DNA of 63,961 nucleotides, the filler included, from a bacterium (GTDB lineage: Bacteria; UBA9089; CG2-30-40-21; SBAY01), in NCBI GenBank assembly GCA_040757115.1. It is 8 parts of 8 records of this genome, joined end to end, with 100 filler letters (N's around TTAATTAATTAA, not from the genome) between each part and the next. Parts side by side here need not be neighbours in the genome. Positions count along the whole stretch, not along the records: positions 16,734 to 24,945 come from JBFLYA010000168.1; 7 more parts are not named here. One strand, written 5' to 3'. Shown piece by piece: positions 1 to 63,961 of this stretch. How positions within the stretch are numbered: the stretch's first letter is position 1; the number at the start of each line of letters is the position of its first letter. The position numbers and the translations under genes were made by a program. The notes under the pieces are model-generated. The model was not told the DNA's origin, did not search any database, and worked only from the letters and a program-made list of their open reading frames with translations.

Positions 1-122
1 TGTGGAAAACAACAAATTTCCATAAATTTCTATTAGTTTCTATTAATTTCAATTTTTTTAATAATATCTCCCTATCTCCTTAATCTCCACATCTCCTTTT
101 GTTACACCACCTGAACGCTTAC
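1..122 (-). mobile_element. Partial copy of ~230-bp palindromic MITE-like element A
   Basis: Reverse complement of the left half of the complete copy at 43274-43500; ends CCTGAACGCTTAC. Confidence 0.85.
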
Positions 123-247
123 GAATTAGTGAATGTTTCATGCAATCTTATACCTAAGCTCTTAATTGCTTTATTTTAATAGAGTTATACATCCATTAAA
201 ATTTGTTCATCGTCAAATCGAATATACTTTTTCTTGTCAACACTCAC

Positions 248-1117
248 TCAAGGTTTGACTCCAATCCCCTCTCTATTTATTTCCTCTTCTGAAAGTCCTG
301 TTATCTCAGCAATCATCTCCAATTTAAACCCTTTTTTATACATCGATTTAGCTGTCTCTATTAGTCCTTGTCGAATTCCTTGTTCTAACCCTTGTTGTAA
401 GCCTTTCTTTTCGGCATAAGAAATCGATGCCTTTTGAATATAGATGAAATCTTTCCTTTTATGCTGTATCTCTAATTCTTTAGCACTCAGACTTGCTTGA
501 TTGGCTATCTCAAATGCCTTCTTTATCTCTTTACTCATCCCCAGTGTTTTGGGTATGTAATTTAGCTTACCCGCATTTTTTATAAAATATATCCATTTAT
601 CCGTAATATCACTTAATTCACTTTCTTCCTTCTTGAATTTTGGCAACTCAATGAAGATTAATTCAATATCTCCACTATATTCAACTAACTCCTCCTTCTC
701 TATCAATCTGAAGTAACTGATGACCTTTGTCCACTCACTAAACATCTCAAAATCAGTAATAGTGATAGCAATAATCGGGTTTAATAGATAAAATTCATCA
801 CCACATAAAAGTTGAGTAGAATATGCCTTCGCCGCATTGTAGAGAATCCTTTTTTCTAATCCTTCATAATTTAATATCTGCATCTCAATAAGGACGCCAC
901 TACCATCTGATAACATTGCCTTGACATCAACATAGGTATCCTTCATCCCTTTAAGTAACGGTATCTGATATGGGTCAACGATGGTTAAATCTTCAATAAT
1001 GCTTCCATCTTTGAATTTAACCACTGAGTTTATAAAGTTTATAAGTATATCTTTTGATTGTTTGCTTCCAAATACCTTTTTAAAGGCAAAGTCTGTTTTT
1101 ACATCCAAAAACTGCAT
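248..1117 (-). CDS. Rpn family recombination-promoting nuclease / PD-(D/E)XK putative transposase
   Basis: DFAFKKVFG, DVKA..IEMQ, FIELPKF, W.YF.K motifs, QQGL repeats and IAEITGLS tail; ATG at 1117 with GAGG RBS preferred over 1171. Confidence 0.92.
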   Translation of the reverse strand: MQFLDVKTDFAFKKVFGSKQSKDILINFINSVVKFKDGSIIEDLTIVDPYQIPLLKGMKDTYVDVKAMLSDGSGVLIEMQILNYEGLEKRILYNAAKAYSTQLLCGDEFYLLNPIIAITITDFEMFSEWTKVISYFRLIEKEELVEYSGDIELIFIELPKFKKEESELSDITDKWIYFIKNAGKLNYIPKTLGMSKEIKKAFEIANQASLSAKELEIQHKRKDFIYIQKASISYAEKKGLQQGLEQGIRQGLIETAKSMYKKGFKLEMIAEITGLSEEEINREGIGVKP

Positions 1118-1221
1118 ATTTTTATTCCTCCTTGACTGATAGGAAATTGCTTTTTGAAACTGAGAGGACATTGCTTTTTGAGTGTTTTGGTATTATATCC
1201 ATTTGTGCCCATTGTGAGGAT

Positions 1222-1250
1222 ATTTTACCACAAATTTTATCCTTTGTCAA
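1222..1250 (-). promoter_or_regulatory. Sigma70-type promoter for rpn
   Basis: TTGACA-17 bp-TAAAAT on the minus strand. Confidence 0.6.
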
Positions 1251-1345
1251 CAAAAAATTCGGTAACCCGTTCAAGGTTATACATTAGAAGTGTAAACAAG
1301 GAGAAATGGGGAAAAGGGAGAATTGGAGAAATGGCTCAAACTTTT

Positions 1346-1530
1346 CCACCTATGCGATTAGACTAATTCATCGCAGAGACGCAAAGAAAAAATAAATGTA
1401 AAATGTAAAATAGGAAATGAAAAATGGGAAATTTTACTACTTCGCAAGACTCATTACCTTTCAGTTATACATTTTCATTGGACATTTTTCATTTTACATT
1501 ATCCATTTTACATTTAACCGCACAGGTCGA
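1346..1530 (-). mobile_element. MITE-like element B (CCACC/CGACCTGTGCG TIR)
   Basis: Near-identical reverse copy of 17376-17545 and 52121-52304; truncates the GxxExxY ORF. Confidence 0.85.
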
Positions 1531-1741
1531 AAAGCTCAAGTCTATGAATCCCAACCTCAACACCTTGATAGAATATCTTAACTTCTTTTTCTGATTCAAA
1601 GATGATGTTCTGTCTTGCAAACTCAACCTTCAAGGCATTGTGATAGATGCTCTCCAGAAAACCAGGTCCTAACTTTTTATGGACATTAATACAGACATTA
1701 ATAATCCTATTAGTTAACTCTTCTTTTCTCCACTTCTCCAT
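1531..1741 (-). pseudogene. GxxExxY protein (PD-(D/E)XK-like), N-terminal half
   Basis: ELTNRIINVCINVHKKLGPGFLESIYHNAL; reading frame runs into element B. Confidence 0.88.
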
Positions 1742-1836
1742 CTTCTCCCTTTCTCCTTATTTTTATCCTACCTGAACCCTTCACCTAACCGCACAGGTCG
1801 AAAATATGGTATACATAGGTTATATGTTTCAAAAGT

Positions 1837-4188
1837 CTATATCCTTTGGCTATTAGGGTGACTATTAAAAATCTCAATTTGTGCCGTTGTTGAGTATAAA
1901 TTGATGACCAGAACATCATCCGCATCAATTGCTAATTCAAGCTCATCTTTAGATTTAATTAAAACCGAAGATTCCTTGTAGGAAAAGAGTTTTGTTGCTT
2001 TAATAAAATTCAGGTCTTTGAATTTTAAAATTCCTTCTTGTTTTCCCAGCCGATTGATGATAAAGACTAAATACCCTTCTCCCAAATTTCTTATTACTAC
2101 TTCTATTTCCAGACTGGTTAAGATTTTTTGTTCAACATCTGAAATTTTCATAAGATGAGTAATAAAGTTGGTTAAAGATGTTCTTGTGGATTTAGAGAGT
2201 TGGTAGTAAGTTGGTGTAAGAAAACAACCACCAGGGAGTGTGCCAATGACGATACTTTTGCCCAACCCGAGCTGAGATATGTAGCCAACAGGTTTGCCTT
2301 TATATTTTAAGATGGGGGCGACTGCCTTTTCATAAAAACTTAGATAATAATCTGCTCGAATATCTCCTACCTCTGATTTTATCTCTATCCCTTTATATCT
2401 GGCATATTGTCCCACCAACAAAGGTTCAAAGGTATCACAGATATGCATCTGGGTCTTATGTGCCTTTTTCAAACTCGGTCTTGTCCAAAGATTGTATTTG
2501 ATAAGAAAATGCCAAACAAGATGCTTAAGCAACCTTAAACGGTCAGGGTAAATTTCTTGCGAGGGAATTTCTGGATAAATATCAGTTACTTGTAATGGAT
2601 TACCATAAATATCCTCAGTAATGGGTTTGGGAAAGGTAATAAGATTGCCACCGTGTTTAATATATTCCCTTAGTTTCTCTAATAAATCTGGCGAAATAAA
2701 CCCTTTGGTCGGAAATATAACCACTTTAAATCTCTTCAAATCCTTAACCCTTTCTATGGATAAAATTTCGGGATTAAAACCTGCCTGAAGAAGTAAGGCG
2801 TAAATGCCATAATGCCCTAAAAAAGCCATATATTTGATAGGGTCTGGAAATATTTGAAAAGGAAGATAATCTTGCGGCGTAAATCTAAAATTAGGGAAAT
2901 AGGTTAAAATCGCAATTGGGTCATAAATTGTGGTGGATGAGATTAGCATTTGCTCATTCTCTACAATAAATTTATTAACCTTAGTGACTAAATCATATCC
3001 TGGGGTAGTATTTCCCTGATAATCAAGGATGGATTTAAAATTATAAATTTCACCAGTTATCTCTATGCCATCATGAACAGGGAATAGACAAAATCCTTTG
3101 ACGCCGTGGGCAATTGACCCCATCATTACCTGTAATGTTGCCTCATTTGACACATAAGCCCTTTTATCAAACCAACCACTGCCTAATTCACCAGCAAACA
3201 ATGGTTTTTTAGAAGTATAAGCTTTAAATAACGCCGGATATTGGGAATTAGAAAAAGGAAAATCTGCGGTATAAAGGCTACCAGTTGCTTTGGTGTACAA
3301 ATTATAAGCATAAATATCTCCGATAGGTTCTTTTAATTCGGGATTGGCTGGAGAAAGATATGTGGCTGATTCGTTGATAAGCAGAGGTAAATCAACCCCT
3401 GATTCTTTAATCAACTCTTTAAGTTTCAACAGATACTCTGTTACCCATATTTCCAAAAAAATCTGCCACTCCATAGCCTCCTGACGACCAAATATTTTCT
3501 CTGGAGGTAAAATCTCTGAAAAAGATGAATAGTTCTTCTTAAAGACCTGATTCAGGGTAGATAGAGCCTGATATTTTTGTTCTAAAAAACTCTGGTAATG
3601 ATTGATGGTGTCAGGATTAAAATCTAATTCCCCAAGTTGGTTATAGAACATAAGTCCGGTTTCATTATCTATCTGGAATAAAACAATAGGGTCATTAAAA
3701 TATGGCTGGATGACATCAATAACCGCAGAAAACCATTTTTTGATTAATGAAAGGTAGGCAGGATGGAGTAAGGAATAATTATAGTAAAAATCTCCCTTAT
3801 GTGGTTTACCATTGGGCTTAAGCATCACGGTTTCTTTATATCTCTCTCCAATCCATAAAGGATTACCCAATCCCTGGTATTCGGCGTAGATGAGGGGTCC
3901 TGGCTTGATAACTAAAAACAAACTCTTTTTTTTACATTCTTCTATAAAGCCAATTAAATCTCTTTCTGGATAGGTTTTCCCTCTAAAATCAAAGTTACCT
4001 TCCTCTACCTCGTGCCAGACCCAGGGGACATAAGTTGAAATACCATTAAAGCCAATAGATTTTAGTTTTGAAAGTCCTTCTGCCCAGAGTTTTTTCTTTA
4101 TTCTAAAATACTGGAATTCACCGATGAGCAAAAATCTTTCTTTTTCCTGTAAGGTAAAAACTCCATTTTTTATATTCAGGCTTTTCAT
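1837..4188 (-). CDS. Beta-galactosidase (GH35/GH42-like)
   Basis: GEFQYFR, STYVPWVWHE, KPGPLIYAE, FQIDNE, ELGSGWF motifs. Confidence 0.85.
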   Translation of the reverse strand: MKSLNIKNGVFTLQEKERFLLIGEFQYFRIKKKLWAEGLSKLKSIGFNGISTYVPWVWHEVEEGNFDFRGKTYPERDLIGFIEECKKKSLFLVIKPGPLIYAEYQGLGNPLWIGERYKETVMLKPNGKPHKGDFYYNYSLLHPAYLSLIKKWFSAVIDVIQPYFNDPIVLFQIDNETGLMFYNQLGELDFNPDTINHYQSFLEQKYQALSTLNQVFKKNYSSFSEILPPEKIFGRQEAMEWQIFLEIWVTEYLLKLKELIKESGVDLPLLINESATYLSPANPELKEPIGDIYAYNLYTKATGSLYTADFPFSNSQYPALFKAYTSKKPLFAGELGSGWFDKRAYVSNEATLQVMMGSIAHGVKGFCLFPVHDGIEITGEIYNFKSILDYQGNTTPGYDLVTKVNKFIVENEQMLISSTTIYDPIAILTYFPNFRFTPQDYLPFQIFPDPIKYMAFLGHYGIYALLLQAGFNPEILSIERVKDLKRFKVVIFPTKGFISPDLLEKLREYIKHGGNLITFPKPITEDIYGNPLQVTDIYPEIPSQEIYPDRLRLLKHLVWHFLIKYNLWTRPSLKKAHKTQMHICDTFEPLLVGQYARYKGIEIKSEVGDIRADYYLSFYEKAVAPILKYKGKPVGYISQLGLGKSIVIGTLPGGCFLTPTYYQLSKSTRTSLTNFITHLMKISDVEQKILTSLEIEVVIRNLGEGYLVFIINRLGKQEGILKFKDLNFIKATKLFSYKESSVLIKSKDELELAIDADDVLVINLYSTTAQIEIFNSHPNSQRI

Positions 4189-5459
4189 AGCATTATTTTT
4201 TCTATTTCCATCATAATTTTTCCCGTAGCACCTAAGTTTTCCTTAACTAATTCAAAGGCAGATTGACCTGATTTAGCAAGTAATTCTTGGTGGGTTAATA
4301 ATCGTATCATTATAGTTGTCAATCCTTGCGAAGTGGTAACGACAAATCCTGCTCCTCTTTCGACTAATAATCTTGCCTCTTTAGAATTATTTATCCGGGG
4401 GCCGAAAAAGACGGGTTTACCCATAACCGCTGGCTCAAGACAATTATGCACCCCATAACCAAAACTCCCTCCCACATAAGTCAAATCCCCCAGTTGATAA
4501 AGTCGGGCTAATAGCCCTATCCGGTCCACGACGATTACTTTTGCATCACCAATTGTGCGGGATTCTTCTAATGTTGACCATTTGATAGATAAAAGGTTTA
4601 ATTTTGAGGTCATTTTTTCTATTTCCTTCAATCTTTCAGAATTTGGTTCATGCGGGACTAAAATTAAGATTAAATCTTTAAATTGGCTCAGGAGGTGCTT
4701 ATATGCGGATAATATTATTTCCTCATCCTTTTGCCAGGTGCTTCCAGCGACAATTATTTTCGCCTCATCCGGGAAAAAGTTTCGGGTTTTAGATTCTTCT
4801 TTTTTGACCTTGATTAATCTTTGATATACCTGGTCATATCGGGTATCGCCAGTAACTAAAATTTTAGTTTGTGTAGTTAATGTTTTAAAAATCGTCTCAT
4901 CCTCTTTTAAAATGGCACAAATGGTGTCAAGAGAACTATATACCTGTTTATAAAATGATTTTGTAAGCAAGTTCAATTTGGTGTGGGAAAGGCTTCCGTC
5001 AGCTAAAAGTATTGGAATCTTCATTTTTTTCGCTTGCCAGACAAGATTAGGCCAGAGGTCATATTTAATAAAAATAAGTCCGGCTGGATTAACAAGTTTA
5101 AGCATTTTTTTAGTATTAGCGGCTGTATCAAACGGTAGATAGGAAACAATATCGGCGTCTTTATAATTAATATTAGGTTCATAGCCTGATGGAGAGAAGA
5201 AGGTAACTAATATTTGGACATCCTTTTTTTCTTTTAAAGTGCTAATGATAGGTTTTGCCTGCTCAAATTCTCCCATCGAACTGATATGAAACCAGAGCCA
5301 TTTCCCTGGGGTTAATTTCTTCTTTAACTTAAGGATAAGTTTTTTTCTTCCGACTAACCCTTTTCTTATCTTTTCATTAAAAACAGCCCCTAAAAAGAAT
5401 CCAGAATAAAGAAGTGGTAACCCCAGGGCGTTATAGAATATTTGGTAAAAAAGTTTCAT
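4185..5459 (-). CDS. waaA: 3-deoxy-D-manno-octulosonic acid (Kdo) transferase
   Basis: WFHISSMGE, YLPFD, YDLWPN, GDTRYD, AGSTW, VGGSF..HNCLEPA. Confidence 0.93.
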   Translation of the reverse strand: MKLFYQIFYNALGLPLLYSGFFLGAVFNEKIRKGLVGRKKLILKLKKKLTPGKWLWFHISSMGEFEQAKPIISTLKEKKDVQILVTFFSPSGYEPNINYKDADIVSYLPFDTAANTKKMLKLVNPAGLIFIKYDLWPNLVWQAKKMKIPILLADGSLSHTKLNLLTKSFYKQVYSSLDTICAILKEDETIFKTLTTQTKILVTGDTRYDQVYQRLIKVKKEESKTRNFFPDEAKIIVAGSTWQKDEEIILSAYKHLLSQFKDLILILVPHEPNSERLKEIEKMTSKLNLLSIKWSTLEESRTIGDAKVIVVDRIGLLARLYQLGDLTYVGGSFGYGVHNCLEPAVMGKPVFFGPRINNSKEARLLVERGAGFVVTTSQGLTTIMIRLLTHQELLAKSGQSAFELVKENLGATGKIMMEIEKIML

Positions 5460-5470
5460 TTATATCCAAC

Positions 5471-6229
5471 CTACTGTTTTTCTTTTCCAATTAAGTTTAA
5501 GAAAGGTTGAAGGATATCTATTGGAATTGGAAAGACAACCGTTGTATTTTTTTCAACCCCTATTTCAGTTAAGGTTTGTAAATATCTGAGTTGAACGGCG
5601 ACAGGAACTTTATTGATAACCTCAGCGGCTTGAGTTAATTTTTCTGCCGCCAGGAATTCACCTTCGGCATGAATAATCTTCGCCCGCTTTTCCCGTTCTG
5701 CCTCAGCCTGTTTTGCCATTGCTCGTTTCATCGCCTCAGGTAACTCAACATCCTTTACCTCAACCACACTTACCTTTATTCCCCATGGGTCTGTTTGAGA
5801 ATCGATTATTCGCTGTAACTCCTGATTTATTTTATCCCGATGTGCTAATAACTCATCTAATTCTGATTGTCCAAGAACACTTCTTAAGGTCGTTTGAGCA
5901 ATTTGCGAAGTCGCATAAACATAATTAGTGATTTTAGTAATCGCATTTGCTGGATTAAGCACTCGGAAATAACAAACAGCATTAACTCGAACAGTCACAT
6001 TATCCCGCGTAATGACTTCTTGTGGTGGAATATCCATTGTAACAGTTCTTAAATCAACCTTATTCCATTGTTCAAATAATGGAATAATATAAATAATCCC
6101 TGGTCCCCGGTCACCAACTAACCTTCCCAATCTAAAAACTACGGCTCTTTCATACTCACGCAAAACCTTAATTCCGCCAATTAAAAGCACAATCGCAAAA
6201 CCTATCACCACTAATGAAATATGTCCCAT
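5471..6229 (-). CDS. Slipin/stomatin SPFH-domain protein
   Basis: [35 protein letters not shown]; downstream of nfeD. Confidence 0.95.
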
Positions 6230-6261
6230 TTTTTTCTAACCTCCTTTGTTTGGTAATTTGT

Positions 6262-6626
6262 TAGGGTTCTGCAAAACCAGGAAACTGTAGTTTTTAAGCA
6301 GGTATTTAAAACCTCTATTTTTATCAATTTCATCCAAAGAGCAAAATGCAAAAAGCAAATATAAAAATTACATATCAAAATGTAAAATTATCTCTTTCCT
6401 TTCAGCGCTACTTCCTATTGCTCACCAATTCTTTGAGAAACACTATCCTTTGGCAACTTATCGATGAATTCTATAAGTCGCAGAGTAAAGTTATACACTC
6501 TTTTCTTGAAGTCCTTTTTGAAATTTGATTTGTAATTTTGCATTTTGATATTTATATTTGATATTTAATATTTGATATTTGATATTTATTTATTGTCTCC
6601 CCCAAATCCTATTTTGCAGAACCCTA
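6262..6626. mobile_element. TIR element (TAGGGTTCTGCAAAA) carrying a four-helix-bundle remnant
   Basis: 15-bp inverted ends; TTGGTAATTTGT on both flanks; 7-nt AAATATC-type arms. Confidence 0.75.
6388..6543 (-). pseudogene. Four helix bundle protein, frameshifted and internally deleted
   Basis: MQNYKSNFKKDFKKRVYNFTLRLIEFIDK/LPKDSVSQRIGEQ joined to LKGKR-stop. Confidence 0.75.
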
Positions 6627-6691
6627 TTGGTAATTTGTAATTGGTTAAATGGTAACTGGTTAAATACTTATCATATAACCGCTACCGAGTA

Positions 6692-8038
6692 TCAATTACC
6701 AAATTTCCTTATCTTTAATTTTAATCCTTCCATTCCGACTATTTTTACTTTTTCACCTTCTTCAATCACCTCCTCGTCTTCAGTTATAGCCTCCCATATT
6801 TCACCTTGAGCAAAGACCAATCCTTGTTTTGATATTTTTGTTTTAGCTATGGCAGACTCTCCAATTATTCCTTCTTTTCCAGTAGTTACCTTGCGTCGAT
6901 GAGCGCGAATACTCAACCCAATAGCAATAAAGGAGGCTAAAGCAGTGCAAATTGCCACGGCTAAAATTAAATTCCTGGAAATAGTGATGAAAGGAGCGGC
7001 AGAAGAGTCAATCAAGATAAAAGAACCAAATATCAAGGATATACCACCTCCTATGCTTAATAGCCCATGTGAAGGGGCAAATGCCTCTAATATTAAGAGG
7101 ATGAAACCAAGAATAATTAGAAGTAAGCCGGCTAAATTAATTGGCAGACTTTGTAGTCCAAAGAAGGCTAATATCAAACAAATACTGCCACAAACAGCCC
7201 CTAATCCTACGCCCGGAGAGGCAAATTCATAGATAAGCCCATAAATACCCAGCATTAATAAAATATAAGCCACATTTGGCTCGGCAATGGCGTGGAGGAA
7301 TTTCTCTCTAAAATTCATCTTAATTTCTTGCGTGGCTATGCCTTTTGTTACAAGTTTAATTGTCTCTTTTTTCTTTTTTATGATTTTTCCATTTAATTTT
7401 TTAAGAAGGTCTGAGAAATCTTCGGCAATAAAGTCAATTACTTTAAGGTTAAGAGCCTCTTTTTCTGTAATAGATTTGCTTTTGCGCACAGCATCTTCTG
7501 CCCATTTGATATTGCGTCCTTTTTCCTCAGCAATGCTTTTAACCCCTGCGACTAAATCATTGGTAATTTTATCTTCCATAACCCCAGCACTTTTTGTTCC
7601 TTCGCTTTGAAAAGGAGCACTACCCATAGTTACCGGATGTGCGGCACCAATATGGGTCATTGGTGCCATAGCGATGACATCACAGGCTAAAGAAATAAAT
7701 ACACCCGCAGAAGCCGCCCTTGCACCTCGTGGGGAAATGTAAGTAATAATCGGGATTTTAGAGTTAAGTATTTCCTTGACAATATTATGGGTAGAACTGA
7801 CAAGTCCTCCTGGGGTATCCATTTCAATGATTAAACATACAGCCTCCTCTTTAACCGCCTTATTAATCGCATTGACTACAAATCGCTCGGTCACAGGATT
7901 AATTACACCTTCTATCTTGATCTGATAAATAATCTCTGTCTTTGCCCAAACAGGGCTATAAATAAACAGGAATATTACGGTTAAAAAAATCAATTTCCAC
8001 TTGGGCATCTTTTTCTCTCCCCTTGAATAGGTTATCAC
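6692..8038 (-). CDS. nfeD: NfeD membrane-bound serine protease (ClpP class)
   Basis: MDTPGGL, RAASAG, IGAAHPV, TM helices, C-terminal GEIWEA OB domain; start may be 8008. Confidence 0.93.
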   Translation of the reverse strand: MITYSRGEKKMPKWKLIFLTVIFLFIYSPVWAKTEIIYQIKIEGVINPVTERFVVNAINKAVKEEAVCLIIEMDTPGGLVSSTHNIVKEILNSKIPIITYISPRGARAASAGVFISLACDVIAMAPMTHIGAAHPVTMGSAPFQSEGTKSAGVMEDKITNDLVAGVKSIAEEKGRNIKWAEDAVRKSKSITEKEALNLKVIDFIAEDFSDLLKKLNGKIIKKKKETIKLVTKGIATQEIKMNFREKFLHAIAEPNVAYILLMLGIYGLIYEFASPGVGLGAVCGSICLILAFFGLQSLPINLAGLLLIILGFILLILEAFAPSHGLLSIGGGISLIFGSFILIDSSAAPFITISRNLILAVAICTALASFIAIGLSIRAHRRKVTTGKEGIIGESAIAKTKISKQGLVFAQGEIWEAITEDEEVIEEGEKVKIVGMEGLKLKIRKFGN

Positions 8039-8167
8039 ATTCGCTGTAGCACGCTAAACACATACTCACTTTGACTATTTTCTCTCTATAGCACTTATTA
8101 ATCGAAATTTGACATAGATATGGCTCTGAAATTCCAAATCACAAATTCCAAATTCCAAATAAATTCA

Positions 8168-8294
8168 TAACCGTTCAGGCTATATATCAAAAGTGTAAGA
8201 AAGGGGATAAGGAGATAAGAGTGATATGGAGATAAGATAATAGAATATAGATTGAAATTTATAGAAATAGGTAGAAATTGATTGTGGAAAACAA
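8168..8294 (-). mobile_element. Partial element A at contig end
   Basis: TAACCGTTCAGGCTATATATC..., reverse complement of the right half of 43274-43500. Confidence 0.85.
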
Positions 8295-8394
8295 NNNNNN
8301 NNNNNNNNNNNNNNNNNNNNNNNNNNNNNNNNNNNNNNTTAATTAATTAANNNNNNNNNNNNNNNNNNNNNNNNNNNNNNNNNNNNNNNNNNNN
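8295..8394. other. Artificial contig linker (also 16634-16733, 24946-25045, 33243-33342, 41510-41609, 49753-49852, 57995-58094)
   Basis: 100-bp N44-TTAATTAATTAA-N44 spacer with stops in all six frames. Confidence 0.99.
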
Positions 8395-8720
8395 AGATAA
8401 AGAAGGCATTTGAGATAGCCAATCAAGCAAGTCTGAGTGCTAAAGAATTAGAGATACAGCATAAAAGGAAAGATTTCATCTATATTCAAAAGGCATCGAT
8501 TTCTTATGCCGAAAAGAAAGGGTTACAACAAGGATTAGAACAAGGATTAGAACAAGGATTAGAACAAGGGTTACAACAAGGAATTCAACAAGGATTACAA
8601 CAAGGACTAATAGAGACAGCTAAATCGATGTATAAAAAAGGGTTTAAATTGGAGATGATTGCTGAGATAACAGGACTTTCAGAAGAGGAGATAAATAGGG
8701 TTGTAAGAGTAGTGAATTAG
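8395..8720 (+). CDS. Rpn family nuclease paralog, 3' end only (contig-truncated)
   Basis: Near-identical to the 3' end of 248-1117; seven rather than three 12-nt QQGL units; ends EEEINRVVRVVN. Confidence 0.85.
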
Positions 8721-8897
8721 CGATTAGCAAATATTAATTTATCGAGCTCTCTCAACATCTCCAGAGCGCGGATTTGACTGAAGTTTAAAACCAACCGTTC
8801 TTTTATCTTCCCCCCAATTTTTACCATCACAACATCACCAATTCCTGAGCCTGTCAGGACAGGTTTCTGATTTATTCCAGGGCTGGCAACATTTTTT

Positions 8898-9635
8898 CGA
8901 CCTGTGCAGTTAAGATAAACCACGAAGGGCACGAAGACCACGAAGAAAAAATATTGGTAACCGTTCAACCCCTACATTTGGGCTTTTAGGAATTACAAAA
9001 CACAAAATATAGTATTTTGAGAGCCTGTTTTGCTTCCTTTTTTGAGCCTATAAAAAGCGGTGGTTACTATATGTAGGGGGCACCAGCAATTATCACCAAA
9101 CATCTTGCGTTTCACCCACCTGAACGGTTACAAATATTGTAACTATTCAGTAATTATTCAGCCACAGATTAACACGGATAAATAGCAGATAGTAGAGGAC
9201 AAGAGCTAAGATGCAAGGGGCGAGAGAGCAGAGGGGAGAGATAGATGTCCCTCGCTGGCGGGGGATTAAGGGGATGGAAGTTATAGCACTTATTAATCGA
9301 AACTTAACATAGAACGGATAGAAATTTAACTATCAATTGAATGAATGTAGAATATCGAATAATGAATTTAGAATAATGAAGTTTTAGTATTACTTCTACA
9401 TTCAATATTCAATATTTTTCATTTTATGGAAACTTTTGATGAATAACTACTATAGAAGGAGAAAAGCCCTTCAGCCTACAGCACGGATACCGGAGATGCC
9501 TCAGGGATTTTTCCGCGTTTCATCCATGTCCATCTGTGGCTGAATAGTTACGATTTGGTTTATAATTCTTCGTGCCCTTCGTGTGCTTCGTGGTTTTAAA
9601 AGATGTGAGGAAGGTTAATCTAACCGCACAGGTGG
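8898..9635. mobile_element. Composite nested MITE with CGACC/CCACCTGTGC TIR
   Basis: Perfect 8-bp TSD CATTTTTT (8890-8897, 9636-9643); contains further TIR elements. Confidence 0.85.
8957..9131. mobile_element. MITE with GTAACCGTTCA TIR
   Basis: GTAACCGTTCA...TGAACGGTTAC with perfect 8-bp TSD AAATATTG. Confidence 0.85.
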
Positions 9636-9780
9636 CATTTTTTTCTTGACTTTCTCCCATTTTTATTGGTTTTAATTACCACTATTACTATTATCGGCAA
9701 AGAACCTTCTTCTCTTGATTCCTTTGAACTTCATGGAAGTTTTTTCATAATTAGAATTACTGGTTCCTTTCAAAAAGATA

Positions 9781-9810
9781 TTGACAAAGGTTCATCAGAT
9801 ATGCTATACT
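9781..9810 (+). promoter_or_regulatory. Sigma70-type promoter
   Basis: TTGACA-18 bp-TATACT with TG extended -10. Confidence 0.55.
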
Positions 9811-9830
9811 TTTTAAAAAAGGTAAGAATT

Positions 9831-10052
9831 ATCCCTACAAAAAACCCAAGAATTATGAGAGGCCTTGACTTACCCCTTCAGGAATGGGTAAAAAAGACGG
9901 CTCAATCAGAGGGTATATCTGTTTATTTAAGATTAAGGGACTTAGTTTGTCAAATCTATGAGTTATCCGAAGATGCATAGTGGTCTAACATTAGAGAAGA
10001 GAGAATGCTCTCTTTCAATAAAGAAAAAGCAGTAACTCATAGTCAAGTCTGG
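9831..10052 (+). pseudogene. RHH-type antitoxin pseudogene
   Basis: (ATC)PTKNPRI...EGISV.LRLRDLV...ED-stop-WSNIREERMLSFNKEKAVTHSQVW; lost start and internal TAG. Confidence 0.6.
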
Positions 10053-10089
10053 GTTTCCATTCTAAAGAACACCCTAAGGAAAGAGCACA

Positions 10090-11160
10090 ATGAAAAAACT
10101 GGTGAAAATTTTAGAGATAGTGTCCTATTCTCCGCCAAGAACCGGCTGGAGCACACGGGTTGAGTATCTTAAAAAACAACTTTTAGAAATGGGCTATGAA
10201 TGTCAAATATTAAATATTAGCTCTGAAAGTAGAAGGATTAAAAGTGATGAATATATTGATGTTCAAAATGGAAGAGATTATATATTTAAATTAGGTAAAT
10301 TTTGCCTATCAGGTTACAGGGTTCATATGCATGTAAATGGTCAATCTCCGAAGGGATTTATATTGACACTAATCAGTGAAATTATCGGTCTCGTATTGGG
10401 TAAGGGATGTTTTTTAACATTTCATGGGGGAATAAATCAGCGATATTTTCCTCGTGAAAACAGTTATTGGATACTTCCTCTGATTTCTATTATCTTCAAA
10501 TTACCTAAAAAAATTATTTGCAATGATGAGCGTATAAAAGATAAAATTAGCGAATATGGCATAAACAGAAATAAAATTGTGTCCATTCCCGCCTTTAGCA
10601 AGCAATATTTATCATATAAAGAGACAAAACTACCAGAAGATTTAGAGATATTTATCCATCAACACGAGCCTATTTTATCTTCGTATGTTTTTGACCGACC
10701 TCAATTTTATATTCCAACAACTCTACAGGCAATTAAAAAGTTGGTAACGAACTATCCCGACTTAGGTTTAATATTTGTTGGGACGAGTGAATATTCACAA
10801 GATACTCTAAATCTTATTCAAACTCTAAATTTAGAAAAGAATATATTTTTATGTAAGAATTTAGAGCATAATGAATTCTTAACCTTATTAAGTAAGTCAA
10901 AGATATGTATAAGAAGTTATGAATGGGATGGTGTCTGCTCGTCAGTATTACAGGCACTATCTCTTAAAATTCCCGTCATAGGTTGTGAAAATCCTCTTAG
11001 ACCTAAAGGTGTTGTTTTATTTAAAACTGGAGATGAAAATTCTCTGGCTGAAAAAATTGAGTATATCTTAAAAAATTATGATGAGGTAAAAGAAAATATA
11101 CAGTTACCTGAAATTAAGGACACGGTTTCTACGGAGGTAAAATTATTAACTTCAATCTAA
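10090..11160 (+). CDS. Glycosyltransferase family 4 protein
   Basis: YSPPRTGWSTRV, TFHGG, DGVCSSVLQALSLKIPVI. Confidence 0.8.
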   Translation: MKKLVKILEIVSYSPPRTGWSTRVEYLKKQLLEMGYECQILNISSESRRIKSDEYIDVQNGRDYIFKLGKFCLSGYRVHMHVNGQSPKGFILTLISEIIGLVLGKGCFLTFHGGINQRYFPRENSYWILPLISIIFKLPKKIICNDERIKDKISEYGINRNKIVSIPAFSKQYLSYKETKLPEDLEIFIHQHEPILSSYVFDRPQFYIPTTLQAIKKLVTNYPDLGLIFVGTSEYSQDTLNLIQTLNLEKNIFLCKNLEHNEFLTLLSKSKICIRSYEWDGVCSSVLQALSLKIPVIGCENPLRPKGVVLFKTGDENSLAEKIEYILKNYDEVKENIQLPEIKDTVSTEVKLLTSI

Positions 11161-11313
11161 ATAATAATAAATCTTATAAATTTGCCTGAATGGATACTTT
11201 CTGTCTCCTCTTATCCCCTCCCACACCTCTTTTAAAAAACCTTTTTCTAATAAAATATAATAGAATCTTTGTGGTTTTTCTATAGTCTTAACTAATTTAG
11301 CCTTCAACGGCAT

Positions 11314-11949
11314 TTATCTCTTTCTTCTTTCAGTTTCGGTGAGGATTTCAATTAATCTTGCGGTATAAATTCTAAATTCCTCTCCAATAGTATTTACCTT
11401 AATGATAAAATAATTATAGGCAGCTACGGCAATAATCGCTACAAATAATCCTCCAGCAGTGGCGACTAAAGCCTCAGATATACCTCCAGCAACAACATCT
11501 ATTCCTCCGGTACCAGTTAGACCAATATTATGAAATGCACGAATAATCCCTAATACAGTGCCAAATAGTCCAATAAAAGGAGCGATACTTCCAATCGTTC
11601 CCAGCATCCAGATATACCTTTTTAAATCGAGTGATTCTTCTATCCTGATACGGTCTAAACCCTCGATAATCTCATCCTTACTCCGGTCATATCTTAACAA
11701 CCCTTCTTTAAAGATAAGAGGAAGTGGTCCTGGAACCATCTCACAAAGATTTATTGCCTCCATAACATTACCTTTGAGAATACTATTTTGAATCTTATAT
11801 AAGAGTTCTTCAACATCTATATTTATTTTTCTAAAACTCCACATCCGTTCAATAATAATTGCCAGGATAAGAATCGAGCAAAGTCCTAATGGAATCATTG
11901 CAATTCCACCTTTAAAGATAATATCTAATAAAGTTTCATTTGCAAACAT
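11314..11949 (-). CDS. MotA/TolQ/ExbB proton channel protein
   Basis: LGTIGSIAPFIGLFGTVLGII, GISEALVATAGGLFVAI. Confidence 0.93.
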   Translation of the reverse strand: MFANETLLDIIFKGGIAMIPLGLCSILILAIIIERMWSFRKINIDVEELLYKIQNSILKGNVMEAINLCEMVPGPLPLIFKEGLLRYDRSKDEIIEGLDRIRIEESLDLKRYIWMLGTIGSIAPFIGLFGTVLGIIRAFHNIGLTGTGGIDVVAGGISEALVATAGGLFVAIIAVAAYNYFIIKVNTIGEEFRIYTARLIEILTETERRKR

Positions 11950-12016
11950 TATGGTTAACCTCCTCTTTATTTGGTAACTGCTGAATGGTAATTAGTTACC
12001 ATATTATTAGGTTATA

Positions 12017-12192
12017 TATACCCAAATAAATTGAGTTTGCAAATATTTTGCTCTACTCTAAAAAGGGATCAAGGATTCGAGGGGTCAAGGATTCAAGGGA
12101 GGTGAAAAATAAGGTGTTCACTCGACCCCTGATTCCTTGATCCCTTGAATCCTTTCAAGGAAGTTTTTGCAAACCTGTTTTCTTTGAGTATA
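12017..12192. mobile_element. TIR element with 8-nt periodic inverted arms
   Basis: ATACCCAAATAAA..TTTGCAAA / TTTGCAAA..TTTCTTTGAGTAT ends; GGATTCAA / TTGAATCC arms. Confidence 0.6.
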
Positions 12193-12205
12193 AAACAAAT
12201 AGGAT

Positions 12206-13588
12206 TTATAGATTTATTGTAATCTTTGCCGATAGTTTTTTCTTTTTATACCAATCGTCTAATGCCATTTCTTTCTTTTTTTTAAGAATATCCTGTCTAA
12301 TCTTTTCTTTTTCTTTAGAATATTTTATTTCATCAATCTGTTTTTCTATCAATTGAGCGATTAAAAAGCCTGACCATATCTTAATCGGCTGACTTATCTG
12401 GTCTTGTTTTAAATTGAATATCTCCTCTATCTCCGGGAAATAACCTAATTCTGAAACAGGTTGTTGATGTCCGAAAGATTCAGTTTCCTTTATCTCTAAA
12501 GAATACTCTGTAGCGACAGTTCCAAACCCTTGCGTTATTTTACTATAAATTTCATCTGTTTTTGATTTTGCTATTTTTTCTGCCTCTTGTCTTATTTTTT
12601 GATGATGAATTGTATTTTTAATCCCTTCGCTCGCCTCAGATAGCGGAATAGTGCGGGCTTGTCTTTTGTCTTCAAGTTTAATGATATGGAATCCAAATTG
12701 GGTTTCGACAATATCGCTTATTTCACCTAATTTTAAGTTAAAAGCGGCATCTTCGAATGGTTTAACCATTTGTCCCCGGCTAAAGAAATTTAAATCTCCA
12801 CCTTGATTTTTAGATGGGCAGGCAGAATATTTCATAGCTAATTCTTCAAAACTGCCACCTGCTTTTATCTCTTTTAAAATATCTTCAATCTTTGCTTTTG
12901 CCTCTTTTTTATTGTTTTCGGGTTTTATCAAGATGTGTCTTGCTCTGACTTGTTCAGGTTGTTGATAATCAGTGAGGTGCCTGCGGTAATAATCTTCAAT
13001 CTCCGTGTCGGTAATGGTGCCAGCATCGATTTTATCTTCTTCAAATTTTATCAGGACATATCTTATCCGAATCTTCTCGTTAATGGTGCAAAATTCTTTT
13101 CTTATCTCCTCTTCCGAAACCTTAACTGCATTTTTTATTCGTTCCTCTAATTTAGTTCGCATAAGGATTTTGCGCTGTCGTTCATAGATCTTACTCCAGT
13201 CAATTTCAGGATTAGCTAATGCCAAACGATATTTTGTTTCATCAAACTTGCCTTTAGCATCTTTAAACTGTGGGCTCTTTTTTATGCTTTCGTCAAGCTC
13301 TTTTTCTGTTACCTTGATAACTTTTTCTGCCTCTTGAGAAAGTAATGCATCACGGATTAAACCTTCAATTACTATATTTTTTAATGCTTCCTCCCATTCC
13401 TGCGGGAATTTGCCATATTTCTGTTTATATAAATCACGGTGGTAATCAAAAGCCATTTTATATTGAGCATAAGTAAATTTTGTTTCATTAACCGTAATGA
13501 CCACCTGAGAAAGAGGTATCTCCTTAGATTCTATTTTTAAACAACATAAGATTAAAAACAAGATAATGAAAAGAGTAATTTTTTTCAT
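12206..13588 (-). CDS. SurA/PpiD-like parvulin peptidyl-prolyl isomerase
   Basis: Signal peptide MKKITLF, VRARHILIK, GGDLNFF.RGQMVKPFE, TQFGFHII. Confidence 0.9.
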   Translation of the reverse strand: MKKITLFIILFLILCCLKIESKEIPLSQVVITVNETKFTYAQYKMAFDYHRDLYKQKYGKFPQEWEEALKNIVIEGLIRDALLSQEAEKVIKVTEKELDESIKKSPQFKDAKGKFDETKYRLALANPEIDWSKIYERQRKILMRTKLEERIKNAVKVSEEEIRKEFCTINEKIRIRYVLIKFEEDKIDAGTITDTEIEDYYRRHLTDYQQPEQVRARHILIKPENNKKEAKAKIEDILKEIKAGGSFEELAMKYSACPSKNQGGDLNFFSRGQMVKPFEDAAFNLKLGEISDIVETQFGFHIIKLEDKRQARTIPLSEASEGIKNTIHHQKIRQEAEKIAKSKTDEIYSKITQGFGTVATEYSLEIKETESFGHQQPVSELGYFPEIEEIFNLKQDQISQPIKIWSGFLIAQLIEKQIDEIKYSKEKEKIRQDILKKKKEMALDDWYKKKKLSAKITINL

Positions 13589-13642
13589 TTCAATGATTAA
13601 GTATAACAAAAGAGGTGAATAAAGTCAAGTAAAAAAAATCCC

Positions 13643-13974
13643 TATGCGATTTATACAAGGGTATCAACTGATAACCAAACCGAAAAGGATTTCTCCTCTT
13701 GTGAAGCTCGGGAGGAAAAGATAAAGGTTTTTTGTTAAGAGCCAGAATAACTGGGAAGTTTTTAAGGAGAATAAAGAAAATGTGACTTCCGTTTCTATTT
13801 CCGAAAATCCCCAATTCGTATTGTTCAAAATGGCTCCCCACTCTTGACGATAGACGAACTTCATATTTTGCCGAAACAATCATCCTGCTGATAAAAATGT
13901 TCAAATATCGCAGGAAAGGCACAATCATCGTCTTCGGCGAACCTTTACCAGATAAGTCAGTGCAAAAAAAATAA
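13643..13974 (+). pseudogene. Large serine recombinase remnant (N-terminus joined to a C-terminal/att region)
   Basis: YAIYTRVSTDNQTEKDFSSCEAREEKIK; then, in the +1 frame, WLPTLDDRRT starting at the tRNA-end copy TGGCTCCCC. Confidence 0.75.
13831..13839 (-). repeat. Putative att core: copy of the tRNA-Asn 3' end (GGGGAGCCA)
   Basis: TGGCTCCCC identical to 16375-16383. Confidence 0.6.
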
Positions 13975-14002
13975 AAAGCACATTTAAAACTCAATATTTC
14001 TT

Positions 14003-14674
14003 TTAACCTGTAAAATTAATCTTGTGAATCGGTTTAATAATGTTTAAATCCAACATTACTTTCGCTTTACGTGGACTTCCGTTTTTATTTCTAAATCCTT
14101 CCATGAAAGTTCCAAGATTTTCGCCTAACTTTTTGTCTATTTCAATAATCCAGATTTCTTCCAATGTGAACTTAGTCTTACGCAGGCGAGAAGAAGCACC
14201 ACGGGCTATTCTCTCTTCTTCATATTCCGATAACCCGCCCTTAAGTTTATCATGCCAGAGTTGAAAACTCCTATTTTCATCGTTAAAAACAGCATAACCT
14301 ATCCCCAAGATGAAACCAGCTGCACCACAATTCTCAATTGCTTGGAGGGTTGCTCTCCTATCAGTACCAGGAATTTTGCGAGTTTGTTGTCCCTGAGGAT
14401 TTTGACGAATATGGGCCTTAAAATCCCAAGGAATTTCCGCAAATGCATCAAAATCAGCGAAACCATACCTCTGTCTTGAAAAATCAAACAGCTGCGTAGG
14501 TTTCAAGTATTGTTCACACAGCTCTTGAAATCGCCAACCAATCCATTCCGTTTGTTTCAAATATTGGCTGTTAGTATTCTTCCAATCTAAATAAACTTGA
14601 CGAGCATCCCATTTATTAGACATTTGTGATAACGCTCTAATGATTTTATTTAATAATTGTTGTGATATTATCAT
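14003..14674 (-). CDS. Putative type II restriction endonuclease
   Basis: Overlaps the MTase stop; EW.GW.FQ and DFDAF..PWDFKAH (PD-(D/E)XK-like). Confidence 0.65.
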   Translation of the reverse strand: MIISQQLLNKIIRALSQMSNKWDARQVYLDWKNTNSQYLKQTEWIGWRFQELCEQYLKPTQLFDFSRQRYGFADFDAFAEIPWDFKAHIRQNPQGQQTRKIPGTDRRATLQAIENCGAAGFILGIGYAVFNDENRSFQLWHDKLKGGLSEYEEERIARGASSRLRKTKFTLEEIWIIEIDKKLGENLGTFMEGFRNKNGSPRKAKVMLDLNIIKPIHKINFTG

Positions 14675-16323
14675 AATATGGCAATAACCGAATTATTATG
14701 TAAATGTTTAAATGCAGGAGTAAATCTTGGGAAAATCTTTTGATTTATTTCTTCTATCAGATCTACATTATGTTTCACATTTTCATTGTTTTTACCCGCA
14801 TTTTTCTTGACTACACGGTTTGTAAGCTCTGATTGCTCAAGCTTTGAAATAAGTATTGGGTCAACAGGAATGTTGTTCGGAACTGGTAATGAGAGTAGAG
14901 TTTTTTCTGAAATCGTCATACCACCATCATTAATACGCCACCACCAATAAGCAAAACTGCTGTTTAGTAGGAGATATGCCATATCATATTCTTGTTTATT
15001 ATAAAAATACAAAATCCTGAAGGAGGAACGATTCACTTCTTTTCGCAATGCAGAAATAAAATATCGTGGTGTTGATGGGATAACAAGTTTATATGGAGTT
15101 GGATGGGAAGAGACAAGATATGCTAAACATTTTTTTGTCTTACTTAATTCGTTGTACAATGGCAAAAGTTCTTTTTGAATCTTGGGGAAAATATCTGATA
15201 TCGCTTCTACATTTGTTAAATAATCATCAATATGCTCCAGCATTTTGGCACGCTCTTTTGTGCGCCATCGCAATAAGGGGGTAATTCTAAAAGAACGAGA
15301 TTTGTTTTCTGCTTTGGCTACAATAATACCTGCTCTTATACTATTGACTTTGTTTGTATTAGTTGACCCAAATTTAAAACCTCTAAATATAGTGTCGGGA
15401 ACATTATCAAAACAATAAGTTGAAATGTCTCTCATATTGGTAAGCAGTAATTGACGTAAAGTCCTGAATCTTTGTCCGTGCGTAAAAGTTTGTGGCGAAA
15501 TTGAAACAAATCCTTTTGATAACTTTATAACCCGTTCTAAAAAGTAGGCATATAAATTCCGTGACTCGGCACTTTCAAACCGATTATCAGATTCAACTTC
15601 TACATATGGTGGATTTAGAATAGCAAAATCAAATGCCGGGAGATTAGATGAAAAAAGGAAATCTGCAGAGATAAAACGAGGTGCTATATCAAGAAATAAA
15701 CTTTTTGATTTATTTTGAAATGATAGTGTGAATAAAGTACGCGCAATAAATAATGCCAGAGCATCTTTGTCAATCAAATAAAGTTGATTGCTTAAAAAAC
15801 TCTCAGGATTTTCTTGCAATTTAACCAACCAAAAAGAAAGATTACCCACTCCAGAACATGGGTCAACCCAAATTTTACCCCTTGGGAAAGAAAGGGTTTT
15901 TTTAGCCATCACTTGAGCGACATCATCAGGAGTAAAATATTGCCCTTCTTGTTTTCTTCTATCTCTATTAAAGTATGATAAAGAGTATTCATAAAGCGTT
16001 GCTATTTCTCCAATTGAAATAGAATCAAGTATATCTGAATCCTGGATGCTTGCGTTAGAAAACTCTTTTTGTTTCAAAAGATAATCAAAGTGAGGTTGAT
16101 GGAGTTTATAGATATGGGTGGCTAAAATTGAATACCAGGCATTATCAACCCCAAACTTATCTATTAGGATATTTAATTTTTGAATTGCCAATTTAGAAAT
16201 ATTTTTCTGCTTTGACTCTCCTGTTTTGTCAATATAAGGCTGATAAACCAGTGCTGGGAACAGATTCTCTTTTACAAAAAGAGGTTTCTTTCTTTTTTGT
16301 TTATATTTTACTTTCGTTTTCAT
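14671..16323 (-). CDS. N6-adenine DNA methyltransferase
   Basis: GQYFTP, DPCSGVG, NPPY motifs. Confidence 0.9.
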   Translation of the reverse strand: MKTKVKYKQKRKKPLFVKENLFPALVYQPYIDKTGESKQKNISKLAIQKLNILIDKFGVDNAWYSILATHIYKLHQPHFDYLLKQKEFSNASIQDSDILDSISIGEIATLYEYSLSYFNRDRRKQEGQYFTPDDVAQVMAKKTLSFPRGKIWVDPCSGVGNLSFWLVKLQENPESFLSNQLYLIDKDALALFIARTLFTLSFQNKSKSLFLDIAPRFISADFLFSSNLPAFDFAILNPPYVEVESDNRFESAESRNLYAYFLERVIKLSKGFVSISPQTFTHGQRFRTLRQLLLTNMRDISTYCFDNVPDTIFRGFKFGSTNTNKVNSIRAGIIVAKAENKSRSFRITPLLRWRTKERAKMLEHIDDYLTNVEAISDIFPKIQKELLPLYNELSKTKKCLAYLVSSHPTPYKLVIPSTPRYFISALRKEVNRSSFRILYFYNKQEYDMAYLLLNSSFAYWWWRINDGGMTISEKTLLSLPVPNNIPVDPILISKLEQSELTNRVVKKNAGKNNENVKHNVDLIEEINQKIFPRFTPAFKHLHNNSVIAIL

Positions 16324-16374
16324 CTTTTACCCCAAATTTATATGTAAAGCTCAGGTTCGTTTGAGCGTCAAGTC

Positions 16375-16449
16375 TGGCTCCCCGGGTAGGGCTCGAACCT
16401 ACAACCTAGCGGTTAACAGCCGCTCGCTCCACCATTGAGCTACCGAGGA
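16375..16449 (-). tRNA. tRNA-Asn(GTT)
   Basis: TCCTCGGTAGCTCAATGG...GCGGCT-GTT-AACCGC...GGTTCGAGCC...GGGGAGCCA cloverleaf with CCA. Confidence 0.97.
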
Positions 16450-16461
16450 ACCTCTATTAAT

Positions 16462-16490
16462 ATTATACGGGTTAAATAACTACTTGTCAA
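16462..16490 (-). promoter_or_regulatory. Consensus promoter of tRNA-Asn
   Basis: TTGACA-17 bp-TATAAT. Confidence 0.85.
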
Positions 16491-16500
16491 GAAAAATTTT

Positions 16501-16633
16501 CGACCTGTGCGGTTAAATGTAAAATGAAAAATGTAAAATGTATAACTGAAAGGTAATGAGTCTTGCGAAGGAGTGAAATTTCCCATTTTTCATTTCCTAT
16601 TTTACATTTTACATTTATTTTTCCTTTGCGTCT
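16501..16633 (+). mobile_element. Element B, truncated by contig end
   Basis: CGACCTGTGCGGTTAAATGTAAAATG... matches the other B copies. Confidence 0.85.
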
Positions 16634-16973
16634 NNNNNNNNNNNNNNNNNNNNNNNNNNNNNNNNNNNNNNNNNNNNTTAATTAATTAANNNNNNNNNNN
16701 NNNNNNNNNNNNNNNNNNNNNNNNNNNNNNNNNTCGTGGTGAATAGTTACTCATATTGTTTGGAATTTTGAATTTTGGTCATTGGAATTTATTTGTATTT
16801 TGGAATTTGTGATTTGGAATTTTGCCACTTACTCCGCTCTCCTGCAATCTCTAATCTCCCGTTTATAGTTTATCCTTGTTTACCTCATCTTGTTACCCAA
16901 CTTGTGGGTAAGGATTAGACCCCCGCCAGCGGGGGACAACGGCCAATCAATCACTTGAATGGCGACAGAGCAC

Positions 16974-17161
16974 TAGTGTCGTGTTGAACAAATAACGCAC
17001 AGAATTTGATTCTGGTAACTGGTGATTGGTAACTGGTAATTAAATACCGTTCGGCTGATCTCAGGACGAAACTATTTAACCAATTACCAGTTACCAATTA
17101 TCCGTTTGCAGGTTATGAAATCTGATGATACTCCGTGCAAAACTTACTCAACACGACACTA
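16974..17161. mobile_element. TIR element (TAGTGTCGTGTTGA) with GGTAACT 7-mer arms
   Basis: Inverted ends TAGTGTCGTGTTGA / TCAACACGACACTA; related end at about 57565-57591. Confidence 0.7.
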
Positions 17162-17290
17162 TCCTCCTACCTACTTTCTCCCTTCCGCATCCGTCCATAA
17201 GTCTAATAAATCCAAAGCATTACGCCTCTGGCAATTTTTATTTCCATAAGGCAATTTTTATTCACCACAGAAGTTTAGTTATAAATTATG

Positions 17291-17708
17291 GTAACTGTTC
17301 AGGATATAGCCACAGAGTCACAGAGAACACAGAGGGAATATATAACTACGAATGAACACAAATACAAAAAAATTTCCACCTGTGCGGTTAAATGTAAAAT
17401 GGATAATGTAAAATGAAAATGTATAACTGAAAGGTAATGAGTCTTGCGAAGTACTAAAATTTCCCATTTTTCATTTCCTATTTTACATTTTACATTTATT
17501 TTTCCTTTGCGTCTCTGCGATGAATTAGTCTAATCGCACAGGTGGAAAAATTTGTAGTATGAGGCTTTAGCCTCGCTTCTGGCAAGCCAAAAGGCGAACC
17601 TAAAGATTCGCACTACATTTATGGGATGTCAGAGGTTAATTCGTGTGCATTTATGGTTAATTTCCTTAATTCTCTGTGAACTCTGTGCCTCTGTGGTGGA
17701 ACGCTTAC
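17291..17708. mobile_element. Element C (GTAAC-type TIR) with nested element B
   Basis: Perfect TSD AAATTATG; reverse homolog at 37518-37996, partial copy at 49571. Confidence 0.9.
17376..17545 (+). mobile_element. Element B, complete
   Basis: CCACCTGTGCG...CGCACAGGTGG with perfect TSD AAAAATTT. Confidence 0.9.
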
Positions 17709-18520
17709 AAATTATGTTCCTGAAGGAAATTGCTTGCCTTTTTTAAAAACTCTTTTTCTTCTTTAGTCAAACTATCCATTCCTTCGCTGGATATCTTATC
17801 TAATAAGGTATCAATCCGTTCTTTGATAAGACGGACTTCTATCTTTTGGTTTTCTCTCGTTTTCTCTTTTCTCTTATTTTTTGCTTCTGCAATGATTCTT
17901 GTTATTTTTTCCCAACTTAAGATATTCTTCAAATAAAGGTATCCAACTACCATCCCACCTAAATGAGCGAAATGGCCTATGCCATCAGGTGTATGCTTTA
18001 TACAGGCGAAGAACTCAATTATTCCAAAGAGGATAACAAAGTACCTTGCCTTCATTGGAAACAATCCAAAAAGTAATATGATATTATCCGGAAACATCAT
18101 TCCATAAGCGACTAATATGCCAAAAATAGCGGCTGATGCGCCAATTGAAGGGATAGTTGCATTAGGGGATAAAAGGCAGGTGGCTATTCCACCACCGATA
18201 CCTGTTAAGAAGTAGTAGTGAACAAATCTCTTTGTTCCCCAGACTGCCTCGATATTAGTTCCAAACATCCATAAGGCTAACATATTGAAGAGGATATGAA
18301 AAACATCCCCATGTAAAAACATATAGGTAAAGATTTGCCACAGCATAAATTCATGAAAAACTCGTATCGGAATTAATCCCAAAAAACCAATAAGTTGATT
18401 TAAGAAAAATAATTGGAGTATGAATATAATTCCATTAACGATAATCAGTTTTTTTACTCCAGAAGTCAATCGATAACCAAATCCTGTTTGATAATAATAT
18501 GGATACATACACCTTACCAT
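17705..18520 (-). CDS. Rhomboid family intramembrane serine protease
   Basis: WQIFTYMFLH, HILFNM, GASAA, AHLGG; C-terminal IDTLLDKIS helical domain. Confidence 0.93.
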   Translation of the reverse strand: MVRCMYPYYYQTGFGYRLTSGVKKLIIVNGIIFILQLFFLNQLIGFLGLIPIRVFHEFMLWQIFTYMFLHGDVFHILFNMLALWMFGTNIEAVWGTKRFVHYYFLTGIGGGIATCLLSPNATIPSIGASAAIFGILVAYGMMFPDNIILLFGLFPMKARYFVILFGIIEFFACIKHTPDGIGHFAHLGGMVVGYLYLKNILSWEKITRIIAEAKNKRKEKTRENQKIEVRLIKERIDTLLDKISSEGMDSLTKEEKEFLKKASNFLQEHNL

Positions 18521-18716
18521 CCTTTTGTATTCACTTTATGTATAGCAGTTATTAATCAAAACTTTACTTAGAATGGATAGAGCCCAATTTTTCGACCTGT
18601 GCGGTTAGAAATTACAAGCAAATTTCCTCAAACCTGAAAGGTTTGACTTTTACATAACCGTAGATAAAATCTACGGAGAGAACCCCTGCTTACTACTCAA
18701 CCCTGAAAGGGTTGAA

Positions 18717-18848
18717 TTCTAACGATAAAGTTCAGGTGCGGCGGGGAGAATTACCACAAAAGTTTGATAGCAAGATAAAACTTTGAGAGACCACAAAACT
18801 CTGACCACGGCACAGTCCCCCGCCGTCCGCTGCAACGATTTGTTAGGC
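18717..18848 (-). mobile_element. Integron attC site (132-bp type)
   Basis: Minus strand GCCTAAC-AAATC-GTTGCAGC...CCTGAAC-TTTATC-GTTAGAA with GCGGGG/CCCCGC stem. Confidence 0.88.
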
Positions 18849-18898
18849 AAAAGATTCCCTCCGCCGTCTTTTCTTCCTCTTCTGAGTTGCTTCCCTTC

Positions 18899-19921
18899 TT
18901 AATAATTTAGTATTGTGTCCCCAGAATTCCCAGAATTCCCACTGATTTGTCTCTCATATGGGCCAAGGAACCGCTCACCGTTGAAATGAATGATATGGCT
19001 TGGCGCCTCAGCGATCCAGACTTCGGTCTCCCACGCGATATCAGAAATGAATTTCGTCATAGCTCGTCGAGAGAGAAAAGCAGTCACAAAGACCAGCCCC
19101 GCCGTAGTATCTTTAAATAACTCTTTTAACTCATTGTGTCGCTTTAGACCAATAGGTCCGTGGCTTGTAACAGCTTCGATAAGGACAAGCCAATTCTTCT
19201 TCGGTAAATGAACAATAACATCAGGCATCTTCCCGTGTTCATCCAACATCAGTCCAAGATTGAAGAGATAGTCCTTCTCTACATGTCGCTGCTTGTTGCC
19301 TGTGTCGCCAACATAGATCAGTACCCCTCCAGGAGCAAATCTTGGACAAAACTCCTCAATAATTCTTCTGATAAGCTCGTTCTGACCACCAACCGTCAGC
19401 TTTAGTTGTTGACCATCGGGGAGATTAACTGGAATCAGATCCATTTGACGCTCCCTTGGTTCAAGCCGACGAAGCGACTCAGAGTTGTTTATGAAATTCT
19501 TCAGAGAATCATTCCACGAGTGGGAACCATACCTATGGCAAAGATTCAAGAGCGTCGGTACTACTTGATAGCGGTTATCAGGACTATTCACAGGTCTTGT
19601 AGAATCATCTGGATTCTGTATAACCAAACCCATCTGCACAAATTGGTGAATAGTGAATCGACGCACTGTTTCTCGGGTATTCGGGGCATACTTCTTGCCG
19701 AAATGTTTCTCAAAATAATTCATCATTTCGGTAATACCAAGCATAGGTGCCGTAGCATCTGCCCATCGCTTCCGAGTTGTCATACCCAGTAGAGCAAGAA
19801 GCGTAAGAGCAGAACGCTCGTTCTGCTGTTCTTTTGGAACCTTAATCGACTCGAGGATGTTCAGTGCTTCAGAAACTCTCTTTGCGACTCCCGTAGGTTT
19901 GCTTTGTGATCGATCAGCCAT
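18899..19921 (-). CDS. BsuBI/PstI family type II restriction endonuclease
   Basis: YAPNTRETVRR, HGKMPDV, EAVTSHGP, IAWETEVW, HFNGERFLGPY. Confidence 0.93.
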   Translation of the reverse strand: MADRSQSKPTGVAKRVSEALNILESIKVPKEQQNERSALTLLALLGMTTRKRWADATAPMLGITEMMNYFEKHFGKKYAPNTRETVRRFTIHQFVQMGLVIQNPDDSTRPVNSPDNRYQVVPTLLNLCHRYGSHSWNDSLKNFINNSESLRRLEPRERQMDLIPVNLPDGQQLKLTVGGQNELIRRIIEEFCPRFAPGGVLIYVGDTGNKQRHVEKDYLFNLGLMLDEHGKMPDVIVHLPKKNWLVLIEAVTSHGPIGLKRHNELKELFKDTTAGLVFVTAFLSRRAMTKFISDIAWETEVWIAEAPSHIIHFNGERFLGPYERQISGNSGNSGDTILNY

Positions 19922-21491
19922 TGTAAATAGCCTCCTTAACTATGCGATCCAGTTCATCTTGAGGCGGAAATATCTTGCCGATTCGCCGCCCAAGGAATTC
20001 AAGCTTATGCCATGATGGATACCGCAAACAACGGAGGTCGGTGGCGTTCACTTGAGTGTGTCCACTGAACTGCCGAAAATAGGAATCTACGATTGTCGAG
20101 TTCAGAAACGCAGCAAGTCCCTTTGCTCTGGTCAGTGGCAACTCCGAGTCTAAAGCATGATAATAGTTTAAGTGATTTTCAAATGCAACCTTATAAGCTG
20201 GAACGCGACGAGGGTCATATACCGCTGCCACTATCCGACGCCGTTCCTCCTTTGCTGAAAACCTCTTTACGAGAACATAACACTTCTGCGAGACGAAAAG
20301 TTCTTCTGCCCCTGGCTCAAGCAAGATAGCATTCGGCTTGCGAGTTTGATAATTAGGCCATTCGACAAAGCCACCCCGAAGGTGACAAGGATAGATAAGT
20401 GGAGCAGTATTCTCATCTGGACAGGGACGGAGTAAGTGTTTTGCTCGAAAATCTACGATTCGTCCGGTCGAGACTGCCAAGCCAAGATCTCTAAGATTCG
20501 AATCGAGTTTTTCAATCATATTCCTGATTGAATCTCCATTGCTATCTGGGACAATACGAATGAAGAGATGAGGATCGTCAGGCCGAATAAGATCTGTGTG
20601 ATCTGTTTTTCGAATTTTCAGGTTCGAATCGTTGAGATCAAGACTTGACGAGACAATTACTTTGTCGTTGATGGCCGGCGACTTAATTGCCTGAAATACG
20701 ATATTTTCTTGTAAAATTCCGTCGTCGGCGAAGGCTCGATTACGCGAATCAAATACGTGAATGCGACGGAACTGCATTTCCTTTAGAAAAAAATAGCGGA
20801 AGGGTTCAAAATAAAGTCCATTACAGAAACTCCTTGGAGTGATAGCAACCATTTCTCCACCTGGGACGAGAAGTTTAGCTGTCACTGCCAGAAAGCCAGT
20901 ATATAGGTTAGTTGTCTCGAGTCCAATAGATTGAAGCAACTTTCTCTCTCGGGATTTGGTATGAATTTTCCTATAGGGTGGATTGAGGATCGCACAGTCA
21001 AATCGCTCCTTCTCTCCAGTGATAAATAAATCGCCTGTGAATGAACTAATACCTGCTTCCAGGAAGTCCTGGTCAACAATACGTGCCTCAAATTGAATGC
21101 CCGCATCTTCACTCACTCTGCGGCAGAGATCAAGTGTCTTATGGAGATATGTGTTTAACAGAGGATCTATTTCATAGGTGGTCAAGGCTATCACTTTTGG
21201 ACGCTGATGCCTCCGGCAAATTGAAACTATCAAAGCGGCCGAAAGCGAGCCTACTCCAGCTCCAGGGTCAAGAATGCGGATAAAGGATTTTCTGCATTTG
21301 AACATGTCGGCCATAAATATCGCAACCGACAAAGGTGTTAAAAATTGACCCATGAGAGCACGTCGCCGAGAGTCCAGTTGAAGAGTTACTTCCCTGCGGG
21401 CGACCTCAATTGATGACAGAAGTAAATTCTCATCTGCTTTTATAGTTTGTTCGAGAACCTTTATTTGGGTGTTCATTATTTCTTCTTCCAT
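19914..21491 (-). CDS. Eco57I-domain N6-adenine methyltransferase (BsuBI/PstI-type)
   Basis: GQFLTP, LDPGAGVG, NPPY, PRSFCNG, SGHTQVNATDL. Confidence 0.93.
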   Translation of the reverse strand: MEEEIMNTQIKVLEQTIKADENLLLSSIEVARREVTLQLDSRRRALMGQFLTPLSVAIFMADMFKCRKSFIRILDPGAGVGSLSAALIVSICRRHQRPKVIALTTYEIDPLLNTYLHKTLDLCRRVSEDAGIQFEARIVDQDFLEAGISSFTGDLFITGEKERFDCAILNPPYRKIHTKSRERKLLQSIGLETTNLYTGFLAVTAKLLVPGGEMVAITPRSFCNGLYFEPFRYFFLKEMQFRRIHVFDSRNRAFADDGILQENIVFQAIKSPAINDKVIVSSSLDLNDSNLKIRKTDHTDLIRPDDPHLFIRIVPDSNGDSIRNMIEKLDSNLRDLGLAVSTGRIVDFRAKHLLRPCPDENTAPLIYPCHLRGGFVEWPNYQTRKPNAILLEPGAEELFVSQKCYVLVKRFSAKEERRRIVAAVYDPRRVPAYKVAFENHLNYYHALDSELPLTRAKGLAAFLNSTIVDSYFRQFSGHTQVNATDLRCLRYPSWHKLEFLGRRIGKIFPPQDELDRIVKEAIYNG

Positions 21492-21511
21492 TCAATTACA
21501 ATCTTTATATC

Positions 21512-21578
21512 CACTAACGACCAGGTTTAGACGCGACGGTGTGTCATCGCTGACATCGTTCGGAGCGTCTTATTATGC
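21512..21578 (-). mobile_element. Degenerate short attC site
   Basis: GCATAAT...GTCGTTAGTG just downstream of the stop codon; GTGCATAAT pairs 7/9 with this cassette's start GTTAGGCAC. Confidence 0.65.
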
Positions 21579-21581
21579 ACA

Positions 21582-22538
21582 TTAGAAAAGTGGTAAGTTG
21601 CCAGCATTCGTATCAAGTGCTTCGATTTTAGAAAAAATAATCTTCGGTTTACTTGCGTTGTAGCCACCGAAGTCGTCCAATCTGCTAATTGATCCATAAA
21701 TGCGGCAATTTACGAAAATCGCATTCTTATAATTAACAATGCTTCCCGTCTCCGGGTAACAGGCCAAAATGTGGTCCTTATACATGAATCCAAGACTATT
21801 GGTATTTTCGTTTCCTTTCGTGATGTGCCCTTCCAGAGTTACTTCCTGTCCATGAACAAGTTCTGGAAAAAGAATCTCTTCTTCGACATCGAGTGTAAAA
21901 ATTCTCCGTTGTTGGTAAGGAATAGATTCTCGTATCAATTCGCCATTCTTGTATACGCCGATTTCCAGTCTACGCTCTTCTTCAATCAGTTCCGCCATTT
22001 TCTTGAGAAGTCCAGGGTTAACAGGGATATAAAACTCGAAGAACTTCTTTGGAATAAAAAGGTACTCCCCCTTTTGATTTGGTATTCCTATTTCGGTGTT
22101 CTCATTTCTAAACTGCGGATTTTCAAATTTCTTTCTTATTAGTCCATCCAGATGTTTGCCAATACGGATAGTCCATTGAATCGCTTCCACCGCATGAACA
22201 AAAATATCTTTTAGTCCCTTCTTCTCGAAATCCTTGTCGGCCATTTTCTTTGCAGCTGTCACTAAGTAGGTTGTTACACCAGTTGTTACACCAACACCGA
22301 CGGCTCTTACAACCCAATCAATGAGGCTGGTGGGAATGAGGGCTTCCCAAGAACCTTTACGTAACCGAACAGGAATTTCGAAATCTAAATCGCGCAGTGA
22401 CGGTGATTGTTGACCAACAAAAAATCGTATCGCTTCATCAAAGCCCAGTAGGGCTTGGGCTGCTTTTCGAGCATCAAGTAGACCGTCCTCGATAAGCTTC
22501 CCTTCATATTTGAGATATCCGATATATTCTTCGTCCAT
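21582..22538 (-). CDS. Hypothetical protein (gene cassette)
   Basis: 318-aa ORF exactly filling the interval between two attC sites. Confidence 0.8.
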   Translation of the reverse strand: MDEEYIGYLKYEGKLIEDGLLDARKAAQALLGFDEAIRFFVGQQSPSLRDLDFEIPVRLRKGSWEALIPTSLIDWVVRAVGVGVTTGVTTYLVTAAKKMADKDFEKKGLKDIFVHAVEAIQWTIRIGKHLDGLIRKKFENPQFRNENTEIGIPNQKGEYLFIPKKFFEFYIPVNPGLLKKMAELIEEERRLEIGVYKNGELIRESIPYQQRRIFTLDVEEEILFPELVHGQEVTLEGHITKGNENTNSLGFMYKDHILACYPETGSIVNYKNAIFVNCRIYGSISRLDDFGGYNASKPKIIFSKIEALDTNAGNLPLF

Positions 22539-22558
22539 TCTATTGAAGCCTCATTTGT

Positions 22559-22690
22559 GCCTAACGATAAAGTTCAGGTGCGGCGGGGAGAATTACCACA
22601 AAAGTTTGATAGCAAGATAAAACTTTGAGAGACCACAAAACTCTGACCACGGCACAGTCCCCCGCCGTCAACTGCAACGCAGGGTTAGAC
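22559..22690 (-). mobile_element. Integron attC site (132-bp type)
   Basis: GTCTAAC...GTTAGGC, near-identical to 18717-18848. Confidence 0.88.
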
Positions 22691-22790
22691 AAAAGCTTTA
22701 ATTCGCTGTTTTTTCCCTTTTCCTCTGCCTCACCGAATTATTGTGCATTCCACATTCACGGTTTGACCCTAAAATCTCCCCTATTATTTT

Positions 22791-22946
22791 ACCACGAAGA
22801 GCACGAAGGTCACGAAGATTGGACAAGACAAATCTTTTTCTGTCTTTTTTCAATCTTTCTACATTAAAATTTATTAACAAGCCAACTTTAATATTTGCTA
22901 ACTTTATTAGATATTTCATCAAATTTCACTTCGTGTCCTTCGTGGT
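22791..22946 (-). pseudogene. GxxExxY remnant between CACGAAG 9-mer inverted arms
   Basis: (V/M)KFDEISNKV joined via AAGTT to KLANIKVGLLINFNVERLKKDRKRFVL. Confidence 0.8.
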
Positions 22947-22959
22947 TTAATCTCTTTTA

Positions 22960-23092
22960 GTCTAACGATAAAGTTCAGGTGCGGCGGGGAGAATTACCAC
23001 AAAAGTTTGATAGCAAGATAAAACTTTGAGAGACTACAAAACTCTGACCACGGCACAGTCCCCAGGCGGTCAACTGCAACGCAGGGTTAGAC
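22960..23092 (-). mobile_element. Integron attC site (132-bp type)
   Basis: GTCTAAC...GTTAGAC. Confidence 0.88.
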
Positions 23093-23217
23093 AAAAGCTT
23101 TGATTCGCTGTCTTTTCCTTTTCCTCTGCCTCACCGAATTATTGTGCATTCCACATTCACGGTTGACCCTAATATCTCCCTTACTGGTTAGAAAGTTCCC
23201 AAAATTTGTCCATATTC

Positions 23218-23625
23218 TTATCGTAACCAAAAGAATTTAACCAATTTCGCATTATCTATAGGATCGAATTCTTTATGATCAGTTGTCACAACCTTACCCT
23301 TTAAAGTTTCTGCAAGTCCAATAACGAATGCATCTGCTAACGAAATTTGGTAAGATGCTTTATATTTTCCGACTATCTTTAGAAATTCAATAGACATATC
23401 TTCTATGTATCGGATAGGAAGTTGCTCCAAGTCATTAAGCACTTTTTCTGCTCGTTTTATACCGTCCGCCTTGTAATATCCATAATAAACCTCACAGAGA
23501 TTAATATGATGAAGATAGACATTATTATCTTTATTTTCTAAGAGGTCTTTTACCTTTTCTCCGCCTTCTTCCGCATTGAGAAAGGCAATGACTGCACAGG
23601 CATCCAGAATAAAGGAATTCTTCAT
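23218..23625 (-). CDS. PIN/VapC family toxin
   Basis: ILDACAVIA, NLCEVYY, SLADAF, VTTDHKEFD. Confidence 0.9.
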   Translation of the reverse strand: MKNSFILDACAVIAFLNAEEGGEKVKDLLENKDNNVYLHHINLCEVYYGYYKADGIKRAEKVLNDLEQLPIRYIEDMSIEFLKIVGKYKASYQISLADAFVIGLAETLKGKVVTTDHKEFDPIDNAKLVKFFWLR

Positions 23626-23855
23626 TATCTATACTCCAATTTTTTCTCTTTCGCCTTTATCTTTGTAAAAAGGTCTGTTGTAAGGCTCGATCCCTTTGTT
23701 GAACCAAAGACCTTTTCAACAGCACTTTCCCTGCCGATTTTTATTGTCAGCATTTTGGTTCGTAAAAATTCGGTAAAGTCATAGACTTCCTTCTTTTTAT
23801 CGTCCGGTAGAATATCAAAAATTCGTATGAAATCTTTTGTCAATATTGTTTCCAT
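23625..23855 (-). CDS. DUF2281-like antitoxin
   Basis: LPDDKKKEVYDFTEFL; ATG at 23855 after AAGGAG; coupled to the PIN gene. Confidence 0.75.
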   Translation of the reverse strand: METILTKDFIRIFDILPDDKKKEVYDFTEFLRTKMLTIKIGRESAVEKVFGSTKGSSLTTDLFTKIKAKEKKLEYR

Positions 23856-24012
23856 TGCTTTCTCCTTTCTAAAAACCGAAGTTTCTAGATAAATACTATT
23901 TTTCTTCATCTGATCCTCTCTTTATGCTCTTTATCTCTTTAATAGTTAGGATACTATATTGTCTTTCTCTTCTCAAGCATCATTTTCTATGACAAGGAAG
24001 TTTTGTTTGGAT

Positions 24013-24084
24013 GTCTAACGACTAAGCTCACCGGCGGCAATGGAGCGCAGCGGAATTGCCGTCCGGTGCAGCGCCTTGTTAGCC
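24013..24084 (-). mobile_element. Integron attC site (72 bp)
   Basis: GGCTAAC-AAGGC-GCTGCACC...GGTGAGC-TTAGTC-GTTAGAC; the gene's TAA lies within the inverse core. Confidence 0.93.
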
Positions 24085-24840
24085 ATTCTCATTCTGTTTC
24101 GCAGTTGGGCAAAGGTCTTTCATGTAGCAGTCGCCACATACTGGGCCGTCTGACTTACACCAGTTTCTGCCTATCTCCCAGCATGGCAAGTCCATCATTC
24201 CTGGGAACTCTGGATAAAGTGCCCGTGCCCTGTCTATCACTTGTTCAACGGTAACGTCGGCGGAACATAGACCAAGTCGGGAGAAGACTCGACATACATG
24301 TACATCCGCTGAGATGTCAATTGAGGAGTAGTCCGAAAAGGGAATCTTGAAATCGCGTGCGAGAATATTGGCGGCCATGCTACCGATTTTGGGACCAACC
24401 CCTTCGAATTCCCGGAAACGATATACAACCTCCGCACTGGAAGGCTTGCCTTTCCAGATAATGGCAGCATCACCCTCATAGTCGTTCTTGATTCGCTGCA
24501 CCGCTGAATAGAAGTGATCGGTCATCGTGTCAACGAACCGATGGAGAGGTTCCGGTTCCCTCATGAGACGTTTCACATCTTGCCGCGATAGTTCACTCAT
24601 CCTTTGCACCGAAAACCCGCCGATCTTCTGCGAAATGCGATATGGAATCAGCCATGCTCTCTCCGCTCTGACTTGACGATCCATGAGGCATGCTAGGACG
24701 AAAGCATGCGGATGATTGTCCAGGTCATTCAGCAAGGCATCGGCCTGTGGTTCCTTGGTGAAGGTAATCAGCTGCTTCGGCGCGCGGAACAATATTTGCC
24801 CGTGTTCAACCAGTCTGTCGCGTATTGATTTCTCGCTCAT
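24079..24840 (-). CDS. Endonuclease III-like HhH-GPD DNA glycosylase with 4Fe-4S motif (gene cassette)
   Basis: FEGVGPK, ADVHVCRVFSRLG, C-x6-C-x2-C-x5-C. Confidence 0.85.
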   Translation of the reverse strand: MSEKSIRDRLVEHGQILFRAPKQLITFTKEPQADALLNDLDNHPHAFVLACLMDRQVRAERAWLIPYRISQKIGGFSVQRMSELSRQDVKRLMREPEPLHRFVDTMTDHFYSAVQRIKNDYEGDAAIIWKGKPSSAEVVYRFREFEGVGPKIGSMAANILARDFKIPFSDYSSIDISADVHVCRVFSRLGLCSADVTVEQVIDRARALYPEFPGMMDLPCWEIGRNWCKSDGPVCGDCYMKDLCPTAKQNENG

Positions 24841-24846
24841 TTGTAC

Positions 24847-24945
24847 TCCTAACGATAAAGTTCAGGTGCGGCGGGGAGAATTACCACAAAAGTTTGATAG
24901 CAAGATAAAACTTTGAGAGACCACAAAACTCTGACCACGGCACAG
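24847..24945 (-). mobile_element. Integron attC site (132-bp type), contig-truncated
   Basis: Matches the other copies; GTTAGGAG doubles as the RBS of the next gene. Confidence 0.85.
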
Positions 24946-25045
24946 NNNNNNNNNNNNNNNNNNNNNNNNNNNNNNNNNNNNNNNNNNNNTTAATTAATTA
25001 ANNNNNNNNNNNNNNNNNNNNNNNNNNNNNNNNNNNNNNNNNNNN

Positions 25046-25221
25046 TTTCGGATTGTAATGAATCTTCATACTTACAACCCCCTAACCCCCTTTATATACT
25101 TACAACCCCCTAACCCCCTTTATATACTTACAACCCCCTAACCCCCTTTATTAAGGGGGAATATCTGTCCTCTACCTCTAATCTTTTCTATATTTGGGTG
25201 AGGGAATTTCGTGAAGCCCTA
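25046..25221 (-). repeat. DUF559-associated repeat (ACAACCCCCTAACCCCCTTT x3) plus TAGGGCTTCACGAAA end
   Basis: Reverse copy of 63560-63710; encodes start MKIHYNPK. Confidence 0.75.
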
Positions 25222-25611
25222 TTAAAGTCCAACTGATCTTAAAGCCTGAGCAAGCCTTGGCTCTTTCCATGCGAACTCTTTAATCGCCTTCTCAAGTCTA
25301 TCTTCCCTTTCCTCAAGTTCTTTTACCCTTTTGACAGCAGGGGCAAGAGCTGTCCTCCTATCCCAGATGACAAAACCAACAAGGGCAAACATTCCTGCAA
25401 AAAGGATACCAAATCCCGTAAGCATTAAATCCTTTAAATCATCTATTCTGGTATTCATCTCTTGCCTTAAATCGTCTATCCGTTTATCTATATGTTGAAT
25501 CTCCTCCTTTACAATCTTTCTTATTTCCTCAATATCCTGCTTACTCAAATCTGCGTATGCTGGATGATTTAAAAATATTCCCAAGACTACCAAACTCAAT
25601 ATTTTCTTCAT
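25222..25611 (-). CDS. Hypothetical coiled-coil membrane protein
   Basis: Signal peptide, IDKRIDDLRQEMNTRIDDL, TM helix, WDRRTALAP. Confidence 0.75.
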   Translation of the reverse strand: MKKILSLVVLGIFLNHPAYADLSKQDIEEIRKIVKEEIQHIDKRIDDLRQEMNTRIDDLKDLMLTGFGILFAGMFALVGFVIWDRRTALAPAVKRVKELEEREDRLEKAIKEFAWKEPRLAQALRSVGL

Positions 25612-25623
25612 CCTTTCCTCCTT

Positions 25624-28149
25624 TTAGCCTTCTATCTTTTCAATCCGCACTCGGGTAGGACCTAAATAGTCTTTTTTAATTAAACTCAAGACATTTTTAC
25701 CTGGGTGATGTGGAATAAAAACAACACCTTTTGGAGATTTACGAATGATTTTAGTTTTTACCTTAATTCCTGCTTCTCGCGAACTGACCTTGACTAATTC
25801 TTCATTTTCAATCTCTAATGCTTTAGCATCTTCTGGATTTATTTCGACAATCGACTCCTGACAAACCTCCATCAATGCGGGTGATTTTCCAGACATTGAG
25901 CCAGAATGAAAATGGGTATGCCCTGTTAGTAATAAAAAGGGATAATATTTGTCTTCTACGGGCAATTTTTCAAATGTTTGTGGCACAAACTTCCATTTAA
26001 GTCTTTGCGTTCCTTTGTCTGGTGTACTATAGCCTGGCACAAGGCTCTTTATTTCATCCATTACCTCTGCTGAATTAGAGTAATTTATCTCATAACCTAA
26101 TAATTTTGATAATGTTATAAATATTTCGAGGTCTGATTTAGATTTACCTATTGGGGACAATGCCATATTCAATTTTTGCACCTTCCCCTCAACATTGGTA
26201 AAAGTCCCTTCTTTTTCGGCAAAAGCACAGGCAGGTAAGACGACATCGGCTAATTTAGCCGTTTGGGTTAAAAACATATCCTGAACAACTAAAAACTCCA
26301 GAGATTCTAAAGCCTGTTTAATCTGGTCTGAATCAGGGTAAGTTTCAATTGGATTTTCTGCCACAATATAAAGCCCTTTTACCTTGCCTTTTTCTAATAT
26401 TTCTAAGGCAGATAGTCCTCTAAAAGATGGTAATTTCACATTCCAAACCTGTTCAAATTTTTCTCTTATTTTATAATCTGTTATTTCCTGATAACCGGGT
26501 AAAAATCCTGATATTGTTCCCATATCTACTGTGCCTTGAGAATTATTTTTTTCAAGTAAGATTCCTATTCCTGCACCTTCTTTCCCTAAATTTCCAGTAA
26601 GTAGTGCAAGATTTGCGGCAGATTGAGCTAATTTGACTTCCTCGCCAGGTAAATTCAAACCAGTAGAAATCAAAATAATCGCTTTTTGTGAATTACCATA
26701 AGTCTTAGCGGCATTCTTAATGAGTTCTTTATCTATCCCGGTTATCTTTGACACTTCCTGGGGGGTATATTTTTCAACTGATTTTTTCAGTTCACCAAAT
26801 CCTTCAGTATGTTTTGAAATGAAATCCTTATCTACCAATCCCTCATTTATCAGGACATTAATGATGCTATTGAGCAGGGCAATTTCAGTTTTTGGATGGT
26901 GGATGAGGGAGAGGTTTGGAAGTTTGCTCATTTTTATATTTTTCGGATTTATGATGATTAATTTAGCCTCATTTCTTTTAACTGCCAGATTAACCTTTAT
27001 ACCAATTGTCGGATGGGTTTCTGAAAGGTCACATCTTAGAAGCACAATACAATCTGCTTTGTCAATATCCGAAAGAGAGATTGTCATCCCGGCAGAGCCT
27101 AAAGATTGCTTTAATCCCATAAGACCTGCGTAAGCGTAGCTGCCGGCATTATCAATATTATTAGTTTGCAAGCCCGCGCGCATAAGTTTCTGGAAGAGAT
27201 AAACTTCTTCATTTGTCAGGCGACTACCACAAAGTCCAGCTAAATTATTAGCCGGAATTTCTTTAAATTTTTTAGCGATTAAATCAAGTGCCTCTTCCCA
27301 ACTTGCCTCAATCAATTGGTCATCTTTTTTAATTAAAGGCGTTGTAAGTCTTTGTTGGCTATGAACATATTCAAAACCAAACCTACCTTTACTGCATAGA
27401 TTCCCACCATTACTTGTTGCTTGAAATATTTTATTATCTTTAATTCCGAGGTTAAGATGACAGCCGACACTACAAAATGGGCAAATAGTCTGAACATTTT
27501 GTAATTCCCAGAGTCGGGCTTTATATTTAAAAAGTTTAGAAGTCAACGCCCCAACCGGGCAAATATCAATACACTGGCCACAAAATTCACAATTCAGAGC
27601 TCGGTCAAAATCTGTGCCTATTTTAGCTCTAATGCCCCGATTAACAAAGCTAACCTCGGCGACATCCTGTAATTCATCACAAATCCTGGCACATTTACCA
27701 CACAGGATACAGCGATTTAGATTGCGTTCGATAAGGTGACTCTGATGGTCTATTGGCAATCTTGATTTTTCACCTTTAAACCTATTTTCTGCAACGCCAT
27801 ACTCATAGACTAAATCCTGTAATTGGCATTCACCGGCTTTATCACAAACAGGGCAATCCAGAGGATGATTAATCAGCAAGAGTTCCAAAATAGTCTTTCT
27901 CGCTTTGATAATATCCGCAGAGGTAGTTTTTACTACCATCCCATTAGTTGCTGGTGTAGTGCAGGAAGGGGTGAATTTTTGCCTTGTTCCTTCTACCTCG
28001 ACAATACAAATTCGGCAGGCACCAAAAGGTAAAAGTCTTTTATCGTAGCACAATGTTGGAATATGACTTCCTGCTTTTTCGCAAGCCTCAAGGATTGTTG
28101 TTCCTTCTTCTACCTGTATTTCTTTTTCGTCAATAGTTAAACTTAACAT
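25624..28149 (-). CDS. nuoG: NuoG-like molybdopterin-family Fe-S oxidoreductase subunit
   Basis: 2Fe-2S, HPLDCPVCDKAGECQLQ, 2x4Fe-4S and CPFCSVGC..C motifs; lacks the FDH Cys/Sec-His active site. Confidence 0.75.
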   Translation of the reverse strand: MLSLTIDEKEIQVEEGTTILEACEKAGSHIPTLCYDKRLLPFGACRICIVEVEGTRQKFTPSCTTPATNGMVVKTTSADIIKARKTILELLLINHPLDCPVCDKAGECQLQDLVYEYGVAENRFKGEKSRLPIDHQSHLIERNLNRCILCGKCARICDELQDVAEVSFVNRGIRAKIGTDFDRALNCEFCGQCIDICPVGALTSKLFKYKARLWELQNVQTICPFCSVGCHLNLGIKDNKIFQATSNGGNLCSKGRFGFEYVHSQQRLTTPLIKKDDQLIEASWEEALDLIAKKFKEIPANNLAGLCGSRLTNEEVYLFQKLMRAGLQTNNIDNAGSYAYAGLMGLKQSLGSAGMTISLSDIDKADCIVLLRCDLSETHPTIGIKVNLAVKRNEAKLIIINPKNIKMSKLPNLSLIHHPKTEIALLNSIINVLINEGLVDKDFISKHTEGFGELKKSVEKYTPQEVSKITGIDKELIKNAAKTYGNSQKAIILISTGLNLPGEEVKLAQSAANLALLTGNLGKEGAGIGILLEKNNSQGTVDMGTISGFLPGYQEITDYKIREKFEQVWNVKLPSFRGLSALEILEKGKVKGLYIVAENPIETYPDSDQIKQALESLEFLVVQDMFLTQTAKLADVVLPACAFAEKEGTFTNVEGKVQKLNMALSPIGKSKSDLEIFITLSKLLGYEINYSNSAEVMDEIKSLVPGYSTPDKGTQRLKWKFVPQTFEKLPVEDKYYPFLLLTGHTHFHSGSMSGKSPALMEVCQESIVEINPEDAKALEIENEELVKVSSREAGIKVKTKIIRKSPKGVVFIPHHPGKNVLSLIKKDYLGPTRVRIEKIEG

Positions 28150-28161
28150 TTCTTTACCTTA

Positions 28162-28434
28162 TTATACAGAAACTAATCTTTTTTGAACGGTTACAGTCAC
28201 ACCGTATCCTAAACGGTTTAAAAATTCTTCACAATCATCCCATGTAATTCCAAATGCCTTCACATCACTTAGTCCTAAACAGCCGATGATTTCCCGTAAG
28301 GTATCAAAATTTACCTTATCAAATTCAGCTTCCATCATCATTGATTCTGCCCAATTTACTAATTCCTCTATGGTGAGCCGATGGTAGAGATAATCTATTA
28401 ATTTTTGTGCCACCTCTTTACTTGTAACCTTCAA
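28162..28434 (-). CDS. Hypothetical protein (possible antitoxin/immunity)
   Basis: 90-aa acidic helical ORF; GGAGG RBS in the upstream gene's end. Confidence 0.65.
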   Translation of the reverse strand: MKVTSKEVAQKLIDYLYHRLTIEELVNWAESMMMEAEFDKVNFDTLREIIGCLGLSDVKAFGITWDDCEEFLNRLGYGVTVTVQKRLVSV

Positions 28435-28440
28435 TTGAAA

Positions 28441-28689
28441 TTACCTCCCGTAAGTTTTATGTCCTTTATCTACCGGATATTTTTCATGAATTTCAACTAA
28501 TTCCCCTTTTTCATTATAAATTTCTTGATAGAACCTAATTGTTTTTTCTGATGAATCAACTTCTTTAATATACTGAGCCTTCCATCCATAACGACCCTGA
28601 ACTTCATAGAAATATCTTCGACCGCCATTTTCTAATTTCACCCAATTACCAAACTTTTGTTCATTCTCTCTTCGTTTATCTCTATCCAT
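28441..28689 (-). CDS. Hypothetical protein (possible small toxin)
   Basis: 82-aa beta-rich ORF ending IHEKYPVDKGH. Confidence 0.7.
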   Translation of the reverse strand: MDRDKRRENEQKFGNWVKLENGGRRYFYEVQGRYGWKAQYIKEVDSSEKTIRFYQEIYNEKGELVEIHEKYPVDKGHKTYGR

Positions 28690-28697
28690 TAGTATCT

Positions 28698-29876
28698 CTA
28701 CCTATCTATCTCCCCCAAAACAATGTCCAGACTGCCGATGATGGCAACGACATCTGCAACCATCATTCCACCTTCAATCATCCTGTCAATAGACTGCAAA
28801 TTAGCAAAAGATGGCGGACGAATTTTTAAACGATATGGTTTATTTGAGCCATCTGAGATGATATAAAATCCAAGTTCTCCCTTTGGAGCTTCGATAGACT
28901 GATAGATCTCTTTTTGAGGTGGTTTAAATCCTTCAATGACTAATTTGAAATGGTGGATAAGTGCTTCTATGTCTGTCAAAACCTTATCTTTTGGTGGTGG
29001 AACAATTTTTGCCTCTTTGGCAATAAAATCACCCTCAGGGATTTGAGCAAGAGCCTGTTGGACAATTCTACAACTCTGTCTCATCTCTTCCATTCGCACC
29101 AAATATCTATCGTAAACATCCCCTACCCCTCTACCCGTAGGAATATCAAACTCAAGTTCACCATAGACACAATACGGTTCTACTTTACGAATATCCCATT
29201 GAACACCGCTACCTCGCAATGAGGGGCCAGAAAGGCTATAATTAATTCCATCCTCTTTCGAAATAATACCGACAAATTGGGTGCGTCGGAGCCAAATCTC
29301 ATTTTTAGTCAATAAAGCCTCATATTCATCTACCTTTTTGGGAAATATCTTCACAAATTTTTCTACCTTTTCAACAAATCCTGTGGGTATATCTTGTGGC
29401 AAACCACCTATTCTAAAACAGGAGGTAGTGAGTCTTGCTCCACAGAATAATTCATAAATATCCAGGATTGCCTCTCTTTCACGAAAGGCATATAAAAATG
29501 GGGTATAGGCACCAATGTCAAGGGCATGAGTCCCTATCCAGACTAAATGACTGGCAATTCTATTTAATTCAGTAAGTATAACGCGAATATAACTTGCTCG
29601 TTTTGGGACTTCCAAATTGAGTAATTTCTCGACTGCCAAACAATAAGCCAGGTTATTGGAGACAGCGGCTAAATAGTCCAACCTATCCGTTACAGGCAAA
29701 AATTGGGCATAGGTCATATTTTCCGCCATTTTCTCTATCCCGCGATGTAAATAACCGATATGTGGAGTAATTTTGGTAATAATTTCCCCATCTAAATTTA
29801 ACACCAGCCGCAAAACACCATGCGTGCTTGGGTGTTGAGGACCCATATTAATTGTTAATTCTTGAGTATCAGGCAT
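28698..29876 (-). CDS. nuoD: NADH-quinone oxidoreductase subunit D
   Basis: NMGPQHPSTHGVLRL, GYLHRG, DRLDY, DIVLGEIDR. Confidence 0.97.
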   Translation of the reverse strand: MPDTQELTINMGPQHPSTHGVLRLVLNLDGEIITKITPHIGYLHRGIEKMAENMTYAQFLPVTDRLDYLAAVSNNLAYCLAVEKLLNLEVPKRASYIRVILTELNRIASHLVWIGTHALDIGAYTPFLYAFREREAILDIYELFCGARLTTSCFRIGGLPQDIPTGFVEKVEKFVKIFPKKVDEYEALLTKNEIWLRRTQFVGIISKEDGINYSLSGPSLRGSGVQWDIRKVEPYCVYGELEFDIPTGRGVGDVYDRYLVRMEEMRQSCRIVQQALAQIPEGDFIAKEAKIVPPPKDKVLTDIEALIHHFKLVIEGFKPPQKEIYQSIEAPKGELGFYIISDGSNKPYRLKIRPPSFANLQSIDRMIEGGMMVADVVAIIGSLDIVLGEIDR

Positions 29877-29890
29877 TTTTATCTCCTGTT

Positions 29891-30070
29891 TTATCGTATG
29901 GGTTTAAATTTTTTTAAATATTTAGCCCTTTTATATAATTCAAAAGCAATTCTAATCTTTTTTTCAAAAGGTTCTTTGGCAAATATCATCCGACTCTCTT
30001 CTTTTGATTTAAAAATTTTCTTTCTATATCTTTCAATATCTTTTTGATTTGTTGCTACTACATTATTCAT
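29891..30070 (-). CDS. Small basic hypothetical protein (59 aa, below the ORF-track cutoff)
   Basis: MNNVVATNQKDIERYRKKIFKSKEESRMIFAKEPFEKKIRIAFELYKRAKYLKKFKPIR; overlaps the NTase stop. Confidence 0.6.
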   Translation of the reverse strand: MNNVVATNQKDIERYRKKIFKSKEESRMIFAKEPFEKKIRIAFELYKRAKYLKKFKPIR

Positions 30071-30596
30071 AATATTTTTTTACAAATTCATCAAACTTTT
30101 TATCTAATCCATATCTTTGCAAAATATCTGTCAAGAAAGATTTGTTTATCCTGGTTTGGTCTAAAAGTTTTATTAATTTATCCCTATCTTTCGGCCTATA
30201 GACTTTCAAAAATATTGCTATTAAGTATTCTGGCTTCATAATCTTAATATTCACATTTTTATATTTTACTGCGATGGCTTCTTTAACAGCTTCCTTTTCC
30301 AAATCTGTACTTGAAGGAATGAACTGAATTGGTATATCTCCTATGATAACATATTCTTTATGTGTCTTATATCCTTTTTTCAATAAGAAATCATAGAAAG
30401 GTGTTAATATTATTATCTTTTCTTTCGCTGGTGGAATGAAAAAAATATCTATGTCTTGAGTAGCAAATGGTTCGGTATAATAAATCGTAGCCACTGCTCC
30501 GCCAATTGCATAATCTTTAAGGATTCCCTCCTGACACATTTTATCAATTAGATTAAATACCCTTTCTATTCCTTTATTTTCATTTTCCTTTTTCAT
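30063..30596 (-). CDS. Nucleotidyltransferase-fold protein
   Basis: YAIGGAVA...TQDIDIF and K..R.KD motifs. Confidence 0.8.
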   Translation of the reverse strand: MKKENENKGIERVFNLIDKMCQEGILKDYAIGGAVATIYYTEPFATQDIDIFFIPPAKEKIIILTPFYDFLLKKGYKTHKEYVIIGDIPIQFIPSSTDLEKEAVKEAIAVKYKNVNIKIMKPEYLIAIFLKVYRPKDRDKLIKLLDQTRINKSFLTDILQRYGLDKKFDEFVKKYYE

Positions 30597-30642
30597 GAAA
30601 TTTTTGACATCATCTATCCAATTTTCTCTATAAATGCTTTAG

Positions 30643-30921
30643 CTGGAGTTTCGTGAATTTTCTATGATTCCTTTCTCCTTTAATCTTTGCGTTCTTTGCG
30701 GTCGATTTCTTTGCATTCTTTGCGGTTAAAAAAGGATAAATCGCAAAGGGCACAAAGGGAAGAAAATAGGTAAAGCATTTTTTATCAACTCAACTTCAAA
30801 GAATAAGTTGCAAAAAAATCATCAGGCTTTTGAGCCTAATTTTGCCCTCTTTGAACAAAATAAACAGATTGATAAGGATAAAGAGAATTTTAGAAGTAGC
30901 ATAAAATTTACGAAAGTCCAG
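30643..30921. mobile_element. TIR element (CTGGA.TTTCGT.AATTTT)
   Basis: Inverted ends; internal CTTTGCG / CGCAAAG periodic arms. Confidence 0.6.
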
Positions 30922-31010
30922 TAAGTAAGTATGTATGTATTATACATCCTTTCTCTCTCTTAACCGATTCTACCTTTTAATCTCTTTTCCCCTTGCTGTC
31001 GGTTCATCTT

Positions 31011-31388
31011 CTATCCAATTTTTTCAATAAAATCCTTTGCAGCCTTAAAATACTCCTTGACTGCCTGGGTATTATAAATAAGTCCTCTATAATAACCTGC
31101 TATGTGCAAAGCATCATAAAGCATTTCAAACTCCCTCATCAACTTTCCATTATGAATAGCCAGATGCTTTCTTAATGCTTCTCTATATCCATCCACTGAC
31201 TTTGGAATCTCTTTCTTTGTCATCTGCTTTTTTTTAATCAGATATTCGTTTATTGCCTCAAGAATGGCCAGATATGCTGTGGCAAAAGCCTCTCGGACAG
31301 GCTTAATATCAAGATAGGTATTATCTTCTATGGGAATAGATTTTAATATCTCCTTTGCATTATTTAAATACCTTAATGACTCCTTCAT
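31011..31388 (-). CDS. DUF5618-like (HEPN-related) protein
   Basis: RYLNNAKEIL...Y.D.K.V...AY.AIL.A...LHIAGYYRG. Confidence 0.75.
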   Translation of the reverse strand: MKESLRYLNNAKEILKSIPIEDNTYLDIKPVREAFATAYLAILEAINEYLIKKKQMTKKEIPKSVDGYREALRKHLAIHNGKLMREFEMLYDALHIAGYYRGLIYNTQAVKEYFKAAKDFIEKIG

Positions 31389-31913
31389 TCTTTCATATCT
31401 CCTTTATTTTTAAATTACTTAAAGTATATTATCTATTTCTCGCAAAGGCGCAAAGGTCGCAAAGGGAACAATATCATTTATCATCCTGTCCTGGCAATCA
31501 CAACCTTAATTAATTCTATACATTCAGGACTATTTTTGACAGGATGAGACACACCCCTACACCTCTCTCAAAAAGAGATAGGATTGGCATGATTTTTTAT
31601 CCTGTTCATCCTGTAACTCCTGTCAAAAGACCTGAATAGTTATCTATCAACAATAACTTTGGATAATTCATTTCCATTTATTGCAACCGTTCAGGTGTAA
31701 ATAAGGGAAAAGGGAAAAAGAGGGAAAGGAATAATCGCGAATCGTGTCCGTGAGCCGTTAACCGTTGAAGAAAAACGAACACAGCTAACGAATAATTTAT
31801 TTTTCCTTTTCCCCAGTTTCTCATTTTCCATATATTACACTATTACACAGTGAACGCTTATTTTTATCCATGTTCATCTGTGCTCATCTGTGGCTAAAAA
31901 ACAAAACACGAAA

Positions 31914-32001
31914 GTAACTATTTACCACGAAGGACACGAAGAAAATTACAAGACTTAAATACCTCTTCGTGTCCTTCGTGCTCTTTGTGGTGAATAGTGA
32001 C
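31914..32001. mobile_element. Empty GTAACTATT-type element with CACGAAG arms
   Basis: GTAACTATTTACCACGAAGGACACGAAG...CTTCGTGTCCTTCGTG...TGAATAGTGAC. Confidence 0.7.
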
Positions 32002-32002
32002 A

Positions 32003-32437
32003 CTAAAAGAATCTCTCCAGCAATTTAACAAATGTAGGATTACAGAGGGTTAAGGCAAGAAGGGCAATGGCAATAAAGATATTTAACCTGAAATTAAGAC
32101 TCTTAAACCTCTCATTCATCTCCTTTTCCAAACTTTTAAACCTTTCATCAACTACATTAAACCTCTCATCAATCCAATTTTTCATACCATTAAATCTTTC
32201 ATCAACCATATTAAATCTTTCCTCAAAAATCTCTCTTGTAACAAGCTCTTTCTTTAACTCTTCTCTAACTTCTACCTTTATCATCTCTTTCTTTTCAACA
32301 ATTACCTCTTTTGCCTTCTCGTCAATCGCGATTATAGCCTGTTCTATTGCCTTAGCAAATATCTCTGCCTTCCCATTATCCCCAAATGCCTCTTTTAATA
32401 GTTCAAAACAACTTCTTGGTAATGTATATGCAATCAT
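32003..32437 (-). CDS. Hypothetical coiled-coil protein with C-terminal TM helix
   Basis: Repeated ERF heptads; hydrophobic C-terminus. Confidence 0.75.
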   Translation of the reverse strand: MIAYTLPRSCFELLKEAFGDNGKAEIFAKAIEQAIIAIDEKAKEVIVEKKEMIKVEVREELKKELVTREIFEERFNMVDERFNGMKNWIDERFNVVDERFKSLEKEMNERFKSLNFRLNIFIAIALLALTLCNPTFVKLLERFF

Positions 32438-32562
32438 TTTTTCACCTTCAATTATATTGAAACATAAAACTCAATCTTTGTCAAGAGAAATTTTTTAACT
32501 CCTGAACTGATAATTCACCTCATTTTTCTACTATTCTATTAGATAATCTATAAAAAAAGTCA

Positions 32563-32595
32563 GTAACTGTTCACCGCTCTGCAGTGAACGGTTAC
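32563..32595. mobile_element. Minimal 33-bp GTAAC-TIR hairpin
   Basis: GTAACTGTTCAC-CGCTCTGCA-GTGAACGGTTAC, 4 bp past the nuoC stop. Confidence 0.7.
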
Positions 32596-32599
32596 TCTT

Positions 32600-33055
32600 T
32601 CATTTGATTGCCTCCAGAGGATAATCCTTTCGTAAAGGATGTCCTTGCCAATCATCAGGCATTAAAATTCTTCGCAAATCAGGGTGATTATCAAATTCAA
32701 CACCCAATAAGTCATATACCTCTCGTTCAAACCAATTCGCACCTTGCCAGATTCCAGTAACAGAAGAAATAGTCTCACCATCTCCAACCGCTGTTTTTAT
32801 TCTTATTCGATGATTTTTCTCTATCGAATAAAGATGATAAACGACATCAAATCGTGGACTCCTCTCTGGATAATCTACCCCGCAAATATCCGATAGATAG
32901 ACAAAGTTTAACTCTTCATTATCGTGAAGGAATTGACAAATTTGTAATATCTTATCATTTGAGACATAAATAGTCAAATCAGGCTCAGTTTCTACCTTCA
33001 AGATATCCTTTTTAAATTTATCTTTAATAATTTTTGTTATTTCCTGGTTAGTCAT
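32600..33055 (-). CDS. nuoC: NADH-quinone oxidoreductase subunit C
   Basis: GVDYP..RFDVVYHL, ANWFEREVYDL.G, HPDLRRILMP..W.GHPLRKDYP. Confidence 0.96.
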   Translation of the reverse strand: MTNQEITKIIKDKFKKDILKVETEPDLTIYVSNDKILQICQFLHDNEELNFVYLSDICGVDYPERSPRFDVVYHLYSIEKNHRIRIKTAVGDGETISSVTGIWQGANWFEREVYDLLGVEFDNHPDLRRILMPDDWQGHPLRKDYPLEAIK

Positions 33056-33117
33056 TCTTTGTTCACCTTATTTGCCACAAAAAGAAGCAGGGATAATTAG
33101 TAAAATAGCGAATTAGA

Positions 33118-33242
33118 GTAAGCGTTCAGGTGGTGTAACAAAAGGAGATGTGGAGATTAAGGAGATAGGGAGATATTATTAAAAAAATTGAAATTAATAG
33201 AAACTAATAGAAATTTATGGAAATTTGTTGTTTTCCACAATC
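33118..33242 (+). mobile_element. Partial element A at contig end
   Basis: GTAAGCGTTCAGGTGGTGTAAC... Confidence 0.85.
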
Positions 33243-33342
33243 NNNNNNNNNNNNNNNNNNNNNNNNNNNNNNNNNNNNNNNNNNNNTTAATTAATTAANN
33301 NNNNNNNNNNNNNNNNNNNNNNNNNNNNNNNNNNNNNNNNNN

Positions 33343-33502
33343 TAATAGAAACTAATAGAAATTTATGGAAATTTGTTGTTTTCCACAATCAATTTCTACC
33401 TATTTCTATAAATTTCAATCTATTTCTATTATCTTATCTCCATATCACTCTTATCTCCTTATCCCCTTTCTTACACTTTTGATATATAGCCTGAACGGTT
33501 AC
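33343..33502 (+). mobile_element. Partial element A at contig start
   Basis: ...GATATATAGCCTGAACGGTTAC. Confidence 0.85.
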
Positions 33503-34822
33503 CAAAGTTTTTCCAATGCGTTTAATCACATGAGGTATCTTCAGCATCTTTTCGCGAATCCATTCTGAATATTCAATTTGCTGACAAATCTGCCGTAGAT
33601 GGTCAGCAGTATAATTAGTTCCAATGGTCCCCGCAAGGAGCAACAGTTTCGTCCAATCTGCTCCAATATTAGAAATTAATCCATCCTGAACAGCCTTTTC
33701 ATATAATATTGTCCCTGGATATGGAAACCAGATATTGGGATAAAACCGAAGACCTAAGCGGTGAAATTTACGGCGTGTTTCTTCTATAGTTCTTCTCGTT
33801 TCTCCCGGTGCAAATATACCAGCAAATGCTATCACCCTCGGGATACCCTGCTGACGACATATATTGACAGCCCGCTCCACATCAGTCCAGACAATTTGTT
33901 TATTGAACTCTTCCAGCACTGAGTTCACAGCAGATTCAACTCCCAGTTCAATCTTGTAGCAACCTGAATGAGCCAGTGCCACAGCAATTTCTTCATCGAC
34001 ACAATCAACCCGTGTCTGGATTACATAGGGAACTTTATATCGACCAAGTAACCGACATAATTCAATTGTTTGCTTCTTATCCAGGGTAAAAGTAAGGTCT
34101 TCGAAGAAAAGACATTTACATCCTTGCACTTCAATAAGTTGGTGCAATATCTTTTCCATTGAAGTTAAGGAGTGGGAACGAATTTTGAACGGTGCCAGGA
34201 CACGAAAACAGAATCTACAGTTGAACGGACAACCTCGACTACACATTAACACCCCTACTCTTCCAAATGGAAGTTTCTCAAAAATTTGCTCACATCGTCT
34301 TGAATCATACAAAAAAAAGTCAAATAATTCATAATTTGGCTCCGCCAAAATCTCTAAATATTTCGGTCCAAGTCTTCTATCATTACCTTCCAGAGCCTGT
34401 TCAATTACCCCTTCCGGCTCACCTATAATAACGCAATCAGCTTCGGAGAAATCATCGGGTGCCACAGTAGCATGGGGTCCATAAACTATAGCCCGAGCAC
34501 CAGCCTGATGAGCGGCATGTATTGACTCGTGCACATGTCCCACAAATGTCTGGCTACACCGCCAGTGACTGTATGGTGCGGTATTTACCACCACCACATC
34601 ATACGGTTTTAAGTTGATGTCTTCGGGGTGTAGTGCCAGAGCATGAGCATCAAGTATGGAAACATCAACCTTGTCTCGCAAAACTCCAGCAAGATAAGCA
34701 AAGTCCAGTGGAAGTATGCTATATCTACCAATATTGGCTGGTGTGAATGAAACATATGACCTCAGATGTTGAGGAACATACCGATTTATATCTCTATACG
34801 GATTAAGGAGTAATACTTTCAT
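33434..34822 (-). CDS. B12-binding radical SAM protein
   Basis: YGPHAT, GEPE, SRGCPFNCRFC, GVES, PYPGT; last ~22 aa derive from element A. Confidence 0.88.
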   Translation of the reverse strand: MKVLLLNPYRDINRYVPQHLRSYVSFTPANIGRYSILPLDFAYLAGVLRDKVDVSILDAHALALHPEDINLKPYDVVVVNTAPYSHWRCSQTFVGHVHESIHAAHQAGARAIVYGPHATVAPDDFSEADCVIIGEPEGVIEQALEGNDRRLGPKYLEILAEPNYELFDFFLYDSRRCEQIFEKLPFGRVGVLMCSRGCPFNCRFCFRVLAPFKIRSHSLTSMEKILHQLIEVQGCKCLFFEDLTFTLDKKQTIELCRLLGRYKVPYVIQTRVDCVDEEIAVALAHSGCYKIELGVESAVNSVLEEFNKQIVWTDVERAVNICRQQGIPRVIAFAGIFAPGETRRTIEETRRKFHRLGLRFYPNIWFPYPGTILYEKAVQDGLISNIGADWTKLLLLAGTIGTNYTADHLRQICQQIEYSEWIREKMLKIPHVIKRIGKTLVTVQAIYQKCKKGDKEIRVIWR

Positions 34823-35991
34823 ATAGTTATCCCTTGATGGGAAGATTTCTTCCGACTAATACGCCGATATACCTGAATCATCTGTTCTACCGTTTGATTC
34901 CAGGAGAAATGACTGATGGCGAAAGAATGAGCCTCTTGTCCTAATTGTTGGCGTTTATTCTTATTATTGATTAACTCTACTAAGGACTCTTCTACCATAC
35001 CAATATTGTCTGGAGGTAACAGAATAGCTCCATTGGTTAATAACTTTGGAAGTGGTCCCACTGCATAAGTTATTACCGGTATGCCTGCCGCCATAGCTTC
35101 AGTGAACACCAACCCGAAAGACTCATCTTTAGTTAAAAGTGCAAATATATCCGAATTAGTATACCAATACTCCAATTCATCTTGTGAAATATGCCCCATT
35201 AGATGCACTCTATCTTGAAGATGATGTTCATTAACTACCTGCTGAATCTTTTCCATGTCACCGCCGTCATCACCGACGAGAATCAACTGACAGGCTGATT
35301 GTATCCTATCCTGTATCCGTAAAAAACAGCAAACTAAATTCATCTGTCCCTTCTTGGCACATAACCTTCCCACAGATAATATTGTTACAGGATGGTTGTT
35401 TTCTATTTGATGAGGCTGTTTAGGAACTTCAGAACCAAGCGGTATTATTACTATTCGACTTTCGGAAAGGTGAAAGTATTGTTTCACTACTTCCTTCCCA
35501 TACTGTGATACCACATGGACTATATCAACATGATTCGCCAACCACCTGTTGAACCATAAAAATGGATATGTGCCTATGGAAAGGTGGAAATCGTGGACGA
35601 AAATAGTCATAATTTGTGCTGAGTATTTCTGGCTTAGAAAATAAGATTGCAAATTGGGTAAAAACCAATCATAAACCATATAATGGATATGTGTTGGTTG
35701 AAAACTCTGGATAACCTTTTTCATATTATGCCCGAACAATCCAGTATCGAGGTGATAAAAATATGGCATCTTTTCAGGAAAAAACCGCAAGCGAAAAACA
35801 GTCGCTCCATCTATTTGCTCTTGTGCTTGCAAACCTGTCATAATCTCAGCGGGATATCTGTAGTAACTGGTGAGAATTCCCAAAACCTCTACATCAGAAT
35901 CCATACACAACCGCTGACATAATTGTTCAACCACGCGTTCCACTCCACCTAAGTAAGGTTTGTAACAGGGTGTAACGAATAATATTCTCAT
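34819..35991 (-). CDS. Glycosyltransferase family 4 protein
   Basis: MRILFV..GGVE, SVGRL..KG, ESFGLVFTEAMAAG; ATGA overlap with the flippase. Confidence 0.9.
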   Translation of the reverse strand: MRILFVTPCYKPYLGGVERVVEQLCQRLCMDSDVEVLGILTSYYRYPAEIMTGLQAQEQIDGATVFRLRFFPEKMPYFYHLDTGLFGHNMKKVIQSFQPTHIHYMVYDWFLPNLQSYFLSQKYSAQIMTIFVHDFHLSIGTYPFLWFNRWLANHVDIVHVVSQYGKEVVKQYFHLSESRIVIIPLGSEVPKQPHQIENNHPVTILSVGRLCAKKGQMNLVCCFLRIQDRIQSACQLILVGDDGGDMEKIQQVVNEHHLQDRVHLMGHISQDELEYWYTNSDIFALLTKDESFGLVFTEAMAAGIPVITYAVGPLPKLLTNGAILLPPDNIGMVEESLVELINNKNKRQQLGQEAHSFAISHFSWNQTVEQMIQVYRRISRKKSSHQGITI

Positions 35992-37499
35992 GATTTTTCC
36001 CGCACACTCCGAATAAAAGTCTGAATTTGTCTGGGCTGAATTGCTCCTGTAACTATTATACCTATTCCATAAAATAATACCGCCAGCAATCCTCCCCAAA
36101 CAGTATCAAATAATCTGATGTGTTGAATAACAACTAAGCTGATGGTAACTGAAATAACTACCTTAACCAATATCCACCACTTTAAATGATAACCAATAAA
36201 GTGCTGTATGACAAACAATGCCAGAATTACTAATGTGATTTCTCTCATACATGTAGCGACTGCGGCACCTATGTAACTGAATCGCGGAATTAATAGAATA
36301 TTAAGAGTTGCATTGATGATTACCCCACCCATACCAAAGGCAAGCGAAAACCATTGTTGTCGTATAATAATGAACATAGGTCCTATTATAGCACTGAGGT
36401 GCATAATAGTGATTGTCAGAGCCAATATCCTCAAAGCGGGTGTGGCTTCTACTGCCTCTGGACCAAACAAATTCATAAGAAAGCCAGCCCCGGCTACTAC
36501 TCCACAAAATGTTGCCCCAGCTAACAGAATAGAACAGTCCATTCCCTGCTGATATAATTTCCTCAGGTCGTCCATGCGGTGACCCCAGTAAGACGATAAT
36601 ATGGGATATAAGGTGGTCATCAGAGCAGTAGGGATGAGCACCAACGGTAGCATAAACCGATAGGCGGCGGAATAGAGACCAACCGATTTCCAACTATCCA
36701 TCCAGGAAAGCATAAATATGTCCAGGCTGGTGTAGATACTGACCATGAACATAGATATACCTATTGGCAAGGCGGCGATAAACCCCTTTCGAATATCAAC
36801 AGTATTCCATCGCTCAATGTATAAATTGTAATCCCGGCGTCCTAAGGCAAATGCCACCAGAAAATAGACCATTCGTGAACATACAAAGGCAATAAATATG
36901 ACCGAGAGTCCTCCGCCAAAATAACAAACTTCAACCAAAAGTCCAAAAAACACCACTGTACTCACCAATTCAGCTATCATATCACACTGTATCTTAAGCA
37001 TTGCTTTAAATAATCCCTTATATATAAATATCCCTCCAAAAAATACTAATTCCAGTCCACCTATGAGCCCGGCATAAACCACCTCCTTAGAATATCCCGA
37101 TAGAACTAAGAGCCCAACAATCACTATATAGGCGACAATAATCTGGAGCATTTTGGAATATGTCAAAGCCGATAATAGTGATTGTTTTCGATATGGGTGT
37201 TGGTGAACTTCCCGAACAAAGATTTCATTTAGTCCAAAATCTAAAATGGTCTCACCAAAACTTAATATAATCAGAATGAGCGAATATTGTCCAAATCGTT
37301 CCCCTCCCCAAAAACGAAAAATGAGAAAATTACCGAGATACCTAAAAACGGTTATAATTATCCGGGCGATTACCTGCACACCGATATTTTTTAACACTGC
37401 CCAGTTAATATTTTTGGGCAATAGAGCAGTATGAACGCGTGTCTCTACCTCGTCAGTGTCATAGTTATTATCTTTGTTTGCTACTGGATTTTTATTCAT
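35988..37499 (-). CDS. Wzx-type polysaccharide flippase
   Basis: Many TM helices, DFGL, VGLYSAAYR, LNILLIP..IGAAVAT. Confidence 0.88.
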   Translation of the reverse strand: MNKNPVANKDNNYDTDEVETRVHTALLPKNINWAVLKNIGVQVIARIIITVFRYLGNFLIFRFWGGERFGQYSLILIILSFGETILDFGLNEIFVREVHQHPYRKQSLLSALTYSKMLQIIVAYIVIVGLLVLSGYSKEVVYAGLIGGLELVFFGGIFIYKGLFKAMLKIQCDMIAELVSTVVFFGLLVEVCYFGGGLSVIFIAFVCSRMVYFLVAFALGRRDYNLYIERWNTVDIRKGFIAALPIGISMFMVSIYTSLDIFMLSWMDSWKSVGLYSAAYRFMLPLVLIPTALMTTLYPILSSYWGHRMDDLRKLYQQGMDCSILLAGATFCGVVAGAGFLMNLFGPEAVEATPALRILALTITIMHLSAIIGPMFIIIRQQWFSLAFGMGGVIINATLNILLIPRFSYIGAAVATCMREITLVILALFVIQHFIGYHLKWWILVKVVISVTISLVVIQHIRLFDTVWGGLLAVLFYGIGIIVTGAIQPRQIQTFIRSVREKS

Positions 37500-37517
37500 T
37501 TGCCTGTTGAGTTTTTT

Positions 37518-37996
37518 GTAACCGTTCAGCCACAGAGGCACAGAGTTCACAAAGAATTAGAGAAATTAGCCACAAATGGACACGAATTAACCTGTGACAT
37601 TCGATAAATGTAGTGCGAACCTTATTGCTTTTTCATAAATAGGTTCCTCTTTTGGGGAGAGCGATAGCAAGAAGAACTTTAATGTAAATATCAAAATGCA
37701 AATATCAAAATTACAATGCAAAATGCAAAAATACTTGTAAATTAACAAAGTAGCTGGAGAATATTTTGATTTTTGATTTGTAATTTTACATTTTGATGTT
37801 TGATTTTTAATTTATTTTATGGTATTCCAGAAAAGTGGAAGTTAATTTTGCAAAAACCATTAGGTTCGCTTTCCTGTTTGCCAGAAGCGAGGCTAAAGCC
37901 TCGCACTACAAATCTTTTTATTATTCGTGTTCATTCGTGGTTATATATTCCCTCTGTGTTCTCTGTAACTCTGTGGCTATATCCCTGAACGGTTAC
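37518..37996. mobile_element. Element C with a different nested 7-mer-arm element (about 37623-37861)
   Basis: GTAACCGTTCAG...CTGAACGGTTAC; reverse homolog of 17291-17708. Confidence 0.8.
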
Positions 37997-38363
37997 CCTT
38001 TTTTCAATCTTTCCACATTGAAATTTATCAATAGACCAACCTTGATATTTGCCAATTTCATATATGGTAATGGGTCAGTGAAATGGGGGATTCTCCTGAA
38101 AGTAGGAAGTAGGAGAGTAGGAAAGTAGGAAAGGGGGAGACATTGCCCCCAGAAGAGGAATACCGTGCACATCCTTTATCCCTTTCCTACTTACCTACTA
38201 CCTACTTGCCTACTATTTTCATTTCTTTGTCCTCCGCAGGTTAATGTTCATTCCCCCAAATAACTGACTTATTACCATATATGTCAATATTTGAGCTTCA
38301 TGAATTCGATAATTCATCAAATTTCACTTCGTGCTCTCCGTGTCCTTCGTGGTGAATAGTTAC
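37997..38363 (-). pseudogene. GxxExxY remnant, internally deleted and interrupted by a MITE
   Basis: (V/M)KFDELSN / IHEAQILTY [insertion] MKLANIKVGLLINFNVERLKKG. Confidence 0.8.
38066..38276. mobile_element. MITE with GGTAAT..GTCAGT TIR
   Basis: 12/14 TIR match; ATATAT duplicated on both sides; AGTAGG / CCTACT arms. Confidence 0.82.
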
Positions 38364-39979
38364 CTCCTTTCTTGAGAACCCGACAATTCGATTTTCTCCA
38401 ACCTCAGACGGTTCGAACCTTGCTTGCCTGTAAATCCTGATATATCAAGAAATGCTATCTTGTTAACTTGTTGTATATCCAGAATGTTATTGGAATCCTT
38501 TGTGCCATCTTGCAAGGTAAAATTACGCCAGGATACAGGATATGTTTGTCCTGGGCCACTATAAATTTGCATGCGATACTCATATCTCGCTCCACTATCT
38601 TCTTCCAGAATTATGGCTATATGGGTTGGTTGTTCAGTGTGGAGATGAAGGAGTAAGCCACTGCTACTCTTGTTGATGTTTGGCTGTTGTTTAATCAACA
38701 TGGCAAATTGGTTTGCCTTGATATTGTATGACCACTCAAGAGGTTTTCCATGTTCTTGTCGAACCGATTTGGAAGTTCCAATTCCCACAAAGCCTTCAAG
38801 GGGTATCTCGCCCATTGTGTTAAGAGATGGTTGTGTTACTTCCTTTGTTACTTCTTTTTCCTCCGGGTGCATAGATTTCCATACATTCCATGCAGGTTTG
38901 GGATTCAACTTGTCATCCAGAAGTGCCAACGAAAAGAATTGTGGAGCTACCTTCTTTAATTCCGATAGAACGGGTATGTCAGGTATATCATACAAACTGA
39001 CCCAACATACACCCTTTACATTTAATCCATTCAGAAGAGAAGGTACCCGTCGTATAAACTCCGCCTGTTTCTCAGGAGAACTGGGAGGTTCGACATCTGG
39101 TGAGGAGTAAAAACCGAGTTCCGCAAAGAAAATTGGCAGTTTGTTTTTTTCTTTAAGTGGCTGATAGTATTCTTTAGAAATGGTCTGTGGGTCGTATGGC
39201 TTGTGCAGGAATAGTGGATATGAAGAGATACCTAACATATCCTGTTCAACGGCTTTTTCTCCTAAAAGTTCCCACTGAGGTTTTCCTTTTTGTCCTGCAA
39301 ATTGACCTATTAATAGCTCATACTGGTATGAGCAGAAGACCTTTGTATCCGGGCTTATTTGCTTAATTTCCTTGCAGAGGCTATTGAACATATCACGGAA
39401 GTTACCGTAGTCCTCCGGATGGTGCTGATAGTACATATTAACCTCAACTGCAAGGTTGAGGTACTGTGGTTTATGTTTGTCAACGATTTTTAATACATAA
39501 TTACGGAATGCGGCTTTCCATTGGGAATTCATAAGAGTCGGTAGGGCACCTTTCCAGTTGGATGGTATGCGTAAAGCGGAACGATCCCCATTGAAAGGTT
39601 CTATAGCAACATATTTTAATAATCCAGCTTTTTCGGCTCGTTCAAGCCAATCATCAATAACCTTCCGCTTTTCTTTCAATTCATTGTCTTCTATTTCATA
39701 CCAGTCGTGAATCTGAACAAGAGATATCTCAGCACCTTGCTGGAGATAGGGGAAAATACGGTCTATAAATGATTTAGAACAGTCAGTAGGCCAGTATCCA
39801 ATTCCTCTCTTAAAAGGTATTGTTATTAAGGATGTTTCTTCTGGCATTTTCTCACACTTGGATGATTTACACATCACGAGAAAACTCACAAGTATTATTA
39901 AGCAACTCCACCCAAGAGCCATCAAATACCAACATCCTCCTTTTCTCCATACCTTAATTTTTTGACTTTCTTTTGTCAT
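38360..39979 (-). CDS. Exported glycoside hydrolase (GH-A clan TIM barrel) with C-terminal CBM-like domain
   Basis: N-terminal TM, LAVEVN, GISSYP, FAELG, PKPAW motifs. Confidence 0.7.
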   Translation of the reverse strand: MTKESQKIKVWRKGGCWYLMALGWSCLIILVSFLVMCKSSKCEKMPEETSLITIPFKRGIGYWPTDCSKSFIDRIFPYLQQGAEISLVQIHDWYEIEDNELKEKRKVIDDWLERAEKAGLLKYVAIEPFNGDRSALRIPSNWKGALPTLMNSQWKAAFRNYVLKIVDKHKPQYLNLAVEVNMYYQHHPEDYGNFRDMFNSLCKEIKQISPDTKVFCSYQYELLIGQFAGQKGKPQWELLGEKAVEQDMLGISSYPLFLHKPYDPQTISKEYYQPLKEKNKLPIFFAELGFYSSPDVEPPSSPEKQAEFIRRVPSLLNGLNVKGVCWVSLYDIPDIPVLSELKKVAPQFFSLALLDDKLNPKPAWNVWKSMHPEEKEVTKEVTQPSLNTMGEIPLEGFVGIGTSKSVRQEHGKPLEWSYNIKANQFAMLIKQQPNINKSSSGLLLHLHTEQPTHIAIILEEDSGARYEYRMQIYSGPGQTYPVSWRNFTLQDGTKDSNNILDIQQVNKIAFLDISGFTGKQGSNRLRLEKIELSGSQERR

Positions 39980-40601
39980 AGTCTATTTCCTCCTTTGTAA
40001 ATTTAATATCTTTAGACTCCTGCAATTTGAAAATTTGTAACACTTTACCCAAGTGAAGTCTCGACAAAAAATAGAACCACCCAGGACATAGAATGGAAAG
40101 AAGTTGAGAGGATGAGAAAATGGTAACCGTTCAGGTAGTGTAAATAGAGAAAAAGGGAAAGGGAGATATAATTTCTAATTTCTAATGTCTAATTGACCTA
40201 AAAAATGTTGAATAACAAAATAACTATCCTGAATTAAATTCAGGATAGGTTTTGGTCATTTAGTCATTGATTAGGGATTAGATTAATTAGGTTAATTAAA
40301 ATTTTTTCCATTTTTCCCTTATTACACCTTGAACACATACAAAATTTTATATTTCTCCCTCTGCAAATGTCAAAGATTTCCTCATCTTTATCTTTGATAT
40401 AAGTGAAATAGCCATAGTTTTATTCTATCACGAAACCTTTAATATGTCAATCAAAATTTTGTTTTTTCAGCAATTCTCGGTGAATTGTTTATGGAGTGCG
40501 GTGGCTTGCCACCGCTTTCAGACTAAGTAAAAAGCAAGCATTATCTCGTGAAGGAAGACAAAGCGAAAGCAATCTTTCACACTCCCAAAAATAAAAATCT
40601 T

Positions 40602-41271
40602 CGACCTGTGCAATTAGAAATAAAGGTAACCGTTCACCGCAGAGACACAGAGACGCAGAGAAAAAATTAAAAACTATTTACCATACGCTTCATTCCATTC
40701 CTGATTTTCATCAGAGCAAGCTTTTGAGGCCCGACATCTCATGATTGATTAACAATCTGGTTTTGATGTCCTATGTAGTGCAATGATTGCCTCAATAATC
40801 TTTTCTGTTATCTGATTTATTTCTCTGTTCCTCTGCGTCTCTGCGGTAAATTACCACCTGAACGGTTACCTATTGTTTAACAAAGAGTTACTTCTCAAAT
40901 CAACGCAATTTGGAACACGCTAAACACGTACAAAGCCCCTGAACATCTTCCTTAATTTTCGAGAGCGTTGCAAATGGTTTTTAGTTATGGTACGGGTTGG
41001 GGAAAGTTTTGGGTGATAAAAAATGCCAAAGCGACAAAAAAGAAATAATCTGCTTAGTTGACATCAAGATGAGGAAGTGTTATATAGTTGTCCCTTCTAA
41101 AGTGGTTAAAGTTTATGATTGATTAAGTCGATAAAGACAACAGAAGTAAGTTTTAAATTTAGGAGGGGAACAATGCATCCAAATAATCAATTCTGTTGTC
41201 ATGAGGTTTCAGGCAAGAGCACAGATAACGGTGGCAGTCACAGAACAGTAGAGATTTACCTGCACAGGTCG
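40602..41271. mobile_element. CGACCTGTGC-TIR composite with nested GTAAC element (40626-40869)
   Basis: CGACCTGTGCA...TGCACAGGTCG ends; no TSD retained. Confidence 0.6.
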
Positions 41272-41386
41272 AATTTTTTTGTTGACACAAGGAAAAATTT
41301 TTGCTAAAATACCTCCAAAATAGGCAAAAATAGATATGATAGCCAAAAAACACCCAAAAAGCATCTATGGCAAAGACCAAATAATT

Positions 41387-41509
41387 GTAAGCGTTCAGGT
41401 GGTGTAACAAAAGGAGATGTGGAGATTAAGGAGATAGGGAGATATTATTAAAAAAATTGAAATTAATAGAAACTAATAGAAATTTATGGAAATTTGTTGT
41501 TTTCCACAA
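41387..41509 (+). mobile_element. Partial element A at contig end
   Basis: Matches the left half of A. Confidence 0.85.
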
Positions 41510-41609
41510 NNNNNNNNNNNNNNNNNNNNNNNNNNNNNNNNNNNNNNNNNNNNTTAATTAATTAANNNNNNNNNNNNNNNNNNNNNNNNNNNNNNNNNNN
41601 NNNNNNNNN

Positions 41610-41731
41610 TTCCACAATCAATTTCTACCTATTTCTATAAATTTCAATCTATTTCTATTATCTTATCTCCATATCACTCTTATCTCCTTATCCCCTTTCT
41701 TACACTTTTGATATATAGCCTGAACGGTTAC
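41610..41731 (+). mobile_element. Partial element A at contig start
   Basis: Matches the right half of A. Confidence 0.85.
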
Positions 41732-41857
41732 AGATTAATAAACAACGAAAGACCCAAAATGCACAAAAAAAGGAAATTTCTGTTTCTGGTGAATAGATTT
41801 TAATTTTTTCTCTGCGTCTCTGCGTCTCTGCGGTAAAGGACTACCTGAACGGTTACA

Positions 41858-42871
41858 TTATCGAGAATAAGGGAGTGAAATAAAGGAAGCAGGATTGACG
41901 GGATAACCATTTTTGCAGATTTCAAAATGGAGATGAGAACCTTCACTTCTTCCTGTGCTTCCAACTAATGCAATCACTTCTCCCTGTCGGACATACATCC
42001 CCTTAGAAACCAGATTTTTTGAGTTATGGGCATATTTTGTGACATAGCCACCTGAATGTTTGATTATCACGATATTTCCATAACCCGTTATCCAACCACT
42101 ATTAATTACCTCACCACTCTTAGCCGCCATAATTGGTGTGCCCTGATAACTGCCAATGTCAACACCTGTATGAAATCGTATCTGCCCATTAAACGGGTCA
42201 CGACGGTATCCATAGCCACTTGAAAACCAACCACCCTTAATTGGTCGAATAAATCCCATTCCACCAACAATATATTCTTTTGTTGCTGGTAATAATTTTG
42301 CGCCCGGGATAAATATCTCTTTTCCTGCCATAAGGTCTTTAGGTTTCGAAATATCGTTAGCATCAAGAATCTTTTCCGTGCTTATTTTATAAGTAGTTGA
42401 GATATTACTTATCGTTTCTCCTTTCCCAACCTTATGAAATACGCCGTCTTGATTAGGAAGTCGTAGTTTTTGCCCCGCTCGCAGTGATGCTATTCCTTTA
42501 ATATTCCGATTGGCACTCACAATTGTATCTATCTTTAGTCCTTGTTTGTGTGCTATTTCTGACAGGGTATCCCCCGGACGCACTGTATAAAGCATAGTTT
42601 CAAAAGAAGGTTCTTCAACTTCTATGCCACCTATGCCTGCTTTATTATAATCCTTAACTTTACAAATTTGATAGGAGACTTGAGGAATGAATGTTGTCAA
42701 AAGTAAATCACTTTCTATTTTTAGGCTGGATTGAGTATTGGCTAATATTTGATTTTTATAGAGTGAAGGTAAAAAAGTAATTAATAGTGCAATAAAAATT
42801 AATACACTCCTCTCTATATGTTTCCCCTCCCTCCTTTTTCTATTTTTCCTTTTTGCTTCCATAATAAACAT
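41858..42871 (-). CDS. LysM-LysM-M23 peptidase
   Basis: YTVRPGDTLSEIA, HKVGKGETI, HTGVD, YAH, HLHFE. Confidence 0.93.
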   Translation of the reverse strand: MFIMEAKRKNRKRREGKHIERSVLIFIALLITFLPSLYKNQILANTQSSLKIESDLLLTTFIPQVSYQICKVKDYNKAGIGGIEVEEPSFETMLYTVRPGDTLSEIAHKQGLKIDTIVSANRNIKGIASLRAGQKLRLPNQDGVFHKVGKGETISNISTTYKISTEKILDANDISKPKDLMAGKEIFIPGAKLLPATKEYIVGGMGFIRPIKGGWFSSGYGYRRDPFNGQIRFHTGVDIGSYQGTPIMAAKSGEVINSGWITGYGNIVIIKHSGGYVTKYAHNSKNLVSKGMYVRQGEVIALVGSTGRSEGSHLHFEICKNGYPVNPASFISLPYSR

Positions 42872-42930
42872 TGTTCATCTTTTTCCTTTTTTTTAAATTT
42901 GGAGAAATCTTTATAAGAGAAGCATTCTAT

Positions 42931-42959
42931 ATTATACGCCAATAAATAAAATTTGTCAA
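42931..42959 (-). promoter_or_regulatory. Consensus promoter for the M23 gene
   Basis: TTGACA-17 bp-TATAAT. Confidence 0.75.
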
Positions 42960-43273
42960 GTGTTTTTTTTGTCAATCATCAAGACTAAACTATCAAAAAA
43001 TCATAACTTTACAATATATTGAGTTGGATAGAAACTTAACACGCTAAATATTGAGGTATTAATTTTTAAATTTTTTTATATTTTTTCCTGCGGGCAGCAT
43101 ACGGTCTTTTCAACGACATCCTTGTTTCTTCATCTGATGCTTCTTCTCCCCTCTTTCTATTTATAGGATTACAAAATATATGTATTCCCACCATTACCAG
43201 GAATAAAAAACTAACAATGATAAATAAATCTAATCCCATTCCCTTTTTCCCGGTTTTTCCATTTTCCCTTATT

Positions 43274-43500
43274 GTAAGCGTTCAGGTGGTGTAACAAAAG
43301 GAGATGTGGAGATTAAGGAGATAGGGAGATATTATTAAAAAAATTGAAATTAATAGAAATTTATGGAAATTTGTTGTTTTCCACAATCAATTTCTACCTA
43401 TTTCTATAAATTTCAATCTATTTCTATTATCTTATCTCCATATCACTCTTATCTCCTTATCCCCTTTCTTACACTTTTGATATATAGCCTGAACGGTTAC
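43274..43500 (+). mobile_element. Complete element A (227 bp)
   Basis: GTAAGCGTTCAGG...CCTGAACGGTTAC; flanks CCCTTATT/GCCTTATT (7/8 TSD). Confidence 0.9.
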
Positions 43501-43535
43501 GCCTTATTTACACCTTCACATGGCTAAAGTGTTAC

Positions 43536-46500
43536 TTATTCCCCAATTAATTTAATATTAGTCACTCTACCCCAGAATCCCCAACCACTACCATAGATAT
43601 TTATCTTTGTAATCACAACTGGTTTGGGAGAGAGTTGTTTTATAAGATTAGTCGAGACAAATGTCTGCCAGGTCTTTTCTTTGACGATTTCTTCTAATTC
43701 TGGTGCGGTTATTTTGCCCTGGTACTTAAATCCTTTTCGCCAGATGTGGGTCTTGTTTTCTATATCCATATATTCTAATTCTAAAATGAGCGGATAACTG
43801 CTTTCAACAAACTTATCACCAAAAAATGAGGAATAAATAACCTTTATATCTGCCATTAATACCAAAGATATAAAAGTAGATATAGGCATCCACACTGATT
43901 GGCTGATGCCTAATTTCCCTTCTTCGGTTGATACTCTTGTAAATTCAAAGGCATTTGGATAACTATCACTATCCTTCATTACAGATATTTTATTTAGCCC
44001 TTTACCTATTTCTATCTTTTCCCAATTACTTAAACCAATTGTAAAATCACCATTGGTTAATAATTTTGTTGGTTGTGTTGGAGGAGCAGGTATTTCTTTC
44101 TTTTCTACAGGTATCTTTTTTGGTCGTTCTGCTATTATTTCAGGCATTTTTACCTCTTCTGTTATCGGCACCTCTTTTTTGGGAATTTCTGGTGCGACGG
44201 CAATTGCTACTGGTGGTTCTGGCACAACTGGTAATGTTTGTTCACAAACTAATTGAAGATTGGCAAGCCGACTCTCAAATGCCAGCCCAGAACCATATAT
44301 CTTTACCCCTTTGATTACTCTTGGTTTTGGAGTAAGAAGGTCTATTAAGTTAGGAGATGTATAAGAATACCATTTATTTTTAGTGATACACTCGCCAATT
44401 TTGGGATAATTAATCTGTTTTCGATACAGAAAACCATGTTTAAATGATTTAATCTCCCCCAGTGCATCCGCATATTCCAATTCAATCGTCATCGGGTAAT
44501 CTCCACCTTCAATCCCATCATTTGCTAAAGAGGCATTGATAACCTTAATATCTGCCTTCACAACTACATACACATATTCAGAAATATCCATATTTAACCG
44601 TTGTTTTATCCCTAATTCTCCCTTTTCTCTTCCTGCTTTGGTTCGGTTGAATTCTAAAACCTCTGGATAGTTTTCACTTTCTTTAATCACATCTATTTCT
44701 TTCTTTCCATAGCCTATCTCAAATTTCTGCCAATGGTCTAATCCCTTTTTAAAATCAGGATTAGTGAGTTTTGGAAGTATTTCTTCTATTTTTGGAGGTA
44801 ATGTTATTTTTTCTTCAGGTATAACTTTGGCAATTTTAATTTCTGGTTTTGCCGGCGGTGCTTCTTCTGGAACAGCGGGTTTAATAATCTCCTCTACTTT
44901 TGGTGGTGGTACAGGTGGAAACTCAGGTAATTTAACTGGTATTTCAGGTTTTGGCACCTCTTTTGGCACTGGTGGTTTTACCTCTACCGGCTTTGGAACT
45001 TCAACCTTTATTTCTTCTTTTGGTGGTGCAGGTGGTAACTCAGGTAATTTAACTGGTATTTCAGGTTTTGGCACCTCTTTTGGCACTGGTGGTTTTACCT
45101 CTACTGGCTTTGGAACTTCAACCTTTATTTCTTCTTTTGGTGGTGCAGGTGGTAATTCAGGTAGTTTAACTGGTATTTCAGGTTTTGGCACCTCTTTTGG
45201 CACTGGTGGTTTTACCTCTACTGGCTTTGGAACTTCAACCTTTATTTCTTCTTTTGGTGGTGCAGGTGGTAACTCAGGTAATTTAACTGGTATTTCAGGT
45301 TTTGGCAGCTCTTTTGGCACTGGTGGTTTTACCTCTACTGGCTTTGGAACTTTAACCTTTATTTCTTCTTTTGGTGGTGCAGGTGGTAACTCGGCAATAA
45401 CTACAGATGGTTCTTCTACTGGTCGTTCACCCTCTTCAACAGCGAGGTTCACATTATCAATTCTCGCTTTGAATCCTATTCCGGCACCATATATCTTCAA
45501 ATTTGTAAGTATCTGAGGTTGAGGAGATAATATCTCCACCAAATTTGGGGATGAATATGAATACCATTGATTTTTAGGTATCTTCTCACCTATGTCCGGA
45601 TAGTTAAGTGTGCTTTCTTTATAAGGTTCATCATAAAGAAAACCATGTTTCCAAACATTAACATTTCCTTGTGCATCTTTATATTCTAATTCAATCATTA
45701 CCGGATATAATTTGTCCTCATCACTCGCCAATGATGAAAAAATAAGTTTAACATCCGCACCAATTATTAATGAGTTACAATTAGAAATATCCATATTTAA
45801 TGATTGACTTATCCCTAATTCCCCTTTTTCCTTTACCATGCCAATTCTTTTATATTCAAATACCTTTGGATACTGTTTGGTATCAAAAATAACCTGGAGT
45901 ATCTTTTTCCCTCCCGGGGTCTCAATCTTATCCCAATATTTTAAATCAAGTGAAAAATCAGGGTTAGTAAGTAGCTTGGGTATTATTCTGCCTGCTCTTT
46001 TTGGAGGGAGTTTTGGTTTTTCTACTATTTGAGGTAATTCAACTGGTGGTTTTGGAGGCTTGACCTCTTCGACGATTTTAGGCTTTTCCTCGATAACTGG
46101 TTTCTCTGGAACTTTGGCAATGACTTCTTCTTTTGGCTGGACTTCCTTTACTATTGGTGGAATTTCAACCTTTGGGATTTCGGGTAGTTTTACTTCCTTT
46201 GGTTTTTCAGGCACAGGTGGTTTTGAAGGTTTGACCTCTTCGACGACTTTCGGCTTCTCCTCGACAACTGGTTTCTCTGGAACTTTGGCAATGACTTCTT
46301 CTTTTGGCTGGACTTCCTTTACTATTGGTGGAATTTCAACCTTTGGAATTTCAGGTACTTTTACCTCCTTTGGTTTTTCAGGCACAGGTGGTTTTGGAGG
46401 CTTGACCTCTTCGACGATTTTCGGCTTTTCCTCGACAACTGGTTTCTCTGGAACTTTGGCAATGACTTCTTCTTTTGGCTGGACTTCCTTTACTATTGGT

Positions 46501-48533
46501 GGAATTTCAACCTTTGGAATTTCAGGTAGTTTTACTTCCTTTGGTTTTTCAGGCACAGGTGGTTTTGGAGGTTTGACCTCTTCGACGATTTTCGGCTTTT
46601 CCTCGATAACTGGTTTCTCTGGAACTTTGGCAATGACTTCTTCTTTTGGCTTTATTTCCTTTACTATTGGTGGAATTTCAATCTTTGGAATTTCGGGTAG
46701 TTTTACTTCCTTTGGTTTTTCAGGCACAGGTGGTTTTGGAGGTTTGACCTCTTCGACGATTTTCGGCTTTTCCTCGACAACTGGTTTCTCTGGAACTTTG
46801 GCAATGACTTCTTCTTTTGGCTGGACTTCCTTTACTATTGGTGGAATTTCAATCTTTGGAATTTCAGGTAGTTTTACTTCCTTTGGTTTTTCAGGCACAG
46901 GTGGTTTTGGAGGTTTGACCTCTTCGACGATTTTCGGCTTTTCCTCGACTGGTTTTTGTGGAGGTAAAACCTTTGGAAGTTCTGCAACGACTATTTCTTT
47001 CACCTCGAATTTTCCAGTCCAATATTCACGAGGATAAGAAGAGAGACTTCGACAACGAAGTGATGACAAATCAGCCGGTTTGGTTTTGTCATCTTCGGTT
47101 ATAAATAATAAAGAACCAAATTGGCGGTCAACATAAACATGGTAGGTAAAGAAATCGCCCGGGGTGAGTTGTCGGTCTTTATCTTCAAGTTCTACGAGGA
47201 GATTTTTACCTGGAACTACTTCACCTTGCATTTCAGTATTGAGTAATATCTGGCTTTGCGTTTTCCCGCGTTCGGTAAGGATATTTGCCCCTCGTGTAAA
47301 TGACGGGTCTATTTCCATACTAACATTTAATGTAGTGGGTAAAAGTGGTTGTTGTCTATAATTAAATCTTGTTGTCTTTTCCTTTGCATTCAAATATGCC
47401 ATACCTACATCTATGACTTTTCCCATTTCTTCACTACTGATTTTATTATCCCAGCCTATATTTTTTTCGATTAATTCTGTTCGTATCTCCGGAGTTATAC
47501 CAAGTTCAATCCAGCGACCAAATATTGGTCGTCCATCTTCATAAGAGCGTAAAACAGCAGATGGAATAGTAATAATATCAAATCCCTTATCTGGAGGAAG
47601 ACCAGCCTCTTGCGGTGAGACGATACTGAAATATAATTCTACACCCTTTTTAGTTTTAGAAAAAACAAGTTTTATAGGTAAATTTTTAGCGATAACATAA
47701 ATATCTCCAAGTCCAGGACCAATCAGGCTTAACTCAGAAGAGTTTAATTCTGATTTCAAATCCGTCAAGGGGGTGTAAATTAGTCTAATAGAATTACGGG
47801 ATAAGGCTTGAACTTCAAGTTTGGCATTAGTTCCTTGTAAAGAAAGGTCGGGTTGAACATCTGCGAGGGCAGCGAAATTGCCTATTTTAAGTCCTAATGT
47901 ATGCTCAATTGCGGTCCGGGAAATAATTCCCGTGTAGCTCTTATCACCATTGGGGTCGTGTAAAATAGTAAGTGGTAGGTATGGAAGATAGGTATAACTC
48001 GAACCGGATAAATACCGCACCATAACAAAAGCAACCTTTTCTCCACTTGAAGGACCAATAGGCAGGTCAACTCTGGTCACAAACTTATATCTTACCTCAG
48101 GGTCTTTTTGAACGACCATTGGGGTAATGAATTCGCGCAAATCTACGCTTTTACGATTAGAGACGATTTCCTCTGCCTTTTCATAAAGTAATTCCCATTT
48201 GCCAGAATAAGGATAAGATTCCTTTTCTAATTTGATAATCACAATTGCTTTTTCATCCAGGCCTGATGTATTATTTCCTCGCCAATCAACCTTAAATCGA
48301 AATGAATCTATATCCTCTTTCAATACCAATGTCGTATCTTCCGCCAGTGAGGCACCGGCATTGGCCCAAATAGGTATTTCCAACAGACCCCGCCAGTCAC
48401 CAAAAATATTTCCTACAGAAATAATTGACGGCGTAACATTAGTATTAATTGTTGCTTCTTTTCCATAAACCAAAGATGCAATAGTTAGTGATAAAAAGGT
48501 TACCCAGTAAAAAACTTTACTTCTCCCTTTCAT
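43536..48533 (-). CDS. Giant secreted protein with P/E/V/K-rich tandem repeats and three CBM-like domains
   Basis: Signal peptide; three paralogous LTN.DF...W.K.E domains; 57-aa and 39-aa repeat tracts. Confidence 0.85.
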   Translation of the reverse strand: MKGRSKVFYWVTFLSLTIASLVYGKEATINTNVTPSIISVGNIFGDWRGLLEIPIWANAGASLAEDTTLVLKEDIDSFRFKVDWRGNNTSGLDEKAIVIIKLEKESYPYSGKWELLYEKAEEIVSNRKSVDLREFITPMVVQKDPEVRYKFVTRVDLPIGPSSGEKVAFVMVRYLSGSSYTYLPYLPLTILHDPNGDKSYTGIISRTAIEHTLGLKIGNFAALADVQPDLSLQGTNAKLEVQALSRNSIRLIYTPLTDLKSELNSSELSLIGPGLGDIYVIAKNLPIKLVFSKTKKGVELYFSIVSPQEAGLPPDKGFDIITIPSAVLRSYEDGRPIFGRWIELGITPEIRTELIEKNIGWDNKISSEEMGKVIDVGMAYLNAKEKTTRFNYRQQPLLPTTLNVSMEIDPSFTRGANILTERGKTQSQILLNTEMQGEVVPGKNLLVELEDKDRQLTPGDFFTYHVYVDRQFGSLLFITEDDKTKPADLSSLRCRSLSSYPREYWTGKFEVKEIVVAELPKVLPPQKPVEEKPKIVEEVKPPKPPVPEKPKEVKLPEIPKIEIPPIVKEVQPKEEVIAKVPEKPVVEEKPKIVEEVKPPKPPVPEKPKEVKLPEIPKIEIPPIVKEIKPKEEVIAKVPEKPVIEEKPKIVEEVKPPKPPVPEKPKEVKLPEIPKVEIPPIVKEVQPKEEVIAKVPEKPVVEEKPKIVEEVKPPKPPVPEKPKEVKVPEIPKVEIPPIVKEVQPKEEVIAKVPEKPVVEEKPKVVEEVKPSKPPVPEKPKEVKLPEIPKVEIPPIVKEVQPKEEVIAKVPEKPVIEEKPKIVEEVKPPKPPVELPQIVEKPKLPPKRAGRIIPKLLTNPDFSLDLKYWDKIETPGGKKILQVIFDTKQYPKVFEYKRIGMVKEKGELGISQSLNMDISNCNSLIIGADVKLIFSSLASDEDKLYPVMIELEYKDAQGNVNVWKHGFLYDEPYKESTLNYPDIGEKIPKNQWYSYSSPNLVEILSPQPQILTNLKIYGAGIGFKARIDNVNLAVEEGERPVEEPSVVIAELPPAPPKEEIKVKVPKPVEVKPPVPKELPKPEIPVKLPELPPAPPKEEIKVEVPKPVEVKPPVPKEVPKPEIPVKLPELPPAPPKEEIKVEVPKPVEVKPPVPKEVPKPEIPVKLPELPPAPPKEEIKVEVPKPVEVKPPVPKEVPKPEIPVKLPEFPPVPPPKVEEIIKPAVPEEAPPAKPEIKIAKVIPEEKITLPPKIEEILPKLTNPDFKKGLDHWQKFEIGYGKKEIDVIKESENYPEVLEFNRTKAGREKGELGIKQRLNMDISEYVYVVVKADIKVINASLANDGIEGGDYPMTIELEYADALGEIKSFKHGFLYRKQINYPKIGECITKNKWYSYTSPNLIDLLTPKPRVIKGVKIYGSGLAFESRLANLQLVCEQTLPVVPEPPVAIAVAPEIPKKEVPITEEVKMPEIIAERPKKIPVEKKEIPAPPTQPTKLLTNGDFTIGLSNWEKIEIGKGLNKISVMKDSDSYPNAFEFTRVSTEEGKLGISQSVWMPISTFISLVLMADIKVIYSSFFGDKFVESSYPLILELEYMDIENKTHIWRKGFKYQGKITAPELEEIVKEKTWQTFVSTNLIKQLSPKPVVITKINIYGSGWGFWGRVTNIKLIGE
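44905..45395 (-). repeat. 117-bp tandem repeat, about 4 copies (39 aa)
   Basis: GGTGGTGCAGGTGG recurs at 45022, 45139, 45256, 45373. Confidence 0.95.
46045..46950 (-). repeat. 171-bp tandem repeat, about 5.3 copies (57 aa)
   Basis: TTGACCTCTTCGACG recurs every 171 bp from 46060 to about 46915. Confidence 0.95.
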
Positions 48534-48696
48534 ATTGACACTCTACCTCCTTACAATATTTATCGACATTTTTTGTAAAAAACTAAAATTTTACTTTTTT
48601 ACATTAACATAAATTTTAAGAAAAGTCAAGAAAAATATTTTAGCCTTCAATTTTTTTCTTGACTAATTTTATTCCAAAAGGTATAATAAACTCAGA

Positions 48697-49551
48697 ATGA
48701 TGTTTAAAATATCATTTATCCTTATCCTATCATTAATATTTCAGATAACTTATCCTCAATTAGTCTTTTCTTATGGTCTGCTTACACACATCGAGCTTAT
48801 GACTCAAACAATGAGAGCATTAGGGTCTGAATTCGCCTCCATATCAACTACATTCTTACTTTATGCCACATTAGGGGCAATTGGACCAAATATTTTTAAA
48901 GGTAACCTTTTTAAAAAACTTCATGGAGAACAATTTACACAATTTGTCTATGGCATGATAGATTATTTAATGAATCTTACACCTGGAGAAAAAAGGCAGA
49001 AACTAACTGCCTATTTATATGGCTATTTAACCCATCTTGCCGGGGATATAAATGGTGATGCACTTGCCCATCGACTAAGTCATCAAAAAGAACATAATTC
49101 TAAGTTTAATCGAGTTTATCTTCATCAAGACCTTTATGTTGCGTGTAAATATTATCCTGCGGGTGGGAATAAGGCTAATTTAAAGATTGACTTATATGAA
49201 TTAGATACAGATATTATGCAGATGTATCGATGGGTATTTGATAAATTGGAAGGCGGGACATTTAAATTAGAGTGGAAGACATTTATCTCTTCTTATGACC
49301 GAACTCGACTTCTTATCTGGTGGTTAATCCAGGAGGCAAAACAACCTTTTTTCCGTGTGTTTTTACCTTATAATTTTAGTATGAAGTATCTCTTAGAATT
49401 TGAGCGTAATTTTGAAGACGCTAAACAAAAAGCCATTCAATTCATTAAGACAGCAACCGAGTATCTTTATAGCCCTACCTGGAATAAGGAGGGATTGGAT
49501 AAATTAAAAGAAGTTCTTAAAGAAGACGATGTTGGCTGTCCGTATCTGTAA
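48697..49551 (+). CDS. Zinc-dependent phospholipase C family protein
   Basis: Signal peptide then YGLLTH, LGAIGP, AYLYGYLTHLAGD..H; TTGACT-17-TATAAT upstream (48659-48687). Confidence 0.7.
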   Translation: MMFKISFILILSLIFQITYPQLVFSYGLLTHIELMTQTMRALGSEFASISTTFLLYATLGAIGPNIFKGNLFKKLHGEQFTQFVYGMIDYLMNLTPGEKRQKLTAYLYGYLTHLAGDINGDALAHRLSHQKEHNSKFNRVYLHQDLYVACKYYPAGGNKANLKIDLYELDTDIMQMYRWVFDKLEGGTFKLEWKTFISSYDRTRLLIWWLIQEAKQPFFRVFLPYNFSMKYLLEFERNFEDAKQKAIQFIKTATEYLYSPTWNKEGLDKLKEVLKEDDVGCPYL

Positions 49552-49977
49552 ATGAGGTTATCAGTAATTCGTAACCGTTCAGGATATAGCCACAGAGTTA
49601 CAGAGAACACAGAGGGAATATAGCAGTTATTAGTCAAAACTTTATTCAGAGTGGATAAGTAAAAAAAATCCCAAATCCCAAGCACCAAATCTCAAATAAA
49701 CACCAAATTCCACATACCAAAAAGCGAATTAGAGATTAGTGAATTAGAGATTNNNNNNNNNNNNNNNNNNNNNNNNNNNNNNNNNNNNNNNNNNNNTTAA
49801 TTAATTAANNNNNNNNNNNNNNNNNNNNNNNNNNNNNNNNNNNNNNNNNNNNGTTGAGAAGATTTTCACATCCTTAATCCCCCGCCAGCGGCGGAGAAGG
49901 GAGAGTACGTCTTTAACCTTAATGCGGGGAGGTTTCTCTTCTAACCGCACAGATCGAATAATTGTGCTGAATAGTTA

Positions 49978-50413
49978 CGGTAAAAGAAAGAATAAAGAAA
50001 CAGGGGCTATATTTCTAAAACAAGCCTGTCCTTTCTATCCTTACAAGATTAACTATATCCTAACTGACAATGGAGCTGAATTTAGTTATAAAGCATTGCC
50101 AAAAGGAAAGAAGACCAAGAAAACTCACCCTTTTGACAAGATTTGTCAAGAAAACAAAATACAACATAGAACTATCAAATTCAAACATCCTTGGACTAAT
50201 GGAATGATGGAGAACTTCAATAAACGAATTAAGAAAAAAATATTGACACAATATCTCTTTCAGAGTATAATAGAAATGAATGGTAAATTGATAGAGTTTA
50301 TTAATGACTATAATATGAATAAAAGACTTAAATCTTTAAACTATAAAACACCATCTCAATATTTAAAAGAAATAAAAAATAGAGATTTAAAATTAATTAA
50401 AATTACCAACTAA
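49978..50413 (+). pseudogene. IS481-like transposase, integrase-core fragment
   Basis: ILTDNGAEF, HPFD..C, HPWTNGMMENFN, YN..RL.SL.YKTP; 5' end replaced by MITE ends. Confidence 0.8.
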
Positions 50414-50581
50414 CGTATCGTTATTTAACACTTAGTTAGTTCACCACAGTCTTCTATAACTTTTGATGGCTGATTAATACTTACATATCATATGCATGCG
50501 GGAGGAATGGTTTACATCCCCATATTTAAGATTACAATGTCCACTATCTTCTTTAGTGGTGCACGAACATGAGAGAATGTT

Positions 50582-51496
50582 ATGGATATAGAGAAATATT
50601 TAGTATCAAAGAAAAATATAATAGAGGAGGCATTGGATTATTATTTGCCTAAGGTTGATGAATATCCAAAGGTTATTCATGAGGCAATGCGCTATGGGGT
50701 TTTTTCAGGCGGGAAAAGAATAAGGGCTATTTTGGTGTTAACCGCAGGGGAATCGGTAGGTGGCAACAATAAAGGATTATTCCAGGCGGCGGCCGCTATA
50801 GAATTAATTCATGCTTATTCACTCATTCATGATGACCTGCCGGCTATTGATGACGATGATTTTAGAAGAGGAAAACCCTCCTGCCATAAAAAATTTAATG
50901 AGGCAATCGCTATATTCACTGGTGATGCCTTACTTACTCATTCCTTTTACTTATTGTCCAAAATTAAAAACTCACCTGCTCGGGTAATAAAAGTTTATGA
51001 AGAAATATCAAAGGCTATTGGCACATCCGGAATGATTGGCGGACAGGTGGTTGATATTGAATCTGAAGATAGTGAAATATTAGATGTTCCGACCCTTGAG
51101 TATATCCATACCCATAAAACAGGTGCTTTAATCTGTGCCGCCGTGAAGGTAGGAACTATCTTAGGTGGTGGAGATAAAAAACAATTACATTTATTAACTC
51201 AATATGGAGAACATATTGGTTTAGCTTTTCAAATTGTCGATGATTTATTAGACCTTGAAGAAGGGATAAAGGGAAGAGACAGAAAAAGTGATTTAGTTAA
51301 GAAGAAATTAACCTACCCGGCGGTCTATGGTATTGAATCATCAAAAAAGCAAGTGACAATATTAATTGAATCTGCAATATCCTGTCTTAAGAATTTTAAT
51401 CATAAGGCTGACCCGCTAAGGGCTATTGCTGAATTTATTGGTAGAAGAGGATCTGTGATTCAGACAGTAGACTATAGACATCAGACCTCAGACTAA
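50582..51496 (+). CDS. ispA: Polyprenyl (farnesyl diphosphate) synthase
   Basis: GGKRIR, IHDDLPAIDDDDFRRGKP, GGQ..D, KTGAL, FQIVDD. Confidence 0.9.
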   Translation: MDIEKYLVSKKNIIEEALDYYLPKVDEYPKVIHEAMRYGVFSGGKRIRAILVLTAGESVGGNNKGLFQAAAAIELIHAYSLIHDDLPAIDDDDFRRGKPSCHKKFNEAIAIFTGDALLTHSFYLLSKIKNSPARVIKVYEEISKAIGTSGMIGGQVVDIESEDSEILDVPTLEYIHTHKTGALICAAVKVGTILGGGDKKQLHLLTQYGEHIGLAFQIVDDLLDLEEGIKGRDRKSDLVKKKLTYPAVYGIESSKKQVTILIESAISCLKNFNHKADPLRAIAEFIGRRGSVIQTVDYRHQTSD

Positions 51497-51753
51497 AGCG
51501 GGCAGAAATTGCAGAAGAATGTTGGAAGAGTTGGAAGTGTTGAAAGGGTTGAAGGAGTTGGAAGGGTTGAAAACATTTCCTTAACTGACACTGACACTGT
51601 CACTGACATAGGTAAGGTTTATGAAAAATTCGGTGGTGTCTTAATCTAGCATAAAGGTTAAAATAGTGTATAGGGTTCTGCAAAATAGGATTTGAGGGAG
51701 ACAACAAATAAATATCAAATATCAAATATTAAATATCAAATATAAATATCAAA

Positions 51754-51867
51754 ATGCAAAATTACAAATCAAATTTCAAAGAGGAAGTAGCAGGGTTTCT
51801 CAAAGAGTTGGAGGAATTTGGTAATATCTTTGCTTCAAGTATTTTAACGCTGAAAGGAAAGAGATAA
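51754..51867 (+). pseudogene. Four helix bundle protein, in-frame internal deletion (37 aa)
   Basis: MQNYKSNFK joined to EEVAGFLKELEEFGNIFASSILTLKGKR, inside a TAGGGTTCTGCAAAA element. Confidence 0.75.
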
Positions 51868-51888
51868 TTTTACTGAACTTTGGCAAAG

Positions 51889-51978
51889 ATAGTTTATAGT
51901 TTATAGTTTATAGTTTATAGTTGATAGTTTATAGTTGAAGGACTATAAACTATACACTATAAACCATAAACTATAAAC
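51889..51978. repeat. 7-nt periodic inverted repeat (TTTATAG)n/(CTATAAA)n
   Basis: Seen directly. Confidence 0.85.
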
Positions 51979-52120
51979 GAGTTTTGCATTTTGCTCTTTG
52001 GAGGAAATCCCTTTTGGACACCAAATCTGCATAGATTTCACTATTAGAGTTATTTTCAGACACCACCAAAGCAAAAGTGTTTTCAAAACGATTTTCTGTT
52101 TTTCAATCGGTGAAAAATCG

Positions 52121-52304
52121 CCACCTGTGCGGTTAAATGTAAAATGGATAATGTAAAATGAGAAATGTAAAATGAAAATGTATAACTGAAAGGTAATGAG
52201 TCTTGCGAAGTACTAAAATTTCCCATTTTTCATTTCCTATTTTACATTTTACATTTATTTTTCCTTTGCGTCTCTGCGATGAATTAGTCTAATCGCACAG
52301 GTGG
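52121..52304 (+). mobile_element. Element B
   Basis: CCACCTGTGCGG...CGCACAGGTGG. Confidence 0.85.
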
Positions 52305-52415
52305 AATTTTTTTGTAAGCTGATTAAACAGATTACATTTTTTATTGTAAGCGGATTGAACGGATTGAGCGGATTTTTTTTATTTCTTTTTCCGCTAAATC
52401 CGTTAAATCCGCTTA

Positions 52416-53081
52416 CTAATCTTTATGTTCATCGGAAATCAAATCGGAACGGTAATAAAAAACGGTAATCTCGTTTTTAGCAAACGGCAGGACATTTTCG
52501 CGCTTCACGCTCTCGTAATCTCTCAAATTTTTAAGGTTTATCTTTGTGTTAAAGTTAAAGCTGTTAAATTCCTCAACATGATTTTTGAATTGGTCCAAAA
52601 GGTCATCGCGGTGAACCAAAAAGAGAATATCTCCTGTAAGCAATTCTTCTTCGGCAATAAGCTTGCCCAAAAGCTCAATAAGTTTAACGATAATCAGCGT
52701 CTTGCCCGAGCCGGTCGCCATCCAAAAGCTCATTCGGTTTATAAAATGTGCGAAAGGGATTTTTGAATCTATGGCGGGATAATCCTTATCATATTCTAAA
52801 AGATATTTTGCCGTCTTTTTGCCTTCCCTCTTTTTCAGGTCGTAATCAAAGTTTTCCCTAAAATCGTTGGTTTGATAGTGAACAAATAAACTCTGTTTGT
52901 CCGCTTTTTTGTCTTTAAAATAAAGCCATAAACCTTTGAGTGCGTTTTGAAGCCCTTCTTTTTGAAAATCAAAAAGCGTCTTGTCTTTTGAAAACCGCGC
53001 AAAATCAAACCCCTGCCATTTTGCCGGTAAGTTTTCAAAAGAAATATCATCTACGATGTTTTGTAAGTATAAGTTACTCAT
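52416..53081 (-). pseudogene. Type III restriction (Res) helicase, truncated
   Basis: FWMATGSGKT Walker A motif; ends before DEAH at a 9-mer hairpin repeat. Confidence 0.85.
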
Positions 53082-53192
53082 TCTTGTTTATACTTTTCTT
53101 TTCGAATTTATTTCCTATTTCTTGTTTGTTTTTCGGGTTTATTTCGGGTTTATTTCGGGTTTTAGTTAAAACATATTTTGTTTTTCTGCCAG

Positions 53193-53776
53193 TTATTCCA
53201 ATTTTTTGAAAATACCCATAGAGCATAAAGAATTTAAGTCAATAAGAGCCATCCTATCTGTTATACCGAACATGCTTCTATACTCTTTATTCGTTACCTC
53301 TCCCTTCTCCTTAACATACATCACCACTTTTATCTGTCTTTCATTTAATCCCATCTTTCTTAAATTTTCTTCTGTATAAATATCTTTATAAAAATAAACT
53401 AAAAACCCGCCAAATTCTTCTTTAAATTCTGGTTCAGGCAGTCCCGCCTTTTTACATTCATCAGTAATTTTAATAGTTCCTCTGCCCCATGCCTCTATCA
53501 ACCCTGCTTTGAAAAACACATCTGCCAACAATTCATTTCTGGGATAAGATGAATGGCTTTTCTTTAATTCATCAATCTTAATTTCTTTTGGAAGTGTTCC
53601 TACATTCCAGCAAATCTTCAAGCAATTTTTTTGAATCCTTTAAGCCAACAGGATTGCCATTATCATCAACTCCGATTAGCAATCTTCCACCATCAGTATT
53701 TGCAAAGGCGCAAAATCCACTTAAGATATTCATCCCGCCAGGATAATTTAAATTCGGTTGTCTGGGATTCTCTCAT
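53193..53776 (-). pseudogene. AlbA_2 (Schlafen-like)-HATPase-wHTH protein, frameshifted and internally deleted
   Basis: MRESQTTEFKLSW..CAFANTDGG.L.IGV.D joined to SYPRNELLADVF..GLIEAWGRG. Confidence 0.8.
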
Positions 53777-53778
53777 AT

Positions 53779-54609
53779 TTATCCCTTTAATCTCTTTTGA
53801 CTTTCTGGTTTCTCTAAATAATTATCTTTAGAGACGATAGATTTCTTTAATCTTCTTTCCAGCTGTCTGCGAGCATTACCAGCAATATCACCACCTGCTT
53901 TAGCATCTGCTTTCAATTTTGGCATGCCCATTGAATCTTCTACCTTATGAATTTCAGTAGTAGCACGCTCACCAAGCATAGTAAAAATTAATTCCAGGTC
54001 ATCCATATGGTCACGCAGATTTTCCCGCTTCAGTCCTTTTAATTCTTTATATTGGCTTGGGGTTATATCAAATGTTGCTTTTGAGATTTCCGCAGTTAAG
54101 ATTTCATAATCCTTCTGTTCCTGTGCCCCTCTTTTTTGCCATTCGTCTGTTAGTTCCTCACGGATGGCAATGCCCCGCATCCTCTTTTCAATCCAATCGT
54201 CAGAATAGCCCTTTAATTTATAAAGCATTCGTGTCCGTTTAGTTGCTAATTCAGGATTTTCTATCTCCTGCACCCGTTCGTAACCAACATGAGCTAACCA
54301 TTTCTTAAACGGCTCGGCTTTTGGTGAAGGTATTGACTGGATAATCCGAAAAACACCTTCTGTATTAGCGCAATCAGTTTCACGCATTTTTCCATCCGGC
54401 GCTTCCAATTTCAACCCGTGACAAAATGTCACGACTTCACTTCCTTCTTCTTTTAATCGCTGTTTCAATTTTCTCCAATAGGCGCCGGCATCGACACTAT
54501 CTGTCAATGCTTCGCATACATCAGTAACCGAAAACCACCACTCGTTTTGATAAATGGTTTTTCTGATTTTTTTGCCCTTGAATAATGCTATTTTTGTTGT
54601 TGTTTCCAT
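53779..54609 (-). CDS. Bro-N domain DNA-binding protein
   Basis: WWFSVTDV, YWRKLKQRL, IQSIPSPKAEPFK.WLA, NLRDHM. Confidence 0.9.
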   Translation of the reverse strand: METTTKIALFKGKKIRKTIYQNEWWFSVTDVCEALTDSVDAGAYWRKLKQRLKEEGSEVVTFCHGLKLEAPDGKMRETDCANTEGVFRIIQSIPSPKAEPFKKWLAHVGYERVQEIENPELATKRTRMLYKLKGYSDDWIEKRMRGIAIREELTDEWQKRGAQEQKDYEILTAEISKATFDITPSQYKELKGLKRENLRDHMDDLELIFTMLGERATTEIHKVEDSMGMPKLKADAKAGGDIAGNARRQLERRLKKSIVSKDNYLEKPESQKRLKG

Positions 54610-54625
54610 ATTTTTACCTCCATTC

Positions 54626-54971
54626 CTACTCCCACCAAATCAATGGTTTAATTATTTTATAATCCAAATCTTTGGTATTGATTTTTGTGCCGTCTTCAAA
54701 CTCCACTTCATAATTCCACTCTTTTAGAGGGGTGGCAAACGAAGTTTGACGGGGTGTTCCTTCCCAGAAATTCAGAGGGGAATTCAACCGGCAAACTTCT
54801 GAAAATTCGGTCGGTTTTGACATAGTAAACCATCTGCGTTTTCCAAAAGAGGATAACATCCTTCTCATCTGTATAAACCTTTTCGTAGATATTGTTGTGA
54901 AAAGGCGTTGAATTGAAATAGATTGAGCCGCTTTTAATAAAGTAGCGGCTGAAAAATGAGTAAAGTTTGTC
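54626..54971 (-). pseudogene. Type III modification (Mod) methylase remnant
   Basis: DKLYSFFSRYF..SGSIYF...DVILFWKTQM.YYVKTDR and C-terminal IKPLIWWE joined by a short repeat. Confidence 0.7.
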
Positions 54972-55035
54972 AACTGATAGGAATTTCCTTTGTGAATCTA
55001 CAGATGAACGCAGATATTAGGATTTAAAAGAAGAA
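54972..55035 (+). repeat. 64-bp direct repeat (partner 55759-55822) flanking a TA module
   Basis: 62/64 identical. Confidence 0.9.
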
Positions 55036-55197
55036 CACGAATTCCACAAATTAACGAATATTACTAATGAAGAAAAAATATAGGAATTCCCTTTAGTTTT
55101 TATTATCCTGATAATCTGCAGAAACCAGCGTCCTATTAACTTGAAAGGCTGTATATCCTCCACTATGAGTAGGGGAGAAGTCCGCTGGATTGTTTTG

Positions 55198-55521
55198 TTA
55201 AGGGTTTTCCAGTTCTTCTCGATCTTGCAGTTTTCTTTTAATAGTCCGGGGAGCACGTGCACAATGGAAAAGTCCATACACAATAATCTGGCCATCTTTT
55301 ATCATGTAATAAATACTATACGGAAATCTTCTGAGCAGACAGCGACGGAATTCTTTATAAACTTTCGGATAAAGCAATGGATTCCATCGAATTCCTCCAA
55401 CACATGCATAAAATATCCGAAGAAATTCCTCCCCAAGTCCCGGTGATTTTGTTTCATACCATACATAAGCACCGATAATATCTTCCTCGATTTCAGGAAG
55501 AAAACGCAGTGGGTATATCAT
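55198..55521 (-). CDS. RelE/ParE family toxin
   Basis: AYVWYE..PGLGEEF, RRCLLRRFPYSIYY, FHCARAP. Confidence 0.9.
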   Translation of the reverse strand: MIYPLRFLPEIEEDIIGAYVWYETKSPGLGEEFLRIFYACVGGIRWNPLLYPKVYKEFRRCLLRRFPYSIYYMIKDGQIIVYGLFHCARAPRTIKRKLQDREELENP

Positions 55522-55739
55522 TTTCTACCTTGTATTTTTGCCTGAAGTTCATCGAGAGATAAAAGAGTCCCCCGCCCAGATTCATATCTTTTGAACCTTT
55601 TGTCCAACTCCTCTATGTGGCTTTGAGGAATAGGAACAACAGATTCATCCGAAGCAATACTATCCCACAGATTCTCAACAAACAAAATCTTTTCCGGCGT
55701 ACTTAATTTAGTGATTTCGGGAATATCATTCACGCGCAC
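55518..55739 (-). CDS. Addiction module antitoxin
   Basis: LSTPEKILFVENLWDSI...EELDKR. Confidence 0.88.
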   Translation of the reverse strand: MRVNDIPEITKLSTPEKILFVENLWDSIASDESVVPIPQSHIEELDKRFKRYESGRGTLLSLDELQAKIQGRK

Positions 55740-55965
55740 TTTTTATCTCCTTTTCTTTAACTGATAGGAATTTCCTTTGTGAATCCACAAATGAACGCAG
55801 ATATTAGGATTTAAAAGAAGAAACTGCATATTACACCTCACTTAAATTCAAGCATAATCCTTCAACTTAACTTAAGTATAGCACGAAGCGATATAAATGT
55901 CAATTAAATTTCATTACAACTCTTCCGTAACCATATCTTCCCTTAAGTCGGTGAATGCTTACGAC

Positions 55966-57465
55966 TTACGCCAGTATCACTGGTAGGCGAAAGGTTTCAC
56001 GGATTATGGTTGCTTCTTGAAGAGTAAAAACAACTATAACCATATCTTCTGGTGAAATCTGATTTAAGAGAACATCACCTGGTATCCGCCATTCTTTTTC
56101 CGATGTCCAATCACTCTTTGATAAGTGATGTAATTGGAATCTAAACCGTTCAGTCGCTGGTAGTTTCTTGAATTTAGATTCAGGGGCATAGATTACTGGT
56201 TTAATCGCCATCTTTTTCAGGATATTTCTCCGAATGCCGATTCCATAAGGTTCAAAAGTCCAGCGAATCAAAGCAGGGTTCCATTTACGGATTTTAATCA
56301 ATTCATTTGGTAGGCAAGCAGTAAATGAAGTTACCGGCGTTTTTCCCCGAATAAGCCGATTACTGGCACGAATAAGTTTTTCTTTGAGAATTCGGCATAA
56401 GGTATCAAAAGCCGTATGCCCGGCATCAGATTCACCAGCAATAAGTGATTGGATATATGCAGATAAAGATTGTCCTGGCCATGGTCCAGGGCAGGCACGA
56501 GTATAATGAAAGAGATACTCATCTAATTTAACCATATCGAGTTCAATTGTATGGAGTGGAGTATCCGTGACACTGCCTACCTCAACTGTCTGAAGTGGCG
56601 TGTCTATGACACTGCCTACCTCCAAAGACTCTGCACCAGATAATAATAAATTCTGATTGCCTTTTGTGTTCTGGTCAAATCTTGTTGGTCGAAATACGGT
56701 AACCTTCTTTTTTTCTGAAAATGATTTAGCCACTAATCTCTGGATATTCCCTTGTGCACAAGCCTCAGCTACAAAGAGATACTCGGCTAAAGCCACTACC
56801 CAGTAATCGCGAGTAACCAATCGTTCCTTACGAGATGGTAAGGTAATTTCAGGTAAGAATGGGGAGATAAACAGTGTCTTTTCTAATCCAAACATATTGC
56901 TGAATTTATCGTAAAAAGCCTTTTGAAGGTCAGGGGTTAATACCCCTGGTAAATATTCATCCAGAACAATAATCACTGGTGAATGAAATTGTTTGGCAAT
57001 AAAGGTAACTATTTCGTAAGTAAGTATGCCAAGGCTGGAAACAATCGTCAGTTTTTTTGCGATTACCTGTTGAGTTAATTTTATTGTTACTTTTAGCCAG
57101 CGAGTAGTAGGTGTTACGGCACGAAGTTTATGTGAATTTAATACCGCGGCCTTAGAGGAATTTAGTATCTCTGGATTCCCCTGAGCAAAAAGGATTTGCT
57201 CACCAATAAATAACACAAAAACACCATTTTCTAACCATTGCTTTGCTTTTTCTTTTGCCTGATGAATATTTAACCGATGAGCAGATAAACCATATCTTTT
57301 ACTTACCTCCGTAATCCAGGTATATGGGTCATCAAAAATATTATTACTTTTATTGATTTTTATCAGAAAGGAAGAAACTTGAGTGGCAGTTAAATGTTTA
57401 AATTGAGAAAATAAGGCAAGAGTAAAAAGTATGGGAAAAGAAGAGTTATCTTTCAATTTTTGCAT
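55966..57465 (-). CDS. Hypothetical DprA/SLOG-like plus AbiGi/ART-like fusion protein
   Basis: GNPEIL, LFISPF, RD..VVALA..LFVAE, GN..LL..GA; C-terminal FHYTR, SFT, PYGIGI, EKEWR. Confidence 0.6.
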   Translation of the reverse strand: MQKLKDNSSFPILFTLALFSQFKHLTATQVSSFLIKINKSNNIFDDPYTWITEVSKRYGLSAHRLNIHQAKEKAKQWLENGVFVLFIGEQILFAQGNPEILNSSKAAVLNSHKLRAVTPTTRWLKVTIKLTQQVIAKKLTIVSSLGILTYEIVTFIAKQFHSPVIIVLDEYLPGVLTPDLQKAFYDKFSNMFGLEKTLFISPFLPEITLPSRKERLVTRDYWVVALAEYLFVAEACAQGNIQRLVAKSFSEKKKVTVFRPTRFDQNTKGNQNLLLSGAESLEVGSVIDTPLQTVEVGSVTDTPLHTIELDMVKLDEYLFHYTRACPGPWPGQSLSAYIQSLIAGESDAGHTAFDTLCRILKEKLIRASNRLIRGKTPVTSFTACLPNELIKIRKWNPALIRWTFEPYGIGIRRNILKKMAIKPVIYAPESKFKKLPATERFRFQLHHLSKSDWTSEKEWRIPGDVLLNQISPEDMVIVVFTLQEATIIRETFRLPVILA

Positions 57466-57692
57466 ACTCCCTGTAATTGGTAACTGGTGATTGGTAACTG
57501 GTAATTAGTTACCAATCACCAGTTACCAGTACCTTATTCGAGCCAAATGCCTTATCACAATTTCGTGCGTTATTTGTTCTACACGACACTATCAACTCCG
57601 TCATTTCCAAGCATACCACAATTTCTTCCTTTTTGCAAGCATTTTTTATTGACTTTTTGGGGAAAACTATGTATAATAATCCGCAGATTTCA

Positions 57693-57985
57693 GTAACCGT
57701 TCAGGTAGTCCTTTACCGCGGAGACGCAGAGGAACAGAGAAGACATAGAAATAAAGTAACTATTCAGCCACTGATTAACACGGATTAGCACGGATAAATC
57801 CAGAGGGCAGAAGGCAGAGGACAGAGGACAACAGGAGGAAAAATCTTCAGCCTAACTACGGACACGGATACCGGACACGATTCACGAATTTTCAGTGTTT
57901 CATCTGTGTCCATCTGTGGCTGAATAGTTATCAATAAATTTTAATTTTTTCTCTGCGTCTCTGTGTCTGTGCGGTGAACGGTTAC
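57693..57985. mobile_element. GTAACCGTTCA element with nested GTAACTATTCA element (57756-57931)
   Basis: Two nested TIR pairs; 9-mer arms. Confidence 0.8.
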
Positions 57986-58413
57986 AGAATTTGTNNNNNN
58001 NNNNNNNNNNNNNNNNNNNNNNNNNNNNNNNNNNNNNNTTAATTAATTAANNNNNNNNNNNNNNNNNNNNNNNNNNNNNNNNNNNNNNNNNNNNACTATT
58101 TTTGTGCCTTTTTAGGGATATAAGTCAAGAAAAATATTTTTAAAAAAACTTAATTTTTTACTTGACATTTCACCATAAGACTTTGTGAGTCGCAGACTCA
58201 TGAGCGTTTCTCCTGAAAATAGCGAATTAGTGAATTAGAGATTAGCGAATTAGTATAGTATCCACAGACTCGTATCCTCTGGTGTAGAACAGATATTCCC
58301 CCTTAATAAAGGGGGTTAGGGGGTTGTTCTTCCATTATTTTCATCCCCCTTTGTGAATCGCAGACTCATGAGCGTTTCTCCTCACAAACTTAGTATAAGA
58401 GGTATTATCAAAA

Positions 58414-58989
58414 ATGTCAATACAATTTTATAAAATGGAATTTACAATATTTTATCTTTTATTTATTACCTGTGCTTTTATTTATGAATTTCTTGCTGAA
58501 GCCTCTATTAAAAAGAAACAAAGAGCACCAGGCAGAATAATGGCTAAATGGTCGTATAGCCTGATGGCAGGTTCTTATATCCTGATTCTTTTTGGTGCTC
58601 CAATTGAGTATTTTATGGTAAAAAAGAATCCTAACCTTATAATTACAGCGATTGGATTAATTATGTATATCTCAGGGCTTTTACTTAGACGGTTGGCTGT
58701 CAAGACCCTGAATAAATTCTGGAGTTTGCATATCGAAATAAAACAAAACCATAAATTGATTAAAGATGGACCGTATAAATATGTTCGACATCCAAATTAT
58801 TTAGCTAGTCTTTTTAAAGGGTTTGGATTTGCACTTATTCCTAACTCATATTATATGGTGGGCTATATCATAGCTGTTTTTGTCCCCATACGATTAATTC
58901 GAATATGGATTGAAGAAAAAGAATTGATTAAAGAGTTTGGACAGGAATATCTTGATTATAAAAAAGAAGTCCCCCTATTTATTCCGTAG
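58414..58989 (+). CDS. Isoprenylcysteine carboxylmethyltransferase family protein
   Basis: L..FWS, HKLIKDGPYKYVRHPNY, RI..EE..L, Y.DY...VP.FIP. Confidence 0.88.
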   Translation: MSIQFYKMEFTIFYLLFITCAFIYEFLAEASIKKKQRAPGRIMAKWSYSLMAGSYILILFGAPIEYFMVKKNPNLIITAIGLIMYISGLLLRRLAVKTLNKFWSLHIEIKQNHKLIKDGPYKYVRHPNYLASLFKGFGFALIPNSYYMVGYIIAVFVPIRLIRIWIEEKELIKEFGQEYLDYKKEVPLFIP

Positions 58990-59159
58990 GTGAACAAGGC
59001 AATATTTATGTCGCAGATAGAAATATTGCCCCACAATATAAAAAAATTTGACAAAGTGGGTAGTTTTATGGTATAATATAAAAAACAGGTTGAATAAACT
59101 AATATGTATTGCCTGTGACAATAAGGGCAATATCTATGTAGAATAAAAAGGGGCAAGAA

Positions 59160-60704
59160 ATGGAAAATGAATTTGTAAAGTGTATGAAGCAATTGTCTGT
59201 TTTGGCTAATCAAATTGAAAATGGTAATGCGGAAAATTTATATAGATACGAAGATATACGAGATATAGCGAAAAAAATAGCCCAGATGGTAGATGCCAGA
59301 GATGCGTATAATCAAGGGCATTCTGAGAGAAAAGCATACTATGCCGCCTCAATTGCTCAAGAACTGGGATTTAAAAATATAGAAATCGAAATCATAAAAA
59401 TATCTACTTTACTCCATGATATTGGAAAAATTGCTATTGGTGAAAAGGTATTGCAAAAACCAGGCAAGTTAGATAATATAGAATTTAACAACATTAAAAA
59501 ACACCCGCTTATTAGCGAACGAATTCTCACGCCAGTAGGACTTCCAGGACAACTCCTATCAGCCATTCGCTATCATCATGAATCACCTAATGGAAAAGGA
59601 TATCCAGATGGTCTTTGTCAGGATGAGATTCCGATGGAGGCAAGTATTATTAAGGTTGTAGATGCTTTTAGCGCTATGATTTCAAATAGACCTTATAGAC
59701 AGGCATTATCTTTTCAAGAGGCGATAAATCAATTGAAACAATCTGCGGGCGCAGAATTTGATGCTAATATAGTCGAGGTGTTTCAACAAATCATAGAATT
59801 AGAAGAAACAAGAAGAAATAAAACAAAAACTCCAGATAAAAAAATATTAATAGGAGATGGAGAACCGTTAAATGCCAATTTGCTTGTCTATGGTTTAGAA
59901 AAAGATGGATTTGAGACAATTTGTGCCCATAGCGGAGAGGATGTTCTGGAAAAAGTATATCATACTTATCCAAACCTTATACTTTTAAATGCCTGTTTAC
60001 CAGATATATTAATTATTATCCGAAGGCTTAAAAATGACCCACGCTCTGGACACATCCCCATCATTACCTTTGGGGCAAAAACGACAGAGCAAGAAATTAA
60101 GATTTTAGAAAGTGGAGCAAATGGACATATAACTGATATATTTGAGTCTAAAAAAGTATCTTCACAACTCAATGCCTACCTGCGAAGGACAGACTATGAA
60201 AAATCACTTGACCCATTAACCGGCCTGCCTGGCAATTTCTTTATTAAAGAAGAGATTAAGGAAAGAATAAATCAACCTGAAAAATTTGCTATATTATATC
60301 TTGATATAGATAATTTAAAGGCAGTTAATAAAACCTATGGTTTTTTTCAAGGAGATGAGGTAATTAAATTAACGGCTAAAATCATCACTGAAACTATTAA
60401 AAATATTGGTAATCCAACTGATTTTATTGGACATTGTAGCGGAGACGAATTTACCGTTATTACCTCTGTATCTAACTGGGAGAAAATCGCTCATCAGATA
60501 ATTTCTACCTTTGATGATGAAATTAAATCTGCATATCCACCTGAATCTTTTTCCACCCATCCTATCCTGACTATCTCTATTGGAATAGTTACCAATGAGA
60601 AGATAGAGATAAATAATTATTTTCAAGCCCACGCCTTAGCCTTAAAGGCAATAGAAGAGGCTAAATCCTTACCGGGCAGTTCCTACTATTTTGTCAAATC
60701 GTAA
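59160..60704 (+). CDS. HD-GYP / REC-like / GGDEF signalling protein
   Basis: HDIGK, HHE..NGKGYP, degenerate REC, DPLTGLP, SGDEF; promoter at 59048-59077. Confidence 0.88.
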   Translation: MENEFVKCMKQLSVLANQIENGNAENLYRYEDIRDIAKKIAQMVDARDAYNQGHSERKAYYAASIAQELGFKNIEIEIIKISTLLHDIGKIAIGEKVLQKPGKLDNIEFNNIKKHPLISERILTPVGLPGQLLSAIRYHHESPNGKGYPDGLCQDEIPMEASIIKVVDAFSAMISNRPYRQALSFQEAINQLKQSAGAEFDANIVEVFQQIIELEETRRNKTKTPDKKILIGDGEPLNANLLVYGLEKDGFETICAHSGEDVLEKVYHTYPNLILLNACLPDILIIIRRLKNDPRSGHIPIITFGAKTTEQEIKILESGANGHITDIFESKKVSSQLNAYLRRTDYEKSLDPLTGLPGNFFIKEEIKERINQPEKFAILYLDIDNLKAVNKTYGFFQGDEVIKLTAKIITETIKNIGNPTDFIGHCSGDEFTVITSVSNWEKIAHQIISTFDDEIKSAYPPESFSTHPILTISIGIVTNEKIEINNYFQAHALALKAIEEAKSLPGSSYYFVKS

Positions 60705-60956
60705 CTATTTACTCAAGTAAAGTGTAACAAAGGAAAAAGGGGAAATGAAGAAAAATAGGAAAGGAAGGAGTATTTGGGTTATGGTTAGGAAATCAGTAGG
60801 GAAGTTGGGTTAAGAAGTTAGTGAAGGAAAAGACTAATTTCCTAATCCCTACGACCAAACAAGCATTTTAACCATCATCTATTTCTTTTCCCTTTTTCCC
60901 AGTTTTTCCATTTTTCCTTATGGACACCTTCAGATGGTTAAAGTGTTAAACTATTC

Positions 60957-61098
60957 GGAACGGTTCATTTTATCGTTTTCCCTATGATTTTTGTTGGAAA
61001 TTAGAAATTAGAAATTGGGCTTTTGTCTCTCTCCCTAATTTCCAAATTCCAATTTCTAATTTCAATCCGCAAGATTTCAAACAAAAGTGAACCGTCCC
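60957..61098. mobile_element. MITE with GG.ACGGTTCA.TTTT TIR and ATTAGAA 7-mer arms
   Basis: Inverted ends seen directly. Confidence 0.65.
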
Positions 61099-61184
61099 TA
61101 TATGTCAATATTTGAGCTTCATGAATTCGATAATTCATCGAATTTCACTTCGTGCTCTCCGTGCCCTTCGTGGTGAATAGTTAC
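61099..61184 (-). pseudogene. GxxExxY remnant, near-identical to 38278-38363
   Basis: KFDELSN/IHEAQILTY with GTAACTATTCA end. Confidence 0.8.
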
Positions 61185-61354
61185 GGTCTTAATAGGTATT
61201 GCAATAGCTATCTGTACCTATTTAATTGCTATTTATCTGGAAAAGGAGACCTAAAATGTACGCTGTACTTATTGGAGGAATAGCGATAATTATTTTTGGG
61301 CTGATCTTTCTTTATATTGATTATAAAGCAAGACATCCTAAACTACATTGTTAA

Positions 61355-62575
61355 TTACCTGATCACCACCACTCTCCCCGTCACCTTCTCATTTCTATCA
61401 TTGGTGATAAGATAGATATATACCCCACTGGCACATGAATTACCGGCTTGATTAGTTCCATCCCAGTGAGCTTCATTAGTATCACCCGTTTTCTCATCTA
61501 CCAATTCACCAGCTAAATTAAATATCTTCAACTTCCAGTAAGAAGTAAGATTTTTAAAGGTAATATATTTACCTGAATGAACAGTAGTTGGTTTAAATGG
61601 ATTTGGATATACCTGGACATTGGATAAATTGGGTGCGACCAGACTACCAATAGCATAAATAGAAAAATGAGTGATATAAGCGGTTATACGATTATTGAAG
61701 GTATCTACTTCCTGATTAGAAGAGGCTAATTCCCAACCAGAACCTGTATAGTAAAATATCCGTAACCGACTTTCATCTAATCCTTTTACTTGCTCATCTG
61801 TGTAGCTTAAGGTAATACTTCCTTTTATCTCTAATTTAGTCGCTGGATTTGTTACCACATTAATTTCAATAACTACTGGATTTACATCTTGTGGTATATT
61901 AGGTGGCACAGATGGAGGAATAGTAACTTTTGTTATTTCTACATACGCATCCTGGTTAGGTGAATCTTTTTCAATTACTACTACTGTTTTTTCATCCTCT
62001 GATTTAATCACAATATCTTCATCAGAATCCTTTGGGATATTGGGTGTTTTTACCTCAAACAAATTACTTGTTCCTACCTTACCAGAACTCATCACCGTAA
62101 TAAATACATTTGTCCCCGTGCCATTAATCGTTACTGTCCCTTGCCATGTGCCGCTACCAAAGACAATTACTTTTGGAGTAATCGTTCCTGATATATTATG
62201 TAGAGTTAAAGTACCTGGATCATTATAATCAAATAAATTATTTCCTACATCTAATGCCTTTACTTTAACATTAAATGGTATACTTTCTGCTTTGGGTGAG
62301 GTAATATTATCAAATTCAAAATGGTCTAAAGTAGATATAGGTTTAGCATTTACTTTAACTTCATTGACATCAAAGAGGATAGCCTGGCTATTTATATCTA
62401 TCATCTTCGTCATTCGATATTTAGCCGGGTTAAAATCAAACTTAATGTCCGTTATTCCTGAATCCTTTACTTTAAATTCAATCTCAGCTAATATACAACT
62501 CTCAGATACCTTTCCTTCTAATAATCCACCGGCATAATCTACCGTGTCAACTCCAAATTGAGACTTAATCACCGG
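61355..62575 (-). pseudogene. C-terminal part of a large surface protein (partial cohesin-like, Ig-like, FlgD/T9SS-like CTD)
   Basis: LAEIEFKVK, THFSIYAI, VYPNPF..IFNLAGELV..WDG.N..G..ASGVYIY. Confidence 0.7.
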
Positions 62576-63559
62576 AAGATGGTGGGTCAATGATGACATA
62601 TCCTTCCATACTGCCATATTCGAAGATAGTGACAGTTCCTCCATAAGTAGTAATTGGAATAGGTTGATTATCGCTATCTTTAAGCACCGTCCAACGATTA
62701 TCAGGTTTATCAAAGACAAAGGAGATAGTAGCGGTGCCTGGTGCTTTAGCCTTAAATCTAACCCTGGCTAATATCCCTGAGCCATCTGCGGTATTAGTGG
62801 CAGGAACTAAAATTACACTATAGGCAATCTGTCCGCTATTATTAGTAGCACCGGCATAAAGTAATGATGCCTCTGGAGGAAAAGGTCCTTGAGTAATTTG
62901 TATGCCCTCTTCTACAGGATTATCACCTAATACCTCTAAACGATTATGGTCAAAGTCAAGGAAGACATCCAGTCCTGCCAAATTCACCACATCCTTTAAC
63001 CAGATATCTAAACCAAATTCATCCCCCTTAGTCACGATTTTACTCTCCGGCTTAATCTCTAAGCGAGTACTGCCTAATACATTAAAGAGGGCTTCCTCTT
63101 CTACCTGTGTCTTCATTCCCTTTGCAGTAACAGTCTTAGTCCCTCGTACCATTAAAGGAAAAGTAAAGGTAGTAGAAAAAGTCCCCGCATCACTAGCAAT
63201 AGAAGTAGCAATAGATCGAATAGTACCAAAATGTATGACTATATCCTCATTTATACCATAACCATTACCAGATAAAGTGATGATAGTGCCTACGGTCCCA
63301 GAGATTGGAGTAAGGATATAGATTCTTCCTCCTGTGATAAAGAACGAAATTGTAGATTTCCTACTACTGGTTAATCCCCAAGCTGTAATTGAAAGAGTGC
63401 CATAAGGTTGGGTGTCTATAGTAAATATGATATTAAATATACCTAATCCGTTCGTAGTAGCCGTGGCAATAGTAAAAGTTGTACCAAAGTCAATATGGAT
63501 AGGTTCTATTGAATAAAAGTATTCTCCTTTTATTGTAATTACCATCCCTATAATTCCAA
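62565..63559 (-). pseudogene. Middle part of the same surface protein (IPT/Ig-like repeats plus cohesin-like domain)
   Basis: PISGTVGTIITLSGNGY repeat, GSGILARVRFKAK; 5' side cut by a repeat element. Confidence 0.7.
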
Positions 63560-63685
63560 TAGGGCTTCACGAAATTCCCTCACCCAAATATATAGAAAAA
63601 ATTAGAGGTGGAGGACAGATATTCCCCCTTAATAAAGGGGGTTAGGGGGTTGTAAGTATATAAAGGGGGTTAGGGGGTTGTAAGT

Positions 63686-63808
63686 AAGAAGATTCATTAC
63701 AATCCGAAATTGAAAACTTACGCCAGAGAACTTAGAAAGCAAGGGGTTTTATCAGAAGTATTGCTTTGGAAGTATTTGAGAAGCAGAAAGATGAATGGCT
63801 ATCAGTTT
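63686..63808 (+). pseudogene. DUF559 endonuclease-domain protein, N-terminal fragment
   Basis: KIHYNPKLKTYARELRKQGVLSEVLLWKYLR..MNGYQF; ATG mutated to AAG relative to the 25046 copy. Confidence 0.8.
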
Positions 63809-63961
63809 ATTGTAATTACCATCCCTATAATTCCAATAGGGCTTCACGAAATTCCCTCACCCAAATATATAGAAAAGATTAGAGGTGGAGGACAGATATT
63901 CCCCCTTAATAAAGGGGGTTAGGGGGTTGTAAGTATATAAAGGGGGTTAGGGGGTTGTAAG

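Follow-up and report, generated by a model that had tools for sequence, protein, structure and literature searches.

Periodic hairpins and gene remnants in the window

The window, i.e. the whole stretch of 63,961 nt that was analysed, consists of eight unrelated contigs of a groundwater bacterium, ~8.2 kb each and joined by N44-TTAATTAATTAA-N44 linkers, and the span 1262-61184 given in the original prediction is therefore not one locus. Genome-wide counts refer to the nearest genome, G001, and to fetched loci. The spacers of this bacterium contain many broken copies of tiny arm-gene-arm cassettes, amplified as miniature transposons. The following elements were found in the window.

1262-1800, minus strand: GxxExxY cassette remnant with GGAGAAA-type 8-nt arms at 1294-1331 and 1725-1762
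1338-1533, unstranded: AAATGTA-heptamer hairpin MITE with outer ends of CGCACAGGTSG type
6257-6626, minus strand: AAATATC heptamer-armed non-autonomous element with AGGGTTCTGCAAAA inverted ends and a flanking TTGGTAA repeat
8896-9640, minus strand: gene-less CACGAAG-armed shell, arms at 8917-8947 and 9566-9596
22791-22946, minus strand: internally deleted GxxExxY element of junction class E, both CACGAAG arms kept
31440-32001, unstranded: single spacer with several arm modules in a row, none with a gene: array of CGCAAAG units (31440-31466), then hairpins of ACAGGAT (about 31520-31640), GGGAAAA (about 31684-31860) and CACGAAG type (31914-32001), the last with degenerate GTAACTATT..AATAGTGAC ends
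37518-37996, unstranded: CACAGAG-armed element with GTAACCGTTCA ends, arms at 37528-37545 and 37961-37978
37996-38365, minus strand: class D GxxExxY remnant with GTAACTATTCAC end, CACGAAG arm and 8 codons fused to 'IHEAQILTY'
40624-41856, unstranded: modules with CGCAGAG arms and GTAACCGTTCA ends; at 40767-40823 (minus strand) the remnant of a GxxExxY N-terminus
43248-43535, unstranded: insertion absent from G001, a 227-bp MITE (43274-43500) with GTAAGCGTTCAGG ends inside a GGGAAAA-type arm remnant
51664-52416, unstranded: hairpin chain of an AAATATC array with AGGGTTCTGCAAAA end (51664-51790), a TTTATAG hairpin (51889-51978), an AAATGTA MITE (52121-52304) and a CGGATT hairpin (52342-52416)
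57473-57985, unstranded: GGTAACT heptamer hairpin (57473-57530) and GTAAC-ended elements (57693-57985)
60997-61184, minus strand: ATTAGAA heptamer hairpin (60997-61063) and adjoining class D GxxExxY remnant (61099-61184)
63540-63961, plus strand: N-terminal DUF559 fragment (63710-63922) with AAGGGGGTTAGGGGGTT words ahead of it; a ~200-bp repeat cuts it

An inverted repeat that beats 10 shuffles was found in 14 of the 40 spacers of at least 80 nt, and 13 of these 14 are periodic; by our own reading of the spacer table, the long spacers are mostly among those bearing inverted repeats. The predicted unit types were recovered by TRF and by the inverted-repeat search, but not their presence in 'almost every intergenic region'. 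The three hairpins described as 'empty' are real and fold far better than shuffled sequences, with z-scores of -7.4 for 31914-32001 (CACGAAG units), -9.6 for 51889-51978 (TTTATAG units) and -8.6 for 52342-52416 (CGGATT units), and three further hairpins of the window range from -4.1 to -9.1. A single spacer may carry four or five different modules, and the arm types of spacer 31440-32001 also flank the intact G001 genes L008, L017 and L004. An Rfam scan returned tRNA-Asn only. A 703-bp indel at 29940-30642, considered as a member of this class, was rejected for edges without repeats.

No intact cargo gene is present in the window, only remnants. The N-terminal GxxExxY half that had been noticed in the first cassette was confirmed at 1514-1741 on the minus strand (1529-1741 for the gene part itself), where it matches positions 1-64 of the 116 of TIGR04256 (E = 1.4e-17); an intact copy in G001 is 93% identical to it over residues 1-71. 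The C-terminal half of this gene is displaced by a nested heptamer MITE, and the intact relative of the cassette, L016 in G001, has the identical arm type. The AAATGTA MITE at 1338-1533 has >25 matches of 88-97% identity on different G001 contigs, further copies lie at 16514-16617, 17390-17497 and 52121-52304 of the window, and an end motif of its type was counted 9 times where 0.01 would be expected. In the element at 6257-6626, tblastn identified a four-helix-bundle N-terminal remnant (6418-6546), the window's sole survivor of the PF05635 family.

Nesting recurs elsewhere. The loop of the shell at 8896-9640 is occupied by two nested GTAAC-ended MITEs (8957-9131 and 9139-9551), the first with an 8-bp duplication, AAATATTG. 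A heptamer hairpin (37680-37814) is nested inside the element at 37518-37996, and forms skipping 37623-37859 exist among Logan contigs. The neighbouring class D remnant, with its C-terminal GxxExxY part at 37996-38085, is interrupted by a nested MITE at about 38059-38276 with GAAAGTAG arms at 38098-38214; contigs of both DNA runs contain a joint from 38058 to 38276, with 217 nt skipped and 8 letters that fit either side. The MITE at 43274-43500 has at least 25 copies in G001 with 94-99% identity. In the element at 22791-22946 about 10 N-terminal codons are fused to the C-terminal 'KLANIKVGLL...' part, and the class D remnant at 61099-61184 has a CACGAAG arm and the GTAACTATTCAC end.

Arm type follows the cargo family

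The small proteins concerned belong to two very large families, GxxExxY and 'four helix bundle / 23S rRNA IVS protein', neither of which has a known function. Family assignments in G001 are secure: the E-value for PF13366 is 2.6e-45, the GxxExxY matches pass the curated TIGR04256 / PF13366 cut-off, TIGR02436 has 38 matches, and three four-helix-bundle copies match PF05635 with E-values of 6e-38, 2e-15 and 8e-14. Full-length genes make up 17 of the 75 GxxExxY matches, and intact copies are greatly outnumbered by gene-less and deleted ones. GxxExxY matches number 0-22 per genome in relatives and 75 in G001, indicative of a burst specific to the lineage.

By our own reading of the printed flanks of G001, inverted periodic arms surround every intact gene examined, 17 of 17 for GxxExxY and 16 of 16 for the four-helix bundle; for L010, L011 and L032 the automatic arm aligner gave only 10-nt matches. 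A period of 7 nt was seen at 12 of the 16 four-helix-bundle genes and at none of the 17 GxxExxY genes (Fisher p = 5e-6), and arm unit changes 17 times on the protein tree compared with 29.5 in shuffles. Thus, for these two families, the prediction that arm type tracks cargo type is borne out by period and by protein clade. The third predicted pair, DUF559 with AACCCCCT, did not hold up in the same way: it is represented by fragments only, the window's 63710-63922 and three partial G001 matches, and its link to arms is weak. Between sister cassettes on the protein tree, the unit differs at 1-2 letters in every repeat of both arms.

The association extends beyond this lineage. With five closer sequences as query, the cross-genome search found related cassettes in hundreds of public genomes, and arm unit type is conserved across phyla with protein clade. 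CRCRRAG arms were counted at 37 to 48 of 77 related genes across phyla, for which the shuffled-pair control is a poor one, since pairing also takes place between the arms of separate loci.

In a wobble test for an RNA stem, arm mismatches of G:U type and A:C type number 73 and 55 (p = 0.13), a strand asymmetry that is not significant. Of 52 copies, 50 are co-oriented with neighbouring genes, only just above a lineage baseline of 0.875 (p = 0.03, with copies that are not independent).

Target duplications and filled or empty sites

Among 53 elements bounded by GTAA..TTAC, an exact 8-bp duplication was found at 20, compared with 0.32 expected, and no duplication of any other length above 3 bp; 32 are without duplication, including L001, the one intact gene-bearing copy with both ends. 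In the window, the end motif GTAACYRTTCA occurs 25 times against 0.1 expected. The element ends (GTAAC..GTTAC) compare with the IS66-family ends given in parts of the published descriptions, GTAAGCGTCCGG.., GTAACCGTCCGGGCA and GTAACTGCTCAGCA, the last of which comes with an 8-bp direct repeat. Both such ends and the 8-bp duplication are typical of the IS66 family, and a transposase of this family (ISBst12-like), acting in trans, is the most likely mover of the MITEs. G001 has IS66-family transposase fragments at contig ends, with three PF03050 matches of which two are cut by the contig end; their candidate ends are motif-like yet do not pair with each other, and attempts to assemble an IS66-family copy whose ends match from these G001 fragments gave none.

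Comparison of the window with G001 revealed filled and empty sites. The elements at 6257-6626 and 43248-43535 are absent at the orthologous G001 sites, the genes flanking the former being 97% identical in G001, and a 167-bp heptamer hairpin of G001 is missing at about 59140 of the window. Moreover, the fabD-fabG spacer is 441 bp long with a four-helix-bundle cassette in G001, and 19, 91, 534 and 1508 bp long in four relatives, with unrelated inserts among related genomes. The view that arm-gene-arm units are mobile or amplifying is therefore upheld.

Such gain and loss between nearly unchanged genes is hard to reconcile with arms that serve the host as terminators, RNA-stability hairpins or regulatory sites, selected via their neighbours, with the small genes incidental. 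The very stable hairpins (z from -4 to -9.6) and their location between co-oriented genes would suit such a function, as would the Xanthomonas heptamers, which passages of Rehm 2015 (PMC4692102) place between aligned ORFs in increased-stability regions. However, up to four or five different modules in one spacer, unrelated inserts in the same spacer of related genomes, and copies with transposon ends and duplications would not be expected from it, and we consider a host-serving origin decidedly improbable.

The same sites bear on integron-type gene cassettes (a promoter-less ORF plus an attC hairpin) and REP/RAYT-type palindromes, with which the present elements share small co-oriented genes, hairpin-forming repeats and modules in tandem. 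Unlike in integron cassettes, the ORF lies inside the loop between two arms instead of ahead of a single attC, and copies are dispersed between housekeeping genes, e.g. fabD and fabG, with 8-bp duplications upon insertion; an origin of this kind is very improbable.

Arms and ends can be separated. A MITE with GTAAC ends but no arms exists (8957-9131). In other phyla, GTAAC-type ends are on both sides of only 2 of 75 related genes, and target duplications around the cassettes there are not found beyond the level of shuffles. Because an armless MITE has the same ends, and cassettes of other phyla are armed without ends or duplications, the arms are part of the cassette and not of the transposon shell, and the two layers are separable.

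Deleted copies are themselves amplified

The deleted GxxExxY remnants at 22791-22946, 38277-38363 and 61099-61184 read as they had been described, and the same junctions are present in G001, that of 22791-22946 (class E) at 6 and that of class D at 9 distinct places. One 292-bp derivative with an identical junction, bounded by GTAACTATTCAC..GTGAATAGTTAC, occupies 9 loci in G001. For the CACGAAG family as a whole, 40 or more copies of the 5' end are present there, with junction classes of 14 (a chimeric class), 9, 6, 4 and 3 copies. Deleted copies are thus amplified and do not just decay where they sit; each junction class goes back to a single event, the product of which has since spread to many loci, and this replaces the earlier idea of cargo repeatedly purged site by site. 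Possible microhomology at these junctions amounts to 2 to 6 shared letters, as judged against stand-in parents that are only about 88% identical.

Since these junctions occur in an independent assembly, they are not chimeras of the window assembly. An origin of the whole pattern in assembly chimeras or amplification products of a repeat-rich metagenome bin could appeal to the joined short contigs of the window, which end in repeats, and to the repeat-filled spacer 37545-38335, which is spanned by none of the listed Logan contigs of the two DNA runs. But the same elements, junctions and duplications recur in G001 at many loci with unique flanks, and related cassettes populate hundreds of public genomes, making an artefact scarcely credible.

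A predicted nuclease and the possibility of autonomous movement

GxxExxY is a predicted PD-(D/E)XK nuclease. In 15 copies D67, E77 and K79 are invariant, and the D67..E77-x-K79 and GxGxxExxY motifs are kept across copies of 35-62% identity. The model (pLDDT 95) has a compact predicted PD-(D/E)XK, restriction-endonuclease-like fold, for which a fold search ranked restriction enzymes and Cas4 best (Z about 8), with Hjc resolvase at Z 6.9; these matches are generic to PD-(D/E)XK, and Z-scores of 8 or less are in a range that unrelated models also reach. No solved structure matches GxxExxY by sequence (best E 0.47).

Such a protein could bind or cut the arm repeats of its own cassette, in duplex form or folded into a DNA hairpin or cruciform, and so drive movement of the cassette, with the deleted copies as non-autonomous derivatives and the IS66-like shell as a late addition. 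Consistent with this, deleted copies keep ends and arms and lose the sole gene, which is classical non-autonomous logic, the nuclease and GxGxxExxY motifs are invariant among diverged copies, the predicted fold is compact, unit type is conserved across phyla with protein clade, and period differs between cargo families. Yet the second cargo, the four-helix bundle, has the same design though it is no nuclease, cassettes lacking a shell are without duplication or other footprint, and the fold matches stay within the range of unrelated models. Moreover, units of sister cassettes differ at 1-2 letters in all repeats, a poor fit to strict sequence recognition. On balance we consider autonomous movement unlikely.

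A bolder form of this idea, and a slightly more doubtful one, is that the GxxExxY cassette would be the smallest autonomous mobile element yet, ~0.45 kb, moved by its 125-aa nuclease, which would act on its own periodic arms, either as repeated sites or in the form of a DNA hairpin or cruciform, without target duplication and across phyla. Arms would then be rebuilt from a single unit in each round, which would explain the joint change of all repeats between sister cassettes. If true, 23S IVS, many 'orphan' heptamer families and the MITE swarms of this genome would be the landing sites, footprints and hijacked copies left by one superfamily.

Discussion

We favour, with a probability of roughly 60%, an explanation in two layers: an IVS-like cassette and an IS66-type MITE shell, with decay by deletion and nesting followed by amplification. 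In the first layer, a small promoter-less gene is tightly enclosed by inverted arrays of a family-specific short unit, of 8-10 nt (e.g. CRCRRAG plus 1-2 letters) if the cargo is the putative 125-aa PD-(D/E)XK nuclease (GxxExxY / PF13366), and of 7 nt if it is the four-helix-bundle protein (23S_rRNA_IVP / PF05635). Cassettes of this kind would sit co-oriented within transcription units and spread between phyla. We infer that pairing of the two arms in the transcript creates a substrate for RNase III, which would cut there as it does in the Coxiella element, so that the host transcript would be little harmed by the insert.

In the second layer, cassettes of this lineage and their deleted or chimeric derivatives carry outer inverted ends, e.g. 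GTAAC(Y)(R)TTCA, and insert with exact 8-bp target duplications at dozens of loci, other copies having other ends. Inverted ends, 8-bp duplications and dozens of copies together therefore amount to MITE-like behaviour, most likely powered by the transposase proposed above. Decay would combine infrequent deletions inside the elements with insertions nested in hairpin loops, and amplification of every product in turn would leave arms everywhere and intact genes rare.

The genome pair shows that the package is mobile DNA, that arms and transposon ends are separate layers, and that deleted copies are amplified. A concrete origin is thereby proposed for rRNA intervening sequences as well as some of the intergenic heptamer families, and its parts can be tested: a single nuclease with its arm words, RNase III, and a transposase of IS66 type. 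Mobile cassettes and repeats also explain the poor assembly of such genomes. In the searchable literature we found no description of gene-plus-arms packaging of GxxExxY or four-helix-bundle genes, and no work joining heptamer, tandem and inverted repeats with the intervening sequence protein; the name GxxExxY appears in just 3 papers, and arms are the subject of none of them.

Comparison with known systems

At the level of the protein, GxxExxY would share its predicted fold and the invariant D..ExK motif with PD-(D/E)XK nucleases of similar size, namely Cas4, restriction endonuclease domains and archaeal Hjc.

Intergenic heptamer families are known from Xanthomonas and Nostoc (GGGAATC / GGGGAYT; Rehm 2015, PMC4692102) and from Beggiatoaceae (TAACTGA; PMC4679880). 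As far as the relevant passages go, they too are tandem 7-nt units located mostly between aligned ORFs, and in Xanthomonas 70-75 convergent repeat pairs can form stem-loops (PMC4692102). The passages of Rehm 2015 on these repeats explain them as G-quadruplex motifs and leave enclosed genes unmentioned. In contrast to the Xanthomonas and Nostoc heptamers, the arms described here track two gene families, and most of their units cannot form quadruplexes.

With MITEs of the IS66 family (single-ORF ISBst12 group) the elements have in common the ends GTAA(C/G)(C/Y)(G/R)T, the exact 8-bp duplication, the lack of a transposase, many copies at unrelated sites and internal-deletion derivatives. They differ in their passenger, a conserved hairpin cassette with its own gene and not a stretch of the parent IS, and other modules use other ends, AGGGTTCTGCAAAA and CGCACAGGTSG.

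A close parallel is the ORF-bearing 23S IVS of Coxiella burnetii, also found in Leptospira and others (PMC4990558). In the parts of that report concerned with it, the S23p ORF of the Coxiella IVS is preceded by three GACAGAT heptamers, the stem measures 28 bp, and recombinant RNase III cuts the IVS in vitro; strains differ in heptamer copy number, the ORF is in decay, and the IVS is considered a selfish element (PMC4990558). Published 23S IVS sit in helix 25 or 45 of the 23S rRNA gene. The present copies lie between protein-coding genes instead of in rRNA helices, with dozens to hundreds per genome. In a tblastn search the 23S loci of G001, G003 and G012 were free of cassette ORFs, and G001's 23S gene copy has no inverted repeat of cassette type. 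They also include a second cargo, the GxxExxY nuclease with its own 8-10 nt units, and many of them have transposon ends and target duplications; by analogy with the Coxiella element, for which RNase III cutting is known in vitro, their transcripts may be cut likewise. The original prediction knew of no defined mechanism for its arm-gene-arm units, which is an overstatement: amplified copies have IS66-type ends and exact 8-bp duplications, and the cassette has the design of the ORF-bearing 23S IVS, with a small S23p / PF05635 four-helix-bundle ORF inside terminal inverted repeats that form a long stem, with heptamer arms, and with G001 genes that match the same Pfam family.

Contigs of the window and the comparison genome

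The 63,961-base window is made of eight contigs of ~8.2 kb apiece, ordered from longest to shortest and ending mostly within repeats, which are joined by seven linkers.

Linkers N44-TTAATTAATTAA-N44 in the window
8295-8394, linker
16634-16733, linker
24946-25045, linker
33243-33342, linker
41510-41609, linker
49753-49852, linker
57995-58094, linker

Because the window consists of joined contigs, those flanking a linker are not neighbours in the genome, and the span 1262-61184 of the original prediction therefore samples eight separate places. The one DNA sequencing run containing the window is labelled as a groundwater metagenome. For the cassette census and for the comparison of filled and empty sites we used the nearest related genome, G001 (4.7 Mb, 770 contigs), which has 32% of sampled 31-mers in common with the window; most orthologous genes show 95-99% identity between the two, and certain segments 82-91%.

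A tRNA-Asn (GTT) at 16375-16449 is the sole Rfam or ARAGORN match in the window. The segment 18581-24945 has raised GC (~0.42), carries a gene pair (135 aa and 94 aa) at 23218-23909, matched nothing in G001 at E 1e-100 apart from one multi-copy repeat, and may be an island. At 29940-30642, 703 bp with a 177-aa DUF2204-like nucleotidyltransferase gene are missing at the orthologous site of G001, and their edges are without repeats. A 1665-aa ORF occupies 43536-48533, with near-perfect tandem repeats of 117 nt (x4.2) and 171 nt (x5.3).

Periodic hairpins in the spacers

TRF detected ~160 short-period arrays in the window, which were paired by an inverted-repeat search, and six hairpins, including the three that had been described as empty, folded with z of -4.1 to -9.6 relative to dinucleotide shuffles. 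Thus, the periodic hairpins are real. That almost every intergenic region holds one was an overstatement, as an inverted repeat beating all 10 shuffles was found in 14 of 40 spacers of at least 80 nt (period 6-10 nt in 13 of the 14), mainly the long ones by reading of the spacer table. Nesting is common; for instance, the CACGAAG shell at 8896-9640 has two MITEs within its loop, and several gene-less modules stand in line within a single spacer. At 31011-31388, amid spacers packed with gene-less arm modules, is a DUF5618 gene (E 2.9e-36) for which no arms of its own were seen. For window 33343-41509, depth summed over contigs of run X1 was ~320 at unique genes versus 17,000-97,000 at hairpin-filled spacers, and this summed depth, which is not a copy number, shows that the hairpin repeats of this segment are very abundant in the sample.

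Arms enclose two families of small genes

In G001, the GxxExxY model gave 75 matches, 17 of them full length, and the four-helix-bundle model gave 38, of which 16 intact ones were analysed. The families were identified as PF13366 (E 2.6e-45) and PF05635, the '23S rRNA-intervening sequence protein' (E 6e-38). By reading of the flanks, two inverted arrays bracket all 33 intact genes, starting at a distance of between a few bases and some tens from the start and stop codons; at loci L010, L011 and L032 the automatic arm aligner returned only 10-nt matches. The unit varies among copies, and within each copy both arms match. Units around GxxExxY genes were CGCAGAG, CACGAAG, CACAAAG, CGCAAAG, CACAGAT, ACGGATT, ACAGGAT and GGAGAAA, and those around four-helix-bundle genes include GTCGTAA, GGCAGAG, GTGAAAG, GGTAACT, GTGAATT and CCAAATT.

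The proposal that arm type tracks cargo type held: period 7 was found at 12 of 16 four-helix-bundle genes versus 0 of 17 GxxExxY genes (Fisher p = 5e-6, the true significance being lower since paralogues are non-independent), and the split persists across distinct unit types. For DUF559, a putative association has as its basis one N-terminal window fragment and three partial G001 matches. On the sense strand, the 5' arm is rich in purines in 17/17 GxxExxY and 11/16 four-helix-bundle copies. Fifteen GxxExxY copies sharing just 35-62% identity all retain the GxGxxExxY motif together with D67, E77 and K79. Structure prediction (pLDDT 95) gave a restriction-endonuclease-like fold, and a search for a close solved relative found none.

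Deleted copies are copied lineages

With intact G001 proteins as queries, tblastn detected five remnants in the window and no intact cargo gene. The remnants listed here were found as originally described, the two short ones being readable straight from the sequence.

GxxExxY remnants in the window
1514-1741, minus strand, match to TIGR04256 positions 1-64 of 116
38277-38363, short remnant
61099-61184, short remnant

Partial GxxExxY matches in G001 sort into discrete classes. The '50-115' class is a single 292-bp element at nine loci with unrelated flanks, reading in order GTAACTATTCAC end, CGCAGAG arm, junction, C-terminal half of the gene, second arm and GTGAATAGTTAC, and ~167 nt (~45 codons) are lost at the junction. 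In G001, the 5' end of the CACGAAG family, to which three of the originally described remnants belong, is present at least 40 times, and these copies diverge into classes once 8 to 27 codons have been read.

Classes of the CACGAAG family in G001
Chimera running on into four-helix-bundle-type arms, 14 copies
KFDELSN/IHEAQ junction, 9 copies; also window 38277 and 61099
ISNKV/KLANIK junction, 6 copies; also window 22791
Further internal deletion, 4 copies
Interrupted by nested hairpin, 3 copies
Intact gene, 1

The different junctions had been seen correctly, but their reading as separate local purges did not stand: each junction marks one lineage, later copied to many loci. Inferred breakpoints share strings of 2 to 6 letters, which, short of the exact parent copies, are no evidence for the proposed microhomology deletion. 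The chimera (at least 14 copies; L067, L074, L184 and 11 other loci) joins 27 GxxExxY codons, preceded by the CACGAAG end, directly to GTGAATT arms, the type around the four-helix-bundle gene at L043 and L044. A ~230-bp repeat, multi-copy in G001, brackets the ISNKV/KLANIK remnant as two direct copies (22558-22790 and 22960-23190). The 75 GxxExxY matches of G001 compare with 0-22 in 19 relatives. All 22 in G012, of the same phylum and another family, cover at most ~56 profile positions, most being positions 2-46, and look like an independent swarm of one deleted derivative, made up of N-terminal fragments.

Transposon-type ends and empty sites

The window contains 25 occurrences of the motif GTAACYRTTCA (0.1 expected), typically paired as plus then minus. 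Pairing of such ends across the window and the loci fetched until then gave 53 bounded elements, of which 20 lie between exact direct repeats of 8 bp (0.32 expected with shuffled flanks), one has 3 bp and 32 have none; a duplication is present in five of nine copies of the 292-bp element. This pattern matches the IS66 family, for which the available parts of two reports give the ends GTAAGCGTCCGG.. and GTAACCGTCCGGGCA (PMC12888890) and, for a single-ORF member, the end GTAACTGCTCAGCA with an 8-bp direct repeat (PMC12898284). Fragments of IS66-family transposases exist in G001, two of which are truncated at the end of a contig, and a matching pair of ends was not obtained for them, hence the acting transposase is one that we infer. 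Other modules have alternative ends, AGGGTTCTGCAAAA with a TTGGTAA repeat, and CGCACAGGTSG.

Sites differing in occupancy
6257-6626, heptamer-armed element with a four-helix-bundle remnant, absent from G001 (flanking genes 97% identical)
43248-43535, absent from G001
near 59140, window without a 167-bp GGTTATC hairpin present in G001
38059-38275, nested MITE; form without it in contigs of two runs, 8 letters fitting both sides

Moreover, the fabD-fabG spacer among family members measures 19, 91, 441, 534 or 1508 bp: the 441-bp form (G001) is a four-helix-bundle cassette, the 534-bp form has a different hairpin and a small ORF, and the 1508-bp form, by reading, has a methyltransferase-like gene and one more gene. 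Taken with the 8-bp duplications, the filled and empty sites bear out a mobile, amplifying class. Overall, the observation behind the original prediction is confirmed in part and its interpretation supported in part, and repeated local purging does not stand.

Ends and arms are separable layers

The MITE at 8957-9131 has GTAAC-type ends, is flanked by an 8-bp duplication and lacks periodic arms. Scanning one genome per species recovered no fewer than 594 relatives of a single GxxExxY clade, spread over many phyla; the 80 that were kept have 56-74% identity. CRCRRAG arms (CACAGAG, CACGAAG, CACGGAG, CGCAGAG and others), which across phyla usually begin (T)TCACC or AACC, were present at 37 to 48 of 77 loci, both GTAAC-type ends at only 2 of 75, and no target duplication beyond shuffles was found at cross-phylum cassettes. 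Transposon ends and arms can thus be separated. That the GxxExxY nuclease moves its own cassette seems unlikely to us.

The protein tree of 47 cassettes intermixes phyla, which points to horizontal spread. Unit type is clustered on this tree (17 changes versus 29.5 in shuffles; as low in 0/200), yet switches often. Every unit of both arms differs at one or two purine positions between sister cassettes, which implies that the arms are renewed in concert, a pattern more easily reconciled with a constraint on structure than with recognition of one set sequence by a protein.

Comparison with 23S rRNA intervening sequences

No cassette ORF was found within the 23S genes of G001, G003 and G012. These 23S genes (L285 and L286 in G001, L284 in G003, L283 in G012) extend ~490-740 nt beyond the Rfam model, the extra parts having no GxxExxY or four-helix-bundle ORF, and the G012 copy contains long hairpins. 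G:U-type mismatches in arms numbered 73 versus 55 of A:C type, leaning toward an RNA stem without significance (p = 0.13), and co-orientation with neighbours (50/52) was slightly above the lineage baseline of 0.875.

In a literature search of article texts, no paper naming 'GxxExxY' concerned arms, and none combined 'intervening sequence protein' with inverted heptamer tandem repeats. In Xanthomonas, 70-75 convergent heptamer pairs were treated as quadruplex motifs, and the available part of that report does not mention enclosed genes (Rehm 2015, PMC4692102), whereas the arms here enclose genes.

The closest described system is the intervening sequence (IVS) of 23S rRNA. According to the available part of one report (PMC4990558), the Coxiella IVS contains a decaying S23p (four-helix-bundle) ORF and has inverted repeats at its termini that pair into a 28-bp stem, which recombinant RNase III cuts in vitro; three tandem GACAGAT heptamers, whose copy number differs by strain, precede the start codon, and mobility of IVS-type elements is an old proposal. 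Because the cassettes share all anatomical features of the IVS save location, the role of the arms would most likely lie at the RNA level, where they would fold and be cut by RNase III, so that a cassette might be tolerated inside an operon or rRNA with little damage. The modules are IVS-like cassettes riding as MITEs.

Follow-up and report, generated by a model that had tools for sequence, protein, structure and literature searches.

The stretch at positions 18717-24945 almost certainly belongs to the cassette array of a large integron carried on the chromosome of an uncultivated groundwater bacterium. The window (the whole stretch of DNA analysed, 63,961 nucleotides) is made of eight ~8.2-kb contigs with N...TTAATTAATTAA...N spacers between them. 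Since the array sits on one contig (16734-24945) of this N-joined window, the break at 24946 that was earlier seen to cut the array is a real one. Every cassette is a minus-strand gene unit, promoterless or self-promoted, that ends in an attC site, and the array holds five or six of them. For the attC sites, two covariance models distinct from the IntegronFinder model were made for this analysis. R1 derives from 48 resident copies of the 132-nt type, and R2 only from 29 attC sites on foreign metagenome contigs, themselves located with R1 in 13 loci chosen by eye. The features are as follows.

24847-24945, minus strand: attC of the resident 132-nt type, cut by the contig end, with only its R'/L' side (blastn, R1)
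24079-24840, minus strand: cassette 1 gene, 253-aa HhH-GPD / endonuclease-III-like DNA glycosylase (cassette ~24019-24852, 834 bp)
24013-24084, minus strand: short attC (72 nt), closing cassette 1 (fold, R1, R2)
23625-23909, minus strand: cassette 2 first gene, 94-aa DUF2281 / VapB-like antitoxin (cassette ~22966-24018, 1053 bp)
23218-23625, minus strand: cassette 2 second gene, 135-aa PIN-domain (VapC-like) toxin (Pfam PIN)
23093-23183, minus strand: conserved stretch directly 5' of attC, found also at 22691-22781
22960-23092, minus strand: attC of the resident 132-nt type, closing cassette 2 (R1, R2, fold)
22698-22922, minus strand: cassette 3, PD-(D/E)XK_3 ('GxxExxY') 3' gene remnant (cassette ~22565-22965, 401 bp)
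22559-22690, minus strand: attC of the resident 132-nt type, closing cassette 3 (R1, R2, fold)
21582-22538, minus strand: cassette 4 gene, 318-aa protein with a C-terminal OB fold (AlphaFold2, homologues)
21512-21578, minus strand: degenerate attC-like site, not confirmed by either model
19914-21491, minus strand: cassette 5 first gene, 525-aa type II N6-adenine DNA methyltransferase (cassette ~18723-21517, 2795 bp)
18899-19921, minus strand: cassette 5 second gene, 340-aa BsuBI/PstI-family restriction endonuclease (Pfam, PADLOC)
18717-18848, minus strand: attC of the resident 132-nt type, last on the contig (R1, R2, fold)
18608-18716, no strand assigned: 110-nt stretch with three short hairpins, from the last attC to the repeat end
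17705-18520: rhomboid gene, on the backbone side of the array contig

With the copy at 22559-22690 as query, blastn found 18719-18837 at 98.3% identity, 22962-23092 at 96.9% and 24848-24945 at 100% over 98 nt, where the contig end cuts the copy; the four near-identical copies described in the earlier note are thus present. The 23-nt core of the repeat occurs four times on the + strand (0 expected from 100 shuffles). On the + strand, R1 gave the three complete copies scores of 155-171 bits (155.2 for 22960-23092, 167.6 for 18717-18848 and 171.1 for 22559-22690), and the reverse strand of the same sites only 13-16 bits (16.2 for 22559-22690). The cut copy (24877-24947) gave 71.9 bits and the short site (24009-24088) 50.2 bits (E 4e-12), both on the + strand. 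R2 returned 63.8 bits for 24009-24088 (E 3e-14), 54.9 for 18713-18852, 50.8 for 22555-22694 and 40.6 for 22956-23096. The earlier note had proposed six attC sites and named an attC covariance model as the check; five of them scored 50-171 bits with R1 and 40.6-63.8 bits with R2, and the sixth, 21512-21578, fell away at 10.5 and 12.3 bits. The hits are strand-specific and lie at gene ends, which supports the conclusion that these five behave as attC sites, unlike scattered repeats.

In the fold of their + (bottom) strand, the sites have an R box, a spacer left unpaired and an L stem whose 3' arm bears two single-base bulges. The consensus fold of 48 copies shows TAAC/GTTA as its R box and an L stem of 16 pairs, in which single bases bulge out only from the 3' arm. 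In this fold 96.4% of cells are paired, vs. 35-59% when the partners are slid by 1-3 columns. Cells changed on both sides number 28, compared with 7.6 ± 2.2 in shuffles (0 of 500 reach 28); four stem pairs carry a compensatory change, which is not above shuffles (289/500). The short site at 24013-24084 folds as DNA at -19.1 kcal/mol (z -3.16), and the 3' arm of its + strand carries two bulged single bases; 22559-22690 folds at -19.2 kcal/mol; z-scores for the long 132-nt copies are modest (-1.4 to -2.3). Towards the next cassette, the attC is conserved exactly as far as the TAAC (GTT/AAC) core. On the gene side, a conserved stretch of 50-130 nt accompanies about half of the resident copies. 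Its examples at 23093-23183 and 22691-22781 share 93.5% identity over 93 nt, and it is also found at ~27 attC copies in the nearest genome compared (G001). The stretch at 23093-23183 had no Rfam match and no significant fold.

The cassette genes are co-oriented, as had been noted, every one being on the minus strand, and their ends fit the cassette boundaries. The glycosylase gene has its stop codon within the inverse core GGCTAAC (24078-24084), and 3 nt separate the stop of the 318-aa gene from 21512-21578. A GTTAG core precedes the starts of the glycosylase, 318-aa and methylase genes by 9-21 nt; the claim of genes ending at the inverse core and starting after GTTAG thus holds with one stop inside a core and three such starts. 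Cassette 1 starts at the core GTTAGGA (24847-24853) of the cut attC. The cassette bins are richer in GC (0.41-0.48) than the other contigs (0.30-0.41), in line with the earlier observation for several genes.

The cargo was assigned as before (glycosylase, DUF2281-PIN pair, GxxExxY remnant, 318-aa protein, BsuBI/PstI restriction-modification pair). The glycosylase scored below the cut-offs of Pfam HhH-GPD (23.3 bits, cut-off 26.2) and TIGR03252 (72.6, cut-off 136.5) and matched endonuclease III in PDB at E 2.4e-4; its translation shows a GVG hairpin followed by Asp, and a C-terminal C-x6-C-x2-C-x5-C four-Cys cluster motif. The antitoxin matched Pfam DUF2281 (28.8 bits, cut-off 26.5) and NCBIfam TA_VapB (E 1.1e-5), and its gene overlaps that of the toxin (Pfam PIN, 64.8 bits, cut-off 23.6) by one base. 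Cassette 3 carries only profile positions 90-117 of 117 of Pfam PDDEXK_3 (E 0.0019), followed by the conserved pre-attC stretch (22691-22820). The 318-aa protein belongs to no Pfam family, and its 560 homologues are named 'hypothetical' at most; in the AlphaFold2 model (pLDDT 81.8), residues 222-318 match OB folds (Z 8.6-6.7). In metagenomes, its homologues occur as single-gene integron cassettes with attC hits on their flanks. The methyltransferase was found by PADLOC MTase_II (498.5 bits) and Pfam Eco57I (46.9 bits). Its gene is overlapped by 8 nt by that of the endonuclease, which scored 209.1 bits with Pfam BsuBI_PstI_RE and 164.4 with BsuBI_PstI_RE_N (cut-offs 27), and 441.3 with PADLOC REase_II. 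CTGCAG occurs three times vs. 6.7 expected in 63 kb, a difference that carries no weight either way.

At the sixth site (21508-21582), the E-values were 1.4 with R1 and 0.65 with R2; the R2 score is the fifth best in the 64-kb window, just over chance matches at 10.1 bits. The site has a GTTAGTG core 21 nt upstream of the methylase start, an inverse core GCATAAT (AAC changed to AAT) and a weak stem (fold z -0.74), and one Logan contig crosses it unbroken. Its position and its GCATAA-AAG-CGCT start agree with the attC of the cassettes of the 318-aa homologues. Because these homologues carry an attC at that place, 21512-21578 is probably a vestigial attC that has decayed, and with this intervening site decayed, cassettes 4 and 5 are probably now fused into one 3842-bp unit.

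No integrase was found in the window by tblastn (best E 2.1), which agrees with the earlier note, and the window shows no attI either. Because the window lacks an integrase, the note's statement that a complete integron and a CALIN cannot be told apart still stands. On contig 16734-24945 alone, the array is a CALIN, the IntegronFinder category for an attC cluster with no integrase nearby: it has at least two attC sites in the same orientation and no integrase within reach. The label here hangs on the contig break, unlike in a typical CALIN, and because G001, a species-level relative with a backbone 96-97% identical to the window, holds an integron integrase, the array could form the distal part of a complete integron. 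The integrase pieces of G001 scored 125.5 and 208.7 bits with TIGR02249 (cut-off 265) and include the integron-specific insert region. G001 carries the same 132-nt attC type at no fewer than 43 places, and at least 88 R2 attC hits, which keep a single orientation within any one contig. The 132-nt copies share one orientation in all 15 contigs that hold 2-7 of them, and in these contigs long ORFs occur only on the matching strand; the cargo is rich in PIN, PemK, MqsA and DUF2442/DUF4258. Hits of 66-71 nt are common in the G001 arrays beside a ~140-nt class, and the type at 24013-24084 recurs in one at 91% identity; the earlier view of the short sites as imports is thus left unsupported. Cassette content varies between close genomes: three cargo proteins were tested (318-aa protein, restriction enzyme and glycosylase), and none was found in G001. 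Integrons are widespread across the lineage: among 30 relatives, 23 had attC hits and seven had integrases above the cut-off.

The array could be real and yet a frozen relic whose integrase was lost in the lineage, leaving the cassettes immobile and decaying. This reading differs from ours only on present activity, and we regard it as possible though doubtful. The main integrase gene of G001 is split by two insertions (a small inverted-repeat element and an element with a GxxExxY gene), and a second, C-terminal fragment has an in-frame TGA stop; cassette 3 is a gene remnant and one attC appears decayed. However, the 132-nt copies have stayed 96.9-100% identical, intact integrases persist in the seven relatives, and the lack of the tested cargo in G001 on so similar a backbone points to recent turnover. 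The 132-nt repeat might instead be a REP- or MITE-like palindrome unrelated to integrons, intergenic by chance or for transcript stability. This genome does abound in other small inverted-repeat elements, such as those at 16973-17161 and 17367-17553, which are numerous in G001, and the long copies have those modest fold z-scores. This reading was already disfavoured and is highly improbable: it does not account for the single orientation in every multi-copy contig, the GTTAG/CTAAC cores at which conservation stops, the asymmetric bulges, the detection of the copies by a model trained on attC sites of other organisms (R2, E 3e-8 to 3e-14), or the integrase in G001.

The assembly itself was also considered, since the linkage of the array to the rhomboid gene and the order of the cassettes across repeats come from short reads. 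The cassettes could be real and the contig partly a chimera, with their order and the rhomboid/MITE attachment produced by the collapse of about 100 near-identical repeats. The contig terminates within an attC, the summed depth of the attC bins is ~36,000-39,000 vs. ~310-370 over unique cassette parts, and attC edges are the place of many joints. The attachment of the array to its backbone (rhomboid gene, 17705-18520) runs through repeats and is not secure: a 146-nt Logan unitig of depth 1169 (vs. ~320-350 in unique parts) bridges 18591-18723, copies of 18608-18716 are present in G001 arrays (81% matches, contigs C262 and C523), and from the same backbone point G001 continues into other repeats. 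Logan data speak against a chimera within the cassettes: single contigs run without differences across 18890-22586 (the 318-aa gene with the two restriction-modification genes), 23143-24053 (the toxin-antitoxin cassette) and 24052-24877 (the glycosylase cassette), so that every cassette is sound, together with the attC edges on its flanks. We consider a partial chimera unlikely overall.

If the integron array works as known ones do, the + strand of each attC would fold into a hairpin made of an R box, an unpaired spacer and an L stem from which bases bulge. The integron integrase would bind this hairpin and cut it at the G / TT junction of the GTTAG core. Cassettes would leave as circles and re-enter at attI, adjoining the integrase gene; this end would lie beyond 24945, on another contig. 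Most cassettes distal to the integrase would lie silent in reserve; the exceptions would be those that bring a promoter of their own, among which the toxin-antitoxin pair is expected.

The superintegron of Vibrio cholerae is a sedentary chromosomal integron with ~125-nt VCR attC sites. Like such integrons, the present one has near-identical, species-typical long attC sites, co-oriented genes, many toxin-antitoxin cassettes and content that differs between close genomes. Unlike the superintegron, it belongs to an uncultivated groundwater host, mixes long (~140-nt) and short (~66-72-nt) attC classes, carries the gene-side stretch at about half of its resident copies, and has its integrase absent from the window and disrupted in G001. 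Restriction systems are already known in integron cassettes. Both domains of the endonuclease lie far above the Pfam cut-offs and its partner is an N6-adenine methylase with an overlapping gene, as in PstI and BsuBI type II systems; an integron cassette is an uncommon setting for this family.

One preprint describes chromosomal integron cassettes as encoding defence systems and acting as defence biobanks (bioRxiv 10.1101/2024.07.02.601686). Another reports that integron-borne HhH glycosylases, 'Dag' of Vibrio integrons, protect against phages with modified DNA, and cites a paper on defence encoded on mobile integrons (bioRxiv 10.1101/2025.10.29.685425). The predicted two-gene type II restriction-modification system and HhH-superfamily glycosylase resemble such cassettes. 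The cargo agrees with the published view in which chromosomal integrons serve as repositories of genes for phage defence and addiction; with defence cargo already published, the array illustrates well a type of element that is known. The glycosylase keeps the endonuclease-III-type iron-sulfur motif.

The array at 18717–24945, which holds minus-strand cassettes 1 to 5, is a cassette array such as sedentary chromosomal integrons have, and shows the features of membership that can be tested. The six proposed sites are the following.

24847–24945, minus strand: attC site of the 132-nt type, cut by the contig end
24013–24084, minus strand: attC site of 72 nt
22960–23092, minus strand: attC site of the 132-nt type
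22559–22690, minus strand: attC site of the 132-nt type
21512–21578, minus strand: 67-nt site between the 318-aa gene (cassette 4) and the methylase gene (cassette 5)
18717–18848, minus strand: attC site of the 132-nt type

Identity among the four 132-nt copies is 96.9–100% (24848–24945 is truncated by the contig end), and the 23-nt core of the repeat was found four times on the plus strand vs. none in 100 shuffles, which bears out the earlier claim of four near-identical 132-bp sites. The attC criteria checked were RYYYAAC … GTTRRRY cores, a bottom-strand R box, unpaired spacer and L stem, and extrahelical bases on one arm. When the plus strand was folded as single-stranded DNA, the long copies and the site at 24013–24084 showed a closing helix between CTAAC and GTTAG, a spacer without pairs, and a stem that is long but imperfect. 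In the stem of the short site there are two single-base bulges, each in the 3′ arm of the plus strand. A bulge pair 7 nt apart, confined to the 3′ arm of the plus strand, is present in the 72-nt site and in the 132-nt consensus (columns 123 and 130).

A covariance model of the resident type (R1) was based on an alignment of 48 distinct long-type copies: the window supplied 3, and the other 45 are from 20 contigs of G001, the nearest available genome, which was taken as a proxy for the species of the window (32% of sampled words are common to both, and backbone matches are 96–97% identical). On the side facing the next cassette, conservation sets in precisely with the TAAC core, as expected if a crossover inside the GTT triplet joins the cassettes. 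The consensus fold comprises a 4-pair R box, a 5–6-nt spacer and a 16-pair stem with bulges solely on the 3′ arm; 96.4% of its cells are paired vs. 35–59% when the partners are slid by 1–3 columns. Cells changed on both sides numbered 28, compared with 7.6 ± 2.2 in shuffles, and the number of stem pairs with a change on both sides in the 48-copy alignment (4) was not above shuffles. R1 scored the long window copies at 155–171 bits on the plus strand vs. 13–16 bits on the minus strand, and the short site at 50.2 bits. Extrahelical bases on the bottom-strand fold, on which the earlier note had let the assignment hinge, were found on the 3′ arm only, together with this strand preference (171 vs. 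16 bits).

The second model, R2, was made so as to be independent of the resident repeat, from metagenome contigs that carry homologues of the 318-aa gene. R1 with default filters had found just 4 sites in 80 homologue loci; it was then run with filters off on 13 loci picked by eye, and the resulting 29 hits (27 on the strand opposite to the gene) were used to train R2. Window sites scored 63.8, 54.9, 50.8, and 40.6 bits with R2. No Rfam family matched the array contig at E ≤ 1. A crude core-plus-fold detector was dropped as unspecific (33/62 downstream regions vs. 16/62 coding controls at −10 kcal/mol).

Six attC sites had been claimed. Because of the R1 and R2 scores, five of them are solid, with folds in agreement, and the one at 21512–21578 is not (E 0.65–1.4). 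Its fold is weak (z −0.74) and has no closing helix. R1 gave it 10.5 bits (E 1.4) and R2 12.3 bits (E 0.65), the fifth-best hit in the window and near chance hits at 10.1 bits. It sits at the usual attC position of the 318-aa family, and it starts with GCATAAT-AAGA-CGCT vs. GCATAAC-AAGG-CGCT in the attC of several homologues, the AAC triplet having become AAT. We infer that it is probably a decayed attC; the 318-aa gene and the restriction-modification pair would therefore form one unit of 3842 bp. A single contig of the Logan assemblies covers 18890–22586 without a break.

The attC sites of the window share one orientation, and each gene unit has one of them at its 3′ end. In G001 a single orientation was seen in all 15 contigs with at least two copies, so the repeat is not scattered singly, and every ORF of >210 aa in the G001 array spans lies on the matching strand. 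Domains among the 64 array ORFs of G001 included PIN (4), PemK (2), MqsA (2), DUF2442 (2), DUF4258 (2), and PDDEXK_3 (2). Searches of G001, a fragmented assembly that cannot prove absence, did not turn up the 318-aa protein, the endonuclease or the glycosylase; cassette content therefore appears to differ between close genomes.

The window (63,961 bases) is made up of eight contigs, each of ∼8.2 kb. Since the array falls on the third contig (16734–24945) of the N-joined window, the break at 24946, where the N spacer follows, is a true contig end, and the array is cut there as had been proposed. The attI site and the Pc promoter would lie past 24945. No integron integrase was detected in the 64-kb window, again as first noted, and the window is compatible both with a complete integron and with a CALIN, as the earlier note said. 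On the next contig, 25624–29876 holds NADH dehydrogenase genes for a NuoG-like protein (841 aa) and NuoD (392 aa), with 91–92% identity of the latter to its nearest named homologues.

Integrase pieces (TIGR02249) were found in G001. An N-terminal piece on contig C220 (125.5 bits) and a C-terminal piece on contig C611 (208.7 bits) meet at the same profile position and make up one integron integrase gene that is interrupted twice (C220 485–715 and 1–123; C611 1–132). Within the N-terminal part sits one insertion, a small inverted-repeat element that duplicated its target. The second has 13-nt inverted ends and an 8-bp target duplication, and starts with a GxxExxY (PD-(D/E)XK_3) gene. A third, C-terminal piece on contig C745 (214.9 bits) contains an in-frame TGA. 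Integrases related to it at 67–89% identity are present in Desulfobacterota, Nitrospirota, anammox Planctomycetes and other groups. Of the 30 genomes surrounding G001, 13 had an integrase match at E ≤ 1e-30, above the family cut-off in 7, and R2 found attC sites in 23 (at least 88 in G001 and 1–23 in the others). Arrays of attC were present in 21 of 24 searched genomes of the same phylum.

Read evidence came from Logan contigs of three runs of one groundwater study, with the source sample probably among them. Depth summed over attC bins was ∼100 times that of unique cassette parts, which as a rough hint suggests a copy number of ∼100. The array is joined to the rhomboid backbone via a 146-nt unitig at ∼3–4 times the unique depth, and the equivalent backbone point in G001 leads on into other repeats. 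Joints in the contigs that skip or go back along the array are without exception at attC or flank edges and have sides of 23–38 nt; they are therefore attributed to repeats and not to circular cassettes. The toxin-antitoxin cassette was covered in run X2 and the restriction and glycosylase cassettes were nearly uncovered, a pattern that, coming from contigs, cannot prove absence. The array adds a large chromosomal integron to an uncultivated groundwater lineage.

The cargo largely agrees with the first description. The two-gene BsuBI/PstI restriction-modification cassette is borne out: cassette 5 encodes an N6-adenine methylase next to a BsuBI/PstI endonuclease, whose catalytic and N-terminal Pfam domains score far above cut-off (209.1 and 164.4 bits, cut-offs 27), and PADLOC called MTase_II (498.5 bits) and REase_II (441.3 bits). 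Cassette 2 is the expected DUF2281-PIN toxin-antitoxin pair, with both domains above their Pfam cut-offs (DUF2281 28.8 bits, cut-off 26.5; PIN 64.8 bits, cut-off 23.6) in genes that overlap by one base. Its layout is that of VapBC-type pairs, in which a small antitoxin gene lies immediately ahead of the PIN toxin gene and overlaps it, and it scores below the NCBIfam VapB/VapC equivalog cut-offs. Cassette 3 retains only the final ∼30 codons of a PD-(D/E)XK_3 gene, the GxxExxY remnant. Cassette 1 encodes a putative EndoIII-like glycosylase (253 aa). Its translation retains the hairpin, the Asp that follows it and the loop C-x6-C-x2-C-x5-C, and it matches a solved endonuclease III in the PDB (E 2.4e-4); the curated cut-offs were not reached (Pfam HhH-GPD 23.3 bits, cut-off 26.2; TIGR03252 72.6 bits, cut-off 136.5). 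PADLOC returned nothing for the 318-aa protein, the glycosylase and the toxin-antitoxin genes. A promoter and terminator scan gave no support above expectation (7 promoter-like sites vs. 10.6 expected; 5 terminator-like vs. 6.5 expected), one of the promoter-like sites lying ahead of the antitoxin gene at 23976–23948.

CTGCAG occurs 3 times in the window vs. 6.7 expected, a count that decides nothing on avoidance. GATATC occurs 10 times vs. 36.7 expected under a maximal-order Markov model, the largest deficit among ten six-base palindromes tried, and may reflect restriction-site avoidance. Outside the array, the previous contig carries a second Eco57I-like/N6 DNA methylase gene (14671–16323, 550 aa), adjoined by a tRNA-Asn gene at 16375–16449.

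Defence systems in chromosomal integron cassettes, and defence HhH glycosylases in integrons, are already described in two preprints (10.1101/2024.07.02.601686 and 10.1101/2025.10.29.685425, respectively). The defence-and-addiction cargo pattern known from Vibrio recurs here far from Vibrio, with toxin-antitoxin pairs alongside a restriction system and an HhH glycosylase. The understanding of integrons is unchanged by our results, as defence cargo of chromosomal integrons is already in print.

The 318-aa protein keeps its description as a protein without assignment: none of its 560 same-length homologues carries a name, and its match to the Pfam family DUF7946 (PF25678) reached 11.6 bits, below the gathering cut-off of 27. 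DUF7946 matched 7 of 30 homologues at E ≤ 1 (best 0.0096), and the Atlas feature score to DUF7946 clusters was 0.93, which is a lead only; any resemblance of the N-terminal part to DUF7946 is distant at most. Neither DUF7946 nor DUF7947 was mentioned in the literature searched. The predicted model is confident (pLDDT 81.8), and residues 222–318 form an OB fold with middling Z scores of 8.6–6.7 to RecG wedge, MCM, RPA, PriB, and SSB domains. A Foldseek search of the PDB with the model gave no match at E ≤ 0.001, the OB fold coming from the wider search only.

Many homologues in metagenome contigs are flanked by GTTATGC-type and GCATAAC-type cores. R2 hits were found in 25 of 80 homologue loci, with 62 of 64 hits on the expected strand. 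In 16 loci, which include two duplicate pairs and 11 of R2's training loci, the attC lies 3–41 nt past the homologue gene, and in further loci an attC lies just upstream of it. As judged from genomic context, this family, widespread and unstudied, probably travels as a single-gene cassette of integrons across many environmental bacteria. Given attC sites in 25 of the 80 loci, directly 3′ in 16, it could be a new stand-alone effector for phage defence or one that targets single-strand nucleic acid. The OB-fold protein, which recurs as a single-gene cassette, offers a concrete candidate family for a phage-challenge screen.

A conserved stretch abuts the resident attC on the gene side (22691–22820, 23093–23183, and 18849–18873). 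It accompanies ∼27 attC copies in 20 G001 contigs and is found behind unrelated genes; its reach is 49–130 nt, with ends clustering at ∼81–92 and 130 nt. It has no Rfam match, and the ∼90-nt form folds no better than shuffles (z −1.27 and −0.18). It may have arisen by amplification of a cassette tail, by recombination, or through addition of a module together with the attC. Present at 50–130 nt on about half of the resident attC copies, the stretch could be a module attached to incoming genes at cassette formation in the host, a weaker proposal than that of the 318-aa effector. Taken jointly, a new single-gene effector in the 318-aa family and, secondarily, a cassette-formation module in the pre-attC stretch make up a reading that we regard as rather unlikely.

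Other repeats were also noted. A ∼185-nt element at 17367–17553 has 17-nt terminal inverted repeats (of the CCACCTGTGCG type), and many copies in G001, and it coincides with contig ends; it recurs at 16492–16633, where the previous contig stops, and one end of it stands alone at 18584–18607. The second abundant repeat (16973–17161, ∼190 nt) matches itself on both strands and is thus palindromic and MITE-like, with >15 copies in G001 at 93–98% identity. At the start of the next contig, a 28-nt unit stands in three identical tandem copies (25068–25151).
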